Of a DNA stretch of 64,000 nt, positions 1-64,000 are shown in pieces. Numbering within the stretch: the stretch's first letter is position 1; every line of letters starts with the position of its first letter. A program made the position numbers and the translations under genes. The notes under the pieces are model-generated. The model had not been told where the DNA came from. It worked only from the letters and a program-made list of their open reading frames with translations, and did not search any database. The stretch spans positions 139,262 through 203,261 of the forward strand of contig CAVVKJ010000014.1 in assembly GCA_963748815.1 (NCBI GenBank). The letters are read 5' to 3'. The stretch comes from an uncultured Gemmatimonadales bacterium (GTDB lineage: Bacteria > Gemmatimonadota > Gemmatimonadetes > Gemmatimonadales > GWC2-71-9).

Positions 1-333
1 ATCTACGAAGCCACCTTCAACTTCTACTTCGGCAGCACGCCGCAGGCGCAGGGCTACATCGCCATCGGTGGCGGCGCCGCCAGCATGGGCGCAAGCACGA
101 CGATCAACGGGTCAACAGTGGAGGGCAGCTCGACCCAGTTCAGCACGGTCTTCGCCCTCGGCGGGACCAAGATGTTCAACGAAAAGGTCGGCATGACCCT
201 CGACGGCCGCTATCGCTGGGTGAACGTCGACGGCGCTGATTCCTACTACTGCTACTACTACTGCTACGCCTACGACACCTCGTGGTACGGCAGCGGGGAA
301 ATCACCCTCGGCGTCAAGTACCAGTTCAAGTAG
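1..333 (+). CDS. Outer-membrane beta-barrel protein, C-terminal part (5'-truncated by window edge)
   Basis: Frame open from base 1 (IYEATFNFYF...). Alternating beta-strand pattern, ends ...ITLGVKYQFK with a terminal aromatic signature. Confidence 0.6.
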   Translation: MYEATFNFYFGSTPQAQGYIAIGGGAASMGASTTINGSTVEGSSTQFSTVFALGGTKMFNEKVGMTLDGRYRWVNVDGADSYYCYYYCYAYDTSWYGSGEITLGVKYQFK

Positions 334-345
334 GCCTGGGCCAAC

Positions 346-422
346 GGGCCCTTAGCTCAGGTGGTTAGAGCAGCGGACTCATAATCCGTAGGTCCCTGGT
401 TCGAATCCAGGAGGGCCCACCA
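346..422 (+). tRNA. tRNA-Ile2 (anticodon CAT, lysidine type; tRNA-Met less likely)
   Basis: GGGCCCT acceptor stem, D-arm GCTCAGGTGGTTAGAGC, anticodon loop CTCATAA, T-loop GTTCGAATC, encoded CCA. Closely resembles ileX-type tRNAs. Confidence 0.93.
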
Positions 423-430
423 CTAGGGCG

Positions 431-517
431 GGGACTGAGAGTGAAGGACTGAGGACTGAGAGGGCGATCCCTCGACGTCCTCAGTCCTTTTCTCTTGGCT
501 CAGTCCTCAGTGCTCAC
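431..517. repeat. Inverted heptamer (GAGGACT/AGTCCTC) hairpin downstream of tRNA
   Basis: gtgaaggactgaggactgag (441-460) is complementary to ctcagtcctcagtgctcac (499-517). Confidence 0.7.
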
Positions 518-712
518 CTCCCCTCCGGATGCCTTCACCACACCCTCACATGCTTTTCACCCCCCGCCACCTAGCTTGGCTCGTGCAGGCAAGATTGTCA
601 GCCTTTGGCTGGCGCCCCGAGGAGGTTCCGGTATGGCAGCAGCAGTGAGGCGGCATGCTGCCAAGGGTTCTCGTCGGCACTCAACCTCCTCTTGATCGAA
701 TTGGAGCACTTC

Positions 713-1714
713 ATGTTGGATGGAAACGTCCATAAGGCTGTGACTATTGCTGCGGCCGTGTTGTCAATTCTTGGGGTCGGCTGCTCCCAAGACACGGTGG
801 TGGAACCGATCACCGGAGCGGCGACCGTCTCGGCGAGCGGCCAAGAGGGGCAAGTCGTCCTTGAACCTATGTGCAAACTCGGATGTATGGATGTAGACCC
901 GGACCCGGAGTCCCCGGGTGTCTTTCTTGGTAGCGGGGTAACTGACGAAGTGTGCTTCACCTCAGCTCAGACTGACAACGATGCGGACGGACTCTCCACC
1001 TTCTGCGAGAACAATCTCGCCATGGCGTTCGCGCCGGAGCTTCGGTACGCCTACGGCGACGAAGTAGGGCGCGAGCCATATTGGGCTGCTCGCCCTGGTT
1101 CCGGTGGAACCGTGGTCATCGCATACCTCATCGGCTATTATCGGGATGCGGGAAGTAGTGCCGGGGTCTGCAACCTGCCTCCGCCTCTATACGACCCTTC
1201 GTGCGACGGACACAATGGCGACTCCGAAACCATCCTTCTCGAAGTCTACTATGACTCGGATACACACCACTGGATTCTGAGTCAGGCTACTTACTCCCAA
1301 CACGAGAGCTACGGGATCTATTCCACCTCCTCAGGATCAGGGTTTAATTACCCCTACATGCTTGACTATCCAGGCCACCCTGGTGCCTACCCTAGGAGCT
1401 ATGTGTCTGAGGGGAAGCACGCCAACTATTCTTCCGAGATCGAATGTGAGGCTGGGGGAGGCTTCGCTGCTGATACTTGTGCTGGAGTAGACACTTCAGA
1501 GCGGCTCATTGTGAGCGGGGCATATAACGTCGGCAGCCATTCTGTACACCTGATTGACTGCGTCGGCAGCCGTGATTGGCACTATATCTACTACGGGAGT
1601 GGGCGTCTGGAGTGCTACTGGACGACTTCCAATTTCCGAGGATGGATTCCCACGTTCGTAGGTGGTGCGGAATCGAGCCCCTATCACAACCGCCTCATCT
1701 ATGGGGGATTCTAG
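713..1714 (+). CDS. Cys-rich lipoprotein with NPP1/Vps62-like motifs
   Basis: GGAG SD before ATG713, lipobox LGVGC, motifs GHNGDSE, YSQH and GKHANY. Confidence 0.7.
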   Translation: MLDGNVHKAVTIAAAVLSILGVGCSQDTVVEPITGAATVSASGQEGQVVLEPMCKLGCMDVDPDPESPGVFLGSGVTDEVCFTSAQTDNDADGLSTFCENNLAMAFAPELRYAYGDEVGREPYWAARPGSGGTVVIAYLIGYYRDAGSSAGVCNLPPPLYDPSCDGHNGDSETILLEVYYDSDTHHWILSQATYSQHESYGIYSTSSGSGFNYPYMLDYPGHPGAYPRSYVSEGKHANYSSEIECEAGGGFAADTCAGVDTSERLIVSGAYNVGSHSVHLIDCVGSRDWHYIYYGSGRLECYWTTSNFRGWIPTFVGGAESSPYHNRLIYGGF

Positions 1715-2076
1715 TGTTGGCCCGAGCGTTCCTTGGCCTCGCTTTGTGCAGCGTCCTCGCTGCTGGAACGGCTGAGGCGCAATCGGGCTCGCTCACAGCC
1801 GCGAGCCCTGTCTGGTCCGTCTCTCGCCCCACAGCGCAGCACCGTGTTCCCGAAATGAGGATGTCGGGGACCAGCAAGAGCTACTGGTTTGAAGGGTTGA
1901 TTGTCGGTGGGGTCGTATTCGGCGCGATGGGGGCAGCAATCGCGAGCTCAAACTGTTCCAATTCTGAACTGGCTGATTCCGGGAGCTGCGTGGACAACAC
2001 CCTACTTGGCGCCTTGGTTGGCGCTGCGATTGGTGCGGCTCCAGGGGCGTTGATCGGCGGGCTATTCCGGAAATAA
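1714..2076 (+). CDS. Secreted/membrane protein with C-terminal glycine-zipper helices
   Basis: GTG overlaps the upstream TAG (TAGTG). Signal peptide ending AEA|Q, GxxxG repeats (GALVGAAIGAAPGALIGG). Confidence 0.65.
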   Translation: MLARAFLGLALCSVLAAGTAEAQSGSLTAASPVWSVSRPTAQHRVPEMRMSGTSKSYWFEGLIVGGVVFGAMGAAIASSNCSNSELADSGSCVDNTLLGALVGAAIGAAPGALIGGLFRK

Positions 2077-2082
2077 GGCGAC

Positions 2083-2127
2083 CTCATAATCCGTAGGTCC
2101 CTGATTCGAATCCAGGAGGGCCCACCA
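2083..2127 (+). repeat. att-like copy of the tRNA-Ile2 3' half (anticodon loop to CCA)
   Basis: ctcataatccgtaggtccctgattcgaatccaggagggcccacca, 44/45 identical to 378-422. Confidence 0.92.
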
Positions 2128-2205
2128 ACGGGATGAGGACTGAGAGCAGAGGACTGAGGGCCGAGGGGGCCCCCCCCCGAGGCCATCAGTCCTTTATCTT
2201 GCTTG

Positions 2206-2279
2206 GTCCTCAGTCCTCAGTCCTCAGTCCTCAGTCCTCAGTCCTCAGTCCTCAGTCCTCAGTCCTCAGTCCTCAGTCC
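2206..2279. repeat. Perfect heptamer tandem repeat (GTCCTCA) x ~10.5
   Basis: Directly visible. Complementary GAGGACT copies lie at about 2135-2158. Confidence 0.95.
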
Positions 2280-2356
2280 GCCCCCCTTTCGGCCCCCCGC
2301 GGACCGCAGTATCCTGCAGATTGGTTCTTTCGCCATATCCATCGAGGAGTCCTCCC

Positions 2357-3190
2357 ATGACGAAGCGCACTATCAGGCTGCTGATGGCCCTGCTGACCAT
2401 CTCGGCCATTCCCGCGACGCTGACCGCCCAGGAAACCGTCAAGGTGGACGGCGTCATCGTGGCGCGCTCCGGCGCCGAAATGATCGTCCATCCGCAGGGC
2501 GCCACCGGGAATACCACCGTCACCCTCTCGAACGACACCAAGGTCGAGGTGAAGGGCGGGCCGCTCGGGGTCAAGAAGTCCTCGATGGGCCCCGCCACCC
2601 TGATTCCCGGCCTCAAGGTCGAGGTGCAGGGCACCCCGGGCGCCCACGGGGGCGTCGCGGCGACCAAGGTGGAATTCAGCTCGGGCGACCTCAAGACCGC
2701 CAACGAGATCCAGGCCGGGGTGAACCCGACGGCCGAGCTGGCGGACTCCAATGCGGCGGGGCTGGCGGAAAACAAGGCGGAGACCGACTCGCTCAGCAAG
2801 CGGTTCGGGCAGTTGGGTGACTACGACGTCATCGCGCAGGACACGGTGTATTTCGGGGTGAACAGCTCGGTGATCTATCCGGCCGGACAGCAGACGCTCA
2901 AGGCGTTCGCGGCCAAGGCGCAGGGGATGGCGTCCTATAACATCCTGGTGGCGGGGTATACCGACGCCTCGGGCAACGCGGAATACAACCAGCAGCTCAG
3001 CGAGCGGCGGGCCCAGGCCGTCATCGAGTACCTCGAGCAGAAGGCGGACATCCCGTTGTACCTCGTGCTCGCGCCGGCGGCGATGGGCTTTTCGCACCCG
3101 GCGGCTTCCAACGAGACCCAGGAGGGCGCGGCCAAGAACCGTCGCGTGGTGGCGTCCATCGTGGTCAACCGCGGCATCACCGGACAATAG
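2357..3190 (+). CDS. OmpA-family peptidoglycan-binding protein with N-terminal DUF5666-like domain
   Basis: GAGGAG SD, signal peptide, GYTDASG...NQQLSERRA and NRRV OmpA-C motifs. Confidence 0.85.
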   Translation: MTKRTIRLLMALLTISAIPATLTAQETVKVDGVIVARSGAEMIVHPQGATGNTTVTLSNDTKVEVKGGPLGVKKSSMGPATLIPGLKVEVQGTPGAHGGVAATKVEFSSGDLKTANEIQAGVNPTAELADSNAAGLAENKAETDSLSKRFGQLGDYDVIAQDTVYFGVNSSVIYPAGQQTLKAFAAKAQGMASYNILVAGYTDASGNAEYNQQLSERRAQAVIEYLEQKADIPLYLVLAPAAMGFSHPAASNETQEGAAKNRRVVASIVVNRGITGQ

Positions 3191-3202
3191 GAAGGCGAGA
3201 CG

Positions 3203-3403
3203 ATGAGTAGACGGATCGTGGCGGCCTCGGCCGCGATGGCCGGCACCGTGCTGGCCATCGGCACCGTTTCCACGCCGCTGCCATCCGGCTGCACCACCAA
3301 GCCTGCCAGCGGGGTCGAGTACTACCAGTGCGGACCGAACTGGTATCGCTCGGCGTTCCAGGGAAACACCCTCGTCTACGTGACCACCGAGGCGCCGAGC
3401 TGA
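3203..3403 (+). CDS. Small hypothetical protein (LPxGC...YYxCxxxWY motif, DUF6515-like)
   Basis: ORF directly after ompA with host-like codon usage. Confidence 0.5.
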   Translation: MSRRIVAASAAMAGTVLAIGTVSTPLPSGCTTKPASGVEYYQCGPNWYRSAFQGNTLVYVTTEAPS

Positions 3404-3422
3404 CCGGCCAGGGCCGCCGCGC

Positions 3423-3743
3423 ATGACAGGAGAGCGCCTCTCGGGCAGGCGGCTCGCGCTGGCATTTGCCATCGCGGCGGTGTCCGATGCGCTCTCGTTC
3501 GCGCTGGCACTTGCGCCGCCGCTGCAATGGGCGGCCGATGCCGGGACGGCGCTGCTGTTGTTCGCGATGCTGGGCTGGCAGTGGGTCCTGCTTCCGGGGC
3601 TCATCGTCGAGGCGATCCCTGGCCTGGCCGTCTTCCCTTTCTGGGTGCTGGTCGTGGGGGCGGTGGCGACGTGGGGACGGGTGCGGCCGCCGGCCAGCCG
3701 GACCCTCCCGCGCGAGGGCGGGGGCCAGACGCCCGAGCAGTAA
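3423..3743 (+). CDS. Small membrane protein
   Basis: Several hydrophobic segments (...LIVEAIPGLAVFPFWVLVV). Confidence 0.6.
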   Translation: MTGERLSGRRLALAFAIAAVSDALSFALALAPPLQWAADAGTALLLFAMLGWQWVLLPGLIVEAIPGLAVFPFWVLVVGAVATWGRVRPPASRTLPREGGGQTPEQ

Positions 3744-3889
3744 CAAGGCCCTGCGCCCGCTCCCCCGCCGATGCCGCGGGCGGCCGGCTCCATCCCATTG
3801 GCGCATTCCGATCAGGCGCGTAGCTTAGGTAGCATGCCACGTTCGTGCGATCCGCGATTCTCTCCCTCCCTCGTATTCTGAGTTCCCTC

Positions 3890-5518
3890 ATGACCGATCG
3901 TCGAGACTTCCTGAAGGCCGCCGGCGTCACCGCCGCGGCCCTCGCCTCGGACGGCCTCCTCCGGGGCGCCTTCGCGTCCCCGTCGGCCGCCGCACCGTCG
4001 TCCACCGTCGGGCCGACCATGGACCCGGCCACGAGGGATCTCCTCATGGAGGCGCTCAACGCCGCGAAACGGGCCGGTGCCAGCTACGCCGACGTCCGCA
4101 TCGGGCGGCAGCGCAGCAGCTTCATCAGCACGCGGGAAGACCACATTCAGTTTTCCGCGGAAAACGACACGCTGGGCGCCGGGGTGCGGGCGCTGGTGGA
4201 CGGCACCTGGGGCTTTGCCGCGACCAAGACCCTCAACAAGGAGGGGGTGGCGGGTGCGGCCCGTGAGGCGGTGGCCATTGCCAAGGCGGATCGGATCGCC
4301 CGCGGCCAGCCGGTCGAGCTCTGGCCGTCGCCGTCGTATCCCGATGTCAGCTGGCAAAGCGTCTATGAAATCGACCCCTTCACCATCTCCCTCGAGGAGA
4401 AGGTCGACCTGCTGCTTCGGGCCAACGCCGAGGCGATGAAGGTGCCCAACGTCAAGTTCGCCTCCAGCTCCATCTCGATGGTGAAGGATGAGCGGAACTA
4501 CGCCAACACCGACGGGTCGGTCATTGCGCAGCAGTTCTTCCGAATCGCGCCGAACCTCACGGCCACGGCCGTGGCCCCGGACCGCTCCGATTTCCAGTCG
4601 CGGTCCTCGCAGGTTCCGCCGGCGAGCCGCGGATGGGAGTATGTGCTGTCCGCCGACCTGGTCGGCAATGCCCAGCAGTGGGGCGAGGAGGCGGCGCAGA
4701 AGCTGACCGCCAAGCCGGTGGAGGTCGGCCGGTACGACCTGATCCTGCATCCGACGCACCTCTGGCTCACCATCCACGAATCGATCGGGCACCCGACCGA
4801 GCTCGACCGCGCGATGGGCTACGAGGCCAACTACGCCGGCACCAGCTTCGTGGCGCCGCCCAAGTCGGTGCTCGGCAAGCTCAAGTATGGCCCGGAGTTC
4901 ATGAACATCCAGGGCGACCGGTCGCAGGAGGGCGGACTGGCCACCATCGGCTGGGACGACGAGGGGGTCAAGCCGAACGACTTCCTGATCATCAAGCACG
5001 GTGTCATGAACGACTACCAGACCACCCGCGAGCAGGCCGGCTGGCTCAAGTGGTGGTACGACGAGCAGGGTATCCCGACCCGCTCGCACGGCTGTTCCTA
5101 CGCCCAGAACTGGGGCAGCGTCCAGTTCCAGCGGATGCCCAATATTTCACTCCTGCCCGGGGCCGACGAGCGTTCCTGGGAGGACATCATCGCCGCCACC
5201 GACCGGGGCATCGCCATCATGGGCGACGGGTCGTTCTCCATCGACCAGCAGCGCTACAACGCCCAGTTCGGCGGCCAGGTGTTCTACGAGGTCCGGGGCG
5301 GCAAGATTGTCGGCATGATGAAGGACGTCGCCTACCAGATCCGCACGCCGGATTTCTGGAACTCGATGGACATGATCGGCGGGAAGTCGAGCTACATGCT
5401 GGGTGGCGCCCTGAACGACGGGAAGGGACAGCCCGGGCAGAGCAACGCAGTGAGCCATGGCTGTGTGCCCGCTCGCTTCCGGCAGGTGAACGTGATCAAC
5501 ACCGGGAGGACGGCATGA
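3890..5518 (+). CDS. tldD: TldD/PmbA-family metalloprotease (catalytic subunit) with Tat signal
   Basis: MTDRRDFLK twin-arginine motif, HESIGH zinc motif, C-terminal SHGC. Confidence 0.88.
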   Translation: MTDRRDFLKAAGVTAAALASDGLLRGAFASPSAAAPSSTVGPTMDPATRDLLMEALNAAKRAGASYADVRIGRQRSSFISTREDHIQFSAENDTLGAGVRALVDGTWGFAATKTLNKEGVAGAAREAVAIAKADRIARGQPVELWPSPSYPDVSWQSVYEIDPFTISLEEKVDLLLRANAEAMKVPNVKFASSSISMVKDERNYANTDGSVIAQQFFRIAPNLTATAVAPDRSDFQSRSSQVPPASRGWEYVLSADLVGNAQQWGEEAAQKLTAKPVEVGRYDLILHPTHLWLTIHESIGHPTELDRAMGYEANYAGTSFVAPPKSVLGKLKYGPEFMNIQGDRSQEGGLATIGWDDEGVKPNDFLIIKHGVMNDYQTTREQAGWLKWWYDEQGIPTRSHGCSYAQNWGSVQFQRMPNISLLPGADERSWEDIIAATDRGIAIMGDGSFSIDQQRYNAQFGGQVFYEVRGGKIVGMMKDVAYQIRTPDFWNSMDMIGGKSSYMLGGALNDGKGQPGQSNAVSHGCVPARFRQVNVINTGRTA

Positions 5519-6854
5519 GCGACGTCGTGATGTCTCGCGCGGACGCCCAGGCGCTCCTGGAGCGCGTCATGGGCTTTTCGAAGGCCGAGCGGGTCCAGGT
5601 GAGCCTCAACAGCTTCCGCACGGCGAACACCCGGTTTGCGGCCAACCAGCTCTCCACGGCAGGCACGGTGGACGACGCCGGCGTCTCGATCCAGAGCTGG
5701 TATGGCTCCAAGCACGCCGCGGCCCGCACCAACGACCTGTCGGACGCGTCGCTGCGCGCGGCGGTGGCGCTGTCGGAGGCGCAGGCCCGCCTCGCCCCCG
5801 AGGACCCGGAAGACATGCCGCTGCTCGGACCCCAGACCTACGTCCCCGTCATGTCCTGGTTCGATTCCACTGCGGAGCTTACCGCCGGGGGCCGCGCGCA
5901 GGCGGCGCTGACGGCCCTCGAGGTGACCCGCGCGTCGCGCGACCTGCTCGCCTCGGGATTCCTCGAGACCAGGGCCAGCGCCACGGCCCTGGCGAACAGC
6001 GCCGGGCTCTTTGCGTATGATCGCACCACGTCGGCCAACTACACGTTGACCGTGCGGACCACCGATGGCACCGGCTCCGGTTGGGCGGGAGCCGACAACC
6101 CCGACTGGTCGAAGCTGGATTTCCGTTCGGTGAGCACCAGGGCCATCGACAAGGCGCGCGCCTCCCGCGATCCGGTGGCCATCGAGCCGGGCCGCTACAC
6201 CGCCATCCTGGAGCCGCAGGCCGTCGGCGACCTGACCCAGCTCATGCTCTTCGCCCTGTCGGCCCGTTCGGCGGACGAGGGCCGGAGTCCCTTCGCGAAG
6301 GAGGGCGGCGGCAACAAGATCGGCGAGAAGATTCTCGACGAGCGCATCAGCATGATCTCCGATCCGCAGGATCCCATCCTGCTGGCCCGACCCTTCGACG
6401 GCGAGGGGCTGCCGCTCGGCCGCCAGGTGTGGGTCGAGAACGGGGTGCTGAAGGCGCTGAACTACTCCCGCTACTGGGCCAAGAAGTCCGGGAATACGCC
6501 CACCGGCGGCCCGAGTTCCTGCCTGGTGCCCGGTGGCACCACCTCGGTGGACGAGATGATCGCCCAGACGGAGCGTGGCGTGCTGTTGACCCGGCTCTGG
6601 TACCTGCGGCAGGTGGATCCGCGCACGATCCTGTACACTGGGCTCACGCGGGACGGCACCTTCCTGATCGAGAACGGGAAGATCAGCAAGGCGATCCGGA
6701 ACTTCCGGTTCAACGAGTCGCCGCTGTTCATGCTCAACAAGGTGGACGCGATGGGGCCGGCCCAGCGACTGGCCGGCACCGAATCGGGAGGCGACGTCGC
6801 GATGCCCGCCCTCAAGGTGCGCGACTTCAACTTCACGAGCCTGTCGGAGGCCGT

Positions 6855-6858
<4 letters not shown>
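5515..6858 (+). CDS. TldE/PmbA-family partner subunit
   Basis: ATGA overlap with tldD. TRFAANQ, LEPQAV, PFDGEG and TGLTRDG motifs, no HExxxH. Confidence 0.85.
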
Positions 6859-7844
<986 letters not shown>

Positions 7845-7845
7845 G

Positions 7846-8724
7846 GTGCCGGCATCGAGCCTCCGAAGCTACGGCCCCCTCCTCGACGCGTTGGCCGGCC
7901 TCTCCTGGCCCGCGCGGCGTCCGGTCGGCGCCGGCGCCGCCGGGAGCCACCCCTCCCGGCTCCGCGGGATGGCTGCCGACTTCACCGAGTATCGCCCCTA
8001 TCGCTTCGGCGATGATCCGCGGCGGCTGGACTGGAAGCTCCTGGCCCGGACCGATCGCGCCTACCTCCGTCTGACCGACGACAACGCCACGCGCTCCACC
8101 CTCATCCTGGTCGATGGGTCGGCCTCGCTCGCCTTCCCATCGGACACCCTTTCCAAATGGACGCAGGCCTGCCGCCTCGCGGTGGGGCTCGCCTCCGTGG
8201 CGCGCAACGACGGCGATCCGGCAGGGTTGGTCGTCTCGCACGAGCGCCGCCCTGTTCGCCTGGTCCCGCGGGCCCGGTCCGGCGCCATTCCGGAAATGGC
8301 GCGGGCGCTCCAGGCCCTCACGCCGGAGGGTTCCGCGCGCCTGGGCCCCGCGCTGGAACAGGTGCGCGCCGGCTGGCGGCTGGTGCTGATCTCCGATTTC
8401 CTGGGTGACGAGGTGGAGCTGCTTCCGCTGGTGCGGCAACGCATCGTGGCCGGGGCGGAAGTCTTCGCCGTGCAGATCGTTGCGGACGAGGAGCTGCAGC
8501 CCCCGGAGGCCACCCGCCTCGCGGTGGATCCGGAACGCCCTGCGGTCCGGCATGTGCTGCAGGCCGGTGTGCACCGCGAGTACGCCGAACGCTTTGCCGC
8601 CTGGCGCGCCACGCTGCGGAGCGAGTGGCGGCACGCGGGCGCGGAATTCACCGAGGTGCGCGCCGAGGAGGATTCCGCCCGCGCCATCCGGCGGATCGTG
8701 GCCGGTGCGGAGGGCTCGCCGTGA
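7846..8724 (+). CDS. DUF58-domain protein
   Basis: FTEYRPY...GDDPRRLDWK, DGSASL and LISDF motifs. Follows MoxR. Confidence 0.85.
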   Translation: MPASSLRSYGPLLDALAGLSWPARRPVGAGAAGSHPSRLRGMAADFTEYRPYRFGDDPRRLDWKLLARTDRAYLRLTDDNATRSTLILVDGSASLAFPSDTLSKWTQACRLAVGLASVARNDGDPAGLVVSHERRPVRLVPRARSGAIPEMARALQALTPEGSARLGPALEQVRAGWRLVLISDFLGDEVELLPLVRQRIVAGAEVFAVQIVADEELQPPEATRLAVDPERPAVRHVLQAGVHREYAERFAAWRATLRSEWRHAGAEFTEVRAEEDSARAIRRIVAGAEGSP

Positions 8725-9953
8725 CGTTCGCGGCCCCGCTCTGGCTGGCCGGCGCCGGTCTCGTCGCCGCCGTGGTGGTCGGGCTGCATCTGCTTGCCCG
8801 CCGGTCGCCGCGCCCCTACCTCTTTCCTACCGCCCGCTTCATTCCCGACCGGCCGGCGAGCGCTCCCGCGCCTGCCGCCCGGCCGATGGATCTGCTCCTG
8901 CTTCTGCTGCGTGTCGCGGTCGTGCTCCTGCTGGGCGCGGCCTTCGCCCGTCCGCACACGGCCCCGCCACGCCAAACCCGCACCATCGTGGCGCTCGACC
9001 GTTCGCGGTCGGCGGCAACCGAACTGGACACGGGCGCAGTTGCCATCGTGCGCGGCGCGGACATTGTCCTCGTGTTCGACAGCATCGCCACCACGCGCGA
9101 GGCGGGCGGGGAACTGCCGTCCGCGAATCAGGGCCGAGGTTCGCTCTCCGCCGCGCTCCTCGCGGCGATGCGCGCCGCGCCGCGGCTGGCCTCCTCGGGC
9201 GACTCGATCGAGCTCGTCCTCATGTCGCCCTTTGCGGTGGAGGAATGGGACGAGGCGACGGTCGACATTCGGCGGTCGTGGCCCGGGCGCATCCGCCTGG
9301 TGCCCGTCGCTGGCGCGGTGAGGTCCGCGGTCGAGGGGGACGGCCTCCGTGCCGCCGCCGACGATCCGATCGTGGCCACCGTGGCGCTCCTGGGGGACCG
9401 CCTCCCCCCGGGGACCCGCCTCGTCCGGACGATGGTGACCGCCGCCGACTCCGACTGGGCGGCATCGGGGGGAACGCTGGTGTACTGGCCGGCGAGCGAC
9501 TCGATCTGGCCGTCCATGGAAGGCTCCGCCAACGGCGTGGTCGCAGGCAACCACGCCGTGGTCGCCCCCTTCGGGCGCCGCTCGATGCCGCTCCCGGGGC
9601 GCGTCGTTGCCCGCTGGGCCGATGGTGCACCCGCGGCGAGTGAGCGGGTGCTTGGCGCCGGTTGCGAACGCGACGTCGCCATTCCCATCCCTGCGGCGGG
9701 TGACATCGCCCTCCGACCGAGCCTCCGGCGCCTCGTGCGCCAGCTGAGCGGGGCGTGCGGCGGACCGCGAGGGGACGAGGTGGTATCGCCCGAGCAGCTC
9801 GACAGCCTGCGCGGCACTGGCGCCTTGCTCGCGTCCTCGTCCATTCGCGCCGGGGAGGGGCGGCGGGCGCCCGCCACTGCCGTGCTGCTGTTCGCCGCCG
9901 CGGCGCTGCTGCTGGTCGAGCCGCTCCTCCGCCGCGATCGGGCGGCGCCATGA
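8721..9953 (+). CDS. BatA-domain membrane protein
   Basis: N-terminal TFAAPLWL...LHLL...FPT...LLLLRV...AFARP BatA pattern, DRSRS vWA-like motif. Confidence 0.75.
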   Translation: MTFAAPLWLAGAGLVAAVVVGLHLLARRSPRPYLFPTARFIPDRPASAPAPAARPMDLLLLLLRVAVVLLLGAAFARPHTAPPRQTRTIVALDRSRSAATELDTGAVAIVRGADIVLVFDSIATTREAGGELPSANQGRGSLSAALLAAMRAAPRLASSGDSIELVLMSPFAVEEWDEATVDIRRSWPGRIRLVPVAGAVRSAVEGDGLRAAADDPIVATVALLGDRLPPGTRLVRTMVTAADSDWAASGGTLVYWPASDSIWPSMEGSANGVVAGNHAVVAPFGRRSMPLPGRVVARWADGAPAASERVLGAGCERDVAIPIPAAGDIALRPSLRRLVRQLSGACGGPRGDEVVSPEQLDSLRGTGALLASSSIRAGEGRRAPATAVLLFAAAALLLVEPLLRRDRAAP

Positions 9954-11992
9954 CGGCCGAACGGCGGGTGCGCCGGGCCAGATTGGCGCTGTCTGCCGCA
10001 GTGCTGCTCGCGGCCGTCGGGTGGGCCGTCACGGTGGCCGGTGGACTCATTCTCCTCGTCGGCGTGGCCGACCTGACGGTGGGACTGTCGCGAGGACTGC
10101 GCCAGGGACTCGGAGTCGCGAGCCTCCTGCTCGGCGCAGTCGTCGCCCTCGCCGCGCTCTGGCGCAATCGGGACTGCACCTCCCTCCCCGCCGTCGCGCT
10201 CTGGCTCGAGGAACGCGCGCCGTCGATGCGCTACGCGCTCGTCACCCTGATCGAGGGTCGCCATCCAGCCGAGGCGTCGAAGCTGGAAGAAATCGTCGCG
10301 GCCACGGGATGGGAGCGCCCTTTCCGCCAGCGCCTCCTGCGGGCACTGGCACCACCGGTGCTCACCGGCGCCCTGATCCTCGCGGCGCTCGCCGCCCTGC
10401 CTCGCGCGGTCTTCGAGCGGATCTCGGCGCCGGCCCCCGGCGACGTGTTCCGTCAGCCGGTGCCCGGTCCCGAGGCCGACGATCTGCTGCGACCAATCGT
10501 CGTCACCCTCACGCCCCCGACGTATTCCCGGCTGGAGCCGCAGACGCTCGAGGATCCCGAGTCGATCGCCGGGCTCGCCGGCACCAGGATCACCGTGACC
10601 GGTCGCGGGCAGGCGACGAGCATCACCGCCACCTTCGGTTCCCGAGCGATCCGCCCGGACGGAACCGGCGACCGGTGGGAGGTCGGCTTCGGGTTGCCCG
10701 ATTCCGCCAGCGTCTTGCGGCTCGCTGCCGGAACTCACACGCGCCTGCTGGTGGTCGAGGGCCGGCCGGACTCGCTGCCCGTGGTGCGGCTCGTCGCCCC
10801 CGCCCGGGACACCGTGTGGCAGGCGTCTGGCGGGGCGCTCCCGCTCCGGGCGATGGTGCACGACGACTACGGCCTGGCGGAGGGGTGGTTTGAGTACGTG
10901 GTGAGCACCGGTGCGGGGGAGCGCTTCACCTTCCGGACCGGGATCGTTGGGCGGCGGACCTTCGACGGCGTGCGGGATGGAAGCCTGGACGCGACGCTCC
11001 CGCTCGATGCGCTGCACCTGCTGCCCGGGGAGGTGATGCACCTCCGCGCGGTGGCGCGGGACCGGAATGTCGTCACCGGCCCTGGCACCGGCTTCTCCGA
11101 CACGCGCACGGTGCGCGTGCCGAGTCGCGGTGAGGGTGACTCGGTGTCGGTGTACGCCGCAGCGCCGGCCGACGCCGACTCGTCGCTCCTCAGTGAGCGG
11201 ATGCTGATCATGCTGACCGAGGCGCTGGAGGCGCGGCGTCCCGGGCTGGGGCGGGAGGTGGTGCTCCGGGAGTCGCGCGCCATCGGCCGGGACCAGGCCG
11301 CGCTGCGACGCCAGGTGGCGAGTGTCATCTTCCAGCGATTCGGCGGCGAGGCGAGCGCGGAAGAATCGGCGGACGAGGCGCGGGGCGCATTGAGCCCGGA
11401 CGAGCTGCTGGCCGCGGCGGAGCGGGCGACGGAACAGAACGGCGAGGCGCTGGACTTCGCGGAGGACGAGACGCCGGTCGTGGCGGTCAGCCGGCCGCTC
11501 CTCGAGGCGTACAACGCGATGTGGGCGGCCGGCCGCGAACTCGATCAGGGCCAACCGGGTCGGGCGCTGCCACCGATGCGGGAGGCGCTGGCGGCCATCC
11601 TCCGTGCTCGCGCCGCCGAGCGGATCTACCTGCGCGGGCGTCCGCCCGTGGCCGTCGTGGACCTGGCGCGGGTGCGATTGACCGGGGCGCTGACCGACGT
11701 GCGGCCCGCACCGGCGAGCGCGGAGCCGTTCGACGCGACCACCGCCGCCGCGCTGCTGGCGCGGTTCACCCGGGCGGTGGGTGCGCTGCCCGACGCGGCC
11801 GCGACCGACTCCCTGGCGCTCCTCCGGATCGATGCGCTCCGCGCGGCGCCTGAATTTGCCGCCGCGCTTGGTCGTGCGGTCGACGTGCTCCATTCCGGTC
11901 GAGACGCGACCGACGCCCTCCTGCTCGCCCGGCGCGCTCTCGCCGAGCCGAGCGCGGCGGTGCAGCGGTTACCGGCGTGGGGGCTGCCATGA
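9950..11992 (+). CDS. Membrane protein, DUF4175-like
   Basis: N-terminal TM helices, TPPTY, DDYGL and AVARD motifs. ATGA overlap. Confidence 0.65.
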   Translation: MTAERRVRRARLALSAAVLLAAVGWAVTVAGGLILLVGVADLTVGLSRGLRQGLGVASLLLGAVVALAALWRNRDCTSLPAVALWLEERAPSMRYALVTLIEGRHPAEASKLEEIVAATGWERPFRQRLLRALAPPVLTGALILAALAALPRAVFERISAPAPGDVFRQPVPGPEADDLLRPIVVTLTPPTYSRLEPQTLEDPESIAGLAGTRITVTGRGQATSITATFGSRAIRPDGTGDRWEVGFGLPDSASVLRLAAGTHTRLLVVEGRPDSLPVVRLVAPARDTVWQASGGALPLRAMVHDDYGLAEGWFEYVVSTGAGERFTFRTGIVGRRTFDGVRDGSLDATLPLDALHLLPGEVMHLRAVARDRNVVTGPGTGFSDTRTVRVPSRGEGDSVSVYAAAPADADSSLLSERMLIMLTEALEARRPGLGREVVLRESRAIGRDQAALRRQVASVIFQRFGGEASAEESADEARGALSPDELLAAAERATEQNGEALDFAEDETPVVAVSRPLLEAYNAMWAAGRELDQGQPGRALPPMREALAAILRARAAERIYLRGRPPVAVVDLARVRLTGALTDVRPAPASAEPFDATTAAALLARFTRAVGALPDAAATDSLALLRIDALRAAPEFAAALGRAVDVLHSGRDATDALLLARRALAEPSAAVQRLPAWGLP

Positions 11993-12600
11993 GCGAATTC
12001 GTCTTCGCCACCGCGCAGTACGAATCAGGCGACTGGGACTCCGCGCCCCTCCTGCCGGCCAACATCATTGACTCGCTGGCCCGCTACACCTCGCTGGCGC
12101 TGGCGCCGCAGGGGGTGGTGGTGCCGCTCGCATCGAGTGAGCTCTTCCGCTATCCGCTGGTGTACCTCACCGGGCACCTGCCTCTCCGGTTCAGCGAGCA
12201 GGAGCGGCGCAACCTGCGCGCCTTCGTGGACCGGGGTGGCATGCTCTTCGTGGACGACCACAACCACGACATCGACGGGGTGTTTCACCAGACGGCGACG
12301 GAGGAGATCGGCCGGACCGTCGGCCCGCTGGTTGAATTGCCCAACGATCACCCCCTTTACTCGGCGTATTTCCAGTTTCCGGACGGACCGCCGGCCACCA
12401 GCCAGGAGCTGAACGGCTGGGGAGACAACCTGGTGCACCCCCACCTGCTGGCGGTCCAGCGCGGCGGCCGGATCGCGGTGCTCTACAGCAGCAAGGATTA
12501 CAGCTCGGAGTGGGACTACCACGCCGAGACCAAGCGATTCTACTCGGTGGACAACACACGGTTCGCGGTCAACGTGGTGGTGTATGCGCTTACCCGCTGA
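11989..12600 (+). CDS. DUF4159-domain protein
   Basis: YESGDWD, YLTGH, GGMLFVDD, SSKDYSSEW, VNVVVYALT. Confidence 0.85.
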   Translation: MSEFVFATAQYESGDWDSAPLLPANIIDSLARYTSLALAPQGVVVPLASSELFRYPLVYLTGHLPLRFSEQERRNLRAFVDRGGMLFVDDHNHDIDGVFHQTATEEIGRTVGPLVELPNDHPLYSAYFQFPDGPPATSQELNGWGDNLVHPHLLAVQRGGRIAVLYSSKDYSSEWDYHAETKRFYSVDNTRFAVNVVVYALTR

Positions 12601-13858
12601 TCGACGGAGCCTGGAGTGGGCGCTGCGGGCCGGCGCCCTGGTGGCGCTGGGGTGGTTGATGGTGCTCGCCTTGCAGCCGGCGCAGCCCGCCGGGCGGGCG
12701 GCGGTGGACGTCGCCGACTGGGAAACCGCCCGTGCCGACTGGGCCTGGTATCCGCGGGCGGATTCGCTGGTGTTCGCGCTGGACGCCGCGCCTGTTCCCT
12801 TCGTCCGGGACTGGCTGGTGGCGCTCCGGCGGTCGGGCACCACGGTGATGTGGGAAAATGGTGGGATCCCGGCGATCGCCCTGGAGGTCGAGCCGAGGCG
12901 AGACCCGGCCGGTGGCGTGCTGGTGCGGATCTCGGGTCCACGGGGCGCAATGGTTCCGCTTGCCGACGAGGTCGGCGTGCTCGACACGCTTGCGGTTGGC
13001 GCCGAGGGAGGTGCGACGGTGCGGCTGCCCCCGGTGGTGGGGCCTGTGAGTGCATCGATTGGCGGGACGGCGGCGTCGAGAGGTGGCGACACCTCCACCG
13101 CCATCCGCCGACTTCTCCTGCTGGGGTCGGCGGGATGGGAGGCGCGGTTCATTGCGGCGGCGCTGGAGGAGCGGGGGTGGATCGTGGACGCGCGGTATGC
13201 CGTGGCACCCGGCATCGACGTGTTGCAGGGCAATCCGCTTCCGCTCGACACGGCCTCCCACGCGGCGGTGATCGTGCTCGACTCGAGCGCCGACCGATAC
13301 GCCGGCCAGGTGGCGGGGTTCGTGCGGTCGGGGGGCGGCCTGGTGCTGGCGGGTGACGTCGGCGCGTCGTTCCGGCGGTTGGCGCCGGGGGTGGGGGGCG
13401 GGCCGGTGCGACATGCCGCCGCGATCACCTTCGAACAGGGCGACCCGCGCCGCGCGCTCTCCTATGTCGAGATCCAGTCCCTGGCTCCCGATGCGGTGAC
13501 ACTGGAGTCCCGGGATGGGGGCGCGGTCGTCGCGGCGCGGCGGGTGGGTGCCGGCCGAGTCGTCCAGGTGGGCTACCGCGAGAGCTGGCGCTGGCGAATG
13601 CAGGGCGGGGAAGGGTCGGTGGCGGCGCACCGATCCTGGTGGGCCGACCTGGTGGCCGGCGTGGCGTACGCGCCCGCCGCCCCGGACCAGCCGGGGGAGC
13701 CCGCACCGTTGGCGAGTCTTGTCGAGGCGATCGGGCCGGCCACCACGCTGCCCCCCGCACAGACCCCGCCCTTGCCCCTCTACCCGTGGCTGGTGGCGGT
13801 GCTGGGCCTCGGTCTGCTGCTTGAGTGGTCGTCGAGGAGGTTGCGGGGGGCGCGGTAG
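12584..13858 (+). CDS. Membrane-anchored hypothetical protein (GATase-like fold, end of MoxR operon)
   Basis: N- and C-terminal TM segments, GAGRV...ESWRWRM...HRSWW, LLLEW. Confidence 0.65.
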   Translation: MRLPADRRSLEWALRAGALVALGWLMVLALQPAQPAGRAAVDVADWETARADWAWYPRADSLVFALDAAPVPFVRDWLVALRRSGTTVMWENGGIPAIALEVEPRRDPAGGVLVRISGPRGAMVPLADEVGVLDTLAVGAEGGATVRLPPVVGPVSASIGGTAASRGGDTSTAIRRLLLLGSAGWEARFIAAALEERGWIVDARYAVAPGIDVLQGNPLPLDTASHAAVIVLDSSADRYAGQVAGFVRSGGGLVLAGDVGASFRRLAPGVGGGPVRHAAAITFEQGDPRRALSYVEIQSLAPDAVTLESRDGGAVVAARRVGAGRVVQVGYRESWRWRMQGGEGSVAAHRSWWADLVAGVAYAPAAPDQPGEPAPLASLVEAIGPATTLPPAQTPPLPLYPWLVAVLGLGLLLEWSSRRLRGAR

Positions 13859-14008
13859 GGCTGGCTGCCTTCCCGGAGTTGTCTGCGAGATGTAGACTGG
13901 ATCGAGGGGGGTGGGTCTCTGCGCTCGGCTTCACGTTGGCCGTTGCGAGGTAGTCGTCGATTTGCGACAGCCCATCGCTCCCCCTCAACTCGGAGTAGAC
14001 GCGCCGCC

Positions 14009-14569
14009 GTGGGCAATCTGACCTTCAGCATCAACGTCACCCTCGACGGGTGCGTCGACCACCGGGTGGGTATCGCGGACGAGGAGACGCACGCTCTCTT
14101 CACCCGCCTCATGGACGAGAGCGGGGCGATGCTCTGGGGCCGCGTCACGTACGAGATGATGGAAAGCTACTGGCCGGCGGTCGCCCGTGGCGACGAGGAG
14201 GTGCCGCCAGCGCTGCGCGAGTGGGCGGTCAAACTCGAGGCGAAGCCGAAGTACGTCGTGTCGTCGACGCGAGCGAACTTCCCGTGGACCAACAGCCACC
14301 ACATCGCCGGCGACCTGCGCACGGGCGTGCAGAAGCTGAAGGACGCGACCCCGGCCGGCATCCTCCTCGGCAGCGGCAGGCTCGCGACCGAGCTGGACCG
14401 GCTCGATCTGATCGACGAGTACAAGTTCCTTGTCCACCCCCGGATCGCCGGCCACGGCCCGACCCTGTACCAGGGCGGACTGCCCAGCACGCGACAACTC
14501 GCACTCGTCTCGGCGGCGCCGCTCCGCAGCGGCGCGGTCGCGCTGCACTACCGACGCGCGCGCGGCTAG
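14009..14569 (+). CDS. Dihydrofolate reductase/RibD C-terminal family protein
   Basis: INVTLDGC, LWGRVTYEMM, LIDEYKFLVHP. Confidence 0.88.
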   Translation: MGNLTFSINVTLDGCVDHRVGIADEETHALFTRLMDESGAMLWGRVTYEMMESYWPAVARGDEEVPPALREWAVKLEAKPKYVVSSTRANFPWTNSHHIAGDLRTGVQKLKDATPAGILLGSGRLATELDRLDLIDEYKFLVHPRIAGHGPTLYQGGLPSTRQLALVSAAPLRSGAVALHYRRARG

Positions 14570-14697
14570 CGACCGGCTGGAGCATGCGCTCGCGAGCCCC
14601 CTCCCAGCGGAGGCGCCAGGGGGGGCTGGTGGACGGGGAGTGCTCTCGCTGCGTGTCCTGTGTGTCGATTACCGTCATCCGCCTGGGAGAAGATCCC

Positions 14698-15093
14698 ATG
14701 GGTGCACAGTCCCCGAGGACCCATTTCGCAACGGCCACCGCCCTGGTACTGACCGGGCTGTGCGCCGGCACGGGCTGTGGTCTCTCGCCGGAGAATTGTA
14801 CCGCCGACTTTCGCTATGGACTCACCGTGCAGGTGCGCGATTCCGTCACAGGGGCTCCTGCCGGTCATGATGCCCTCGTGATCGCCCGGGACGGCGCGTA
14901 TGCCGATACCCTTTCGTCCTTCCCCTTCAGCTCGGATTCGGTAACGTTTGTGGGGGCGGGGGAGCGGCCGGGCCGGTATGTGGTCACCGTCTCGAAGCCA
15001 GGTTATCAACTCTGGGTTCGCGATGGGGTGGAGGTCGGAGAGGATGGCTGCCACGTCCAGCAGGTCGCCATTACCGCGTTGCTCCAGCAGTAG
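14698..15093 (+). CDS. Lipoprotein with carboxypeptidase-regulatory-like beta-sandwich domain
   Basis: GGAG SD, signal ending GTGC, VQVRDSVTG...GRYVVTVSKPGY. Confidence 0.65.
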   Translation: MGAQSPRTHFATATALVLTGLCAGTGCGLSPENCTADFRYGLTVQVRDSVTGAPAGHDALVIARDGAYADTLSSFPFSSDSVTFVGAGERPGRYVVTVSKPGYQLWVRDGVEVGEDGCHVQQVAITALLQQ

Positions 15094-15337
15094 CGCCGGA
15101 CGGTTCAGGCTCGCTCGAGCTGTGCCGTCAGCCAGGGGCAATCAGGGGAGCCGCGCCACGCCGGCGCCCCATTGGGCGATGGGCCGCCTGTTCAGCACTT
15201 GCATCAGGCGAGTGCGCCCGCCAAGGGCGGCGAACGCCCTCGCCCCTGATGCGCGGTTCGTTCGTTCGTTCGGCCGCGCCACCGCCAAGACATCCGCCCT
15301 CCCATCCAACGAGGCTGTTGGCGCACTGGAGTCGACC

Positions 15338-16090
15338 ATGCCGATCGAGATTGGGCGCATTGAGGCGATCTTCCGCTATCCGGTGAAGTCCATGCGCGGC
15401 GAACGACGTGAGACCGCGACACTGGGCTGGCACGGCCTCGACGGGGACAGACGGCTGGCTTTTCGGCGGATCAACGACACCAGCGCCTTCCCCTGGCTGA
15501 CGGCGGGCAAGCTTCCGAGTCTACTGCTCTATGCGCCTCACCGTGACGGCGATGGTGCGGAAGCCGATCTGCCCACGCATGTCCGCACGCCGAGCGGCAC
15601 CGAGATGGCCGTCTTCGGCGAAGCCCTGGCCACAGAGGTCGGCGGCCTCCATGGCGCACCTGTCCACATGATGCAGCTCAAGCATGGAATCTTTGATGAA
15701 GCCAGTGTCTCCGTAATCACCCCGGACACGGTTGACGAGATCGCACGACTCTCCGGACGGCCTGCGGACATGCGACGGTTTCGCCCAAACATCGTGGTGC
15801 GCCCCGCGCGCTCGGTGCCATTCCAGGAGGATGCGTGGGTTGGCGGCGTCCTCTCCTTCGGAGAGGGCGGCGAAGGTCCCGCCATCTGTGTCACAACACG
15901 AGATGTGCGCTGCTCGATGGTCAACCTCGATCCCGACTCGGCACAGTCTGCACCGGAAGTCCTCCGGACAATCGTTCGGGTGACTCAGAACAACGCGGGC
16001 GTCTACGGCACCGTCACTCGCATCGGCGGACTGGCAGTCGGACAGCCTGTCCTCCTCCATGCTGGCGCCCGGAAAGGGCGCACGACCTGA
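15338..16090 (+). CDS. MOSC-domain protein
   Basis: RYPVKSM, GDRRLA, RRFRPNIV, RCSMV. Confidence 0.88.
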   Translation: MPIEIGRIEAIFRYPVKSMRGERRETATLGWHGLDGDRRLAFRRINDTSAFPWLTAGKLPSLLLYAPHRDGDGAEADLPTHVRTPSGTEMAVFGEALATEVGGLHGAPVHMMQLKHGIFDEASVSVITPDTVDEIARLSGRPADMRRFRPNIVVRPARSVPFQEDAWVGGVLSFGEGGEGPAICVTTRDVRCSMVNLDPDSAQSAPEVLRTIVRVTQNNAGVYGTVTRIGGLAVGQPVLLHAGARKGRTT

Positions 16091-16145
16091 CCCGCGCGTC
16101 CAGCTGCCGCGAGTGCCGTCGCCGCTGATGCCCCATTCGCTAGAC
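16085..16145 (+). repeat. Degenerate attC-like palindrome
   Basis: ACCTGAC-5-CGTCCAGC...GCTGATG-8-GCTAGAC. Both R boxes are one mismatch from consensus. Confidence 0.4.
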
Positions 16146-16173
16146 CGACATTCAGAAATGTGAGCGAGAAGAG

Positions 16174-16812
16174 ATGAGCAAGGTCTTTGTGAACATCGGA
16201 CTGAGTCTCGACGGGTACATGGCGCCGGAAGGGATGGCCATCGAGCATTGGGATCGACCCGAGTACAAGAACTGGGGCGCCAAGTGGGGCGCGCTGATGG
16301 GCTGGGTCCTCAAACAGCAATATTTCCGCGAGAACCTGAAGTTCGGCCCGGGAGGAGAGACCGGCCCGGTCAACGATATGCTCCGTCACACGATGGAGCG
16401 CAGCGGCGCGAGCATCATGGGCAAGCGAATGTTTGACGCAGGCGAGCGCAGCTGGCCCGAGGAAGCGCCGTTTCACACTCCGGTGTACGTGCTCACCCAC
16501 GAGAAGCGCGAGCCATGGGTCCGGCCGGGCGGGACGACGTTCTATTTCGTCAACGATGGGACAGCGAGTGCCCTGGAGACCGCCCGGAAGTCGGCCGGCG
16601 GGCGGGACGTCCGCATCTCGGGCGGAGCGGATGTGATTCAGCAGTACTTGAACATGGGTGTCGTCGATGAACTGGAAATTGCCCTGGCGCCGGTGCTATT
16701 TGGCAGTGGAAGACGCCTCTTCGAGAACCTGCACGAGGCCGTGCCGCAGTTCCGGATCGACCAGGTGCTCAATACGCCGGATGCGACACACCTGCGCTAT
16801 GTGCGTGCGTAG
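16174..16812 (+). CDS. Dihydrofolate reductase/RibD C-terminal family protein
   Basis: LSLDGYMA, IMGKRMF, GGADVIQQYL, VDELEIALAPVLFGSG. Confidence 0.88.
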   Translation: MSKVFVNIGLSLDGYMAPEGMAIEHWDRPEYKNWGAKWGALMGWVLKQQYFRENLKFGPGGETGPVNDMLRHTMERSGASIMGKRMFDAGERSWPEEAPFHTPVYVLTHEKREPWVRPGGTTFYFVNDGTASALETARKSAGGRDVRISGGADVIQQYLNMGVVDELEIALAPVLFGSGRRLFENLHEAVPQFRIDQVLNTPDATHLRYVRA

Positions 16813-16890
16813 AGGCGGCTGAACACCACGTGGGAGGTGAGGTGTTTCCCCCCTCCACCTCCTCCAGCAGCATGGAAGGAGCATTCCACC

Positions 16891-17553
16891 ATGCAGGACA
16901 CCTGGTCCCGTGTCGATCGCTACGCGGGGGATCTTCTCTTCCCGGCCGACACGATCCTGGAGGCCGCGCTCGAGGCGTCTACTGCCGCGGGGTTGCCTGC
17001 GATTGCCGTCTCCCCCGCCCAGGGCCAGTTCCTCGCGCTGCTGGTGCAGGCGCTCGGCGCCCGCCGCGTGCTGGAGCTGGGGACGCTCGGTGGATACAGC
17101 ACGATCTGGATGGGACGCGCCCTTCCGCCTGGCGGCCATCTCCTCACCCTCGAACTCGACCCCGCGCATGCGGCCGTCGCCAAGGCCAATCTGGCGCGGG
17201 CGGGGCTGGCCGATGTCGTCACCGTGCGGGTCGGGCCGGCCGCCGAGACGCTCCGCCAGCTCGCCAGGGTTGGCGAAGCGCCCTTTGATCTTGTCTTCAT
17301 CGATGCCGACAAGACGGGGTATCCTGACTACCTCGAACTGATTCTTCCCCTTGTCCAAAGGGGGAGCCTCATCATCGCCGACAATGTGGTGCGGGGTGGC
17401 GCCATCACGGATGCAAGCAGTACGGACCCGAATGTCCAGGCCGTCCGCCGATATCTCGAAATGGTGGCGGCGCACCCCCGCCTCAGCGCCACGGTGCTCC
17501 AGACGGTGGGGAGCAAGGGGTACGACGGACTGGCGCTTGCCGTCGTGCTCTAG
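16891..17553 (+). CDS. SAM-dependent O-methyltransferase (Methyltransf_3)
   Basis: AAGGAG SD, LELGTLGGYS, FIDADK, IIADNV. Confidence 0.9.
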   Translation: MQDTWSRVDRYAGDLLFPADTILEAALEASTAAGLPAIAVSPAQGQFLALLVQALGARRVLELGTLGGYSTIWMGRALPPGGHLLTLELDPAHAAVAKANLARAGLADVVTVRVGPAAETLRQLARVGEAPFDLVFIDADKTGYPDYLELILPLVQRGSLIIADNVVRGGAITDASSTDPNVQAVRRYLEMVAAHPRLSATVLQTVGSKGYDGLALAVVL

Positions 17554-17592
17554 GTCGCGCGTCGGCCATATCGGTTGGAGTGACGGCGGGCG

Positions 17593-18354
17593 TCAATCGG
17601 GCGGCCGGAGGACGAGGTTTCGGAAATCGCCGACCGAAGTCCCGTGCACAAAGTACCCGACGCCGCCGGAACGATGCGAGGAGGGATTGATCACCGAGAG
17701 CACCGGGGTCTCGTTCCGGTCCAGGTAGACCACGACCGCCGCCCCGCGCACCCGCACCCGAACGTGGATCCACGCGGTGGGGTCGAGCGAAGGCGGGACC
17801 GCCTGCTCGAAGCCCCCGGGCGCCTCGGTTCGCAAGCGGTCCCACGGATACGCGGGGGACGAGACGAACTGCACGGCGTGGGCTCGGCGCGCGGAGTCCG
17901 CCGCCCGGAAATTGAAGGGGCGGAGGTAGACCGCATCGAAGCTGGTGTCGCTGGTAATGTGAAACGCGATGCCCACGAAGCTGTGCCCCGGGATGTCCCG
18001 GCCGCGGACGTCGAATTCGATGTCACCGTCGGTGAACGCCAGCGCCGGAGACCAGACCAGCCCGACGGTATCCGGCTCCCCGACGATCGCCAGGTACTCG
18101 CCTCCACCATCGCGCTGGATGTCGATCGTCCGGCTGAACAGCCGCCACCCCCCAGGGGGCGCTTCGGCGCCGGCGAGGCTGACTGGCAGGGTGCCTTGCG
18201 CGCTCCCACTGGCGGGCAGGAGGACCGAAGCGAACGCGCCAAGGATGAACTGAGCCACGACCAGCGGTGGGAGCGCCTGGACTCGCGTGGTGGACTCCTG
18301 CGTGCGGAGACGGACGACGGCGGCCGTTGGTATCCGGACGTCGACCGACGGCAA
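17593..18354 (-). CDS. Secreted hypothetical protein, DUF1080-like jelly-roll (start uncertain)
   Basis: GDIEFDVRG, FVGIAFH, YLRPFNF, WIHVRVRV. Confidence 0.6.
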   Translation of the reverse strand: MPSVDVRIPTAAVVRLRTQESTTRVQALPPLVVAQFILGAFASVLLPASGSAQGTLPVSLAGAEAPPGGWRLFSRTIDIQRDGGGEYLAIVGEPDTVGLVWSPALAFTDGDIEFDVRGRDIPGHSFVGIAFHITSDTSFDAVYLRPFNFRAADSARRAHAVQFVSSPAYPWDRLRTEAPGGFEQAVPPSLDPTAWIHVRVRVRGAAVVVYLDRNETPVLSVINPSSHRSGGVGYFVHGTSVGDFRNLVLRPPD

Positions 18355-18437
18355 GAGGTTTCGTCTGCCGCCGAGGGCCGGGAGACGAAATCGCGGGCTG
18401 ACGCATCTACCTCGAAATTCTCTCCCGGAGCCGATTC

Positions 18438-19598
18438 GTGAACTGCGTACCCTCCCGAGCCAGTGCCGCCCTGGTGCTCACCCTCCTGGCAGGGTGTGGC
18501 GGCGATCGCCCTGATGCCGGCGGAACCACGATCGTCGACTCCGCCGGGGTCGAACTGGCCGTCGCGGCCGCCGTCGACCAGCCCCTGGGGTGGACGCTGA
18601 CCGAACGCTTCCGTCTCGGTGGGGCCGACGACGGACCGGGCAGCTTCACGTCGGCGAGCATGTGGAACACTGGTACTGACCGGGAAGGCAGGATCTACGT
18701 GCTCGATGGTCAGCAGTTCCGGGTGGAGGTGTTCGCGCCTTCCGGGGAGCACCTTCGCTTTCTCGGTCGGAAGGGGGGCGGGCCGGGGGAAATTGAGTTT
18801 CCCATCTCGCTCTTCGTCAGCCCGGCCGGGGTGGCCCAGGTCTTCGACGCCGGAAAGCTGGCGCTCGTGCGCTGGGACGCCAACGGTGAGCTGTTGCCGC
18901 CAATCTCCCTGCAGGGAAGCGCCCCCCGGTTTCCCATCGCCTATGGGGACACGCTGATTCTCGGCCTGAACGAGGGGGCTGACACCCTGAGGACCACCCG
19001 GCTGGTGACCATCGTGGGCGGCGACACCACGACCATCACGTCGTTCACGACGCCGACCGGCGCGATGGCCGAGTTCTCCTGCGTGAGTTTCGTCCAACCG
19101 CCGGTGTTCTCACCCACCCTGCAGTGGACCACGAATGGGCGTGCGGTGGCCACGACCCGCCAGGCGTCCTATCAGGTGGACGTGTACGACGGCGCCAGTC
19201 TGGTCCGGAGCATCCGGCGGTCAATTCCCTCGAGGCCGACGTCGGTAGACGACGTGAAGCGCCTCTATCCGAACGGGATGGAAGTGCATTTCGGCGGTGG
19301 GAGAGGATGCACGATTCCCGCGCACGAGATCATGGAAAAGCAGGGAGTCGCCCCCATGGTGCCACAAATCCGCTCGCTGCGATTCGACCCCCAGGACCGA
19401 TTGTGGGTGGAGCGGTACACCTTCGCCGATGAGCCCGCGCTGGTCGACCTGTTTGACGCGAGTGGCCACTACCTCGGCTCGCTGTCCGGCAAGGGCCCCC
19501 CGGTCGGGTTCATCGGCACCGACGTGATCCTGTTCGCCCAGGAAGACGAGGATACCGGTGTGCGGCAGGTCGTGGCGTACCAGGTCACCGGCGGGTAA
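18438..19598 (+). CDS. 6-bladed beta-propeller lipoprotein
   Basis: GGAG SD, lipobox LAGC, GRIYVLD...GRKGGGPGE, DLFDASGHYLG. Confidence 0.8.
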   Translation: MNCVPSRASAALVLTLLAGCGGDRPDAGGTTIVDSAGVELAVAAAVDQPLGWTLTERFRLGGADDGPGSFTSASMWNTGTDREGRIYVLDGQQFRVEVFAPSGEHLRFLGRKGGGPGEIEFPISLFVSPAGVAQVFDAGKLALVRWDANGELLPPISLQGSAPRFPIAYGDTLILGLNEGADTLRTTRLVTIVGGDTTTITSFTTPTGAMAEFSCVSFVQPPVFSPTLQWTTNGRAVATTRQASYQVDVYDGASLVRSIRRSIPSRPTSVDDVKRLYPNGMEVHFGGGRGCTIPAHEIMEKQGVAPMVPQIRSLRFDPQDRLWVERYTFADEPALVDLFDASGHYLGSLSGKGPPVGFIGTDVILFAQEDEDTGVRQVVAYQVTGG

Positions 19599-19683
19599 CA
19601 CCGGCGGCTCCCGGCTTCCCAGGTGTGGGAAACACGACACCCCGCGCAAGCCGGCTGGCTGGGCGGGGTGCTTGTCGTGTGCA

Positions 19684-19702
19684 ATGGGCGATGAGGGCTC
19701 GA
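19684..19702 (-). repeat. att-like copy of the tRNA-Val 3' end (T-loop to discriminator)
   Basis: atgggcgatgagggctcga versus atgggcgatgaggggctcga at 20470-20489 (one G missing). Confidence 0.75.
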
Positions 19703-19799
19703 CGAAAAGCGCCCTGGGCATCGATAGGCGGGCGTACCGAGTGTCTATCGCATGGACGCCGTGTCGGGGCCGGAGGGTCCGGGTCCGCCCGGAGGATTC

Positions 19800-20394
19800 G
19801 CGGTGTGCTTGAGGGCCCGAGTTCCCCGTGCAACTGACCGTTCCAAACGGGTTCCCTGCCGATGCTGGTGCCGCTCTTGGTCGAAGGCAACGACGCACCG
19901 TCCGTCCGGGGAGCGCGTGACCGTCGCGGCGGCGGACCAGGCCGTCGTGGTGGCGCTCAGGAAGGTGACCGTCACCTCGTCGGAGGCGCGGAAAGCCCAG
20001 CTCCTCGATATCACTGGTGTAGCTGTTGCTGTCCGCGTAGAAGTTGTCTTCGGCGTAGGCGAGCCTGTCCAGGTCGTCGTGCGCTCGGTACATCCGGTGC
20101 TTCGCCCGGCCCTCGGACCCCATCGCCAAGGGATGGCTGCGTAGGCCGTTGATCCCAGCGCGACAAGAATCGGCGACCAGGCCACGGCCAGGGACATAGG
20201 TGCTTCCGGCGCACGAACAGGACGACCGTGGCAGCGAGCCAGAGGATCACCACTCCGAGCGCAACGAGGGCCAGGGTGCCACCGGATCGGCCCGTGAAGA
20301 ATATCACGCCACCGAACCCGAGGAACACAAACCCCCATATGAGGGTGAGGAAGACTGCGACAGTGCCCAGCACCGCAATGACGGCTCGTTGCAT
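19800..20394 (-). pseudogene. Frameshifted membrane protein with pilin-like C-terminal domain
   Basis: GAGGAG SD. Consecutive pieces in different frames: MQRAVIAV..., APMSLAV..., HDDLDRLAYAEDNFYADSNSY, FRASDEVTV...WSAAAT...RCVV. 3' end approximate. Confidence 0.5.
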
Positions 20395-20470
20395 GAGTTC
20401 TCCTCGGGGGTGACACGACGAACGCCCCGCTCAGTCCTCGAGGGCCAAGCGGGGCAAGTAGTTGCACTGA

Positions 20471-20544
20471 TGGGCGATGAGGGGCTCGAACCCCCGACCT
20501 CGCGCATGTGAGGCGCGCGCTCTAACCAGCTGAGCTAATCGCCC
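20471..20544 (-). tRNA. tRNA-Val (CAC), CCA not encoded
   Basis: Reverse complement GGGCGATTAGCTCAGCTGGTTAGAGCGCGCGCCTCACATGCGCGAGGTCGGGGGTTCGAGCCCCTCATCGCCCA, followed by TCA. Confidence 0.93.
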
Positions 20545-20561
20545 GGTGTTTCGGGAGCGGG

Positions 20562-20591
20562 AGTCTAACGGGGGCCGGCACGGTCGGGCAA
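20562..20591 (-). promoter_or_regulatory. Probable sigma70 promoter of tRNA-Val
   Basis: TTGCCC-18-TAGACT on the minus strand just upstream of the tRNA. Confidence 0.5.
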
Positions 20592-20603
20592 GTCCGGAAG
20601 CGG

Positions 20604-21617
20604 CTAAATCAACCCACCGCGCCGGAGCCGCCCGATCTGGTCGAAGCGCTCGTCGTGCATCGCCAGCACCTCCTCCGGCGAGACCGTGGCCACCCCCGAC
20701 TTCCCGACCTCGATCCCCGCCGCGATGTTCGCCAGCTGCGCCGCCTCCCGCACCGTGGCCCCCGCCGCCAGGCACGTCCCCACCCACGCCGTCACCGTGT
20801 CACCGGCTCCCGAGACGTCGTACACCTCCCGCGCCAGCGAGGGGAGATGGATCGTCTTCTTGTCCTTCGTGACCAGCACCATCCCGTCGGCGCCAAGGGT
20901 CAGGAGCAAATTGTCCACCTTGAGTCGGCCCAGCGCCTCCGGCAGCGCATCCCGGTGCTCGAGGTCCACCGCCGCACCGAGGGCCGCCTCCATCTCCCGC
21001 CGGTTCGGCTTGAAGACGGTGGCGCCGGCATAGTCGAAGAACTGGCGGAACTTCGGGTCCACCACGACCGGAATCCCCCGGGTCTTCGCGACATCCATCG
21101 CGGCGCGAATCAGCGCCGGCGCCAGCAACCCCTTGTTGTAGTCCTCCAGCAGGAGCGCATCGGCGTCGGCCAGCGCTTCCTCGACCTTGGCCCGCACCCG
21201 CTCCAGTTCCGCCCCCTCCAGCAGTCGATCGACCTCCTCGTCGATGCGCACCACCTGCTGGCCCCGGGCCAGCACCCGCGTCTTCGACGTCGTCGGCCGG
21301 CCGGCCGTGGTCTCCACAAAGGCGTCGGTGAGCTGCAACGTCGCCATCTCGGCGCGGAGCGCCCGGCCGGTCGGGTCGTCACCCACCACGCCGACCAGCC
21401 GGCAGGTGGCCCCCATCGCCGCCACGTTGGCCGCGACGTTGGCGGCCCCACCGAGGGCGGCGCGATGCTCCCGGACACTGACCACCGGCACCGGCGCTTC
21501 AGGCGAAAGCCGTTCCGTGTCGCCAATCAGGTAGCGGTCGAGGATGAGGTCGCCGACCACGACGATGCGGCAGGAACCCATCCGCTCGATGAGCTTCAGG
21601 ACGCGGTCGCGGGGCAT
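20604..21617 (-). CDS. rfaE1: D-glycero-beta-D-manno-heptose-7-phosphate kinase (PfkB family)
   Basis: GDLILDRY, RLSPEAPVPV, GGAANVA, DVSGAGDT. Confidence 0.9.
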   Translation of the reverse strand: MPRDRVLKLIERMGSCRIVVVGDLILDRYLIGDTERLSPEAPVPVVSVREHRAALGGAANVAANVAAMGATCRLVGVVGDDPTGRALRAEMATLQLTDAFVETTAGRPTTSKTRVLARGQQVVRIDEEVDRLLEGAELERVRAKVEEALADADALLLEDYNKGLLAPALIRAAMDVAKTRGIPVVVDPKFRQFFDYAGATVFKPNRREMEAALGAAVDLEHRDALPEALGRLKVDNLLLTLGADGMVLVTKDKKTIHLPSLAREVYDVSGAGDTVTAWVGTCLAAGATVREAAQLANIAAGIEVGKSGVATVSPEEVLAMHDERFDQIGRLRRGGLI

Positions 21618-21760
21618 CGGCGGGGGTGGGGAACTGGTGCGCACGGCAGGTCCTCGGAATGGTGGGTGCTGGCAACCCCCGAAACGTGCTTTCAGGCCGG
21701 GAAAAGGGGAAGGGGAGCGTCCGACCCCGGCCGCGCCTCGCTCCGCTATCTTTGAGCCCT

Positions 21761-22813
21761 ATGGCAAGCAACCCCTTCCGCGTCGAATCGACTCGCGGCA
21801 CCCTCGTCGAGTCGGTCCACGCCGTGTCGCTCGCCGTGACGGACGCCGCGGGCACGCTCGTCGCATCGGCGGGAGACCCGGAGATGGTGACGTTCTGGCG
21901 CTCCGCCGCCAAGCCGTTCCAGGCGATGCCGATGGTCGCCGACGGGGCGGCGGACCACTTCGGGCTCGGCCCCGATGCCATTGCGCTCGCCTGTGCTTCC
22001 CACTCCAGCGAGCCGGAACAGGTCGACCTGGCGCGGCGGATGCTCGCAGCCATCGGCTGCACCGAGGACGACCTGGCGTGCGGACCGCACGCCCCCCTCT
22101 CCACCGCCGTCCACGAGCTGGCCCTCCGTTCCGGCACCGTACTGACGCCCGCCTGGAGCAACTGCTCGGGGAAGCACAGCGGCATGCTGGCCCTCGCCCG
22201 TCACCACGGATGGCCGATCGAGGGCTACGAGCGGGCCGGCCATCCCGCGCAGGACCGCATCCTCGACGAGCTGGTCCGGTGGACCGGCGTCCCGCGCGGG
22301 TCGATCGCCCTCGGCGTGGATGGATGCACCACCGTCTGCTTCGGGATGCCGCTCAGCGCCATGGCGCTGGCCTACGCGCGGTTCGGCGTGAGCGACGAGC
22401 CCGCCGCCGTCCGCGTGCGGACGGCGATGCAGGCGCACCCCGAGCTCGTGGGCGGCACTCGCCGGCTCTGCACCGACCTGATGCGGGAGTCCAGCGGACG
22501 CATCGTCGCCAAAATCGGCGCCGAGGGGGTCTACAGCGCGGCCTGGCCTGAGTTGGGGCTCGGCTTGACCCTGAAGGTGGCGGACGGCGACATGCGAAGT
22601 GCGCAGGTGGCGCTTCTGGGTGCACTGTCGAGGCTGGCGAGGGCATTCAACGCGGAACTGCCGCTCGCGTCCCTCGCCTTGCACGCGGAACCGGTCATTC
22701 GCAATACGAAGAAGGAGCCGACCGGCGTGCTCCGCGCCGCCGGCGATCTGCGCGTTCATGCGCCCCTTGGCGTCCCGACGATGCCGACGACGAACAGCGT
22801 GCAGCTATCCTGA
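21761..22813 (+). CDS. L-asparaginase II family (Rhizobium AnsA type)
   Basis: RSAAKPFQA, NCSGKH, DGC and AKIGAEG motifs. Confidence 0.88.
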   Translation: MASNPFRVESTRGTLVESVHAVSLAVTDAAGTLVASAGDPEMVTFWRSAAKPFQAMPMVADGAADHFGLGPDAIALACASHSSEPEQVDLARRMLAAIGCTEDDLACGPHAPLSTAVHELALRSGTVLTPAWSNCSGKHSGMLALARHHGWPIEGYERAGHPAQDRILDELVRWTGVPRGSIALGVDGCTTVCFGMPLSAMALAYARFGVSDEPAAVRVRTAMQAHPELVGGTRRLCTDLMRESSGRIVAKIGAEGVYSAAWPELGLGLTLKVADGDMRSAQVALLGALSRLARAFNAELPLASLALHAEPVIRNTKKEPTGVLRAAGDLRVHAPLGVPTMPTTNSVQLS

Positions 22814-23455
22814 TGTCGAGCGACGCCCCGCTGGACGCCCCGACCGTTGGCCCTCCTTCGCCTCGCGGCCGCCGTCGCGGCGGGCGACGAGCCCGCGCTG
22901 GCGCGGAGTGCGGCGGAAGCGCTGGAGCTCCAGGTGGATCCTGCCTGGATCGAGGAATTGCTGCTGCAGTCGATCCTGATGGTGGGGTACCCCCGGGCAC
23001 TGGTGGCCTTCGCGACGTGGCGCCAGGTGAGCGGCACGTCCGCTCCCGCCTCGGATGCCGACGCCGAGTACGCTCGGCTCGCCGAGTGGGAGGTGCGCGG
23101 CGTGGCCACCTGTGAAACGGTGTACGGCGGCAACTACGCGAAGCTCCGCCGCAACGTGCGCGACCTGCACCCCGCGGTCGACCGCTGGATGCTGGTCGAA
23201 GGGTACGGCCGGACGCTGGGACGCCCGGGGCTGGACCTGCGCCGGCGGGAACTCTGTACGGTGGTGCAGACGGCGGTGCTTCGCACCCATCGGCAGCTGC
23301 ATTCGCACCTGCGCGGGGCGCTGCACGGCGGTGCCACCGTCGGGCAGGTGGAATCGACCCTGGCAGTGGCGCGGCCGCTCGTTCCCGCCGTGGAGTGGGC
23401 CGAAATCGAGAGACTGTGGGTGGCGGTACGCGCCGGCTGGACGGAGGAGTCCTGA
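22813..23455 (+). CDS. Carboxymuconolactone decarboxylase family protein (apparent indel near 22846)
   Basis: ATG22813 overlaps the upstream TGA. The main frame has EELLLQS, GYPR, RRELCTV, QLHSHLRGAL. Confidence 0.75.
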
Positions 23456-24480
23456 TGTTCATTGATCGTGCAGTGGTGAAAATCATCGCGGGGACCGGCG
23501 GCTCCGGTGCCTCGTCCTTTGCGCGCTTCAAGTTCAAGCCGAAGGGGGGGCCGGACGGCGGCGACGGCGGGCACGGCGGCCACGTGTTCATTCGCGGCGA
23601 CGCGAACCTCGCCACCCTCCTGGACTATCGCTACCGGACCATCTGGAAGGCGGGACGCGGCGAGCACGGGAAGGGAAAGACCAAGACCGGCGCCTCCGCG
23701 GACGACATTTACATGCCGGTGCCGCCGGGCACCGTGGTGCGCGACGTCGAGACCGGCGAGGTGATCGCCGAAATCCTGCACGACGGCGACGTCTTTCGTG
23801 TGGCGCGCGGTGGCCGGGGCGGGCGGGGCAACGCGCGCTTCACCACGCCGACGCACCAGGCCCCGCGGGAATGGGAGCCGGGCGAGGAAGGGCAGGAGCG
23901 GGACGTCGAACTGGTGCTCAAGCTCATTGCCGATGTGGGGCTGGTGGGCGAACCGAACGCCGGCAAGTCCACCCTCCTCTCGGTGCTGAGCGCGGCGCGG
24001 CCCAAGATTGCCGACTACCCGTTTACCACGCTCGAGCCGAATCTCGGCGTGGTGCAACTCTCCGGCTCGCGGACCTTCGTCCTCGCCGATATTCCCGGCA
24101 TCATCGAGGGAGCGCACGAAGGGAAGGGGCTGGGCCTCAAGTTCCTGCAGCACGTTGAGCGGACCCGCGTCCTCGCCTTCATGGTGCCGCTGGATGCGCC
24201 CGATGCGCAGGCCGTCTATGACCAGCTCCGCGCCGAGGTGCGCCAGTACTCGGCCACGCTCGCGGAGCGGCCCCATGTCCTCGTGCTCACCAAGCGGGAC
24301 CTCCTCCCCGAGGGAGACGCCGTCCCCACGCTGGACGCCCCCGGCGCGGACCGGCAACTCACCATCTCGAGCGCATCCGGGACCGGCCTCGAGGAGTTGA
24401 AGGAATACCTTTTCAAGTTCGTGGCGGACGCCCGGGCCCTGGAGCCGCCGCCATCCGACGACGATTGGCCGCCGGAGTGA
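23455..24480 (+). CDS. obgE: GTPase Obg
   Basis: MFIDRA, GGPDGGDGG, GEPNAGKS, DYPFTT, DIPG. Confidence 0.97.
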   Translation: MFIDRAVVKIIAGTGGSGASSFARFKFKPKGGPDGGDGGHGGHVFIRGDANLATLLDYRYRTIWKAGRGEHGKGKTKTGASADDIYMPVPPGTVVRDVETGEVIAEILHDGDVFRVARGGRGGRGNARFTTPTHQAPREWEPGEEGQERDVELVLKLIADVGLVGEPNAGKSTLLSVLSAARPKIADYPFTTLEPNLGVVQLSGSRTFVLADIPGIIEGAHEGKGLGLKFLQHVERTRVLAFMVPLDAPDAQAVYDQLRAEVRQYSATLAERPHVLVLTKRDLLPEGDAVPTLDAPGADRQLTISSASGTGLEELKEYLFKFVADARALEPPPSDDDWPPE

Positions 24481-25601
24481 ATCGAGGGGAGGTATCCGGT
24501 CAGGAGCGCGCGGCGCAGGTGGCGCTCGCCCTGGTCAACGGAATCGGGCACGCCCGACGCACCACCCTCCTCGATGCCTGCTCGACTGCCTACGGCGCCC
24601 TTTCGGCGCCGTTCGAGTTTTTGCGCGCCCTCCCCGGGATTTCCAGCGCCTGCGCCACCGCCATCAAGGCCACCTCCGTCGCCCAGGGTGAGCGAGTCCT
24701 CAACGAGGTCGAGGCGCACGGCGGCGTCTGCCTCGTGCCGGCCGACGCGGTCTATCCCGGGATTCTCACGGACATTCCGGAGCCGCCGGGCGTGTTGTTC
24801 GCCCTCGGGCAACTGGAGTTGCTCGACCGACCGGCCGTCGCGATTGTCGGGAGCCGCAACCATTCCCCTTACGGCGCCGACGCCTGTCGCATCGTGGTGC
24901 AGTGCGCGGTTGAGCGCGGGCTCTGCGTCGTGAGCGGGATGGCGCGCGGACTCGATGCGGTGGCGCACCTGGCGGCGCTCGATTTGGGGAGGGACACGAT
25001 CGGCGTCCTCGGCAACGGGTTCGGGGTCATCTACCCCTCGGCCAACCGGGTGCTCTACGAGCGGATGCGGCGGGAGGGACTGCTGCTCACGGAGTTCCCG
25101 CCTGGCAACCGGCCGAACGCAGGGAGCTTCCAGCGTCGAAACCGGCTCATCAGCGGACTGGCGCGGGTCACTGTGGTGGTCGAGGCGGCGTCGGGGTCAG
25201 GGACACTGATCACGGTGGACGCCGCGCTCGCGCAGGGACGAGATGTGATGGTGGTGCCCGGTTGCATCACCAGCCCCACCTCCGTCGGCACCAACCGACT
25301 CCTCCGCGACGGCGCCACCCCGTTCCTCGAGCCGACGGACCTGTGGGCGCTGTATCCGGAGCTGGGTCCTGCGCGCTCCGCCGGGGCCGCGCCCGCGCCT
25401 CCGGTCGAGCCTCCGCCCTCGTTGCCCCTCACCTCGTTCGAACGCCGGGTGTTTCAGACGCTGGACCGCACCCCGCGGCACCTCGATGCACTCATCGAGG
25501 TGGTCGGCGCTCCGGCGGCGGACCTCCTGCCGGCGCTCTCCGCCCTTGAGATGCACGGGGTCGTTCGTCAGGAGGCGGGGCGACGCTTTCTCCGCGCCTG
25601 A
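24477..25601 (+). CDS. dprA: DNA-processing protein DprA
   Basis: AIVGSR, VSGMARGLD, RNRLISGL, C-terminal winged helix. Confidence 0.93.
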   Translation: MNRGEVSGQERAAQVALALVNGIGHARRTTLLDACSTAYGALSAPFEFLRALPGISSACATAIKATSVAQGERVLNEVEAHGGVCLVPADAVYPGILTDIPEPPGVLFALGQLELLDRPAVAIVGSRNHSPYGADACRIVVQCAVERGLCVVSGMARGLDAVAHLAALDLGRDTIGVLGNGFGVIYPSANRVLYERMRREGLLLTEFPPGNRPNAGSFQRRNRLISGLARVTVVVEAASGSGTLITVDAALAQGRDVMVVPGCITSPTSVGTNRLLRDGATPFLEPTDLWALYPELGPARSAGAAPAPPVEPPPSLPLTSFERRVFQTLDRTPRHLDALIEVVGAPAADLLPALSALEMHGVVRQEAGRRFLRA

Positions 25602-25638
25602 CTTTCTTCCACTCGCGCCGGGCTGTACCCTTCCTGCC

Positions 25639-26739
25639 GTGAACCTCTATATCCACGTTCCGTTCTGCGCCCGCCGATGCAGCTACTGCGATTTCTCGAT
25701 CGCGGTCCGGAAGCGCGTTCCCTCTCGCCGCTTCGCCGAGGCGGTGCTGACCGAGTGGCGCGGCGTCCAGGACGACCCGGGATGGGACGCATCGCCGGAG
25801 CTTCAGACGGTGTACTTCGGGGGAGGCACCCCGTCACACCTCGAACCCGCGGACCTGGCCGCCATCCTCGACGGGCTGCGCGCCGATCGTCGCCTGGCCG
25901 CCGACGCCGAGGTGACGCTCGAAGCGAATCCCGACGATGTCACCCCGGAGGCGGCCGCGTCCTGGCGGGCGGGCGGCATCGCCCGGGTGTCCCTCGGCGT
26001 GCAGTCCTTTGCCCCCGGGGTGCTGGCCTGGATGCACCGGACCCATACGGCCGACCAGGCGCGCGCTGCCGTGCGGACGCTGCGCGGCGCGGGGTTCGCC
26101 GACCTGTCGCTGGACCTCATCTATGGGCTCCCTCCCGAGGCCCCGCGGAATTGGGAGGCCGACCTCGACGAGGCCTTTTCCCTCCAGCCCGACCACCTCT
26201 CCTGCTACGGATTGACGATCGAGGCGCACACGCCGCTCGGGCGCTGGGCCGCCAGGGGCCAGGCGACGCCGGTCGACGAGACGCGGTACGCGGAAGAGTT
26301 CCTCCAGTTGAGTCAGGCGCTGGGTGACCGGGGGTGGGAGCACTACGAGGTCTCGAACGCTTCACGCCCGGGGCACCGGGCGCGGCACAACAGCGGGTAC
26401 TGGGACGGCACCCCCTATCTCGGCCTCGGTCCCTCGGCGCACAGCAGTACGGATGGCGAGCGGCGCTGGAACATCCGGGAGTACGCGGCGTGGGACGCCG
26501 CGATTCGCGCGGGGGAAGCAACGATTGCCGGGAGGGAACGCCTCTCCGCCGACCAGCTGCGCCTCGAGGCGCTCTACCTTGGGCTTCGCACTTCGGCCGG
26601 GGCGCCGGCCGGCCTGGTCGCGACCGGGTTGCGGGATCGCTGGGAAGCCTCGGGGTGGGCAGTCACGTCGGAGGGGCAACTCCGCCTCACCGCCGAGGGG
26701 TGGCTGCGGCTCGACGCGTTGGTGGCCGACGCCGCCTGA
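25639..26739 (+). CDS. hemW: Radical SAM heme chaperone
   Basis: LYIHVPFCARRCSYCDF, GGGTPS, HYEVSN...HNSGYW. Lies upstream of hrcA. Confidence 0.92.
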   Translation: MNLYIHVPFCARRCSYCDFSIAVRKRVPSRRFAEAVLTEWRGVQDDPGWDASPELQTVYFGGGTPSHLEPADLAAILDGLRADRRLAADAEVTLEANPDDVTPEAAASWRAGGIARVSLGVQSFAPGVLAWMHRTHTADQARAAVRTLRGAGFADLSLDLIYGLPPEAPRNWEADLDEAFSLQPDHLSCYGLTIEAHTPLGRWAARGQATPVDETRYAEEFLQLSQALGDRGWEHYEVSNASRPGHRARHNSGYWDGTPYLGLGPSAHSSTDGERRWNIREYAAWDAAIRAGEATIAGRERLSADQLRLEALYLGLRTSAGAPAGLVATGLRDRWEASGWAVTSEGQLRLTAEGWLRLDALVADAA

Positions 26740-26752
26740 TTAGATTCCCCCC

Positions 26753-27787
26753 ATGGCTTCCGCCGAACACCTCACCTCCCGCCAGCTCCACGTCCTCGAG
26801 GCGGTCATCCAGACCTATATCGAGACGGCGGAGCCCGCCGGCAGCCGGACCGTGTCCCAGCGGTTCGGCCTCGGCGTGTCGTCGGCGACGGTCCGGAACA
26901 TCATGAGCGAACTCGAGGACCAGGGGCTGCTCTATCACCCGCACACCTCGGCGGGCCGCATCCCGACCGACCTCGCCTACCGGGTGTACGTCGACAGCCT
27001 CATGCAGCTGTCGCCTCCGAGTGACGAGGCGCGCCAGACGCTCCAGGCGGAACTCCCCGGCTCTCGCAACGCCATGGACCAGCTCCTCCGCCGCACGGCG
27101 CAGGTGCTGGGCGTGCTCACCCAGGAACTGGGTGTGGCGGTCGCCCCGGCGTTCAATCACATCGTGCTGGAGCGGCTCGAGCTGGTCCAGGTGTCGAGCG
27201 AGCGCATCCTGATGGTGCTCACCCTGCGAAGCGGCGCCGTCCGGACGGTCTTTGTCGAAGTGCGGGGGAACATCGCCAAGGCGGCGCTGGAGCGGGTCAC
27301 GCAGGTGCTGAACGAGCGCCTGGCGGGGCTGACGGTCGAGGAAATCCGCGTGTCGCTGGCCGAACGGCTGCGCGATGCCACGATGGAGCCGGACAGCCAC
27401 GAGCTGCTGAACATCTTCCTCGCCGAGCGGGACGAGATCTTCGACCTCTCCGGGGAGGGACGCGAGGTGGTGCTCGGCGGCGCGGAGTTGCTGGCCGACC
27501 AGCCCGAGTTCGCCTCGAACTCGAAGATGCGCGACCTGCTGCACCTGACCCAGCGCCGCGACCTGCTGCGGACGGCGCTCCAGACCCGGGGCGAAGGACT
27601 GACCATCACCATCGGCGGCGAGAACCTCGATCCCCGCCTCAACGATTTCACGCTGGTCACCGCCTCCTACCGCGCCGGCGAACTGCGCGGCGTCATCGGG
27701 GTCCTCGGGCCGACCCGGATGCCCTACGACAAGATCATCGGGCTGGTCGAACACACGAGCCAGCTCGTCGAAGGATTGCTGACGTGA
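26753..27787 (+). CDS. hrcA: Heat-inducible transcription repressor
   Basis: SSATVRN, PHTSAGRIPT, GPTRMPY. Confidence 0.96.
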   Translation: MASAEHLTSRQLHVLEAVIQTYIETAEPAGSRTVSQRFGLGVSSATVRNIMSELEDQGLLYHPHTSAGRIPTDLAYRVYVDSLMQLSPPSDEARQTLQAELPGSRNAMDQLLRRTAQVLGVLTQELGVAVAPAFNHIVLERLELVQVSSERILMVLTLRSGAVRTVFVEVRGNIAKAALERVTQVLNERLAGLTVEEIRVSLAERLRDATMEPDSHELLNIFLAERDEIFDLSGEGREVVLGGAELLADQPEFASNSKMRDLLHLTQRRDLLRTALQTRGEGLTITIGGENLDPRLNDFTLVTASYRAGELRGVIGVLGPTRMPYDKIIGLVEHTSQLVEGLLT

Positions 27788-28917
27788 GCGATTTCTATTC
27801 GTTGCTGGGCGTCGAACGCGGCGCGACCGAAGAAGACATCAAGAAGGCCTACCGCAAGCAGGCGATGGAGCTGCATCCCGACCGCAACTCGGCGCACGAC
27901 GCCGAGAGCCGGTTCAAGGAGGTCACCGAGGCGTACGAAGTGCTCCGGGACCCCCAGAAGCGCGCGGCCTACGACCGCTACGGCAAGGCGGGGCTGGGTC
28001 GGGGTGGCGGCGGGTTCGAGTACCACCATGTGGACCTGACCGAGGCGCTGAACATCTTCATGCGCGACTTCGGCGGCCTCGGCGGATTCGAGTCCCTCTT
28101 CGGCGGCGGAGGCGGACGCGCCGCGGCGGAAGCCCGGCGCGGGCAGGACATCCGGGTTACGGTGAAGATGACGCTCGCCGAGGTGGCCACCGGCGTCAAG
28201 CGGACCATCAAGCTCAAGACCCTCGATGCCTGCGAGCATTGCGAGGGCACCGGCGCGCAGAAGGGAACCCACGCGGCGGCCTGCAGCACCTGTGGCGGAG
28301 CCGGTGAGGTCCGCCGGGCCGCCCGCAGCGTGTTCGGGCAATTCGTCCAGGTGGCGGCATGCCCCACCTGCGGAGGGGAGGGGACGGTCATCCGTACCCC
28401 GTGCGAGGTGTGTCGCGGCGAAGGACGCATCCGGGCCGAACGCACCGTCCAGGCGGAGATTCCCGCCGGCGTGTCCACGAACAACTATCTCACGATGCGC
28501 GGCCAGGGGGCGTCCGGCCCCCGCAATGGCGGCAAGGGCGACCTCCTCCTCCTGATCGAAGTCGAGGAAGACGACCGCTTCGAGCGGCAGGGCGAGCACC
28601 TCGCCACCGACCTCCCGCTGTCGTTCTCCCAGGCGGCCCTCGGCGGAACCTTTCCCGTCCCGACGCCGTGGGGCGAAGAGGAGGCCGTCGTCCCCTCCGG
28701 GACGCAGACCGCGACCGTGCTCCGCCTGAAGGGCAAAGGGCTGCCGCGCCTCGGGCAGTCGGGACGCGGCGACCTGCATATCCGCATCAACGTCTGGACA
28801 CCGGAGCGATTGAACTCGGAGCAGGAGCGGCTCTTTCGGGAACTCGCTGAGCACGAGGGCGATCCCCCCGGACACGGCAAGGGCTTCTGGTCCCGCATTC
28901 GCGAGGCGCTCGGCTGA
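27784..28917 (+). CDS. dnaJ: Chaperone DnaJ
   Basis: J-domain HPD, four CxxCxGxG repeats. Confidence 0.97.
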   Translation: MSDFYSLLGVERGATEEDIKKAYRKQAMELHPDRNSAHDAESRFKEVTEAYEVLRDPQKRAAYDRYGKAGLGRGGGGFEYHHVDLTEALNIFMRDFGGLGGFESLFGGGGGRAAAEARRGQDIRVTVKMTLAEVATGVKRTIKLKTLDACEHCEGTGAQKGTHAAACSTCGGAGEVRRAARSVFGQFVQVAACPTCGGEGTVIRTPCEVCRGEGRIRAERTVQAEIPAGVSTNNYLTMRGQGASGPRNGGKGDLLLLIEVEEDDRFERQGEHLATDLPLSFSQAALGGTFPVPTPWGEEEAVVPSGTQTATVLRLKGKGLPRLGQSGRGDLHIRINVWTPERLNSEQERLFRELAEHEGDPPGHGKGFWSRIREALG

Positions 28918-29756
28918 TGGGATGGTGGGCCGTAGACGTCTCTCCGTCGGGGCCCTCCACCGGGAACGCGCTGGCGGCGTGGCTGGTCGCCCGCACCGGC
29001 CAGGCCATCGAGGAGCGGGACGACGGCACCCTCGTCACCTTTGCCGAGGACGAGCCCGCGGCCCGTGCGCTGGTGGAGGCTATCGGCGGGAGTCCGGATG
29101 GGTCGGCGACTGCTCGCATCCGGCCGCTCGACGTCGTGGACTGGTCCACCCGCTGGCGCGACGGGCTTGCCCCGCGCCGGTTCGGCCGGCTGATCGTGGC
29201 GCCGTCGTGGACCGACGCGAACGCCGGCGCCGGCGACGTGGTGGTGGTGATCGACCCCGAAATGGCCTTCGGCACCGGTGAGCATGGCTCCACTCGCGCT
29301 GCGCTGACCTTGCTGGAACGCCATCTTTCGCCTGGGCAGTCGGTGCTCGACCTCGGCAGCGGCAGCGGCATCCTCTCCATCGCGGCGATCCGGCTTGGTG
29401 CATCTCGCGCGACCGGCATCGAAATCGACGACGAGGCCAACGTGGTGGCCGCCCGAAACGCCGAGCAGAACGGCGTGGCCGCCACCTGCACATTCCTCGA
29501 CGGCGACGCCGCCCTCCTCGCGCCGCTCCTCGGTCCCGTGGATCTGCTGCTCTCCAATATTCTCCGCTCCGTCAACGTGACCCTCCTGCCCGCGATCCGG
29601 GACGCGCTGTCTCCCGGCGGTCTCGCCATCTTCTCGGGGATGGAGGAGGCCGAGGCGCCGCTGTTTCGCCCGGTGCTCACGGCGGCCGGCTTCGAGATCG
29701 GGGACGAGGTACTCGACGCGGCGTGGTGGGCGGTGTCGGCTCGGCGGGGTCGATGA
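28917..29756 (+). CDS. prmA: Ribosomal protein L11 methyltransferase
   Basis: IDPEMAFGTGEHGST, VLDLGSGSGIL. Confidence 0.92.
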   Translation: MGWWAVDVSPSGPSTGNALAAWLVARTGQAIEERDDGTLVTFAEDEPAARALVEAIGGSPDGSATARIRPLDVVDWSTRWRDGLAPRRFGRLIVAPSWTDANAGAGDVVVVIDPEMAFGTGEHGSTRAALTLLERHLSPGQSVLDLGSGSGILSIAAIRLGASRATGIEIDDEANVVAARNAEQNGVAATCTFLDGDAALLAPLLGPVDLLLSNILRSVNVTLLPAIRDALSPGGLAIFSGMEEAEAPLFRPVLTAAGFEIGDEVLDAAWWAVSARRGR

Positions 29757-30463
29757 ACGTACTCGTCCCGGTGGGTTCGCTGGAGACGGGGGCGCGGATC
29801 GCGCTCGACGCGCTCGAGGTGCACCATCTCCGGGTGCGCCGAGCTGCGGCGGGGGAGAGTGTTCGCCTCCTGGATGGCGCGGGTGGGGTTGGGGACGGGG
29901 TCCTGGAGCTCGGGAAGAAGGGTGCTGTGGCGGTGGTCGGCGAGGTGCGGACGGAGCGGGCGCCGGTGCCGCTGGTCCTGGCCATCGGGGCGGGGGAGCG
30001 GGACCGGTTCGCCTGGGTGGTGGAGAAGGCCGCTGAGCTTGGCGTGACGGAAATTGTCCCGCTGGAGACCGAGCACACCCGCGGGGTCGCCTCGCGCATC
30101 CGCAGCGCGCAGGTCGAGCGGTTCCGTCGCCGGACGCTGGAGGCGATCAAGCAGTGCGGGGCGACGTGGGCGCCCCAGGTCCGCGAGCCGGTGCCGCTGG
30201 AGGAGTTTGCCGCCGAGCCCAGAGGGGGCGTCCGGTGGCTGGCCGCCCTCGAGGGCAGCGTGCCGCCGGCGGCGGTCGGCGTCGAGCCGGTGACGATTGC
30301 CATCGGCCCCGAAGGGGGATTCACTCGCGAGGAGCGGTGGGCGCTCGAGGCCGCCGGGTTCGCGCCGGTCCGATTCGGCGACCACATCCTGAGATTTGAA
30401 ACCGCCGCCCTGGCCGGGGCGGTCTATACCAGCATCGCGCGAAAGCGAGGGCTCGATGGCTGA
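29753..30463 (+). CDS. rsmE: 16S rRNA m3U1498 methyltransferase
   Basis: EKAAELGV, IGPEGGF, ILRFETA. Confidence 0.93.
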   Translation: MNVLVPVGSLETGARIALDALEVHHLRVRRAAAGESVRLLDGAGGVGDGVLELGKKGAVAVVGEVRTERAPVPLVLAIGAGERDRFAWVVEKAAELGVTEIVPLETEHTRGVASRIRSAQVERFRRRTLEAIKQCGATWAPQVREPVPLEEFAAEPRGGVRWLAALEGSVPPAAVGVEPVTIAIGPEGGFTREERWALEAAGFAPVRFGDHILRFETAALAGAVYTSIARKRGLDG

Positions 30464-30803
30464 CTGCATCTTCTGCCGGATCGCCGGGGGAGAGATCCCC
30501 GCCCAGGTCGTCGGCCGGACCGAGGAGGTGGTCGCCTTTCGCGACCTCAACCCCCAGGCTCCCGTCCACGTGCTCGTGATACCGGTCCGGCACCACACCG
30601 CCGCCCGGGATGCAAAGGGGCCGGAGGGGGAACGGCTTCTCGGGCGGCTGCTGGCGTTCGCTGCGGAGACGGCAACCTCTCTCGGCCTCGATGCCGGGGG
30701 CTACCGGGTCGTGACCAACACCGGCAAGGACGGCGGCCAGAGCGTGGACCATCTGCACCTGCACATCCTCGGGGGCCGCCCCCTCGGCTGGCCTCCGGGA
30801 TAG
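30456..30803 (+). CDS. Histidine triad nucleotide-binding protein
   Basis: CIFCRI, HLHLHIL, WPPG. Confidence 0.95.
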   Translation: MADCIFCRIAGGEIPAQVVGRTEEVVAFRDLNPQAPVHVLVIPVRHHTAARDAKGPEGERLLGRLLAFAAETATSLGLDAGGYRVVTNTGKDGGQSVDHLHLHILGGRPLGWPPG

Positions 30804-30885
30804 GGGGCCCCCAGTCCTCAGTCCTCCTTTCCCCTTCCTCCTTCCGCCCCTCCAAGTCCCAAGTCCCTTTCTCCTTCCTCCGCTC

Positions 30886-30914
30886 TTGCCCCCCGCCCGA
30901 TCCCCGTCTATGTT
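30886..30914 (+). promoter_or_regulatory. Probable sigma70 promoter of the rpsU operon
   Basis: TTGCCC-17-TATGTT. Confidence 0.5.
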
Positions 30915-30969
30915 TAATGACTGCATAACATTACCGCCCTGACACGGGCTGGAGAGGGGTGATTTGCTG

Positions 30970-31167
30970 ATGTCCGAAGTCGTCATTCACGATGACGAAA
31001 GCTTCGAGCGGGCGCTGAAGCGCTTCAAGAAGAAGTGTGAAAAGGCCGGGATCCTCTCCGACCTGCGCAAGCACCGCCACTACGAGAAGCCGAGCGAGAA
31101 GCGGAAGCGGAAGATGAACGCCGCCGCGCGCAAGGTTCGCCGTGGGCCCCGGAAGCCGCGTGTCTAA
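30970..31167 (+). CDS. rpsU: 30S ribosomal protein S21
   Basis: [18 protein letters not shown]. Confidence 0.97.
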
Positions 31168-31600
31168 TCTGGCAGACGACCTGCACGCCGCGCTGACGGC
31201 GGCTCGCAAGTCCAAGAACAAGGACCGTACCCAGCTTCTGGGGACGGTCCTTGCCGCTCTCAAGAACCGGGAGCTGGAGCAGCAACGCGCCCCGACCGAC
31301 GAGGACGCGATCGAGGTGCTGCAGAAGGGCGTCAAGATGCGACGCGAATCGGTGGAGCAGTACGTGAAGGGCGGTCGCGAGGACCTGGCCGCGCAGGAAC
31401 GCGCCGAAATCAAGATCATCGAGGAGTTCCTTCCGCCAGCCGCCGACCCCGAGGAGATCCGCCTGGCGGTGCGCGCCGCCATCGCCGATGGAGCAGCCGA
31501 TATCGGCAAGGTGATGGGGCGAGTCGTCCCGCAGTTCAAGGGGCGCGCCGACGGCAAGCTCATCCAACAGATCGTCCGAACGGAGCTCTCGCTGGGATGA
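31160..31600 (+). CDS. GatB/YqeY domain protein
   Basis: [10 protein letters not shown]...GREDLA...E, IGKVMG...GRADG. Confidence 0.9.
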
Positions 31601-34042
31601 TGGCAACCGAACCGGTCGAACAGAGCCACGGGGTGCAGGCGTTCACGGACGCCGGCACCCCGTCCTCTTTGCCGGGGGGGGCCATCGACGCCGCGCTGGA
31701 CACGCTCGAATTTGCCCGCGCACTCGACGCCGTCGCGGGGTGTGCCGCCGGGCCCCTCGGCGCTGCACGCGTTCGCGCCCGCCGCCCGACCAGCGACCTC
31801 CGGTGGATCCGGCGCGAGCTCGAGGGCGTGGAGGAGCTGGCCGTCCTCTGCCGACGAGATACGCCAGTCATCGTCGAGCCCGCCCCGGAGGCTGGCGCCG
31901 CGCTGGCGCGGCTCCGGGTCGAGGGGAGCGTGCTCGACGGCGTCGAGCTGGTGCGGGTCCGGTCGCTCCTCCGTGCCTGCCGGTTGAACGCCGCCGAACT
32001 CCGCCGCGTGGCGGAGGAAGCGCCCCTCGCGGCGTCGCTGGCCGTCCCGGTTCCCGACAAGGCGCTCGACCGCCGGCTCGAAGCGGCGCTCGACGACGAC
32101 GGCCAGCTGCTCGACGGGGCGAGCCCCGCTCTCGCCGCCGCCCGCCGCGAAGTCCAATCGGCCCGGGCCCGCCTGATCAAGAAGCTCGAGACCATTTTGC
32201 GCGCGGCCGAGGGCGCCGGCGACGCCGGCGTGACCGTGCGCGGCGGCCGCTACGTGATTCCGGTTCGTCGCGACGACCGCCAGCGCCCCGCCGGCATCGT
32301 GCACGACGAGTCGGCGAGCCACGGCACGCTCTTCCTCGAACCGACCGCGGCGATCGAGCTCGGCAACGCGCTCCGCGAGGCGGAGTCGGCGGAGGACCGG
32401 GAGCGGATTCGGGTCCTCCGCGACCTGACCGGCATGCTCCGGCCCTCCTGGGCGGAACTCCGCGACGGCGCCGAGATGTGCGTGCGGCTGGACGAACTCG
32501 CGGCGCGGGCGAGATACGCCGCCGTGGCGGAGGGGTTCCGGCCGGAAATGCTGCCGGCGCCATCCGCCCTCTCCATCGTGAACGGACGGCATCCCCTCCT
32601 CCTCGCCGCCGGTGAGACGGTCATCCCCTTCGACCTCGCGCTCGACGCCACCGAGCGCACCCTGGTCGTCAGCGGGCCCAACACCGGCGGCAAGACGGTG
32701 CTCCTCAAGGCGGTGGGGCTGATCGGCGCGCTGGCGCAGAGCGGGATCATCCCGCCGGTCGGCGCCGGAAGCCAGTTGCCGGTGTTCACGCGATTCTTCG
32801 CCGACATCGGGGACCACCAGTCGCTGGCCGCGAATCTCTCGACCTTTTCCGCCCACCTCGCGGCGCTCCGGCAGATCCTGACCGACGCCGACTCGGCCAC
32901 CCTCGTGCTGCTCGACGAGATCGGCAGCGGCACCGATCCGGCCGAGGGGGCGGCGCTGGCCGCTGCCGCGCTGCTCTCGCTGACCCGCCGCGGCGCGACG
33001 ACGCTCGCCACCACGCACCTCGGTGCGCTGAAGACGCTTCCCGAGCGGGACACCGGGATCGTGAACGCCTCGCTCCAGTTCGACGCCGAGACGATTCGCC
33101 CCACCTACCGGTTTGAGAAGGGCGTGCCGGGTCGGTCGTACGGGCTGGCCATCGCGAAGCGGCTGGGGATCGACCCGGCGGTGCTCGCGGAGGCCGAGGC
33201 CGACGTCCCGCGCGCGGCGCGCACCCTCGACGCCCTGCTGGCCGATGCGGAGCGGCGGGCGCGCGCCCTGGAAGCCGGGGAGGCCGCCCTCGCGGCCCGC
33301 GATGCGGAGAGTGAATTGCGGGCGGCCCGCCTGGCGGCGGAGCTGGAGGCGGTCGAGGCTCGCGACACCGCGTTGCGGCGCCGTGAGCGCGACGCCGAAC
33401 GCCGGGCCCGGGAGCAGGCGCGCGCTCACCTGCTCGACGCGCGGCAGCTGGTGGAGCAGGCGCTGGGGACCGCGCGGGCAGCCGTGGACGACGCGGCGGC
33501 GCGCGACGCGCGGCGGCTGGTCGAGGAGGGAATTGCCGCCGGCGCGCGGGCGATCGCGGAAGACCGACGAGGACATCCGCCTCGAGGGGGCGGGCGTCGT
33601 CGTGGGGGCCCGCGTGCGCACCGCGGCCGCCGGCGTCGGCCAGGTGGTGGAGCTGCGGGGCGACGGTCGCGCGGTGGTGATGGTGGGCGGCCTGCGCGTG
33701 GTGGTGGACACCCGGCAGCTCGAGGTGCTCCAGGGCACGGCGGCCAGGCCGGCGGCCCAGGACCCGGTCCGGACCCATCACGCCCCCGCCATCGAGGCGC
33801 CGATGGAGATCGACCTGCGCGGGATGACGGGAGACGAGGCGGAGGTGGCGACGCTGGCGGCGCTCGACGCCGCGGTGCTCGCGGACCGCCCCTACCTCCG
33901 GATCATCCACGGCAAGGGCACCGGCGTGGTGCGCTCGCGCGTGCAGCAGCTGCTGAGCCGGGATGCCCGGGTGCAGAGCCACGGCTTCGCCCCGTCCAAC
34001 CAGGGCGGCACCGGCGCCACCGTGGCGGAGCTCAAGCCGTGA
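31597..34042 (+). CDS. mutS2: Endonuclease MutS2 with Smr domain (one frameshift near 33560, probably assembly error)
   Basis: SGPNTGGKT, STFSAH, LDEIGSGTDP. The Smr domain IDLRG...IIHGKGTG is in the adjacent frame, ending at 34042. Confidence 0.9.
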
Positions 34043-35817
34043 GCATCCCCGACGACGTGATCGAACAGGTGCGCGACACCGCGGACATCGTGTCGATCGT
34101 CGGCGATTCGGTGGACCTGAAGCGCACCGGTTCCGACTACCGCGGTCCCTGCCCGTTTCACGGCGGCACGCACCGCAACATGGCCGTCATCCCGAAGAAG
34201 GGGATGTTCTACTGCTACGTCTGCCACGAGGCGGGCGACGTCTTCACCTTCTTCATGAAGCGGTTCGGGATGGACTACCCGACGGCGGTGCGCGAGGTGG
34301 CGCGGAAGGTCGGCATCGTCATTCCCGAGCGGAGCGAGCGCCAGGGCCCCGACCCCAACGAGCCGCTCTATTCCGCGGCGGCGGTGGCGCACGACTGGTT
34401 TGCGCGGCAGCTGCGCGAGTCGCCCGAGGCCGAGGGGGCGCGCACGTACCTCGGGGAGCGCGGCATCCCGATGGAGATCGCCGCCGAACTCGGGCTGGGA
34501 TTCGCGCCTCGCCGCACCGAGTTCCAGGCGGCCATGGCCGAGCTCGGCGTCAAGGACGACGCGCTCGTGGCGGCGGGACTCGTGGTCCGGCGCGAGGACG
34601 GCAGCATCGGCCCGCGATTCCGGAGCCGGCTCCTCTTTCCGATCCACGACCTCCGCGGCCGCGTGGTGGCCTTCGGTGGGCGGCTGCTCGGCCCCGGCGA
34701 ACCGAAGTACCTGAACTCGCCCGAGACGCCGATTTTCCACAAGGGGCGATCGCTCTACAACCTGCACTTCGCGCGAAACGCCATCCGCCGCGAGGAGAGC
34801 GCGCTGGTGGTCGAGGGGTATTTCGACGTGCTCCGGCTGGTCCAGGCGGGCTTCGAACACGTGGTGGCCCCGCTCGGCACCGCGCTCACCGGCGACCAGG
34901 CCGAATTGCTCAAGCGCTACACCAAGACGGTTACGCTGCTCTACGACAGCGATCCGGCCGGGCTCCGGGCCACCTTCCGGGCCGGTGACGAATTGTTGCG
35001 CCACGACGTGCGGGTCAGGGTTGCGACGCTGCCGGCGGGTGAGGACCCCGACACGCTCGTGCAGAAGGGCGGGGCGGCGGCGCTCCAGGCGGTGCTGGAC
35101 GACGCGGTGGACGTGCTCGAGCGGAAGATCCAGATCCTCGAACGGAAGGGATGGTTCGAGGGGGTGGAGCACCGGCGCGAGGCGCTCGACCGCCTGCTGC
35201 CGACCATTCGCGCGGCGAGCAACGCCATCACCCGGGAGCTCTACCTCGGCCGGGTCGCGGAGCGCTCCGGCGTCAGCAAGGAGGTCCTCCTCACGGAGGT
35301 CGAGTCGATGCGAGTCCACCGGCCCGCCCCATCGTCGCCGCCGGGACCCCGCCCGGGGGCGCCGGTCCGCCCGACGCTGCGGAAGGGGCGGATGGGCGGC
35401 GTCGCGGAGCTCGAACTGCTGCGCGTGCTCGCGGCGAGCGACGCCTATCGGGCCCGGGCCGCGCAGGAAGTGCGGCGTGAGTGGTTCGAGGTGCCGCTGC
35501 ACCTCGAGCTGTTCGACGCGCTCACCGCGGCGGCGGAGGTGGCGGCCGCCGACCTGCCCGCCCGGCTCTCGCCGCCCGCGCTCGAGCTCTGGAGCGACTT
35601 GCGGGAGGGGGGCGATGCGCTGACGGAGGCCGTCCTCGACGATCATTACGCCAGCGCGTCGGAGGCGCTGGAGTTCCGGCCCCTCTGGCGCGAATACCAG
35701 AAGTTGACCGACCCGTCCGAGAAATTGCAGCGGAAAAAGGAGCTCGACGCGAAGTACGCCCGCGCGCTCCGGAAGGCGATGCATTGGCAGAACCCACGGC
35801 CCCGGTCGCCGCAGTAG
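34039..35817 (+). CDS. dnaG: DNA primase
   Basis: GTGA overlap. CPFH...CYVC zinc finger, KYLNSPET, VEGYFD, YDSD TOPRIM. Confidence 0.95.
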   Translation: MSIPDDVIEQVRDTADIVSIVGDSVDLKRTGSDYRGPCPFHGGTHRNMAVIPKKGMFYCYVCHEAGDVFTFFMKRFGMDYPTAVREVARKVGIVIPERSERQGPDPNEPLYSAAAVAHDWFARQLRESPEAEGARTYLGERGIPMEIAAELGLGFAPRRTEFQAAMAELGVKDDALVAAGLVVRREDGSIGPRFRSRLLFPIHDLRGRVVAFGGRLLGPGEPKYLNSPETPIFHKGRSLYNLHFARNAIRREESALVVEGYFDVLRLVQAGFEHVVAPLGTALTGDQAELLKRYTKTVTLLYDSDPAGLRATFRAGDELLRHDVRVRVATLPAGEDPDTLVQKGGAAALQAVLDDAVDVLERKIQILERKGWFEGVEHRREALDRLLPTIRAASNAITRELYLGRVAERSGVSKEVLLTEVESMRVHRPAPSSPPGPRPGAPVRPTLRKGRMGGVAELELLRVLAASDAYRARAAQEVRREWFEVPLHLELFDALTAAAEVAAADLPARLSPPALELWSDLREGGDALTEAVLDDHYASASEALEFRPLWREYQKLTDPSEKLQRKKELDAKYARALRKAMHWQNPRPRSPQ

Positions 35818-35852
35818 CGGCACCAGGGCCCCGACTCAGCGAGGAAGACAGG

Positions 35853-36563
35853 ATGACTCCAGATCTTGAAAAGTTGCTCGACCTGCAGGCCAAGGACCTG
35901 ACGTTGCTCGAGGTGGACCAGCGGCTCGATGCGGTGCTCGAGGAAGAGCAGGCACTCGACGAGGCCGTCCGGGCCGCCGAAGCCCAGATTGGGACGGCGC
36001 AGCGCAGCGTGGCCGAGTCGATCCGGCGGCGGATCGAGGTGGAGGGCCGGGTCGAGACGTACCGCAAGCTGCAGGAGGGGCGCCGGAAGCGGATCGAGGT
36101 GTCGCGCCCCGGGAAGGACACCGCCGCGCTGATGGCCGAGCTGGATCTCTCCCGCCAGGTGCTGGCGCGCGAGGAGTCCGACTGGTTCCGCGCGCAGGAG
36201 GCGGTGCAGGCGCAGGAGGCGCGGGTGGCCGAGGCGGAGGCGCAGGTCGAGGCGCTCCGGGCAGAGCAGGTCGAGCCGCGCGAGGCGCTGGCGGCGCGAC
36301 GCAGTGAGCTGGAGTCTGAGCGGGCCGTGGCGCTGGAGGCGCGGGACACGAGCGCCGCGGCGGTCGCGAAGCCGTTGCGGTCGCGCTACGAGCGCCTCCG
36401 GGGCTCCCGGGCCCCGGTGGCGGTGGTCGCGCTGGCCGGCGATGCCTGCGGCGCCTGCTACACTGCGGTGCCGATGAACCGCCGCGCGCAAATGCGCATG
36501 ACCGGCGTCGTCGACGGCTGCGAAGGGTGCGGCGTCATGCTGTATTTCGTCGAAACCTCCTGA
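35853..36563 (+). CDS. Coiled-coil protein with C4 zinc ribbon (DUF164-like)
   Basis: Long heptad coil, CGAC...CEGC. Confidence 0.85.
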   Translation: MTPDLEKLLDLQAKDLTLLEVDQRLDAVLEEEQALDEAVRAAEAQIGTAQRSVAESIRRRIEVEGRVETYRKLQEGRRKRIEVSRPGKDTAALMAELDLSRQVLAREESDWFRAQEAVQAQEARVAEAEAQVEALRAEQVEPREALAARRSELESERAVALEARDTSAAAVAKPLRSRYERLRGSRAPVAVVALAGDACGACYTAVPMNRRAQMRMTGVVDGCEGCGVMLYFVETS

Positions 36564-36576
36564 CCCGGCGCGCCTG

Positions 36577-38310
36577 ATGGTCTCGTCCGCCGCGCCGCGG
36601 CCGGTCCGGCTGGTGGTGGCCCCGCCACCGGATGACGCCCGGCTGTCGGAACTCGCCGCGGCGCTCTCGGTGCCCCGTCCCCTCGCGGCGCTGTTGCTGC
36701 AGCGCGGCTTCGAGGACGTCGAGTCGGCGCGCCGCTTCCTCCGGCCCGCGCTCGACCAGTTGGGCGACCCGCACCAGCTCGGCGGGATGGTCGCGGCCGT
36801 TCGGGCCATCGAGACCGCGGTGCGGGCCGGCCAGGTCATCCTGGTCCACGGCGACTACGACGTCGACGGACAGTGCGCCACGGCGCTGCTGACCCGCGCG
36901 CTCCGGCTGGCGGGCGCGACCGTCGAGCCCTTCGTCCCGCATCGCATGCGGGACGGCTATGACTTTCGTGACGCCGGGCTGGCGCGCGCGCGCGAGGTCG
37001 GCGCCGGGCTGATCGTGACCTGCGACTGCGGCATCACCGCGGTCGAGACGGTGCGGGCCGCGCGGGCGGAAGGGTTCGAGGTCGTGGTCACCGACCACCA
37101 CCTCCCCGGGGATGCGCTCCCGCCGGCCACCGCCATCGTCGATCCGCAGCTGGACGGCGCCGATTCCCCCTATGCCATGCTCTGCGGCACCGGCGTGGCG
37201 TTCAAGCTGGTGCAGGCGCTGGTGCCCGCGCTCGGGCTTCCCCCCAACCTGCCGCTTCACCTCCTCGACCTCGTCGCGCTCGCCACCGTGGCCGATGTGG
37301 TCCCACTGCAGGGCGAGAACCGCATCCTGGTCCAGCAGGGGCTCAAGGTGCTCAACCACAGTCGTTGGGCCGGCCTGCGGGCGTTGATCCGTTCGGCCGA
37401 CCTCGAGGGCAAGTCCCTCCGGGCGGGGCAGCTCGGGTTCGTCCTCGGTCCACGGTTGAACGCCGTCGGCCGCATCGGCGACGCCAAGGACGGCCTGCGA
37501 CTCCTCTTGACGGACGACGACGTCGAGGCGGGACGACTCGCCACGCAGCTGGAGCGCCAGAACACCGAGCGGCAGGTGCTCGACCAGTCGATCCTGGAAG
37601 AGGCGATCGCGCAGGTCGAGGCGACGGTCCAGTTGGAGTCGGACTGCGCCATCGTGCTCTCCGCCGAGGGGTGGCACCCCGGTGTGATCGGAATCGTCGC
37701 CTCGCGGCTGGTGGAGCGGTTCGGCCGGCCGGCGTTCATGGTGGCGTTCGACGCGGACCACCCAACGGTGGGGAAGGGGAGCGGCCGCAGCATCTCGCGC
37801 TTTCACCTGCGTGACGCGCTGGTCGCCTGTGACGACCTGCTGGAGCGCTACGGCGGGCATCGGATGGCGGCCGGACTGACGATTCACCGGGACCGGTTCG
37901 AGGCGTTCCGCGAACGGTTCGTGGCCGAGGCCAACCGACTGCTTCGTCCGGACGACCTCGTCCCGGAACAGCGGGTGGACGTGGTCCTCGGCCTGGACGA
38001 GACGACCGCCGAACTCGAGTCGCTCTGCCAGTACCTGGAGCCGTGCGGGATGGGGAACCCCGGGCCGGTATTCGCGGTGCGCGGCGTGCGGCTCGATGGC
38101 GCGCGCGAAGTCGGCAAGGGGCACTTGAAGGGGACCTTGCGGGCCGGCGCCGCCGCGCTCGACGCCATCGGCTTCGGCATGCTGGACCGCGCGCCGGGCG
38201 CGACGGAGTCGGTCGACGTGGCGTTCAAGCTCGAGACCAACAGCTACCGGGGCCGCGATTCGCTGCAGGCGCGGATGCTGGCGATCGTGGCCGCAACGGA
38301 CGCGACGTAG
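36577..38310 (+). CDS. recJ: ssDNA exonuclease RecJ
   Basis: GDYDVDG, TDHH, PRLNAVGR, GGHRMAAG. Confidence 0.96.
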   Translation: MVSSAAPRPVRLVVAPPPDDARLSELAAALSVPRPLAALLLQRGFEDVESARRFLRPALDQLGDPHQLGGMVAAVRAIETAVRAGQVILVHGDYDVDGQCATALLTRALRLAGATVEPFVPHRMRDGYDFRDAGLARAREVGAGLIVTCDCGITAVETVRAARAEGFEVVVTDHHLPGDALPPATAIVDPQLDGADSPYAMLCGTGVAFKLVQALVPALGLPPNLPLHLLDLVALATVADVVPLQGENRILVQQGLKVLNHSRWAGLRALIRSADLEGKSLRAGQLGFVLGPRLNAVGRIGDAKDGLRLLLTDDDVEAGRLATQLERQNTERQVLDQSILEEAIAQVEATVQLESDCAIVLSAEGWHPGVIGIVASRLVERFGRPAFMVAFDADHPTVGKGSGRSISRFHLRDALVACDDLLERYGGHRMAAGLTIHRDRFEAFRERFVAEANRLLRPDDLVPEQRVDVVLGLDETTAELESLCQYLEPCGMGNPGPVFAVRGVRLDGAREVGKGHLKGTLRAGAAALDAIGFGMLDRAPGATESVDVAFKLETNSYRGRDSLQARMLAIVAATDAT

Positions 38311-38825
38311 TGCGGATCGTGGCGGGCGAGTTCGGCGGGCGCCGCCTGGTCATGCCCAGGGACGCCCGGGTCCGACCCACCGCCGACCGGGTCCGCGAGG
38401 CGTGGATGAACATCCTCGGCCCCGCGCTTCCCGGCGCGCGGGTGCTCGATCTCTTCGCGGGCAGCGGCGCCCTGGGACTCGAGGCGCTGTCGCGCGGGGC
38501 GACGCACGCGGAATTTGTCGAGCTCGGGGCCCCCTCCATCAAGGCGCTGGGCGCCAACATCGCCGCGCTGGGGGTCGAGGCGCGGTGCCGGGTCCACAAG
38601 GGCGACGCCATGCGGTTCGCGGAGACCCTCGCGCCGCACGCCTTCGACCTGGCGTTCGCCGACCCCCCGTACGACCACGACGCGGCGGCCCGCCTGGTGG
38701 CGCTCTTCCGCCAGACGCCCTTTGCCCGCATTCTTTCGGTGGAACACCGCGCCTCGCTGGCGCTGCCCGGCGACGACTCCCGCCGCTACGGCGACACGGC
38801 CCTCACCTTCTGCTACGCGCCATGA
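38310..38825 (+). CDS. rsmD: 16S rRNA m2G966 methyltransferase
   Basis: RIVAG, RPTADRVRE, DLFAGSG, DPPY. Confidence 0.93.
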   Translation: MRIVAGEFGGRRLVMPRDARVRPTADRVREAWMNILGPALPGARVLDLFAGSGALGLEALSRGATHAEFVELGAPSIKALGANIAALGVEARCRVHKGDAMRFAETLAPHAFDLAFADPPYDHDAAARLVALFRQTPFARILSVEHRASLALPGDDSRRYGDTALTFCYAP

Positions 38826-39304
38826 CCCGAATCGCGATCTACCCAGGTTCGTTCGACCCGCTGACCCGCGGCCACGAAGACCTCATCCGTCGGAGCCTGC
38901 TCCTGTCGGACCGGCTCATCGTGGCGGTGGCGGTCAACGTCGCGAAGCAGCCGCTCTTCACCGTCGAGGAGCGGATGGCGATGCTGCGCACCGCCGTCGG
39001 CGAGGATCCGCGGATCGAGTTCGTGGCGTTCGAGGGGCTGCTCGCCGACTTCGCCCGGCGGGTGGGGGCGTCCGTCGTGGTGCGCGGTCTCCGGGCGGTC
39101 AGTGACTTCGAGTACGAGTTCCAGATGGCCCTGATGAACCGGCAGCTCCATCCCGCCCTCGAGACGGTGTTCCTCGTGCCGGCGCTCGACCTGACCTACC
39201 TGAGCTCCAGCCTGGTGCGCGAGGTCGCCCGGTTCGGCGGCGACATCTCCGCGCTCGTGCACCCGGCGGTCGCGGAGGCGCTCCGGGCGCGCTTCGCGAA
39301 GTGA
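38822..39304 (+). CDS. coaD: Phosphopantetheine adenylyltransferase
   Basis: [24 protein letters not shown]. Confidence 0.97.
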
Positions 39305-40233
39305 GCGTGCGCGCGGACGTGCTGGCGCGGGCGCGCGCCCGGGGCGCCCGCGTCGTGCTGCCGGAGGGGAACGACCCGCGCGTGCTCGCCGCCGCACGAC
39401 GACTCCGGGCGGAGGGCATCGCCGAGCCGATCGTCCTGGGGCCGGGGCAGCTGGAGCCGGCCGGCGATCCCCGGCTCGGCGCCGTCGCCGACCTGCTCCG
39501 CGCCCGCCGCCCGGACAAGGTCCGGGACGGGCTCCACGCCCTCGATCTGGCCGCGGATCCGGTGCGCTTCGGCGCCGGCCTCGTGGCGCTCGGTGAGGCC
39601 GATGCCTGTGTGGCGGGGGTGGCGCATCCGACGGCCGATGTCCTGCGGGCCGCGCTCTGGGCCATCGGGCTGGCGCCGGGATTCCCCCTGCTGAGTTCCG
39701 CGTTCTACCTGCTCTTTCCCGACGACCGGGTCCTGACCTTCACCGATTGCGCGGTGGTGCCGAACCCCGATGCGGAGGAACTGGCGCACATCGCGCTGGC
39801 GGCCGTCGGCGACCGGCGGCGCCTCTTCGGCGACGCACCCCGGGTGGCGTTCCTCAGCTACAGCACGCACGGGAGCGCGGCGGGGTCATCGGTCGAGCTG
39901 GTGCGCGCCGCGGTGGCCCGCTTTCGCGAACTCGCGCCCGGCGTCCCCGCCGACGGCGACCTCCAGGCCGATGCGGCGCTGGTGCCGGAGATCGCGGCCG
40001 GCAAGGCGCCCGGCTCGCCGGTGGGTGGACGGGCCAACGTGCTCGTCTTCCCGAATCTCGACGCCGGCAACATCGCCTACAAGCTGGTGCAGCGCCTCGC
40101 CGGCGCCGTGGCGCTCGGGCCGATGCTCCAGGGACTGGCCCGCCCGATGGCGGACTTGTCGCGCGGGGCGACCAGCGATGATATTGTCGAGGTGGCCGCA
40201 CTTGCGGTCCTGCAGGCTGAGCCAGGTTCCTGA
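39301..40233 (+). CDS. pta: Phosphate acetyltransferase
   Basis: [35 protein letters not shown]. Confidence 0.9.
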
Positions 40234-40248
40234 GGGAGGGAGTCGTTC

Positions 40249-40584
40249 ATGGCGTTCACCACGTCCAAGCATTCGACCGGAGTCCTGGTCGTCGAAGTCG
40301 AAGGCCAGCTCATCGTCGGCAACCGGCAGGAGCTGAAGGCCACCATCCAGCAGGCGCTCGACAACGGCGAGCGCAAACTGCTGGTCGACTTCGCCAAGAC
40401 CGGCTACATCGACTCGTCGGGGCTCGGCGCGCTGGTCTCGATCTCGAAGAAGGTCCGCGAGCAGGGCGGGGAACTCCGCCTCAGCGGCCTCAATGAAGAC
40501 CTCCGCTCGCTCTTCGAGCTGACCAAGCTCGACACCCTGTTCGCGATCGCCGACGACTCGGCGCAGGCCCTCGCCGGCTTCTGA
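40249..40584 (+). CDS. STAS-domain anti-sigma factor antagonist (RsbV-like)
   Basis: YIDSSGLGAL phosphoserine motif, strong SD. Confidence 0.92.
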   Translation: MAFTTSKHSTGVLVVEVEGQLIVGNRQELKATIQQALDNGERKLLVDFAKTGYIDSSGLGALVSISKKVREQGGELRLSGLNEDLRSLFELTKLDTLFAIADDSAQALAGF

Positions 40585-40591
40585 TCCGCCC

Positions 40592-41056
40592 GTGACCGCG
40601 CCGCTCCGCCTCTGCGTCCGCCGCGCCGACCGGCCCCATCCCACCGGAATCGCCGTGGAAATTGCCCTCCGCATCCCGAGCGACGTCGCGCTGATCGAAG
40701 AAGTGGTCGAGCTGGTGGCGCGACACTGCTTCGCGGGGTGGACGCCGTCGCGGCGCATGCACTTCCGGTTCCGCGTGGCGCTCTCCGAGGCGCTCGCCAA
40801 CGCCATCGTCTACGGCAACGGGCAGGAGCCCGCGCTGTGCGTCGAGGTGAAGGCGGAGTGCCTCCCCGATGCGGTCCACGTCCACGTGACCGACGAGGGA
40901 CCCGGCTTCGACCCCGCCTCTGTCCGCGATCCCGTCATGCCCGACGACCTCGAGCTGCCGTGCGGACGCGGCCTCTTCCTGATTCGCAACCTGATGGACG
41001 ACGTGCGATTCACTCCCCCGGGGAATTCCATCTGCATGACCCTGCGCCGCACGTAG
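40592..41056 (+). CDS. Anti-sigma factor/Ser kinase (RsbW-like HATPase_c_2)
   Basis: EALANAIVYG, DEGPGFD, GRGLFLI...LMD. Confidence 0.88.
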   Translation: MTAPLRLCVRRADRPHPTGIAVEIALRIPSDVALIEEVVELVARHCFAGWTPSRRMHFRFRVALSEALANAIVYGNGQEPALCVEVKAECLPDAVHVHVTDEGPGFDPASVRDPVMPDDLELPCGRGLFLIRNLMDDVRFTPPGNSICMTLRRT

Positions 41057-42619
41057 AGCGGGTCGGCCCCGTCCTCGAGGCGCTCGCTGGCCTCGTCGGC
41101 GGGCGGCTCCGCGCCTGGCGGTTCGACGGGCGCCGCGTTCGTGTGGTCGGGGGCGAGGATCCCGGCTGGTCGCCCGTGGTTCCGCGGGCGCCCGGCCTGG
41201 TCGCCCACGCCCACCGGCGTCGCCTGGTTCGACGCCGTGCCCGGCGTCGAAGGGGTCTGGTTCACGCTGGAGGACCTGTCGGAGGCCGACGCGCAGGCCG
41301 CGGCCGAGCGGCTTCGGCCGGTGCTGGGCACCCTGTTCCACACCGAGCGACGCGCCATCGAGATGGGCGCCGAGCTCGCCAACCGGTATGAGGAGATCGA
41401 CCTCCTCTACAGCATCAGCGAAATCCTCGGCCAGACGATCCACCTCGAAGAGGCGGCGCGGACCATCCTCCGGGAGGTCAGTGCCGTCGTCGCCGCCCGC
41501 CGCTCGTCCATCATGGTCTACGATGAAACCCTCGGCCGGCTCCGGGTCGTGGCCACCCGGGGGTTCCCGTCGCCCACCGAGGCGACCGTCCCGCCGACCG
41601 ACCCCGAGTCGGTCGCGGCCCGCGCGTTCCGCGAGCGACGGCTGGTCGAGAATCCCCCGGGAGCCGACGGCGTCGGCGGGCCGCGCGGCTACCGGGGCGG
41701 CGCCTATCTCTCCGTGCCGATCATCTACGCCGCGCCGGGCGGGGCCTCGCGCTGCGTCGGCGTCATCAACCTCACCGACCGCCTGGGCGCCGACGCCTTC
41801 GAGCCGGGACACCGCAAGCTCGTCACCGCCGTCGCCAACCAGGTCGGTGCCGCCGTCGAGAACGCCCGGCTCGTCGTCCGCGACCTCCAGCAGCAGCGGC
41901 TGCGGCGCGAACTGGAACTGGCGCACGACCTCCAGCTCAAGCTGATGCCGTCGCCCGCGGAACTCGCCGGCGACGCCGAGGTGGCGGCGCGCTGCCTCCC
42001 GGCGGAATCGGTCGGCGGCGACTTCTACACCTTCAACCGCTTCGGGCGCGGCCGGGTCGGCGTGATGCTCGGCGACGTCTCCTCGCACGGCTTCGGGGCG
42101 GCGCTCGTGATGGCGATGGTCATCGCGGCCGCGGGCATTCACGCCGGCGGTTCCGCGACGCCCGACGAGACGCTCGAGCGCCTCCTCGACAGCATCGAGG
42201 AGGACCTGGCGAGCACCGAGATGTACCTCACGGTGTTCTACGGCGTGCTCGATCCCCGCGCCGCCCAGCTCTCGTATGCCAGCGCGGGCCACCCGCACGC
42301 CTGGCGCATTCCCGCCACGGGGGCGGCCGAGCGCCTCGAGGCCACCGCGCCGCCCCTCGGCCTCGCCGCACGGGGGAACATCGAGTTGCGGCAGGTGCCC
42401 TGGGCCATGCACTCCGACCTGCTCTGCCTCTGCACCGACGGCCTCCTCGACGCGCGCGATCCGGAGGGGGAGGCGTTCGGCGAGGCCCGGCTCCTGGCAG
42501 GGATCGAGGCGCGGCGCGACCTCCCCCCCGAGGAGATGGTCGCCGCGCTGATCGCCGAGGTGAGCGCGTTCGCGCCGCATCCCGCGGACGACATCACCCT
42601 CCTGATCCTGCGGATCTGA
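41053..42619 (+). CDS. GAF + SpoIIE/PP2C phosphatase (RsbU-like). Start uncertain, frameshift near 41200
   Basis: GAF domain, VGGDFY, GDVSSHG, CTDGL, DDIT. Confidence 0.85.
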
Positions 42620-42622
42620 TCG

Positions 42623-43420
42623 GTGTCGAGACCGAAGCGCCGGCTGGGTCAGCATTTCCTGCACGACCCCCGCATCCTGAACCGGCTCGCCGAGGCGATC
42701 GGCGCCACGCCGGCCGATACCGTCCTCGAAATCGGGCCGGGGCCCGGCGGACTCACCGAGGCGCTGCTCCAGTATGCGGGGCGGGTGGTGGCCATCGAGA
42801 AGGACGCCGAGATCCTTCCGGCGCTCCGGCTCCGGGTGCCCGGCGCCACGGTGATCGAGGGAGACGCGCTGGACATGGACTGGACGGCGCTGGTGGGTGG
42901 TCCGGGGGGGCTGGTCACCGGCAACATTCCCTACAACATCACCTCGCTGCTCCTCGACAAGGCGTTGACGCCGCCACGCCCCCGCCGGATCGTCTTCCTG
43001 GTGCAGAAAGAGGTGGCGCTCCGGGTGGGTGCGGCGCCGGGCACGAAGGACTACGGTGCGCTCACCGTCGGCATCCAGGCGGTGGCGACGACCGCCGTGC
43101 TGTTCACCGTGCCGGCGGGCGCCTTCCATCCGGCGCCGAAGGTGGACAGCGCGGCGCTCCGGCTGGAGCCGCTGGCGAGCCCGCTCGTCGCCGACGACCA
43201 GGTGCGGAGTTTTCGCTCGGCCGTGGTCGGTCTCTTCAGCTTCCGCCGAAAGCAACTGTTGCGCGCCGTTCGGGAGCTGACGGGGTGGGACGCCGCGGCG
43301 GCCTCCCGCGTGGTGGAGGGTGCGGAGCTGGTGCCGACGGTCCGGCCGGAAATGCTCTCGCCGGCGGAGTTTCTCCGGCTGCACGCGCGACTCGTTGACG
43401 GTGGGTGGCGACCTGACTAG
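42623..43420 (+). CDS. rsmA: 16S rRNA dimethyladenosine transferase
   Basis: LGQHFL, LEIGPG, NIPYNI, QKEVA, PKVDS. Confidence 0.96.
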   Translation: MSRPKRRLGQHFLHDPRILNRLAEAIGATPADTVLEIGPGPGGLTEALLQYAGRVVAIEKDAEILPALRLRVPGATVIEGDALDMDWTALVGGPGGLVTGNIPYNITSLLLDKALTPPRPRRIVFLVQKEVALRVGAAPGTKDYGALTVGIQAVATTAVLFTVPAGAFHPAPKVDSAALRLEPLASPLVADDQVRSFRSAVVGLFSFRRKQLLRAVRELTGWDAAAASRVVEGAELVPTVRPEMLSPAEFLRLHARLVDGGWRPD

Positions 43421-43422
43421 CT

Positions 43423-43440
43423 TTGTGAAACATTTCACAA
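43423..43440. promoter_or_regulatory. Rex operator
   Basis: TTGTGAAACATTTCACAA matches TTGTGAA-N4-TTCACAA, 10 bp upstream of rex. Confidence 0.9.
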
Positions 43441-43450
43441 TGCTAGGTTC

Positions 43451-44074
43451 ATGCGGAAAATCGCCGATAGCACCGTCCGACGACTCTCGCTCTACCTCCG
43501 ATTCCTGGAGGAGTTCGAGGGGCAGGGCATCGAAACCATCAGTTCCGGGGCGCTCGCCGGTCGCGGGGGGACCACGTCCGCGCAGGTGCGGAAGGACCTC
43601 TCCTTCTTCGGGTCGTTCGGCAAGCGCGGACTCGGGTATTCCGTCCCGGAACTGGTGCAGGCGCTCCGTCAGATTCTCGGGCTCACGCGGCACTACCGCG
43701 TGGCGTTGATCGGCGCCGGGAAGATCGGGAGCGCCCTGGTGCAGAATCGCGGGTTCCGGCGGCGCGGCTTCGATTTCGTGGCGATCTTCGACCGCGACCC
43801 CGCCAAGATCGGGCAGACCCTCGGCGGCGTGCGCGTCGAGGACGTCGGGCATCTCGAGGCCAGCCTGGCCCGCAGTCCCGCCGACATTGCCGTCCTCGTC
43901 ACCCCGCCCGAAGTCGCGCAGTCGGTGGCGGACCGTCTCGTCGGGCTCGGCATCAAGTCCATCCTCAATTTCGCCCCGCTCCAGCTCGCGGTGCCCGCCG
44001 ATGTGACGGTCAAGACCGTCAACCTCGCGCTCGAGCTCGAGGCCCTGGCCTACCACCTGGCGAACCCGAACTAG
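43451..44074 (+). CDS. rex: Redox-sensing transcriptional repressor Rex
   Basis: TVRRLSLY, QVRKDLS.FG..G.RG.GY, GAGKIG, ILNFAP. Confidence 0.96.
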   Translation: MRKIADSTVRRLSLYLRFLEEFEGQGIETISSGALAGRGGTTSAQVRKDLSFFGSFGKRGLGYSVPELVQALRQILGLTRHYRVALIGAGKIGSALVQNRGFRRRGFDFVAIFDRDPAKIGQTLGGVRVEDVGHLEASLARSPADIAVLVTPPEVAQSVADRLVGLGIKSILNFAPLQLAVPADVTVKTVNLALELEALAYHLANPN

Positions 44075-44851
44075 GTGACCGGACTCACCGCCCATCCCGC
44101 CTCGACCCTGGCCGACCGCGCGCTGGCGTTGCTGGCGGCGGGACCGGCAGACGCGTCGGTGCTCGCGCGGGATGTCATGGGACTCGCCGCCGCGCCGCCG
44201 GCGGTGGCCGCCCGCCTGGCCGTCGCGCTCCTCGGCGCCGACCCGCGCGTCCGGCAGCTCGACGATGGCCGCTGGGCGCTGGCGGGGGGCGCGCACCAGT
44301 CCCCCGCGCTCGCGACCTGCACCTTCGCGGTGGTGGACGTCGAAACCACGGGGATGCGCGCCGCCGGGGACGACCGGATCACGGACATCGCCGTGGTCCT
44401 GGTGCAGGGTGACCGCACCGAGCTGGTCTTCGATTCGCTGATCAACCCCGGCTGCCCGATCTCGCCCCAGATTACCGCCCTCACCGGCATCGACGACGCG
44501 ATGGTCGCGGGCGCGCCGACCTTCGACATGGCCGCGGACGCGGTGCTCGCGGCGCTCGCCGGGCGGGTGTTCGTGGCGCACAACGTCCGCTTCGACTGGG
44601 GTTTCGTCGACGCTGAACTGCGCCGGAACCGCGGCCTCGCGCTCGATGGCCCCCGACTCTGCACCGTGAAGATGTCGCGCCGGCTCGTCCATGGCCTGAC
44701 CTCCCACGCCCTCGATCACGTCACCGCGCACTTCAACCTCGACAACGGCGCCCGGCACCGGGCCGCGGGGGACGCGCTGGTGACGGCGGAGATCCTGCGG
44801 CGGCTGCTGGCGATGGCCATGGATCAGGGCGCCACAACACTTGACGACTGA
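44075..44851 (+). CDS. DEDDh 3'-5' exonuclease (DnaQ-like)
   Basis: VDVETTG, AHNVRFD, HRAAGDA. Confidence 0.88.
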   Translation: MTGLTAHPASTLADRALALLAAGPADASVLARDVMGLAAAPPAVAARLAVALLGADPRVRQLDDGRWALAGGAHQSPALATCTFAVVDVETTGMRAAGDDRITDIAVVLVQGDRTELVFDSLINPGCPISPQITALTGIDDAMVAGAPTFDMAADAVLAALAGRVFVAHNVRFDWGFVDAELRRNRGLALDGPRLCTVKMSRRLVHGLTSHALDHVTAHFNLDNGARHRAAGDALVTAEILRRLLAMAMDQGATTLDD

Positions 44852-44963
44852 TCTTGCAATTGCCGGCGGCGGAACGCGGGGACGCGCGGTGACAGCCGTT
44901 CTGCTGCCCGCTGCCCCGCTGCCTCGCTCCCCGCTTCCCCGCTTCCCCGCCTATCTTTCATGC

Positions 44964-45869
44964 ATGCCCCTGACCCACTCCTTCTCCGTCGGCTCCCTCC
45001 GCTGCCACACCCTCGAGGCCGGCCTCCAGCGGCTCGACGGCGGCGCGATGTTCGGCGTCGTCCCCCGGACCCTCTGGACCCGGCGGATCGAGCCGGACGA
45101 TCGCAACCGCATTCCGCTCGCCATGCGGTGCGTGCTGGTGGAGCACCCCGACGGGCTGGTGCTGATCGACACCGGGCTGGGGAACAAGGAGGAGAAGAAG
45201 TTCCTCGACATCTACGGCGTCGAGAACGCCGGCAAGCCGGGTCCCACCTGCCTCGAGGACGCGCTCCGCGAGCTCGGCCACCGGCCGCGGGACATCGCCT
45301 GGGTCATCAACACCCACCTGCACTTCGACCACGCCGGCGGCAACACGACGGCGGAGGCGGTGCCGGGCGGGGGCCGCGACGTGAAGCTCACCTTTCCCAA
45401 GGCGACGTACGTCGTGCAGCGCGGGGAGCTGGCGTTTGCGCGGCACACCAACGAGCGGACCCGGGCCAGCTACCTGCCGCCCAACTTCGAACCGGTGGAC
45501 CGGGCGCGGAAGTGGAAGTTGATCGAGGGCGACACCGAGATTCTTCCCGGAATCGCCGCCCGGGTCACCCCGGGGCACGTGCCGTGGCACCAGTCCATCG
45601 TCCTCCATTCACAGGGGGAGACCGCCCTCTTCCTGGGGGACCTGGTCCCGACCGCCGCCCACCTTCCCCTGCCCTGGATCATGGGGTACGACCTGGAGCC
45701 CCTCCGGACCCTCGAGTCGAAGCGGGGCATCCTGGGCGAGGCGGTGGCCGGGGCGTGGCGGCTGATTTTCGAGCACGACCCGGTGATCGCGATGGGCCGG
45801 GCGGTGAAGGGGGCGGCCGGGGCCGACCTCGCCGACGAGGTGCGGGCCCCCACGTGGAGCCCCGCTTGA
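44964..45869 (+). CDS. MBL-fold metallo-hydrolase (YtnP-like)
   Basis: LDGGAMFG, THLHFDHAGG, MGYD, FEHDP. Confidence 0.92.
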   Translation: MPLTHSFSVGSLRCHTLEAGLQRLDGGAMFGVVPRTLWTRRIEPDDRNRIPLAMRCVLVEHPDGLVLIDTGLGNKEEKKFLDIYGVENAGKPGPTCLEDALRELGHRPRDIAWVINTHLHFDHAGGNTTAEAVPGGGRDVKLTFPKATYVVQRGELAFARHTNERTRASYLPPNFEPVDRARKWKLIEGDTEILPGIAARVTPGHVPWHQSIVLHSQGETALFLGDLVPTAAHLPLPWIMGYDLEPLRTLESKRGILGEAVAGAWRLIFEHDPVIAMGRAVKGAAGADLADEVRAPTWSPA

Positions 45870-45894
45870 CATAATCGGCTGTCCCGTCTAGACT
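45866..45894 (+). promoter_or_regulatory. sigma70 promoter of the infC operon
   Basis: TTGACA-17-TAGACT. Confidence 0.8.
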
Positions 45895-46004
45895 TTGGGC
45901 ACTTGAAGCGGGGGAGGATCCCCCCACCCTGAGCCCGGCAGCGCGCCGGCGTGACCGGGTCCCGAGGTCGTCATCCGGCAGGATTCTTCAGCCGTGGCGC
46001 ACGT

Positions 46005-46039
46005 GGACATCCGTCATCTCAGGATGTCCTTTTTCTTTT
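46005..46039 (+). terminator. Intrinsic terminator/attenuator in the infC leader
   Basis: GGACATCC-9nt-GGATGTCC followed by TTTTTCTTTT. Confidence 0.8.
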
Positions 46040-46058
46040 CCTGGCCGGAGGCGTTCCA

Positions 46059-46577
46059 CTGTCCACAGACCGCGACAAGCGCGTACGCGTCAACCGTCAG
46101 ATCCGGATCAGTCCGGTGCGGGTCATCACGGCAGAGGGGGAGCAGCTGGGCGTGCTTCCGATCGAGGAGGCGCTCGCCGCCGCCCAGGATCGGGGTCTCG
46201 ACCTGGTGGAAGTCGCACCGACCGCCCGGCCCCCGGTCGTCAAGATCATGGACTACGGGAAGTTCAAGTTCGAGGAAGCCAAGGCGGCGCGCGCGGCCAA
46301 GAAGAAGCAGCACGTGATTCAGCTGAAGGAAGTGAAGTACCGGCCCGGCATCGACGACCACGACTTTGATTTCAAGACCCGCCACGCCCGCGAATTCCTG
46401 GGCGACGGCAACAAGGTGAAGGTCACGCTGATGTTCCGGGGCCGCCAACTGGCCCACATCGACCTGGGCCGCGCGGTGCTCGACCGGGTCATCGCCGCCC
46501 TGGCGGACGTCGGCAAGGTCGAAATGGATGCGAAGCTCGAAGGCCGCAACATGACGATGGTGATCGCGCCCAAGTAA
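46059..46577 (+). CDS. infC: Translation initiation factor IF-3 (probable CTG start)
   Basis: RVNRQIR, LDLVEV, MDYGKFKFE. GGAGG lies 7 nt before CTG46059. Confidence 0.95.
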   Translation: MSTDRDKRVRVNRQIRISPVRVITAEGEQLGVLPIEEALAAAQDRGLDLVEVAPTARPPVVKIMDYGKFKFEEAKAARAAKKKQHVIQLKEVKYRPGIDDHDFDFKTRHAREFLGDGNKVKVTLMFRGRQLAHIDLGRAVLDRVIAALADVGKVEMDAKLEGRNMTMVIAPK

Positions 46578-46607
46578 CGGCGCATGATTTCGAAAGGGTA
46601 GCGCGTT

Positions 46608-46802
46608 ATGCCGAAGATGAAGACCAAGCGGGCCGCCATGAAGCGGTTCAAGAAGACGGGGTCGGGGAAGCTCAAGCGCTTCCACGCCAACCACAGTCAC
46701 ATTCTGACCAAGAAGAGCCGGAAGCGGAAGAACAAGCTGAAGAAGGTGGCCTACGTGAGTTCGGCCGACTTCCCACGCGTCAGCCGCCTCCTCCAGGCGT
46801 AA
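46608..46802 (+). CDS. rpmI: 50S ribosomal protein L35
   Basis: MPKMKT...[10 protein letters not shown]. Confidence 0.97.
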
Positions 46803-46812
46803 GGGAGATACC

Positions 46813-47196
46813 ATGCCTCGCGTAAAGAACGGTCCCGCGCATCACGCCCGGAAGAAGAAGATCATGAAGGCCGCCAAGGGTGGCTTTCAGTCGCGCAGCA
46901 AGCTGTACAAGGCCGCCAAGGAAAACGTCGAGCGCGGCCTGGCGTACGCCTACCGCGACCGGCGCAAGAAGAAGAGCGAGTTCCGCGCGCTCTGGATCAC
47001 GCGCATCAACGCCGCGGCCCGGCAGCACGGCCTCAGCTACAGCCGCTTCATGGACGCGCTCAAGCACGCCGGCGTCGAGGTGAACCGCAAGGTGCTCGCC
47101 GACCTGGCCGTCCGCGACGCCGACGCGTTTGCCGCCATCGCCGAGGTGGCGAAGGCGCACGTTGCCAAGGCCGAGGTGGCCAAGGCCGCCAGCTAA
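46813..47196 (+). CDS. rplT: 50S ribosomal protein L20
   Basis: [23 protein letters not shown]. Confidence 0.97.
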
Positions 47197-47290
47197 GCGC
47201 CGCGCTCCAGGGTTCGGTCGCGCGTGGGGCCGGTCGCCATGCGCGTCCGGCCCCACTGCCGTTTTCACTCCTGCTACCACCGGATTCGCA

Positions 47291-48355
47291 ATGGCCGAGT
47301 CCCACCCACAGTCGCTGCTGGACGCGCTCCGCCCCCGCCTCGCGGCGGTGCCGGAGCTCGACGCGGCCGCCCTCGAGGCGGAGCAGATTGCCGTGCTCGG
47401 ACGGAAGAGCGGGGCGCTGACCGCCCTGCTCCGGTCGCTGGCGGCGCTGCCGCCCGAGGAGCGGAAGGCGGTCGGCGCGGCGGCCAACGAGCTCCGCCAG
47501 GCGTTCGAGGCGGCGTTCGACGCCCGGGCGGCGGCCCTCGCCACCGAGTCCGGCCCGGCGGCCGCCGGGCTCGACCTCACCATGCCGGGCCGCCGGCGCT
47601 GGGTCGGCGCGGAGCATCCCGTCACCAAGGTGGTGAACGAGATCTGCGAGATCTTCCACGGCCTCGGCTTCAATCGGGCCGTGGGCCCCGAGGCCGAAAC
47701 CGAGTGGATGAACTTCGGCGCCCTGAACTTCCCCGCCGACCACCCCGCGATGGACATGCACGACACCTTCTACCTCGACGTGGGGGGCGACGCCCGCCCC
47801 GGCGACGGGAAGGCGGTGCTCCTGCGCACCCACACCTCGCCGGTGCAGGTCCGCACGATGATGGGCGGCCCGCCGCCCTATCGCGTCGTCATCCCCGGCG
47901 TCGTCTATCGCAAGGACCCCTTCGACCCCTCCCACGCGCCGGTCTTCGCCCAGATCGAGGGGCTGGCGGTGGACGAGGGCATCTCCTTCGTCGACCTGAA
48001 GGGCACGCTGCTCCACTTCGCCCGGCAGTTCTTCTCGCCGAGCACCAAGGTGCGCTTCCGGCCGTCGTTCTTCCCGTTCACCGAACCGTCGGCCGAGATG
48101 GACGTCTCCTGCTACCTCTGCGGCGGGAGCGGCTGTTCCGCCTGCAAGGGCACCGGCTGGATGGAAATTCTCGGCTGCGGCATGGTGCACCCCACGGTGC
48201 TCGAGAACTGCGGCGTCGACGCCGAGCGGTACACCGGGTTCGCCTTCGGGATGGGCCCGCAGCGCATCGCCATGCAACGCTACGGCGTGCCCGACATCCG
48301 GCTCCTCTACGAGGGCGACATGCGCTTCCTCGGCCAGATGGGACGGGCGCCGTGA
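47291..48355 (+). CDS. pheS: Phenylalanine--tRNA ligase alpha subunit
   Basis: HPAMDMHDTF, LRTHTS, FPFTEPS, GFAFGMG. Confidence 0.97.
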   Translation: MAESHPQSLLDALRPRLAAVPELDAAALEAEQIAVLGRKSGALTALLRSLAALPPEERKAVGAAANELRQAFEAAFDARAAALATESGPAAAGLDLTMPGRRRWVGAEHPVTKVVNEICEIFHGLGFNRAVGPEAETEWMNFGALNFPADHPAMDMHDTFYLDVGGDARPGDGKAVLLRTHTSPVQVRTMMGGPPPYRVVIPGVVYRKDPFDPSHAPVFAQIEGLAVDEGISFVDLKGTLLHFARQFFSPSTKVRFRPSFFPFTEPSAEMDVSCYLCGGSGCSACKGTGWMEILGCGMVHPTVLENCGVDAERYTGFAFGMGPQRIAMQRYGVPDIRLLYEGDMRFLGQMGRAP

Positions 48356-50727
48356 ACATCTCCCGCCGCTGGCTCGAGGCGTTTCTTCGCCGCCCCCTGG
48401 AGTCCTCCGACGTGGCGAGCCGGCTGGCGGCGCTCGGCGCCACGGTGGACGCCATCGAGGAATTGCATCCCGGGCTCGGACAGGTCGTGGTCGGGCTGGT
48501 CCGGGAGGCGCGTATGCATCCCAACGCCGACCGACTCCGCCTCTGCGAGGTGGACGATGGCAGCGGCACCACGCGACACGTGGTCTGCGGCGCGCCGAAC
48601 GTTGCGGCGGGAAAGAAGTATCCGTTTGCCCCTGTGGGGTCCACGCTGCCCGGGGGGCTGACCCTCGAGAGGCGGAAGATTCGCGGCGAAGTGTCCGAGG
48701 GAATGCTCTGCTCCGCCCGCGAACTCGGTCTCGGCCAGGAACACGACGGCATCCTCGAGCTCGCCACCGACGCCGCCCCGGGCACGCCATTCCTCGAGGT
48801 GCTCGACCTCGCCGACGACCGGCTGATTGTCGATGTCACCCCCAACCGTCCCGACCTGCTGGGCCACAAGGGCGTCGCCCGGGAGCTGGCCTTCTCGTTC
48901 GGCACCACCTTCCGGCTGCCGGCCGTCCCCGGCTCCGACGGCCCGACCATGCCGACTCCGATCCGCGCCGGCGCGGAGGCGACCACGGGCGGCGTGCGCG
49001 TCGCCATCGAGGATGCGGTGGGGTGCCCGCGCTTCCTCGCCGCCGTGCTTCGCGGCGTGCGCGTCGGCCCGTCGCCGGAGTGGCTCCGCGCCCGGGTCGA
49101 GGCAATCGGCATGCGGTCGATCAACAACGTGGTCGACGCCACCAACTGCGTCATGTTCGAGCTCAACCAGCCGATGCACGCGTACGACGTCGCCCGGCTC
49201 AAGGGGCCCGCCGTCATCGCGCGGCGCGCGCGGAGCGGCGAACGCCTCACCACGCTGGACGGCACCGATCGGGCGCTGGCCCCGTCGATGACGGTCATCG
49301 CCGACGCCGACGGCGCCATCGGCGTGGCGGGCGTCATGGGCGGCGCCGATTCAGAGGTCTCGCCGGAGACGACCGATCTCTTCCTCGAGTGCGCCTACTT
49401 CGCGCCGCAGGGCGTCCGGGCCACCCGGCGGCAGTTGGGTCTGAGCAGCGAGGCCTCCTACCGCTTCGAGCGGGGCGTAGACCTGTGGAACGGCCCCGAA
49501 GTCCTTCGCCGCGCGGTCGAACTCATTCAGGCCACCGCAGGCGGCGCGCTGGACGGCGAGCCGGTGGATCTCTTCCCGCAGGTCGTGCATCCACCGAGGA
49601 TCTTCCTCCGCCCCGCGCGGGTCGCCCAGGTGCTCGGTGTGGACGTGCCGTGGGACGCCATCGAGCGCTATCTCGTGGCGATCGGCGCCACGGTGGTGTC
49701 GAAGCCGGAAGACGGGCGCATCGCGGTCGACGTGCCGGGATGGCGGCCCGATCTTGTGGCGGAAATCGATCTCGTGGAGGAAGTGGCCCGCCTGCACGGG
49801 TACGACAACTTCCCGACCGAACTCCGGCCGTTCCGGGTCGGCGACCTGCCGAACGCCCCGTCGGAGGAGGCGGACGCCTCCATCCGGCGCGGCCTCGTGG
49901 CCGAGGGGCTCTTCGAGGTCCAGACGCTCCCGCTCGGGCCGGAAGATGGTGGCGAGAGCGTGCGCCTCCTGAACCCCCTCTCCGCGGAGGAGGGGTTCAT
50001 GCGGACCCGCCTCCTCCCCGGCCTGATCCGGCTGGTCGAGGGAAACTGGGCGGCGCACACCCGGGACGTCCGACTCTTCGAACTGGGCACAGTCTTCTTC
50101 CGTGCGGAGGCCGGGGCTCCCCCGCGGGAAGAGCGGCGGGTGGCGGGTGTCGTGACCGGCGCCCGGGAGCCGGCGCACTGGAGCGGGGCGGGGAAATCGG
50201 CCGACGCGGACCACTGGGATCTGCGGGCTCTCTTCGAAGCGGCGGTGGCTCTGGCGTATCCAGGTGCGGCGGTGCAAGTTGAAGGGGGCGAGTGGGTTGC
50301 CACGGTGAGTGGGGGCCAGATCGTGGGCCGGGCCAGGGCGCTGGAGGCCGATGCCCCGCCGTGGGCGGCCCCGGTGCTCGGATTCGAAGTGCGGATCGAC
50401 GCGACGCCCAGGACGACGCCCCTGTTTGTGCCCCTGCCGGTCAATCCAGCGGTGACCCGCGACCTCTCCCTGCTGGTTCCTGCGGGGGTCACGGCGATGG
50501 AACTCGGCGACGCGATCCGCCAGGCGGCGGGCCGCTTGATCGAGGCGGTGGTGGTGCTCGACGAATATCGGGGTTCGGGTGTGGCCGCCGGCCACCGCGG
50601 CCTGGCGTTCCGGCTTCGGTACCGGGCCCCCGACCGCACGCTGCGTGACCAGGAGGTGGATGCCTCGGTCACCAAGGTTCTCAAGGTCCTCCGGGAGCGG
50701 CATGGCATCGAACTACGAGCGTCCTGA
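48352..50727 (+). CDS. pheT: Phenylalanine--tRNA ligase beta subunit
   Basis: HPNADRL, CGAPN, TPNRPD, INNVVD, DLVEEVAR, C-terminal FDX-ACB. Confidence 0.96.
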   Translation: MNISRRWLEAFLRRPLESSDVASRLAALGATVDAIEELHPGLGQVVVGLVREARMHPNADRLRLCEVDDGSGTTRHVVCGAPNVAAGKKYPFAPVGSTLPGGLTLERRKIRGEVSEGMLCSARELGLGQEHDGILELATDAAPGTPFLEVLDLADDRLIVDVTPNRPDLLGHKGVARELAFSFGTTFRLPAVPGSDGPTMPTPIRAGAEATTGGVRVAIEDAVGCPRFLAAVLRGVRVGPSPEWLRARVEAIGMRSINNVVDATNCVMFELNQPMHAYDVARLKGPAVIARRARSGERLTTLDGTDRALAPSMTVIADADGAIGVAGVMGGADSEVSPETTDLFLECAYFAPQGVRATRRQLGLSSEASYRFERGVDLWNGPEVLRRAVELIQATAGGALDGEPVDLFPQVVHPPRIFLRPARVAQVLGVDVPWDAIERYLVAIGATVVSKPEDGRIAVDVPGWRPDLVAEIDLVEEVARLHGYDNFPTELRPFRVGDLPNAPSEEADASIRRGLVAEGLFEVQTLPLGPEDGGESVRLLNPLSAEEGFMRTRLLPGLIRLVEGNWAAHTRDVRLFELGTVFFRAEAGAPPREERRVAGVVTGAREPAHWSGAGKSADADHWDLRALFEAAVALAYPGAAVQVEGGEWVATVSGGQIVGRARALEADAPPWAAPVLGFEVRIDATPRTTPLFVPLPVNPAVTRDLSLLVPAGVTAMELGDAIRQAAGRLIEAVVVLDEYRGSGVAAGHRGLAFRLRYRAPDRTLRDQEVDASVTKVLKVLRERHGIELRAS

Positions 50728-51007
50728 CCTCGCGGCACTCGCCGAGCTGGAGCAGTTGCTCCGGCATCTCGGCGATGAGGTGGCGGGGTGGCGGCGCCGC
50801 ACGCTGAAGGCGGAGGGCGAGCTCCAGGAGGCGCGGAGCCGCGGCGGCGTGCTCGCCGGGCCGGAGCTGTTGCAGGCCCGGCAGCGGGTCATCGAGCTCG
50901 AGGTCGAAAACCAGGCGCTCCGCCAGCGCATCGAGGGCGCGCGGGCGCGGCTGCAGTCGTTGTCGTCGCGCCTGGCATTCCTGGAGACCGAGGAGGGGGC
51001 CGCGTGA
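50702..51007 (+). CDS. Coiled-coil protein (ZapB-like position)
   Basis: Coiled coil between pheT and zapA. Confidence 0.6.
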   Translation: MASNYERPDLAALAELEQLLRHLGDEVAGWRRRTLKAEGELQEARSRGGVLAGPELLQARQRVIELEVENQALRQRIEGARARLQSLSSRLAFLETEEGAA

Positions 51008-51330
51008 GCACCAGCAAGCAGGCGGTGCAGGTGTTCATCGCCGGGGAGAGCTTCACGGTCCGGTCGGAACTGCCGCCCGAGTACACGCGGGAGGTGGCGG
51101 CGTATCTCGATACGGCGCTGCGGCACGTGAAGTCGACGATGCCGAGCGTCGAGACGCACAAGGCGGCGATCCTCGCCGCGCTGCAAATCACCGATGAGTT
51201 GTTCCAGGCCCGCCGCGGGGACCGCGACGGCGCCGCACGCCTGCACGTCCTGCTCGACGAAGTCGCCCGACTCCTGCCGCCGAACAAGCGCGGCGGGCGC
51301 GCCGCCGGGATTCCAGCCCCGGCCGACTGA
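51004..51330 (+). CDS. zapA: Cell division protein ZapA
   Basis: V.IAGESFTVR...VAAYLD...AILAALQITDELF. Confidence 0.88.
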   Translation: MSTSKQAVQVFIAGESFTVRSELPPEYTREVAAYLDTALRHVKSTMPSVETHKAAILAALQITDELFQARRGDRDGAARLHVLLDEVARLLPPNKRGGRAAGIPAPAD

Positions 51331-51371
51331 AACCAACGCGTGGCGGTTCCGCCGCCGCGCTGGAGATACTC

Positions 51372-53042
51372 ATGTCCGACCTTCCACTGCTCCCCGTCCT
51401 CGGGGGAGCGCTCGCCGGCCTTGCCGTCGCCCTCCTCATCGTCTTCATCGTTCAGCTTCGCCGCCGCGCCAGCGGGCGCGACGTCGTGGCGGCGTCGCGC
51501 GCGGAGGCCGCCGCGCTGGCGCGGGCGTCGAAGGCCGACGCCGAGCAGCTGCTCCGCACCGCGCAGGCCGATGCGGCGCGGGTCGCCGCCGACGCCGACC
51601 GGGTCACCGCCGACGCGCGACGGTCCGCCGAGAGCGCGAAGGCGGACGCCATCCTCGCCGGCAAGCTGGAGACGCTGGCGCTGCGCGAGGAGGTCGAGAA
51701 GGAGACGCAATCCCGGCGTGAGGAATGGGCGCGCCAGGACCGCCGCGCCGAGGAGCGGGAACGGACCCACGACCGCCGGCAGGAGCAGCTCGCGGCGCTG
51801 GAGGTGGCGCTCCAGACCCGCGACACCTCCCTGACCGCCCGCGAGCAGGCGGTGGCCGCGCGGGAGCGGGAGGTGGACGCGCTCAAGGCCGAGCAGGCCA
51901 GGCGACTGGAGCAGATTGCGGGACTGACGGCGCGACGAGGCGCGGCGCGAAGTGCTGCGGCAGGCGGAGGAGACGGCCCGCAGCGAGGCGGCGGCGCTGG
52001 TGCGCGACGTCAAGGAGCAGGCGAAGAAGGGCGCCGAGCGCGAGGCGCAGCGGATCGTGTCGATCGCCATCCAGCGGATCGCGCCGGATCACACCGCGAC
52101 GACGACCGTCGCGGCGGTCACCCTCCCCTCGGACGAGATGAAGGGGCGGATCATCGGGCGCGAGGGCCGCAACATCCGGGCGTTCGAGATGGCCACCGGG
52201 GTCGACGTGATCATCGACGACACCCCGGACACCGTGGTCATTTCCTGTTTCGACCCGATTCGGCGGGAGGTGGGTCGGCGGGCGCTCGAGGCGCTGATCG
52301 CCGACGGGCGCATCCAGCCGGGACGGATCGAGGACATCGTCACCAAGGTGCGGGCTGAACTCGACGTGCAGCTCGTGGAGCTCGGCGAGCGGGCGGCGTT
52401 CGACACCGGCATCAGCGGCCTCCACCCGGAGCTCATCAAGCTGGTCGGGCCGGATGCGCTACCGGACCAGTTACGGCCAGAACATCCTGGAGCACTCGAA
52501 GGAAGTGGCGTGGCTCGCGGGGATCATGGCCGCCGAGCTCGGCGTCGACGTGAAGCTGGCCAAGCGCGGCGCCTTGCTGCACGACATCGGCAAGGTCCTG
52601 ACGCACGACAGCGAGGGGACGCACGTGGAGCTCGGCGTCGAGGTGGCCCGCCGGTACGGCGAGAGCGCCGCCGTCATCGAGCTGCATCCACGCGCACCAC
52701 GACGACGTCCCGCACGAGTCCACCGAATCGGTGCTGGTGCAGGCGGCCGACGGCATCAGCGGGTCGCGCCCCGGCGCGCGGCGCGAGGCGTTCGAGAGCT
52801 ACGTCAAGCGGCTCACCAAGCTCGAGGAAATCGCCAACGCCTTCCGGGGCGTCGAGAAGACGACGGTCATCCAGGCCGGCCGGGAAATCCGCGTCATCGT
52901 GACGCCCGACCAGGTGAACGACGTGCAGGCCGCCGAGCTCTCCGAGCAGATCGCGCGCAAGATCGAGAACGAACTGCAGTATCCGGGTCAAATTCGCGTG
53001 GTGGTGATCCGGGAAACCCGCTCCGTGGAGGTGGCCCGATGA
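51372..53042 (+). CDS. rny: Ribonuclease Y (several apparent frameshifts)
   Basis: N-terminal [18 protein letters not shown] domain, LLHDIGK HD domain, IQAGREIR. Confidence 0.92.
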
Positions 53043-53934
53043 CCGCCCGCATTCTCGACGGCAAGGCCCTGGGGCTGGCCATCCGGCAGGAGGTCGCTGT
53101 CGAGGTCGCCACGCTCGCCGCCGCGGGCGTCACCCCCGGCCTGGCGGTCGTGCTGGTCGGCGAGGATCCCGCCGAGCCAGGTCTACGTGCGCAGCAAGGG
53201 GACGCGCGTGCGAGGAAGCGGGCATGCATTCCGTCACCATCCGGCTCCCCGACACCACGACGCAGGACGAGCTGCTGGCCACCATCGACCGGCTCAACGC
53301 CGACCCCGCCATCCACGGGATGCTGGTGCAGCTGCCGCTGCCGAAGCGGATGGACAGCGACAAGGTGCTCCGCCGCATCAATCCCGCTCAAGGACGTCGA
53401 CGGCTTCCACCCCGATGAACGTCGGGAAGCTGGTCATCGGCGACCCGACCGCGCTTCCGCCCCGCCACCCCCTATGGCATCCAGCAGATGCTGATCCGGT
53501 CGGGCATCGAGACGAAGGGCGCGCACGCCGTCATCGTGGGCCGCTCGAACATCGTCGGCAAGCCGATGGCGAACCTGCTCATCCAGAACGGCCCCGGCGG
53601 CGACGCGACGGTGACCGTCTGCCACTCCCGGTCGAAGGACCTGCCCGTCGCTGCACGCGCCAGGCCGACATTCTGATTGTCGCCATCGGCAAGGCCGAGT
53701 TCCTGACCGCCGACATGGTGCGGCCGGGCGCGGTGGTCATCGACGTCGGCATCAACCGGGTGGACGACGCGACGCGCGAGAAGGGGCTACCGGCTCTGCG
53801 GCGACGTGGACTACGAACCGGTGGCCGCCCTCGCCTCGGCGATCACGCCGGTGCCCGGCGGCGTCGGACCGATGACCATCGCGATGCTGCTCAAGAACAC
53901 GCTCCAGGCGGCCGAACTGACGCGGGCCGGGTGA
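53039..53934 (+). CDS. folD: Methylenetetrahydrofolate dehydrogenase/cyclohydrolase (frameshifted)
   Basis: [39 protein letters not shown] spread over frames. Confidence 0.92.
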
Positions 53935-53944
53935 GGGAAGCGGC

Positions 53945-55110
53945 GTGACCCTCCCCTCGCTCTTCGGCGACGGCGACCTTCCGGAGGAGCTCACCGTCGC
54001 GGAACTCAACCGGCAGGCGAAGAGCGCGGTCGAAGGGGCGTTCGGCGGATCGGTGTTCGTCCGCGGCGAGCTGGTCGAGTTCAAGATCTGGCGCAGCGGG
54101 CACTGGTATTTCACCCTGCGCGACGCCGACGCGTCGATCCGCTGCATGCTCTGGAAGCAGCAGGCGGCCGGCGTGCTCAAGCGCCACGGGCAGCCGCCGA
54201 CCGACGGGATGGAAGTGCTGGTGCGCGGCCGCCCGACTCTCTGGGAGGAGAAGGGGGAGTACCGGCTCACCGCCTCCGACATCATCCCGACCGCGCTGCT
54301 CGGCGCGAAGGCCATCGAGCTGGAACGCGTCCGGGCCGCGCTCAAGGCCGACGGACTCCTCGACCCCGACCGGAAGCGCCCCCTCCCCGCCTTCGCCCGC
54401 CGGATCGCCGTGGTGACCAGCCCCGACGGCGCCGCGCTCCACGACATGATCATCGTCACCCGCAACCGGTGGAGCGCGGTGGAACTGGTCCTCGTCGGCG
54501 CGCCAGGTGCAGGGCGAGGGGGCGGTGAAGTCGCTGGTCCGCGCGCTCGAACTGGTCAACCGGATCGAGGGCCTCGACTGCGTGCATCATCGGCCGGGGC
54601 GGCGGGGCCAAGGAGGACCTCGCGGCCTTCAACGCGGAACCGGTCTGCCGGGCGCTCGCGGCGGTGCAGGTGCCGATCATCTCCGCCGTGGGCCACGAAA
54701 CCGACGTGTCCCTCTCCGACCTGGTGGCCGACATGCGCGCCGCCACCCCGTCGGCCGCCGCGGAAATGGTCGTCCCCGACCGGGGCGCGATCGTCCAGCG
54801 GGTGGACGGCCTCGGGGGGCGCCTGGCCGCGGGGCTGCGGCGCCGGACCCGGGTCGTCGAAGAACGCCTCGCGCGCACCGGCGACCGCCTGCAGTCCGCC
54901 CTCGGCCGGATGATCGAGGCGCGGCGGAGCCGGGTCGAGCGCATCGCCGCGCAGCTGGACGCGCTGAGCCCGCTCCGCGTGCTGGCGCGCGGCTACAGCG
55001 CGGCGCAGGACGATACGGGCCGCGTGCTGTCGCACGTGGCCGACTTTCCGTCGGGCCGGCCCTTCCGACTCCGCGTCAGCGACGGATCGGTCCCGGCACG
55101 CGCGGAGTAG
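53945..55110 (+). CDS. xseA: Exodeoxyribonuclease VII large subunit (frameshifted)
   Basis: [38 protein letters not shown]. Confidence 0.92.
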
Positions 55111-55115
55111 ACGAC

Positions 55116-55353
55116 ATGGCCAAGCAACCGACCGACCTCCCGACCCTGCAGGACGACCTCCGCCGCCTCGAGGAGATCGTCCGCCGCCTCGAGGCCGACG
55201 ATGCCGACCTCGACGCCGCCCTCGCGCTCTTCGAGGAAGGGGTGATGCGGCTGCGCGCGGCGCAGGAGCGGCTGGCGGAAGCCGAGGCGCGAGTGAAGCA
55301 GGTCCTCGAGCAGGCCGATGGAAGCGTGGGGCTGCGTCGATCTCGAAGGCTGA
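55116..55353 (+). CDS. xseB: Exodeoxyribonuclease VII small subunit (indel near the end)
   Basis: LEEIVRRLE...LDAALALFEEG. Confidence 0.88.
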
Positions 55354-56258
55354 GCCCAGCGCCGAGCCGTTGCTCCACGAATCGCGGGAGCGCACCGACG
55401 CGATGCCTCGAGGCGTGGGCGACCCGTCTTGAAGGCGAGTTGTCGGGGACGCTCGGGCAGGCGCTGGCCTATGCCCTTCGCAGCCCGGGAAAGCGGGTCC
55501 GCCCCGCGCTGGTGCTCGCCGCCTACCGCGCAGGCGGGGGCACCTCCGCGTCCATCGGGGGAGTCGCCACCGCGGTCGAGATGGTCCACACCTACTCGCT
55601 GGTCCACGACGATCTCCCCTGCATGGACGACGACGACCTGCGCCGGGGCCGCCCGACCACCCACCGCGCCTTCGACGTGGCCACCGCGACGCGCGTCGGG
55701 TTCCTCCTGGTGCCGGTCGCCGCGCGAGTCCTGGCCGACGCCTCCGCGCTCCCTCGGGCTGTCCGAGGCAGAGACGGCGGGCGCTGGCCGCCGAGCTGTT
55801 TCGAGGCGGGCGGAATCCGCGGGATGGTCGGCGGGCAGTGGCTCGACCTGGAGGCCGAGGGTCGGCACTCTGGACCTCGACGAGCTGACGGCCGTCCACC
55901 GGGGGAAGACCGGCGCCCTGATCCGGGCCGTCGTGCGTGCTCGGCGGCATGGCGGCCGGCGCCCGGCCGGCGTGGTGGACGCCCTGCGGCGTACGGACGA
56001 GGAGATCGGCCTGGCCTTCCAGGTCGCCGACGACGTCCTCGACGCCACCGCCACCAGCGCGGAGCTCGGCAAGACCGCCGGGCGGGACGCCGCCCTCGCC
56101 AAGTCCACCTACGTGCAGCCTGCTCGGGGTGGAGCAGGCGCGCCTGGCGGCGGCCCGCCACGCGGAGGCGGCGGTGCAACGCCCTCGGACGCCGGGCGTG
56201 CCCGATCGGACACGCTCGGCCGCGCTCGCCCGGTATATTGTGACTCGAGCGCTCCTGA
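55350..56258 (+). CDS. ispA: Polyprenyl (farnesyl) diphosphate synthase (frameshifted, boundaries approximate)
   Basis: GKRVRP, HTYSLVHDDLPCMDDDDLRRG, FQVADDVLD. Confidence 0.88.
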
Positions 56259-56281
56259 ACCACGTGACCCGCGGGGATATC

Positions 56282-58190
56282 ATGTCACTGCTCGAGACCC
56301 ATCCACGGCCCCGCCGACCTCAAGCGCATTCCCCGGGAACAGCTCCCGGAGCTGGCGCAGGAGGTCCGCGATCGCCTGATCGAGTGCGTTTCCGTCACCG
56401 GCGGCCACATCGGCGCCAGCCTCGGCGTGGTCGAGCTGACCATCGCGCTGCTGTACGAGTTCGATTCCCCGACCGACAAGGTCGTCTGGGACGTCGGACA
56501 CCAGGCCTACGCCTGGAAGCTGCTCACCGGCCGCAACGACGCCTTCCCGACGCTGCGCCAGACGGGCGGCGTCTCCGGCTTCCTGAAGCGCGACGAGAGC
56601 GCGCACGACCACTTCGGCGCCGGGCACGCCGGCACCGCGATGTCGGCGGCGCTCGGCATGGCCACCGCGCGCGACCTGAAGGGCGGCGACTACAAGGTCG
56701 TGGCCGTCGTCGGCGACGGCGCGCTGACCTGCGGCCTCTCCTACGAGGGGATGAACAACGCCGGCCACTCCGACTCGCGACATCATCCTGATCGTCAACG
56801 ACAACGGGATGAGCATCTCGCCCAACGTCGGCGCGCATCTCCAAGATGCTCGGCGGCATCGTCGCCGACCCGCGCACCAACCGGCTGCGCGAGCGAGATC
56901 AAGGAGACTCACCGTCACAGCTCGAGCGGCGTCTTCGGCGACGGCGTGGTGGAGTTCGCCAAGAACCTCGAGGAGTCGCGCCAAGAATCTCTTCTCCGAC
57001 GGGATGCTCTTCGAGGAGCTCGGCTTCCGCTACTTCGGCCCCATCGACGGCCACGACCTCGAGAAGCTCACCGAGACGCTGGCGCTTCGTCCGCGCCCTG
57101 AAGGGGCCGCGGGTGCGTGCACGTGCTGACCGAGAAGGGGAAGGGCTTCTCCTTCGCCGAGGCGAACCGCGAGAAGTGGCACGGGCTGGCGGCGTACGAT
57201 CCGGTCACCGGCGAGGCGCGGAAGAAGGCCAGCGGCCCGCCGACCTGGACGCAGGTGTTCGGCGACGCGCTGGTCGCGCTGGCGAACGAGCACCCGGACC
57301 TCGTCGCGATCACCGCGGCGATGCCGAGCGGCACCGGCACCAACATCTTCCAGAAGGCGTAGCCGGCGCGGTTCTTCGACGTCGGCATCGCCGAGGGCCA
57401 CGCGGTCACCTTCGCGGGCGGCCTGGCGACGCAGGGGATCCGCCCGGTGGTGGCCATCTACTCGCACGTTCCTGCAGCGGGCCTACGACAACATCATCCA
57501 CGACATCGCGGTGCAGCACCTGCCGGTGATGTTCGCATGGACCGCGCGGGGCTGGTCGGCGAGGACGGCCAGACCCACATGGGGCTGTACGACATCGCCT
57601 ACATGCTGGCGGTGCCCGGCATGACCGTGACCGCGCCGAAGGACGGCGACGAGCTGGTCGGGCTCCTCCGGACCGCGCTGGTCCACGAGGGCGGCCCCTT
57701 CTGCACCCGCTATCCGCGCGACAAGGTGCCGGCCGATCCGAGCCCGGTCGCCGAGGTGCCCGCGGTGCCCTACGGCACGTGGGAGATGCTGCGCCAGGGC
57801 CGCGACGTGGCCATCCTCGGCGTCGGCACGATGGTGCAGCCGAGCCTGGAGGCCGCCGAACTGCTCGCGCGCCGAGGGGATCGACTGCACCGTGGTCAAC
57901 GCCCGCTTCCTCAAGCCGCTGGACGGGCGATGCTCGAGGGGTTGCTGGCCGACCATCGGCTGCTCGTCACGGTCGAGGAGGGGACCGTCGTGAACGGCTT
58001 CGGCGCGTACCTCGCGGAAACGGTGCAGGCCATTGCGCCCAAGGTCCGGGTCATCGCGCTCGGCGTGCCGGACCGCCTGGTGGAACAGGCGCCGCGCACC
58101 GACCAGCTGGCGTCGTTCGGCCTCACCGCCGACGGCATCGCCCGGCGCATCACGGCGCTGCACGGCGAGGAATCGGTCGAGGCCCGATGA
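56282..58190 (+). CDS. dxs: 1-deoxy-D-xylulose-5-phosphate synthase (frameshifts, internal TAG)
   Basis: [40 protein letters not shown]. Confidence 0.93.
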
Positions 58191-59049
58191 ACATCGGCGT
58201 CTTCGGCAACCCGCGGTACGCCGACCTCCGCGCGCTGCCGAGCAGCTGGCGGCGCTCGCCCCGGAGCGGGGGATCATATCTTTGCCGAGCCCCGCTTGCG
58301 GAGTTCTGGCCCGGCGCCCCTCCCCCTGGTCTCGATGCCGCGCGCTCGACCTGCTGGTCACCTTCGGCGGCGACGGCACGCTGCTGCGTGGCGCGCGCAT
58401 GCTGCAAGGCCGCGAGGTGCCGATCCTCGGCGTCAATTTCGGCAAGGTCGGCTTCCTCACGACTGTGTCCCGCGACGCGATGCCCGCCGCGCTCGACGCG
58501 CTGGTCGGCGGTCGCTACACCACCGAGCCCCGGCAGGCCCTCAAGTCCGTCATCCAGGACGCGCGACGGCCGCATCGCCGCGCTCGACCTCGCCCTCAAC
58601 GACGTCGTGGTGCACAAGGGCGGTGTGGCGCGCGTCGTCCGGCTGGACGTCGAGGTCCAGGGGGAGAGCGTCGGGCCCTTCAGCGCCGACGGCATCGTCG
58701 TCGCCTCGCCGACCGGCTCGACGGCGTACTCGCTTAGCGCCGGCGGGCCGATCGTCGTCCCCGACGTCCATGCGATCGTCGTCACGCCGATCTGCGCCCA
58801 TTCCCTGGCGGTCCGGCCGATCGTCGACGCGCGGCCACCTGGGAGGTCGCATCCAGCCGCTGGAGCCAGGCGCCGCGACCTGCTCGTCTCGTTCGATGGG
58901 CAGGAATCGTCACGCACTTGATCCGCCGGTGCCGGGTGCGCACCGCGTGGCGGAATCGCCGGTGATGCTGGTGCGCTTCGGCTGAGCCGGGTTCTTCCGG
59001 CGGCTGCGCGACAAGCTCCACTGGGGCGACCTGTCCGACCGCGATCTGA
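58187..59049 (+). CDS. nadK: NAD kinase (frameshifted)
   Basis: [28 protein letters not shown]. Confidence 0.9.
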
Positions 59050-60721
59050 TGCTCGCCTCACTCCGCGTCCGCGACCTCGCCACCATCGCCGACGTCACCC
59101 TCGAGCTCGGCGAGGGCCTCAACGTCCTGACCGGCGAGACCGGGGCCGGGAAGTCGATGCTCGTCGATGCGCTGGCCTTCTGCTCGGCGATCGCGCCGAC
59201 CGCGGCGCGGTGCGCCCCGGCGCCGACCAAGGCGGTGGTGGAGGGGGCGTTCAGGGCCTGTCGCGCGCGCTGACCCGTCGGTCGAGGCCTCGGAGTCGAC
59301 GCGGACGAGGGTCGCCTCGTGATCCGCCGCGAAGTCACCGCCGAGGGGCGCTCCCGCGCGTGGATCAACGGCTAGTCCCACCACCGTCGGGGTGCTGGCC
59401 ACGCTCGGCGCGCACGCTGGTGGACCTGCACGGCCAGCACCAGACCGCTCCACTCGCTCGAGCCGGCGACCCAGCGCGCACTGCTCGACGCCTACGGCGC
59501 GGCCGGTTCGCGGCGCGACACCGTGGCCGCCGCGCTGGCGCGATCTCGGCTACTCCGCGCCAGGAGGCGGGCACTGGGGGCGCGTCGCGATGAAGCGCGC
59601 CGCCGGGCCGACTGGCTGCGCCACGTGGTGGACGAGGTCGACGCCGCGCGGCTGAAGCCGGGCGAGGACGAGACGCTCGACCGCGGAGGCACCGGCGACT
59701 GGCGCAGGCCGGCACCCTGGAGGAACGAGGCGCGGACGACTGGCCGACGCCCTCGATGGCGAGGAGGCCGCGCGCGCTGCGCGCCCTGACCGCCGCCGAG
59801 CGGGCGCTGAGGCACTGGAACGGCACGATCTCGTCGGTCGAGCACCTGGCGCGAACTCCTCGACGGCGCCTACGCGCAGCTCGACGAGACTCGCCCGGCT
59901 CGCGGCCGCGTACGCGAGACGATCGCGGAGCGTGAGCCGGCGCGCCTGGAGAACTGGAGCGCCGGCGCGACCTGCTCTTCACGTCTCAAGCGGAAGCACG
60001 GCGGGACGCTCGACGGAGGTGCTGGCGACGCGACCGCGCCGCGGCCGCCGAACTCGACCTGCTCGACACCGCCGACGTCGACCTCCGCGCGCTGGAGCGA
60101 AGCGGAGCGTGGCGGAGACGGCGGCGCGCGTCGCCGCGGCGGCGTTCAGCGAGAAGCGGACGGAGGCCGCAGGCCGACTCGGCTCGCGCGGTGGGCCGGT
60201 TGCTGCCCGAAGCTCGGCCTCGTCGGCGGCCGGTTCGAGGTGGCGCTCACGCCGCTGGCCGAGCCGGGCCCGCATGGCGCCGAGGAGGTGCAGTTCACGG
60301 TGCGGCTGAACGCGGGGATGGAGCCGCGGCCGCTCGCGAAGGTCGCCTCGGCGGCGAGCTCTCCCGCCTGATGCTCGCGCTCAAGGTGGTGCTGGCGACG
60401 CAGGACGCCGTGCCGACGCTCGTCTTCGACGAGATCGACCAGGGGATCGGCGGCGAGGTGGGCGGACGGGTGGTGCGGCGCTGGCCGCAGGTGGCCACGC
60501 GGCACCAGGTGCTGGTCATCACCCACCTGCCGCAGATCGCCGTCCGCGCGGACCGGCACCTGGTCGTGTCGAAGGGGGTCGAGGGCGGCGTGGCGACGAG
60601 CCGCGTCGAGACGATCCTCGGCGAGGACCGGGTCACGGAAATCGCCCGGATGCTGGGGGACCCCGACGGCGCCGCCGCGCGGCGGCACGCGGAGGAGATG
60701 CTGGGGCGTGCGGTCCATTGA
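59049..60721 (+). CDS. recN: DNA repair protein RecN (heavily frameshifted)
   Basis: LTGETGAGKS, HGQH, GGELSRLMLA, FDEIDQG, ITHLPQIA. Confidence 0.92.
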
Positions 60722-60752
60722 CAGGCCCAATGCCGATCCATATCTCTTGAGC

Positions 60753-61685
60753 ATGCCGACCGCGCGCCGCCTCCTGCTGGCCCTGCCGCTTGCCGCGCTC
60801 ATGACGGTGGGCTGCTCCGACTCCGCCGATCCGGTGGAGGTCGTGCCCAGGCAGCTGTACTACATCGCCTGGAACAGTGGGACGTACCCCTACACCTCTG
60901 GCGACCTCAAGCTCTACGGGCTGGCCCTGGACGGCAGCAGCCCGGTGCCGATCCTGCCCGATTCCGTCCGCGCCAAGGTGAGTCTCAACGAATACTTTCC
61001 GCCTTGGATTCCCGGGACGGGAGGCAGATCAAGCTCATTTCCGGATATACCGACTCCACGGCCTCCATCGTCACGGTGGACCAGTTCGGCGGCCTGCTCT
61101 CGATCGTCCCCTTTCCTGACAGCGTGCCCTTCGCCCCGCGCCCGACGTTTTCGCCCGACGGGACCAGGCTGGCCTGGTACACGCGCGGCTTCCTGAAGAT
61201 CGCCGCGGTCGATGGGAGCGGCATTCAGAAGATCAATTTCGATTCGCTGGGCTCGAGTTCCGGCGAGGTGGCGTGGTCGAGCGATGGCGGCTCGGTGGCG
61301 TTCGTCACCTGGCACGCCCTCCAGATCGATCCCAGCACGCCCACCGACGTGCGCCTCTGGACTCGGCGGCTCGCCGATGGATTCACGCGTCCAGTCGCCA
61401 CGCTGGTCGATGCCGCGGGTGCGCCGGCCTGGTCGCGCGATGGGAAGTGGCTGACGGTGACGGTCGATGGGAAGCGTTCACCGGCTCCGCGCCGACGGCA
61501 GCGGGACGGAGCAGGTGCTGTATGACGGGGGACTGGCAGGCGCCCGGATGTCTGCGTGGGGGTCGCGCGACTCTCTGGTCGCCATCGTGGCCGGCAATCA
61601 GCTGCTCCTCATTCACCCCGATGGGGGAGGCGCGCGCGCCATGCCGCAAACAGGCTACCTGAACTCCGTGGCGTGGCGGGACTGA
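60753..61685 (+). CDS. TolB/WD40-like beta-propeller lipoprotein (frameshifted)
   Basis: Lipobox TVGC, FSPDG/WSSDG/WSRDG repeats, TTGACA-17-TATCTC upstream. Confidence 0.65.
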
Positions 61686-61700
61686 CCGCCACTCACCGAA

Positions 61701-63264
61701 CTATTCGGTGGCCGCCCCCCAGAACCGAAACGGCCACCGCAGCCCCATCCTGATCGTCCCTGCCTTCGGGACCACCCCACCGCTCGCCGCCACCACTGTT
61801 TCATAGAGCCAGAAGGCGTCCATCGGGGCCTTGGTGCCCGCTTGTGCGGGCGCATAGCTGAGGCCGCCGCCCACGATGGTGGCGCTCCGCTGCGTGTCCG
61901 TCGCCAGCTCGCCGGCGCTGACGCCGGGGATCGCGTCGGACGCCGAGGCATAGTCCACGACGTCCGCGCCGTGGTTCCAGTAGCGGACGACTCCGACGAC
62001 CGCGAACCCCGGGGCGAGCTGGAAATACGGCATTGCGCTGAGCGCCAGGTCGTTGCCGGGGTCGCGGGTGACGGTCGCGAGGCGGTCGGCCCAGGGAATC
62101 GGCTGCGAGGGGAGTGTCACCCGTTCCTGGGCGGTGAGCGACAATTGATCGTTGTAGCTCCCCGCAAGCCGCGCCCCGACCTTGCTGCCGCCGACGTCTG
62201 CCGTCAGCGCCACCTGCAGGTCGGTCTGCCCCCCGCCGGTGGGAAGGCTCACGAAGTTGTTCGGCAGCGGCTGGTAGCCGGTCGGGAGCCGCACGAGTGC
62301 CTGGGCGACGAGCCGGAGTCCGCCGGGGTGTCCGGGCCGATTCCACCGGTCGATGAAGGTGTAGGTGGCCCCCAGCTCGACGTCGCCGAGGAGGAAGCTG
62401 GTGACGTTGTCAAACGAGGAAGCGCCGATGGGCCCGCCGGGATTGGTCAGGTACGACTGGTACTCCGACGAGGTCAGCGCGGTGGCGGGGGAGGGGAAGG
62501 GGCTGTGTGAACGACGGGATGCCGAGGACGGCCAGGTTGGCTTGCGTGGCGAAGACCGCGCCTGCCATCGTCTGGCCGGCGGCGCTCCCTGCGAGCGGCA
62601 CGAAGTCGCCGGCCTCTCCCGGCACGACGAAGAGCGACGCGAGATTGGCCCAGTAGGCGGTACCACTGGCGAGTGTCGCCACGGCCAGCGTGCTGTCGGT
62701 GGGGTTTCCGCTGTAGTAGCCGGTCTGGAGGCGCAGGTCGAGGGTGTCGAGCGCCGCCTTGTAGTCGGCCAGGAAGAGGTTCACGGAGTCGGCGCCGGCG
62801 GCGGTGCCGAAGACGGGGTCGGCGGGGTTGAAGCCGGTGTTCGCCCCCGTGGTGTCGAAGCCGTAGGTGATCTGCACCTGCTGGCGCACGACGGGGACGA
62901 CCCCGAAGAGACTGAGCCTGGAGGTGAGGCCGATGGCGGCCGAGAGCAGGAGGGTGCCGACGCTCGCCTGCGCGTGCATGGTGGCGCCGCCGACGCTCAG
63001 GGCGTAGCCGGGATTGCCGGTGAGGTTGGCGATCTGCGCCTGGTTGGAGGCGAGCTCCGGATAGAAGGCGGTGCCGATCATCGGGGTCGTGAACTGGGTC
63101 GGTAGGGTCGCCGTGCTGCCCCAGTACTGGTCGCCGGTATTGGCGAAGTCGCCGCCGATGCCGAAGCCGGACGATGCCGCGCGGCACGCCGATTTCGGGC
63201 AGTTGCGCGGCGGCTGGGTGGTCAGCAGGATCGCGAGGGCGATCCCCTGGATGCATTGCCGCAA
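61701..63264 (-). CDS. Secreted/outer-membrane hypothetical protein (frameshifted)
   Basis: GGAGG upstream, signal-like N-terminus, LGDVELG and VRLPTG barrel-like strands across two frames. Confidence 0.55.
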
Positions 63265-63290
63265 TCATCCTCCGGCGGTACTCTCTCGAT

Positions 63291-64000
63291 GTGACCCTCA
63301 ACTCCCCGCTTCGGCTCGCAAGTTCGCTCTTCGAGGCCTCCTTTGCCAGTCGCCCGGCGGCGGGTGCCTCGGCCCCCGGCCGCGTCAACCTGCTGGGGGA
63401 GCACACCGACTATAACGGCGGGCCGGTGCTGCCCTTCGCGATACCCCGGCGGACGGTCGTGCTCGCCGGGCGGGCAGAGGGGTGGACGGCGGTGTCCGCG
63501 GTGGATGGAATTCCGCTCCCGTTCGACCCGGCGGCGACCCCCGAGCGGCGCTGGACCGACTACCTCGGTGGGGTGGTGCGGGTGCTGCAGGACGTCGGCG
63601 CCGCGCCCGCCGGCGCATGCCTTGCGGTCGCCAGCGCGGTACCCATTGGCGCGGGGTTGTCCTCCTCGGCGGCGTTGTCGGTGGCGGCGGCCCTGGTGTC
63701 GCAACTGGCCGGCCGCCGGCTGTCACGGGAGGCGCTTGCGGAGGTCGCCTACCACGCCGAGCACGATGTCGTCGGGGTGCAGTGCGGGCGGATGGACCAG
63801 TAGATGATCGCGGCGCACGCGACGGCGCGGCATGCGGCACTGATCGAGACCGCGGACCGGACCGTCGCGCAGATTCCCTTCGATGCGCCGGTGCTGCTGG
63901 TGGAGACGGGGGTGTCGCACCGCCTGGCGGACAGCGAGTACAATCGTCGCCGGGCAGAGTGCGGTGCCGCGTCGAGGCGTGCCGTGCGGCGGGGGTGGAT
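63291..64000 (+). CDS. galK: Galactokinase (3'-truncated, internal TAG near 63801 probably error)
   Basis: APGRVNLLGEHTDYN, PIGAGLSSSAA, CGRMDQ. Confidence 0.92.

Follow-up and report, generated by a model that had tools for sequence, protein, structure and literature searches.

Small accessory blocks behind two convergent tRNA genes of a Gemmatimonadales genome resemble a known kind of insertion scar, passed on through ordinary recombination

Introduction

The window analysed here, a stretch of 64,000 nucleotides from an uncultured Gemmatimonadales bacterium (genome G000), includes two convergent tRNA genes, each followed by a small islet of one or two genes and by a displaced copy of the tRNA 3' end. 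The question raised by this arrangement is whether the two islets represent one tRNA-specific mobile system, as proposed in a sequence-only reading of the window. The preferred explanation, to which a probability of about 0.6 is given in its full form, is that both islets are small accessory blocks at the ends of a variable zone, neither of them being self-mobile. It builds on repeats, empty and filled alleles, a footprint outside tRNA genes and cross-species tracts, all of which are observed.

423-20470, no strand: variable zone bounded by the two convergent tRNAs, ranging from 0.2 to 20.5 kb across the genus

Displaced tRNA copies and hairpins

The features at the first tRNA are as follows.

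346-422, plus strand: intact tRNA with CAT anticodon (tRNA call), assigned as Ile2
423-520, plus strand: proximal Ile2 hairpin, terminator-like, of a genome-wide heptamer repeat family
713-1714, plus strand: cargo gene 1 (333 aa), whose signal peptide ends in Cys and whose product weakly resembles Vps62/NPP1(NLP)
1714-2076, plus strand: cargo gene 2, for a glycine-zipper envelope protein of about 120 aa (Pfam match below cut-off)
2083-2127, plus strand: displaced copy (45 nt) of the 3' end of tRNA-Ile2, 6 nt past the cargo stop codon
2128-2278, plus strand: distal Ile2 hairpin of the same heptamer repeat family, plus a 10-unit heptamer array
2357-3190, plus strand: OmpA-domain gene (ompA), adjoining the tRNA directly in empty-site relatives

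The CAT tRNA was read as Ile2 by elimination, because the genome carries two other CAT tRNAs. A third ARAGORN call in the window (tRNA-Pro, 41566-41641) was rejected, since its site falls within a SpoIIE-domain gene and the T-loop is missing, leaving only two tRNAs. Both carry a displaced 3' copy, as the sequence-only reading had it. At Ile2, 45 nt recur with one mismatch 1661 nt (about 1.66 kb) downstream, starting exactly with the first base of the anticodon loop; at Val, 19 of 20 nt recur with one base missing 769 nt (about 0.77 kb) downstream, starting one base into the T-loop.

The claim that the window is free of integrase genes held within the range searched: PF00589 had no match on the contig of the window, and Pfam scans of the window proteins (31 of the 49 called ORFs beyond 21.6 kb) gave no recombinase or transposase. 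PF00239 and PF07508 had no match in the whole genome (86% complete), nor was a resolvase found there, and none of 17 genus genomes yielded a large serine recombinase.

All four flanks fold as hairpins. The Ile2 pair belongs to a generic repeat (47 dimers across the genome), the proximal member being 88% like the hairpin following tmRNA, and the Val pair has the stem alone in common. The Ile2 hairpin was thus discarded as part of a dedicated recombination site. The two Ile2 hairpins begin differently, one like G014/G005 and the other like G002. A genome repeat that we presume to be attC-like was not seen in the islet sequences, and the 327-nt repeat C9, which falls within a gene of 1641 aa and shows differences that are mostly synonymous, was set aside as what we take to be an Rhs-like orphan module. 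No RNA holder was found among those listed.

The Ile2 islet and its transfer between species

The Ile2 site is empty in five genus relatives (G002, G005, G006, G008, and G014). No relative was found with the cargo behind the tRNA without duplication, and no larger parent element of this islet was found. Among the joints listed for four runs (contigs only), no convincing Ile2 empty-site or circle joint was present; joints 465-2250 in runs X2 and X4, with 21-nt sides and 10 extra letters, were rejected as repeat artefacts.

Cargo gene 1 gave no match in the Pfam scan. Atlas scores were 0.91 for Vps62 and 0.88 for NPP1 with low recognition, the top Foldseek rows were NLP structures at E 0.025 or worse, and the middling structure model (pLDDT 61) had no match at E 0.001 or better. 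Cargo gene 2 accompanies gene 1 in relatives.

The islet is embedded in a longer segment shared with another species.

344-2625, plus strand: tract differing from species G001 by 2 substitutions and one change in array length, and extending into ompA

Upstream of Ile2, G000 and G001 are 66-94% identical per 200 nt, and past position 2625 the identity falls to 92-93%. Since the tract ends 500 nt beyond the repeat, so that 500 nt of flank moved together with the filled allele, the pattern points to homologous recombination, rather than att excision, as the probable route by which this allele moved between the two species. The same overrun speaks against the earlier suggestion that the recombination site includes the hairpin. 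The tract is fresh, with clear ends.

The Val islet and integrase elements

19631-19683, minus strand: distal Val hairpin, the flank abutting the intact tRNA in run X1
19684-19702, minus strand: displaced tRNA-Val 3' fragment
19745-20394, minus strand: Val cargo, encoding a membrane protein (215 aa long in both G001 and G002; five indels here)
20416-20470, minus strand: proximal Val hairpin, recognized by folding, with a motif that we take to be IHF-like
20471-20544, minus strand: intact tRNA-Val(CAC) (tRNA call)

None of 300 shuffles of the 20-kb interval produced the Val fragment, which occurs just twice in the genome. In run X1 (contigs 99-100% like the window), position 19697 is joined to the intact tRNA-Val and the cargo is nearly uncovered: a near-identical population has the Val site empty, and the Val islet, like that of Ile2, is variable, in line with the sequence-only reading. 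The five indels relative to the intact 215-aa gene of G001 are possibly assembly errors. What is carried at tRNA-Val differs between species. The Val cargo of the window is 93.5-95.5% identical among four species, more than the adjacent core gene (84.8-92.0%), which favors a spread of filled alleles between species. The protein search of 151 sampled family genomes gave homologues in G000 and G001 only, offering no test at other loci, and those of G002 and G014 were detected by DNA. Its pilin likeness is a weak lead only.

In G004, tRNA-Val harbors an integrase element of 7.4 kb with the same proximal hairpin; its left end and the tRNA-Val plus hairpin of the window share 96.7% identity across 121 nt. 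Another integrase element is located at Val in G020, and in both genomes the Val copy starts at the anticodon arm, whereas that of the window starts in the T-loop. G005 carries a 0.69-kb Val islet keeping both ends of the G004-type element, its 103-nt right end being 81.6% like that of G004. Further integrase elements are found at Leu (G008) and at Met and Ala (G000), a second att-delimited, integrase-free layer of 10.7 kb in G001, and a third small islet, with a repeat perfect over 51 nt, at tRNA-Leu(TAA), another tRNA with the pattern. The idea that the islets are deletion remnants of larger islands is borne out by half, in that relatives do carry integrase islands at these tRNAs, but without the cargo genes of the islets.

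These elements bring in the reading that both islets are cis-mobilizable or trans-mobilised minimal elements (CIMEs), flanked by att sites and still moved by the integrase of a helper element. The integrase elements listed above, the retained right end in G005 and the second layer of G001 all fit, as does the Ile2 boundary, which is the same as in two att copies of G175; CIMEs and their accretion are described in the available parts of PMC5704250 and PMC3146451. This reading is nevertheless unlikely. The Ile2 transfer tract overruns the repeat, the cargo recurs away from tRNAs with repeats of unrelated host sequence, the Val islet of G000 has no match to the right end of G004, the four runs listed no convincing Ile2 joint, and the nearest G000 integrase is just 33-35% identical to that of G004. 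No close helper integrase was found in the 86% complete genome, so that trans mobilisation, one of the two options of the sequence-only reading, is not supported. A tRNA 3' copy from the anticodon loop is not proof that an integrase moved the present allele.

Cargo and footprint outside tRNA genes

Flanking direct repeats were found at 16 of 68 loci of the Ile2 cargo family compared with 12 of 298 control genes, with p=2e-6, a value that overstates the contrast because the genomes are kin and the control genes come from one genome; inverted repeats were found at 3 of the 68. About nine of the 16 repeats copy the host site, which is a tRNA end in one case, the 3' end of a gene in six, and a terminator in two, and the remaining seven resemble paralogous leaders or repeats. 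At L114 and L145, the two loci tested, relatives are empty. The displaced copy differs from relatives at L114 and the in-gene copy does not, so that copy origin is not uniform. A metagenome scan gave six distant loci and no donor state, and the five examined had no tRNA and no repeat.

In addition, three protein genes of G000, namely priA, cysS, and a gene of 734 aa, have a duplicated end with an integrase-free insert behind it, the duplications measuring 41, 49, and 155 nt, respectively. The priA site is precisely empty in three relatives, and cargo without duplication is present in G003 at priA and in G008 at the 734-aa gene. At these two genes, the similarity to G003/G008 lies with the in-gene copy, at its stop codon or flank, and that to the empty-site genomes with the displaced copy. 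It is of importance that empty, cargo-without-duplication, and filled states coexist in the genus at both.

These observations bear on two proposals. First, as the cargo family is repeat-flanked mostly away from tRNAs (a tRNA end in 1 of 16) and inserts stand behind three protein genes, the two islets do not form one tRNA-specific mobile system; the claim of such a new system is weak, and the single tRNA-anchored architecture of the sequence-only reading is not supported. Its second option, the swapping of surface genes, is in agreement with the data in that the Val cargo differs between species and filled alleles move between them.

Second, the repeats could be true target-site duplications, arising as foreign DNA was used to repair a recipient break, both copies then coming from recipient sequence, as proposed for restriction-modification inserts. 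The varying repeat lengths (about 20 to 155 nt) and the perfect Leu repeat agree with such an origin, and DNA breakage is suggested in the accessible text of Furuta et al. (PMC2853133). It is highly improbable here, however, as the two copies frequently point to different lineages (at the stop codons and flanks of priA, the flanks of the 734-aa gene, and the starts of the Ile2 hairpins) and no nuclease is encoded in the cargo. Copy differences at L114, L128, and L145 are synonymous in 4 of 4 cases, though those in the 734-aa gene are five synonymous and seven non-synonymous.

Fragments starting in the T-loop

Many tRNA fragments share one T-loop start base, often beside a mini-hairpin. The eleven fragments examined (Val, Met, and Ile(GAT)) all start at this base; in five of them a complete GNA-loop mini-hairpin 7-mer lies no more than 14 nt away, compared with a background of 1.2%. 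G005, G008, and G001 have a GC-rich insert of 13-42 nt there, inside a longer att copy, the duplication of G012 breaks at the same place, and about 0.7 kb at this point in G113 encodes a GIY-YIG protein. A small hairpin element, possibly served by GIY-YIG, might thus target the T-loop between its first two bases, making or splitting 3' copies and able to carry cargo, and the absence of large serine recombinases noted above would agree. We consider this very unlikely: the nuclease was seen in one case only, with no close homologue found in G000, the Val junction of the window is without the full motif, three of the 11 fragments are of one origin and the junctions were chosen by start position, and the Ile2, Leu, and protein-gene cases are unaccounted for. 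Recombinases with T-loop insertion points are, moreover, already known from the available portion of PMC3146451. A literature search for GIY-YIG with palindromic repeats found nothing related, which is not proof of absence from print.

A broader version is distinctly unlikely as well. It holds that Gemmatimonadales have an undescribed, recombinase-free mode of gene addition at hairpin-rich gene ends, in which a GNA-hairpin element, with GIY-YIG as possible helper, cuts the fixed T-loop base and short locus-tagged circles deliver envelope genes, one or two at a time, to the ends of tRNAs and protein genes as well as to terminators.

Discussion

Under the preferred explanation, the Ile2 islet would be an integrase-free additive insertion of the kind termed 'insertion with long target duplication'. 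The incoming DNA, from a related cell, may have combined the cargo with a short stretch of this very locus, and host recombination would have joined it in, displacing the resident tRNA end and terminator downstream, possibly by a single crossover of a small circle or by homology-facilitated illegitimate recombination. The Val islet most likely originated from the att scar of a tyrosine-integrase element targeting tRNA-Val, presumably stripped and refilled later. Homologous recombination between flanking sequences would spread filled alleles from species to species, with DNA uptake by transformation as the probable first step, and islets could be lost via recombination between the repeats. The genome carries ComEC and DprA.

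Several observations run against this explanation. The Ile2 repeat start at the anticodon loop is an integrase signature, as in G175; 52 of 68 cargo loci have no flanking repeat, nor has any of seven distant Leu cargo homologues; and the Val islet of G000 has the left end only of the G004 element. The site states found side by side and the fresh Ile2 tract make models of integrase-free insertion with long duplications, based on donor homology or on break repair, testable.

Comparison with known systems

As given in the available text of PMC2853133 (Furuta, Abe and Kobayashi 2010), insertions with long target duplication are shorter than 20 kb and flanked by direct repeats in which more than 30 bp of a unique host site recur, the inserts having been screened for restriction and modification genes. 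The islets agree in size (1.66 and 0.77 kb), in having no other mobile element, in the empty one-copy site (five relatives for Ile2, run X1 for Val) and in repeats overlapping gene 3' ends. The Ile2 repeat (45 nt) exceeds 30 bp but the Val repeat (19-20 nt) does not, the cargo is of envelope type instead of restriction-modification, and the tRNA cases in that text all had an integrase-like gene, unlike the Ile2 islet.

The islets share att-like repeats without integration genes, tandem layers (G001) and integrase elements at the same tRNA in relatives with CIMEs and tandem accretion at tRNA/tmRNA genes, as far as these are covered in the parts of PMC5704250 and PMC3146451 at hand, but the Ile2 allele moved with its flank, and att function and ICE/IME descent are putative here. 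Partial tRNAs, degenerate remnants and a variable zone beside a tRNA are also features of the Prochlorococcus tycheposon islands, in the sections available of bioRxiv 10.1101/2020.12.28.424599; tycheposons carry their own integrase, whereas allele exchange by flanking homology is evident here. Integrative elements in general (IME, tycheposon, satellite) encode their own integrase, and the Ile2 and Val islets do not. In the homology-facilitated illegitimate recombination of T6SS/Rhs arrays, as outlined in the available part of PMC5361080, a homologous anchor with new cargo displaces resident sequence downstream without an integrase, as would be the case at Ile2; that proposal concerns toxin-immunity arrays, and the joining step here is putative. 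Taken together, the islets have the appearance of insertion scars of an established kind, distributed by ordinary recombination.

Displaced tRNA ends in one variable zone

The layout claimed in the sequence-only reading of the window, in which tRNA, cargo, and a copy of the tRNA 3' part follow each other at both Ile2 and Val, was confirmed by the identification of copies of 45 nt and 19 nt, respectively.

346-422: tRNA with CAT anticodon, assigned to Ile2 by elimination
2083-2127: displaced 3' copy of tRNA-Ile2 (45 nt, one mismatch), starting at the first base of the anticodon loop
20544-20471: tRNA-Val
19702-19684: displaced 3' copy of tRNA-Val (19 nt), beginning one base into the T-loop

The tRNA-Val fragment was reproduced in 0 of 300 shuffles and occurs at two places across the genome, and is thus not a chance match. 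No match to a tyrosine recombinase was detected on contig C14, of which the window is a part, and the genome, G000 (assembly completeness, 86%), yielded no serine recombinase.

The two tRNAs are convergent in the window, and the gap between their 3' ends varies: about 216 nt separate them in the relatives G003 and G016, eight other genomes of the genus have 1.5-14.4 kb, and G000 and G001 have about 20 kb. The whole is one variable zone, with the Ile2 and Val islets as its outer layers. A TldD/PmbA pair and a MoxR-DUF58-BatA cluster lie within this zone (3890-13858), and are present in G014, G008, and partly G006, and absent from G001 and G002.

The duplicated hairpins had been proposed to belong to the recombination site. 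Since those at Ile2 belong to a heptamer repeat present as 47 dimers genome-wide, the proximal one showing 88% likeness to the hairpin after tmRNA, their duplication says little about such a site.

Spread of the Ile2 allele

The Ile2 duplication is present in two of the 14 genus genomes with a tRNA pattern match (17 searched), and five relatives have tRNA, hairpin, and ompA but lack the insert. Contigs of sequencing runs X1, X2, and X4 contain the islet with no differences. Over 2.6 kb through tRNA-Ile2, identity between G000 and G001 is 66-94% per 200 nt; across 344-2625 only two positions differ, and beyond this tract identity is 92-93%. The common tract ends inside ompA, 500 nt beyond the repeat, which fits replacement via flanking homology, whereas site-specific excision would end at the repeat. 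Against homologous replacement, however, the start of the repeat coincides exactly with that of the att copies in G175, one of which bounds a 9.8-kb segment holding an integrase-like C-terminal piece (no Pfam match). From this coincidence, the original scar may have been made by an integrase.

Ile2 cargo at other sites

Two genes make up the Ile2 cargo, one for a 333-aa secreted protein that weakly resembles Vps62/NPP1 and one for a glycine-zipper protein. Distribution of the first is patchy: 16 of 121 family genomes carry it, in most cases together with the partner gene and at a long distance from tRNA genes. Among 80 related loci, 68 had sufficient flank, and at a threshold of 40 bits or more a flanking direct repeat was detected at 16 and an inverted repeat at three. 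The control gave 12 of 298 G000 genes (p=2e-6 against the cargo family, overstated by kinship). By inspection, about nine of the 16 duplicate a host site, of which six are 3' ends of protein genes, two are terminators, and one is a tRNA end (the twin of that in the window), and the remaining seven resemble paralogous leaders or repeats. Three further cases came from a prior test of 17 loci, of which six exceeded every shuffle. Two loci, L114 and L145, are empty in relatives. The proposed tRNA-anchored cassette does not hold for this cargo, which also occurs at protein-gene ends and terminators and usually lies far from tRNA.

The HIT-rpsU gap is empty in the window (30800-30970); in G008 it contains a homologue of the cargo pair, placed within a palindromic repeat and accompanied by a duplication of 15 nt.

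History of the Val islet

The Val cargo is common to G000, G001, G002, and G014 with 93.5-95.5% identity (adjacent core gene, 84.8-92.0%), and the distal copy is missing in G014. In run X1, whose contigs, among those listed, differ from the window by 0-7 per kb, position 19697 is joined straight to intact tRNA-Val and cargo coverage is almost nil. Tyrosine-integrase elements occupy tRNA-Val in G004 (7.4 kb) and G020 (12.6 kb), with att copies of 43-48 nt starting at the anticodon arm. The proximal hairpin of G004 matches that of G000 (96.7% over 121 nt, tRNA included), and the Val cargo is absent from the G004 element. The 0.69-kb islet of G005 retains both ends of the G004 element, and in G001 a second layer, 10.7 kb long, is free of integrase. 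The history of this site looks like one of familiar decay and accretion.

The Val cargo in G000 contains five indels and its repeat lacks one base. These may be assembly errors, because an X3 contig is free of two of them and core genes elsewhere in the assembly are split. A split XerC-like gene (G000:C5:386886-387412) and fragmented core genes (window 50700-61000) likewise suggest indel errors.

The G020 element (L057:2959-14577) encodes an integrase, an AAA_25 protein, and a 1072-aa gene, and is satellite-like in appearance. In G012, tRNA-Val (L266:3074-3174) has an internal tandem duplication joining positions 1-54 to 29-75.

The T-loop start point

Fragments at Val, Met, Ser, and Ile(GAT) share the identical T-loop start base, and a short GC-rich insert at that base divides a longer att copy in G005, G008, and G001. 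In G113, the insert of about 0.7 kb encodes a GIY-YIG protein.

L232:1519-2415: G113 Val islet (0.84 kb) containing a GIY-YIG gene with palindromic repeats; both the tRNA end and the terminator are duplicated

Both repeats had been supposed to begin at integrase crossover points. This agrees with the Ile2 start, which is the att start of G175, but these recurrent starts and dividing inserts suggest that the Val start may be secondary rather than a crossover point of an integrase. A GNA-type mini-hairpin lies within 14 nt of five of 11 T-loop junctions examined (background, 1.2%), and none within 14 nt of the Val junction of the window; a T-loop-targeted route by hairpin or nuclease is considered unlikely.

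At tRNA-Met (G000:C10:636709-643265), a 6.3-kb element with integrase and adenine methyltransferase is followed by two more T-loop fragments in tandem. The 21.5-kb segment following tRNA-Ile(GAT) (G000:C17:59732-81338), without recombinase match, ends with a 20-nt T-loop copy and then the hairpin family found after Val.

The same footprint elsewhere in the genome

Among 573 short-range repeats in G000, 20 are near-unique.

G000:C10:9562-11306: third small islet, at tRNA-Leu(TAA); perfect 51-nt copy, one 497-aa beta-propeller lipoprotein-like gene
G000:C10:419714-421595: tRNA-Pro(TGG) 5' half repeat, 56 nt

The tRNA-Leu(TAA) site is empty in G005, G010, and G014, and holds a 32-kb integrase element in G008. 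A second copy of the tRNA-Pro(TGG) 5' half with 14 nt of leader lies 1.7 kb upstream, the two enclosing one 440-aa gene in mirror image of the att arrangement; the identical junction surrounds 6.9 kb of different cargo in G001.

Near-unique repeats also lie at the 3' ends of a 734-aa gene and of two genes presumed to be priA and cysS. At priA, the empty site is precise in G001, G002, and G014, and G003 has the cargo without duplication; at the stop codon, the in-gene copy is as in G003 and G008, and the displaced copy as in the empty genomes. For the 734-aa gene, G008 has cargo without duplication, G002 lacks the cargo, and the flanks of both copies sort likewise. This lineage sorting favours incoming DNA in which a piece of the locus would already have been present. 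Not every locus follows this pattern, since at L114 the atypical copy is the displaced one, as might follow from crossover within the repeat.

Other modules were observed. We take G000:C8:43000-51300 to be an integron-like integrase adjoining arrayed attC-like repeats of about 130 nt each, and G000:C10:175257-188118 to be a second such array, with no integrase match nearby. A 1641-aa gene (G000:C9:90034-92028) has a 327-nt internal repeat with mostly synonymous differences, presumably resembling an Rhs-type orphan module.

Comparison with known systems

The Ile2 and Val islets are real, polymorphic, and of known kinds, and are probably of two different origins, spread by homologous recombination. 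The sequence-only reading was thus correct in observation and in regarding them as variable islets; a single tRNA-anchored system is not supported, given cargo at non-tRNA sites. As outlined in the respective accounts, direct repeats flank 10-18% of small variable segments (PMC2884548), and an anchor plus an illegitimate joint has been proposed as a model for T6SS arrays (PMC5361080). The footprint matches that of the insertion with long target duplication as summarised in PMC2853133, except for the cargo, which here does not consist of restriction-modification genes. The Val history resembles CIMEs (cis-mobilizable elements) with accretion (PMC5704250, PMC3146451) and tRNA-anchored additive islands (bioRxiv 10.1101/2020.12.28.424599), in the outline that these sources give.
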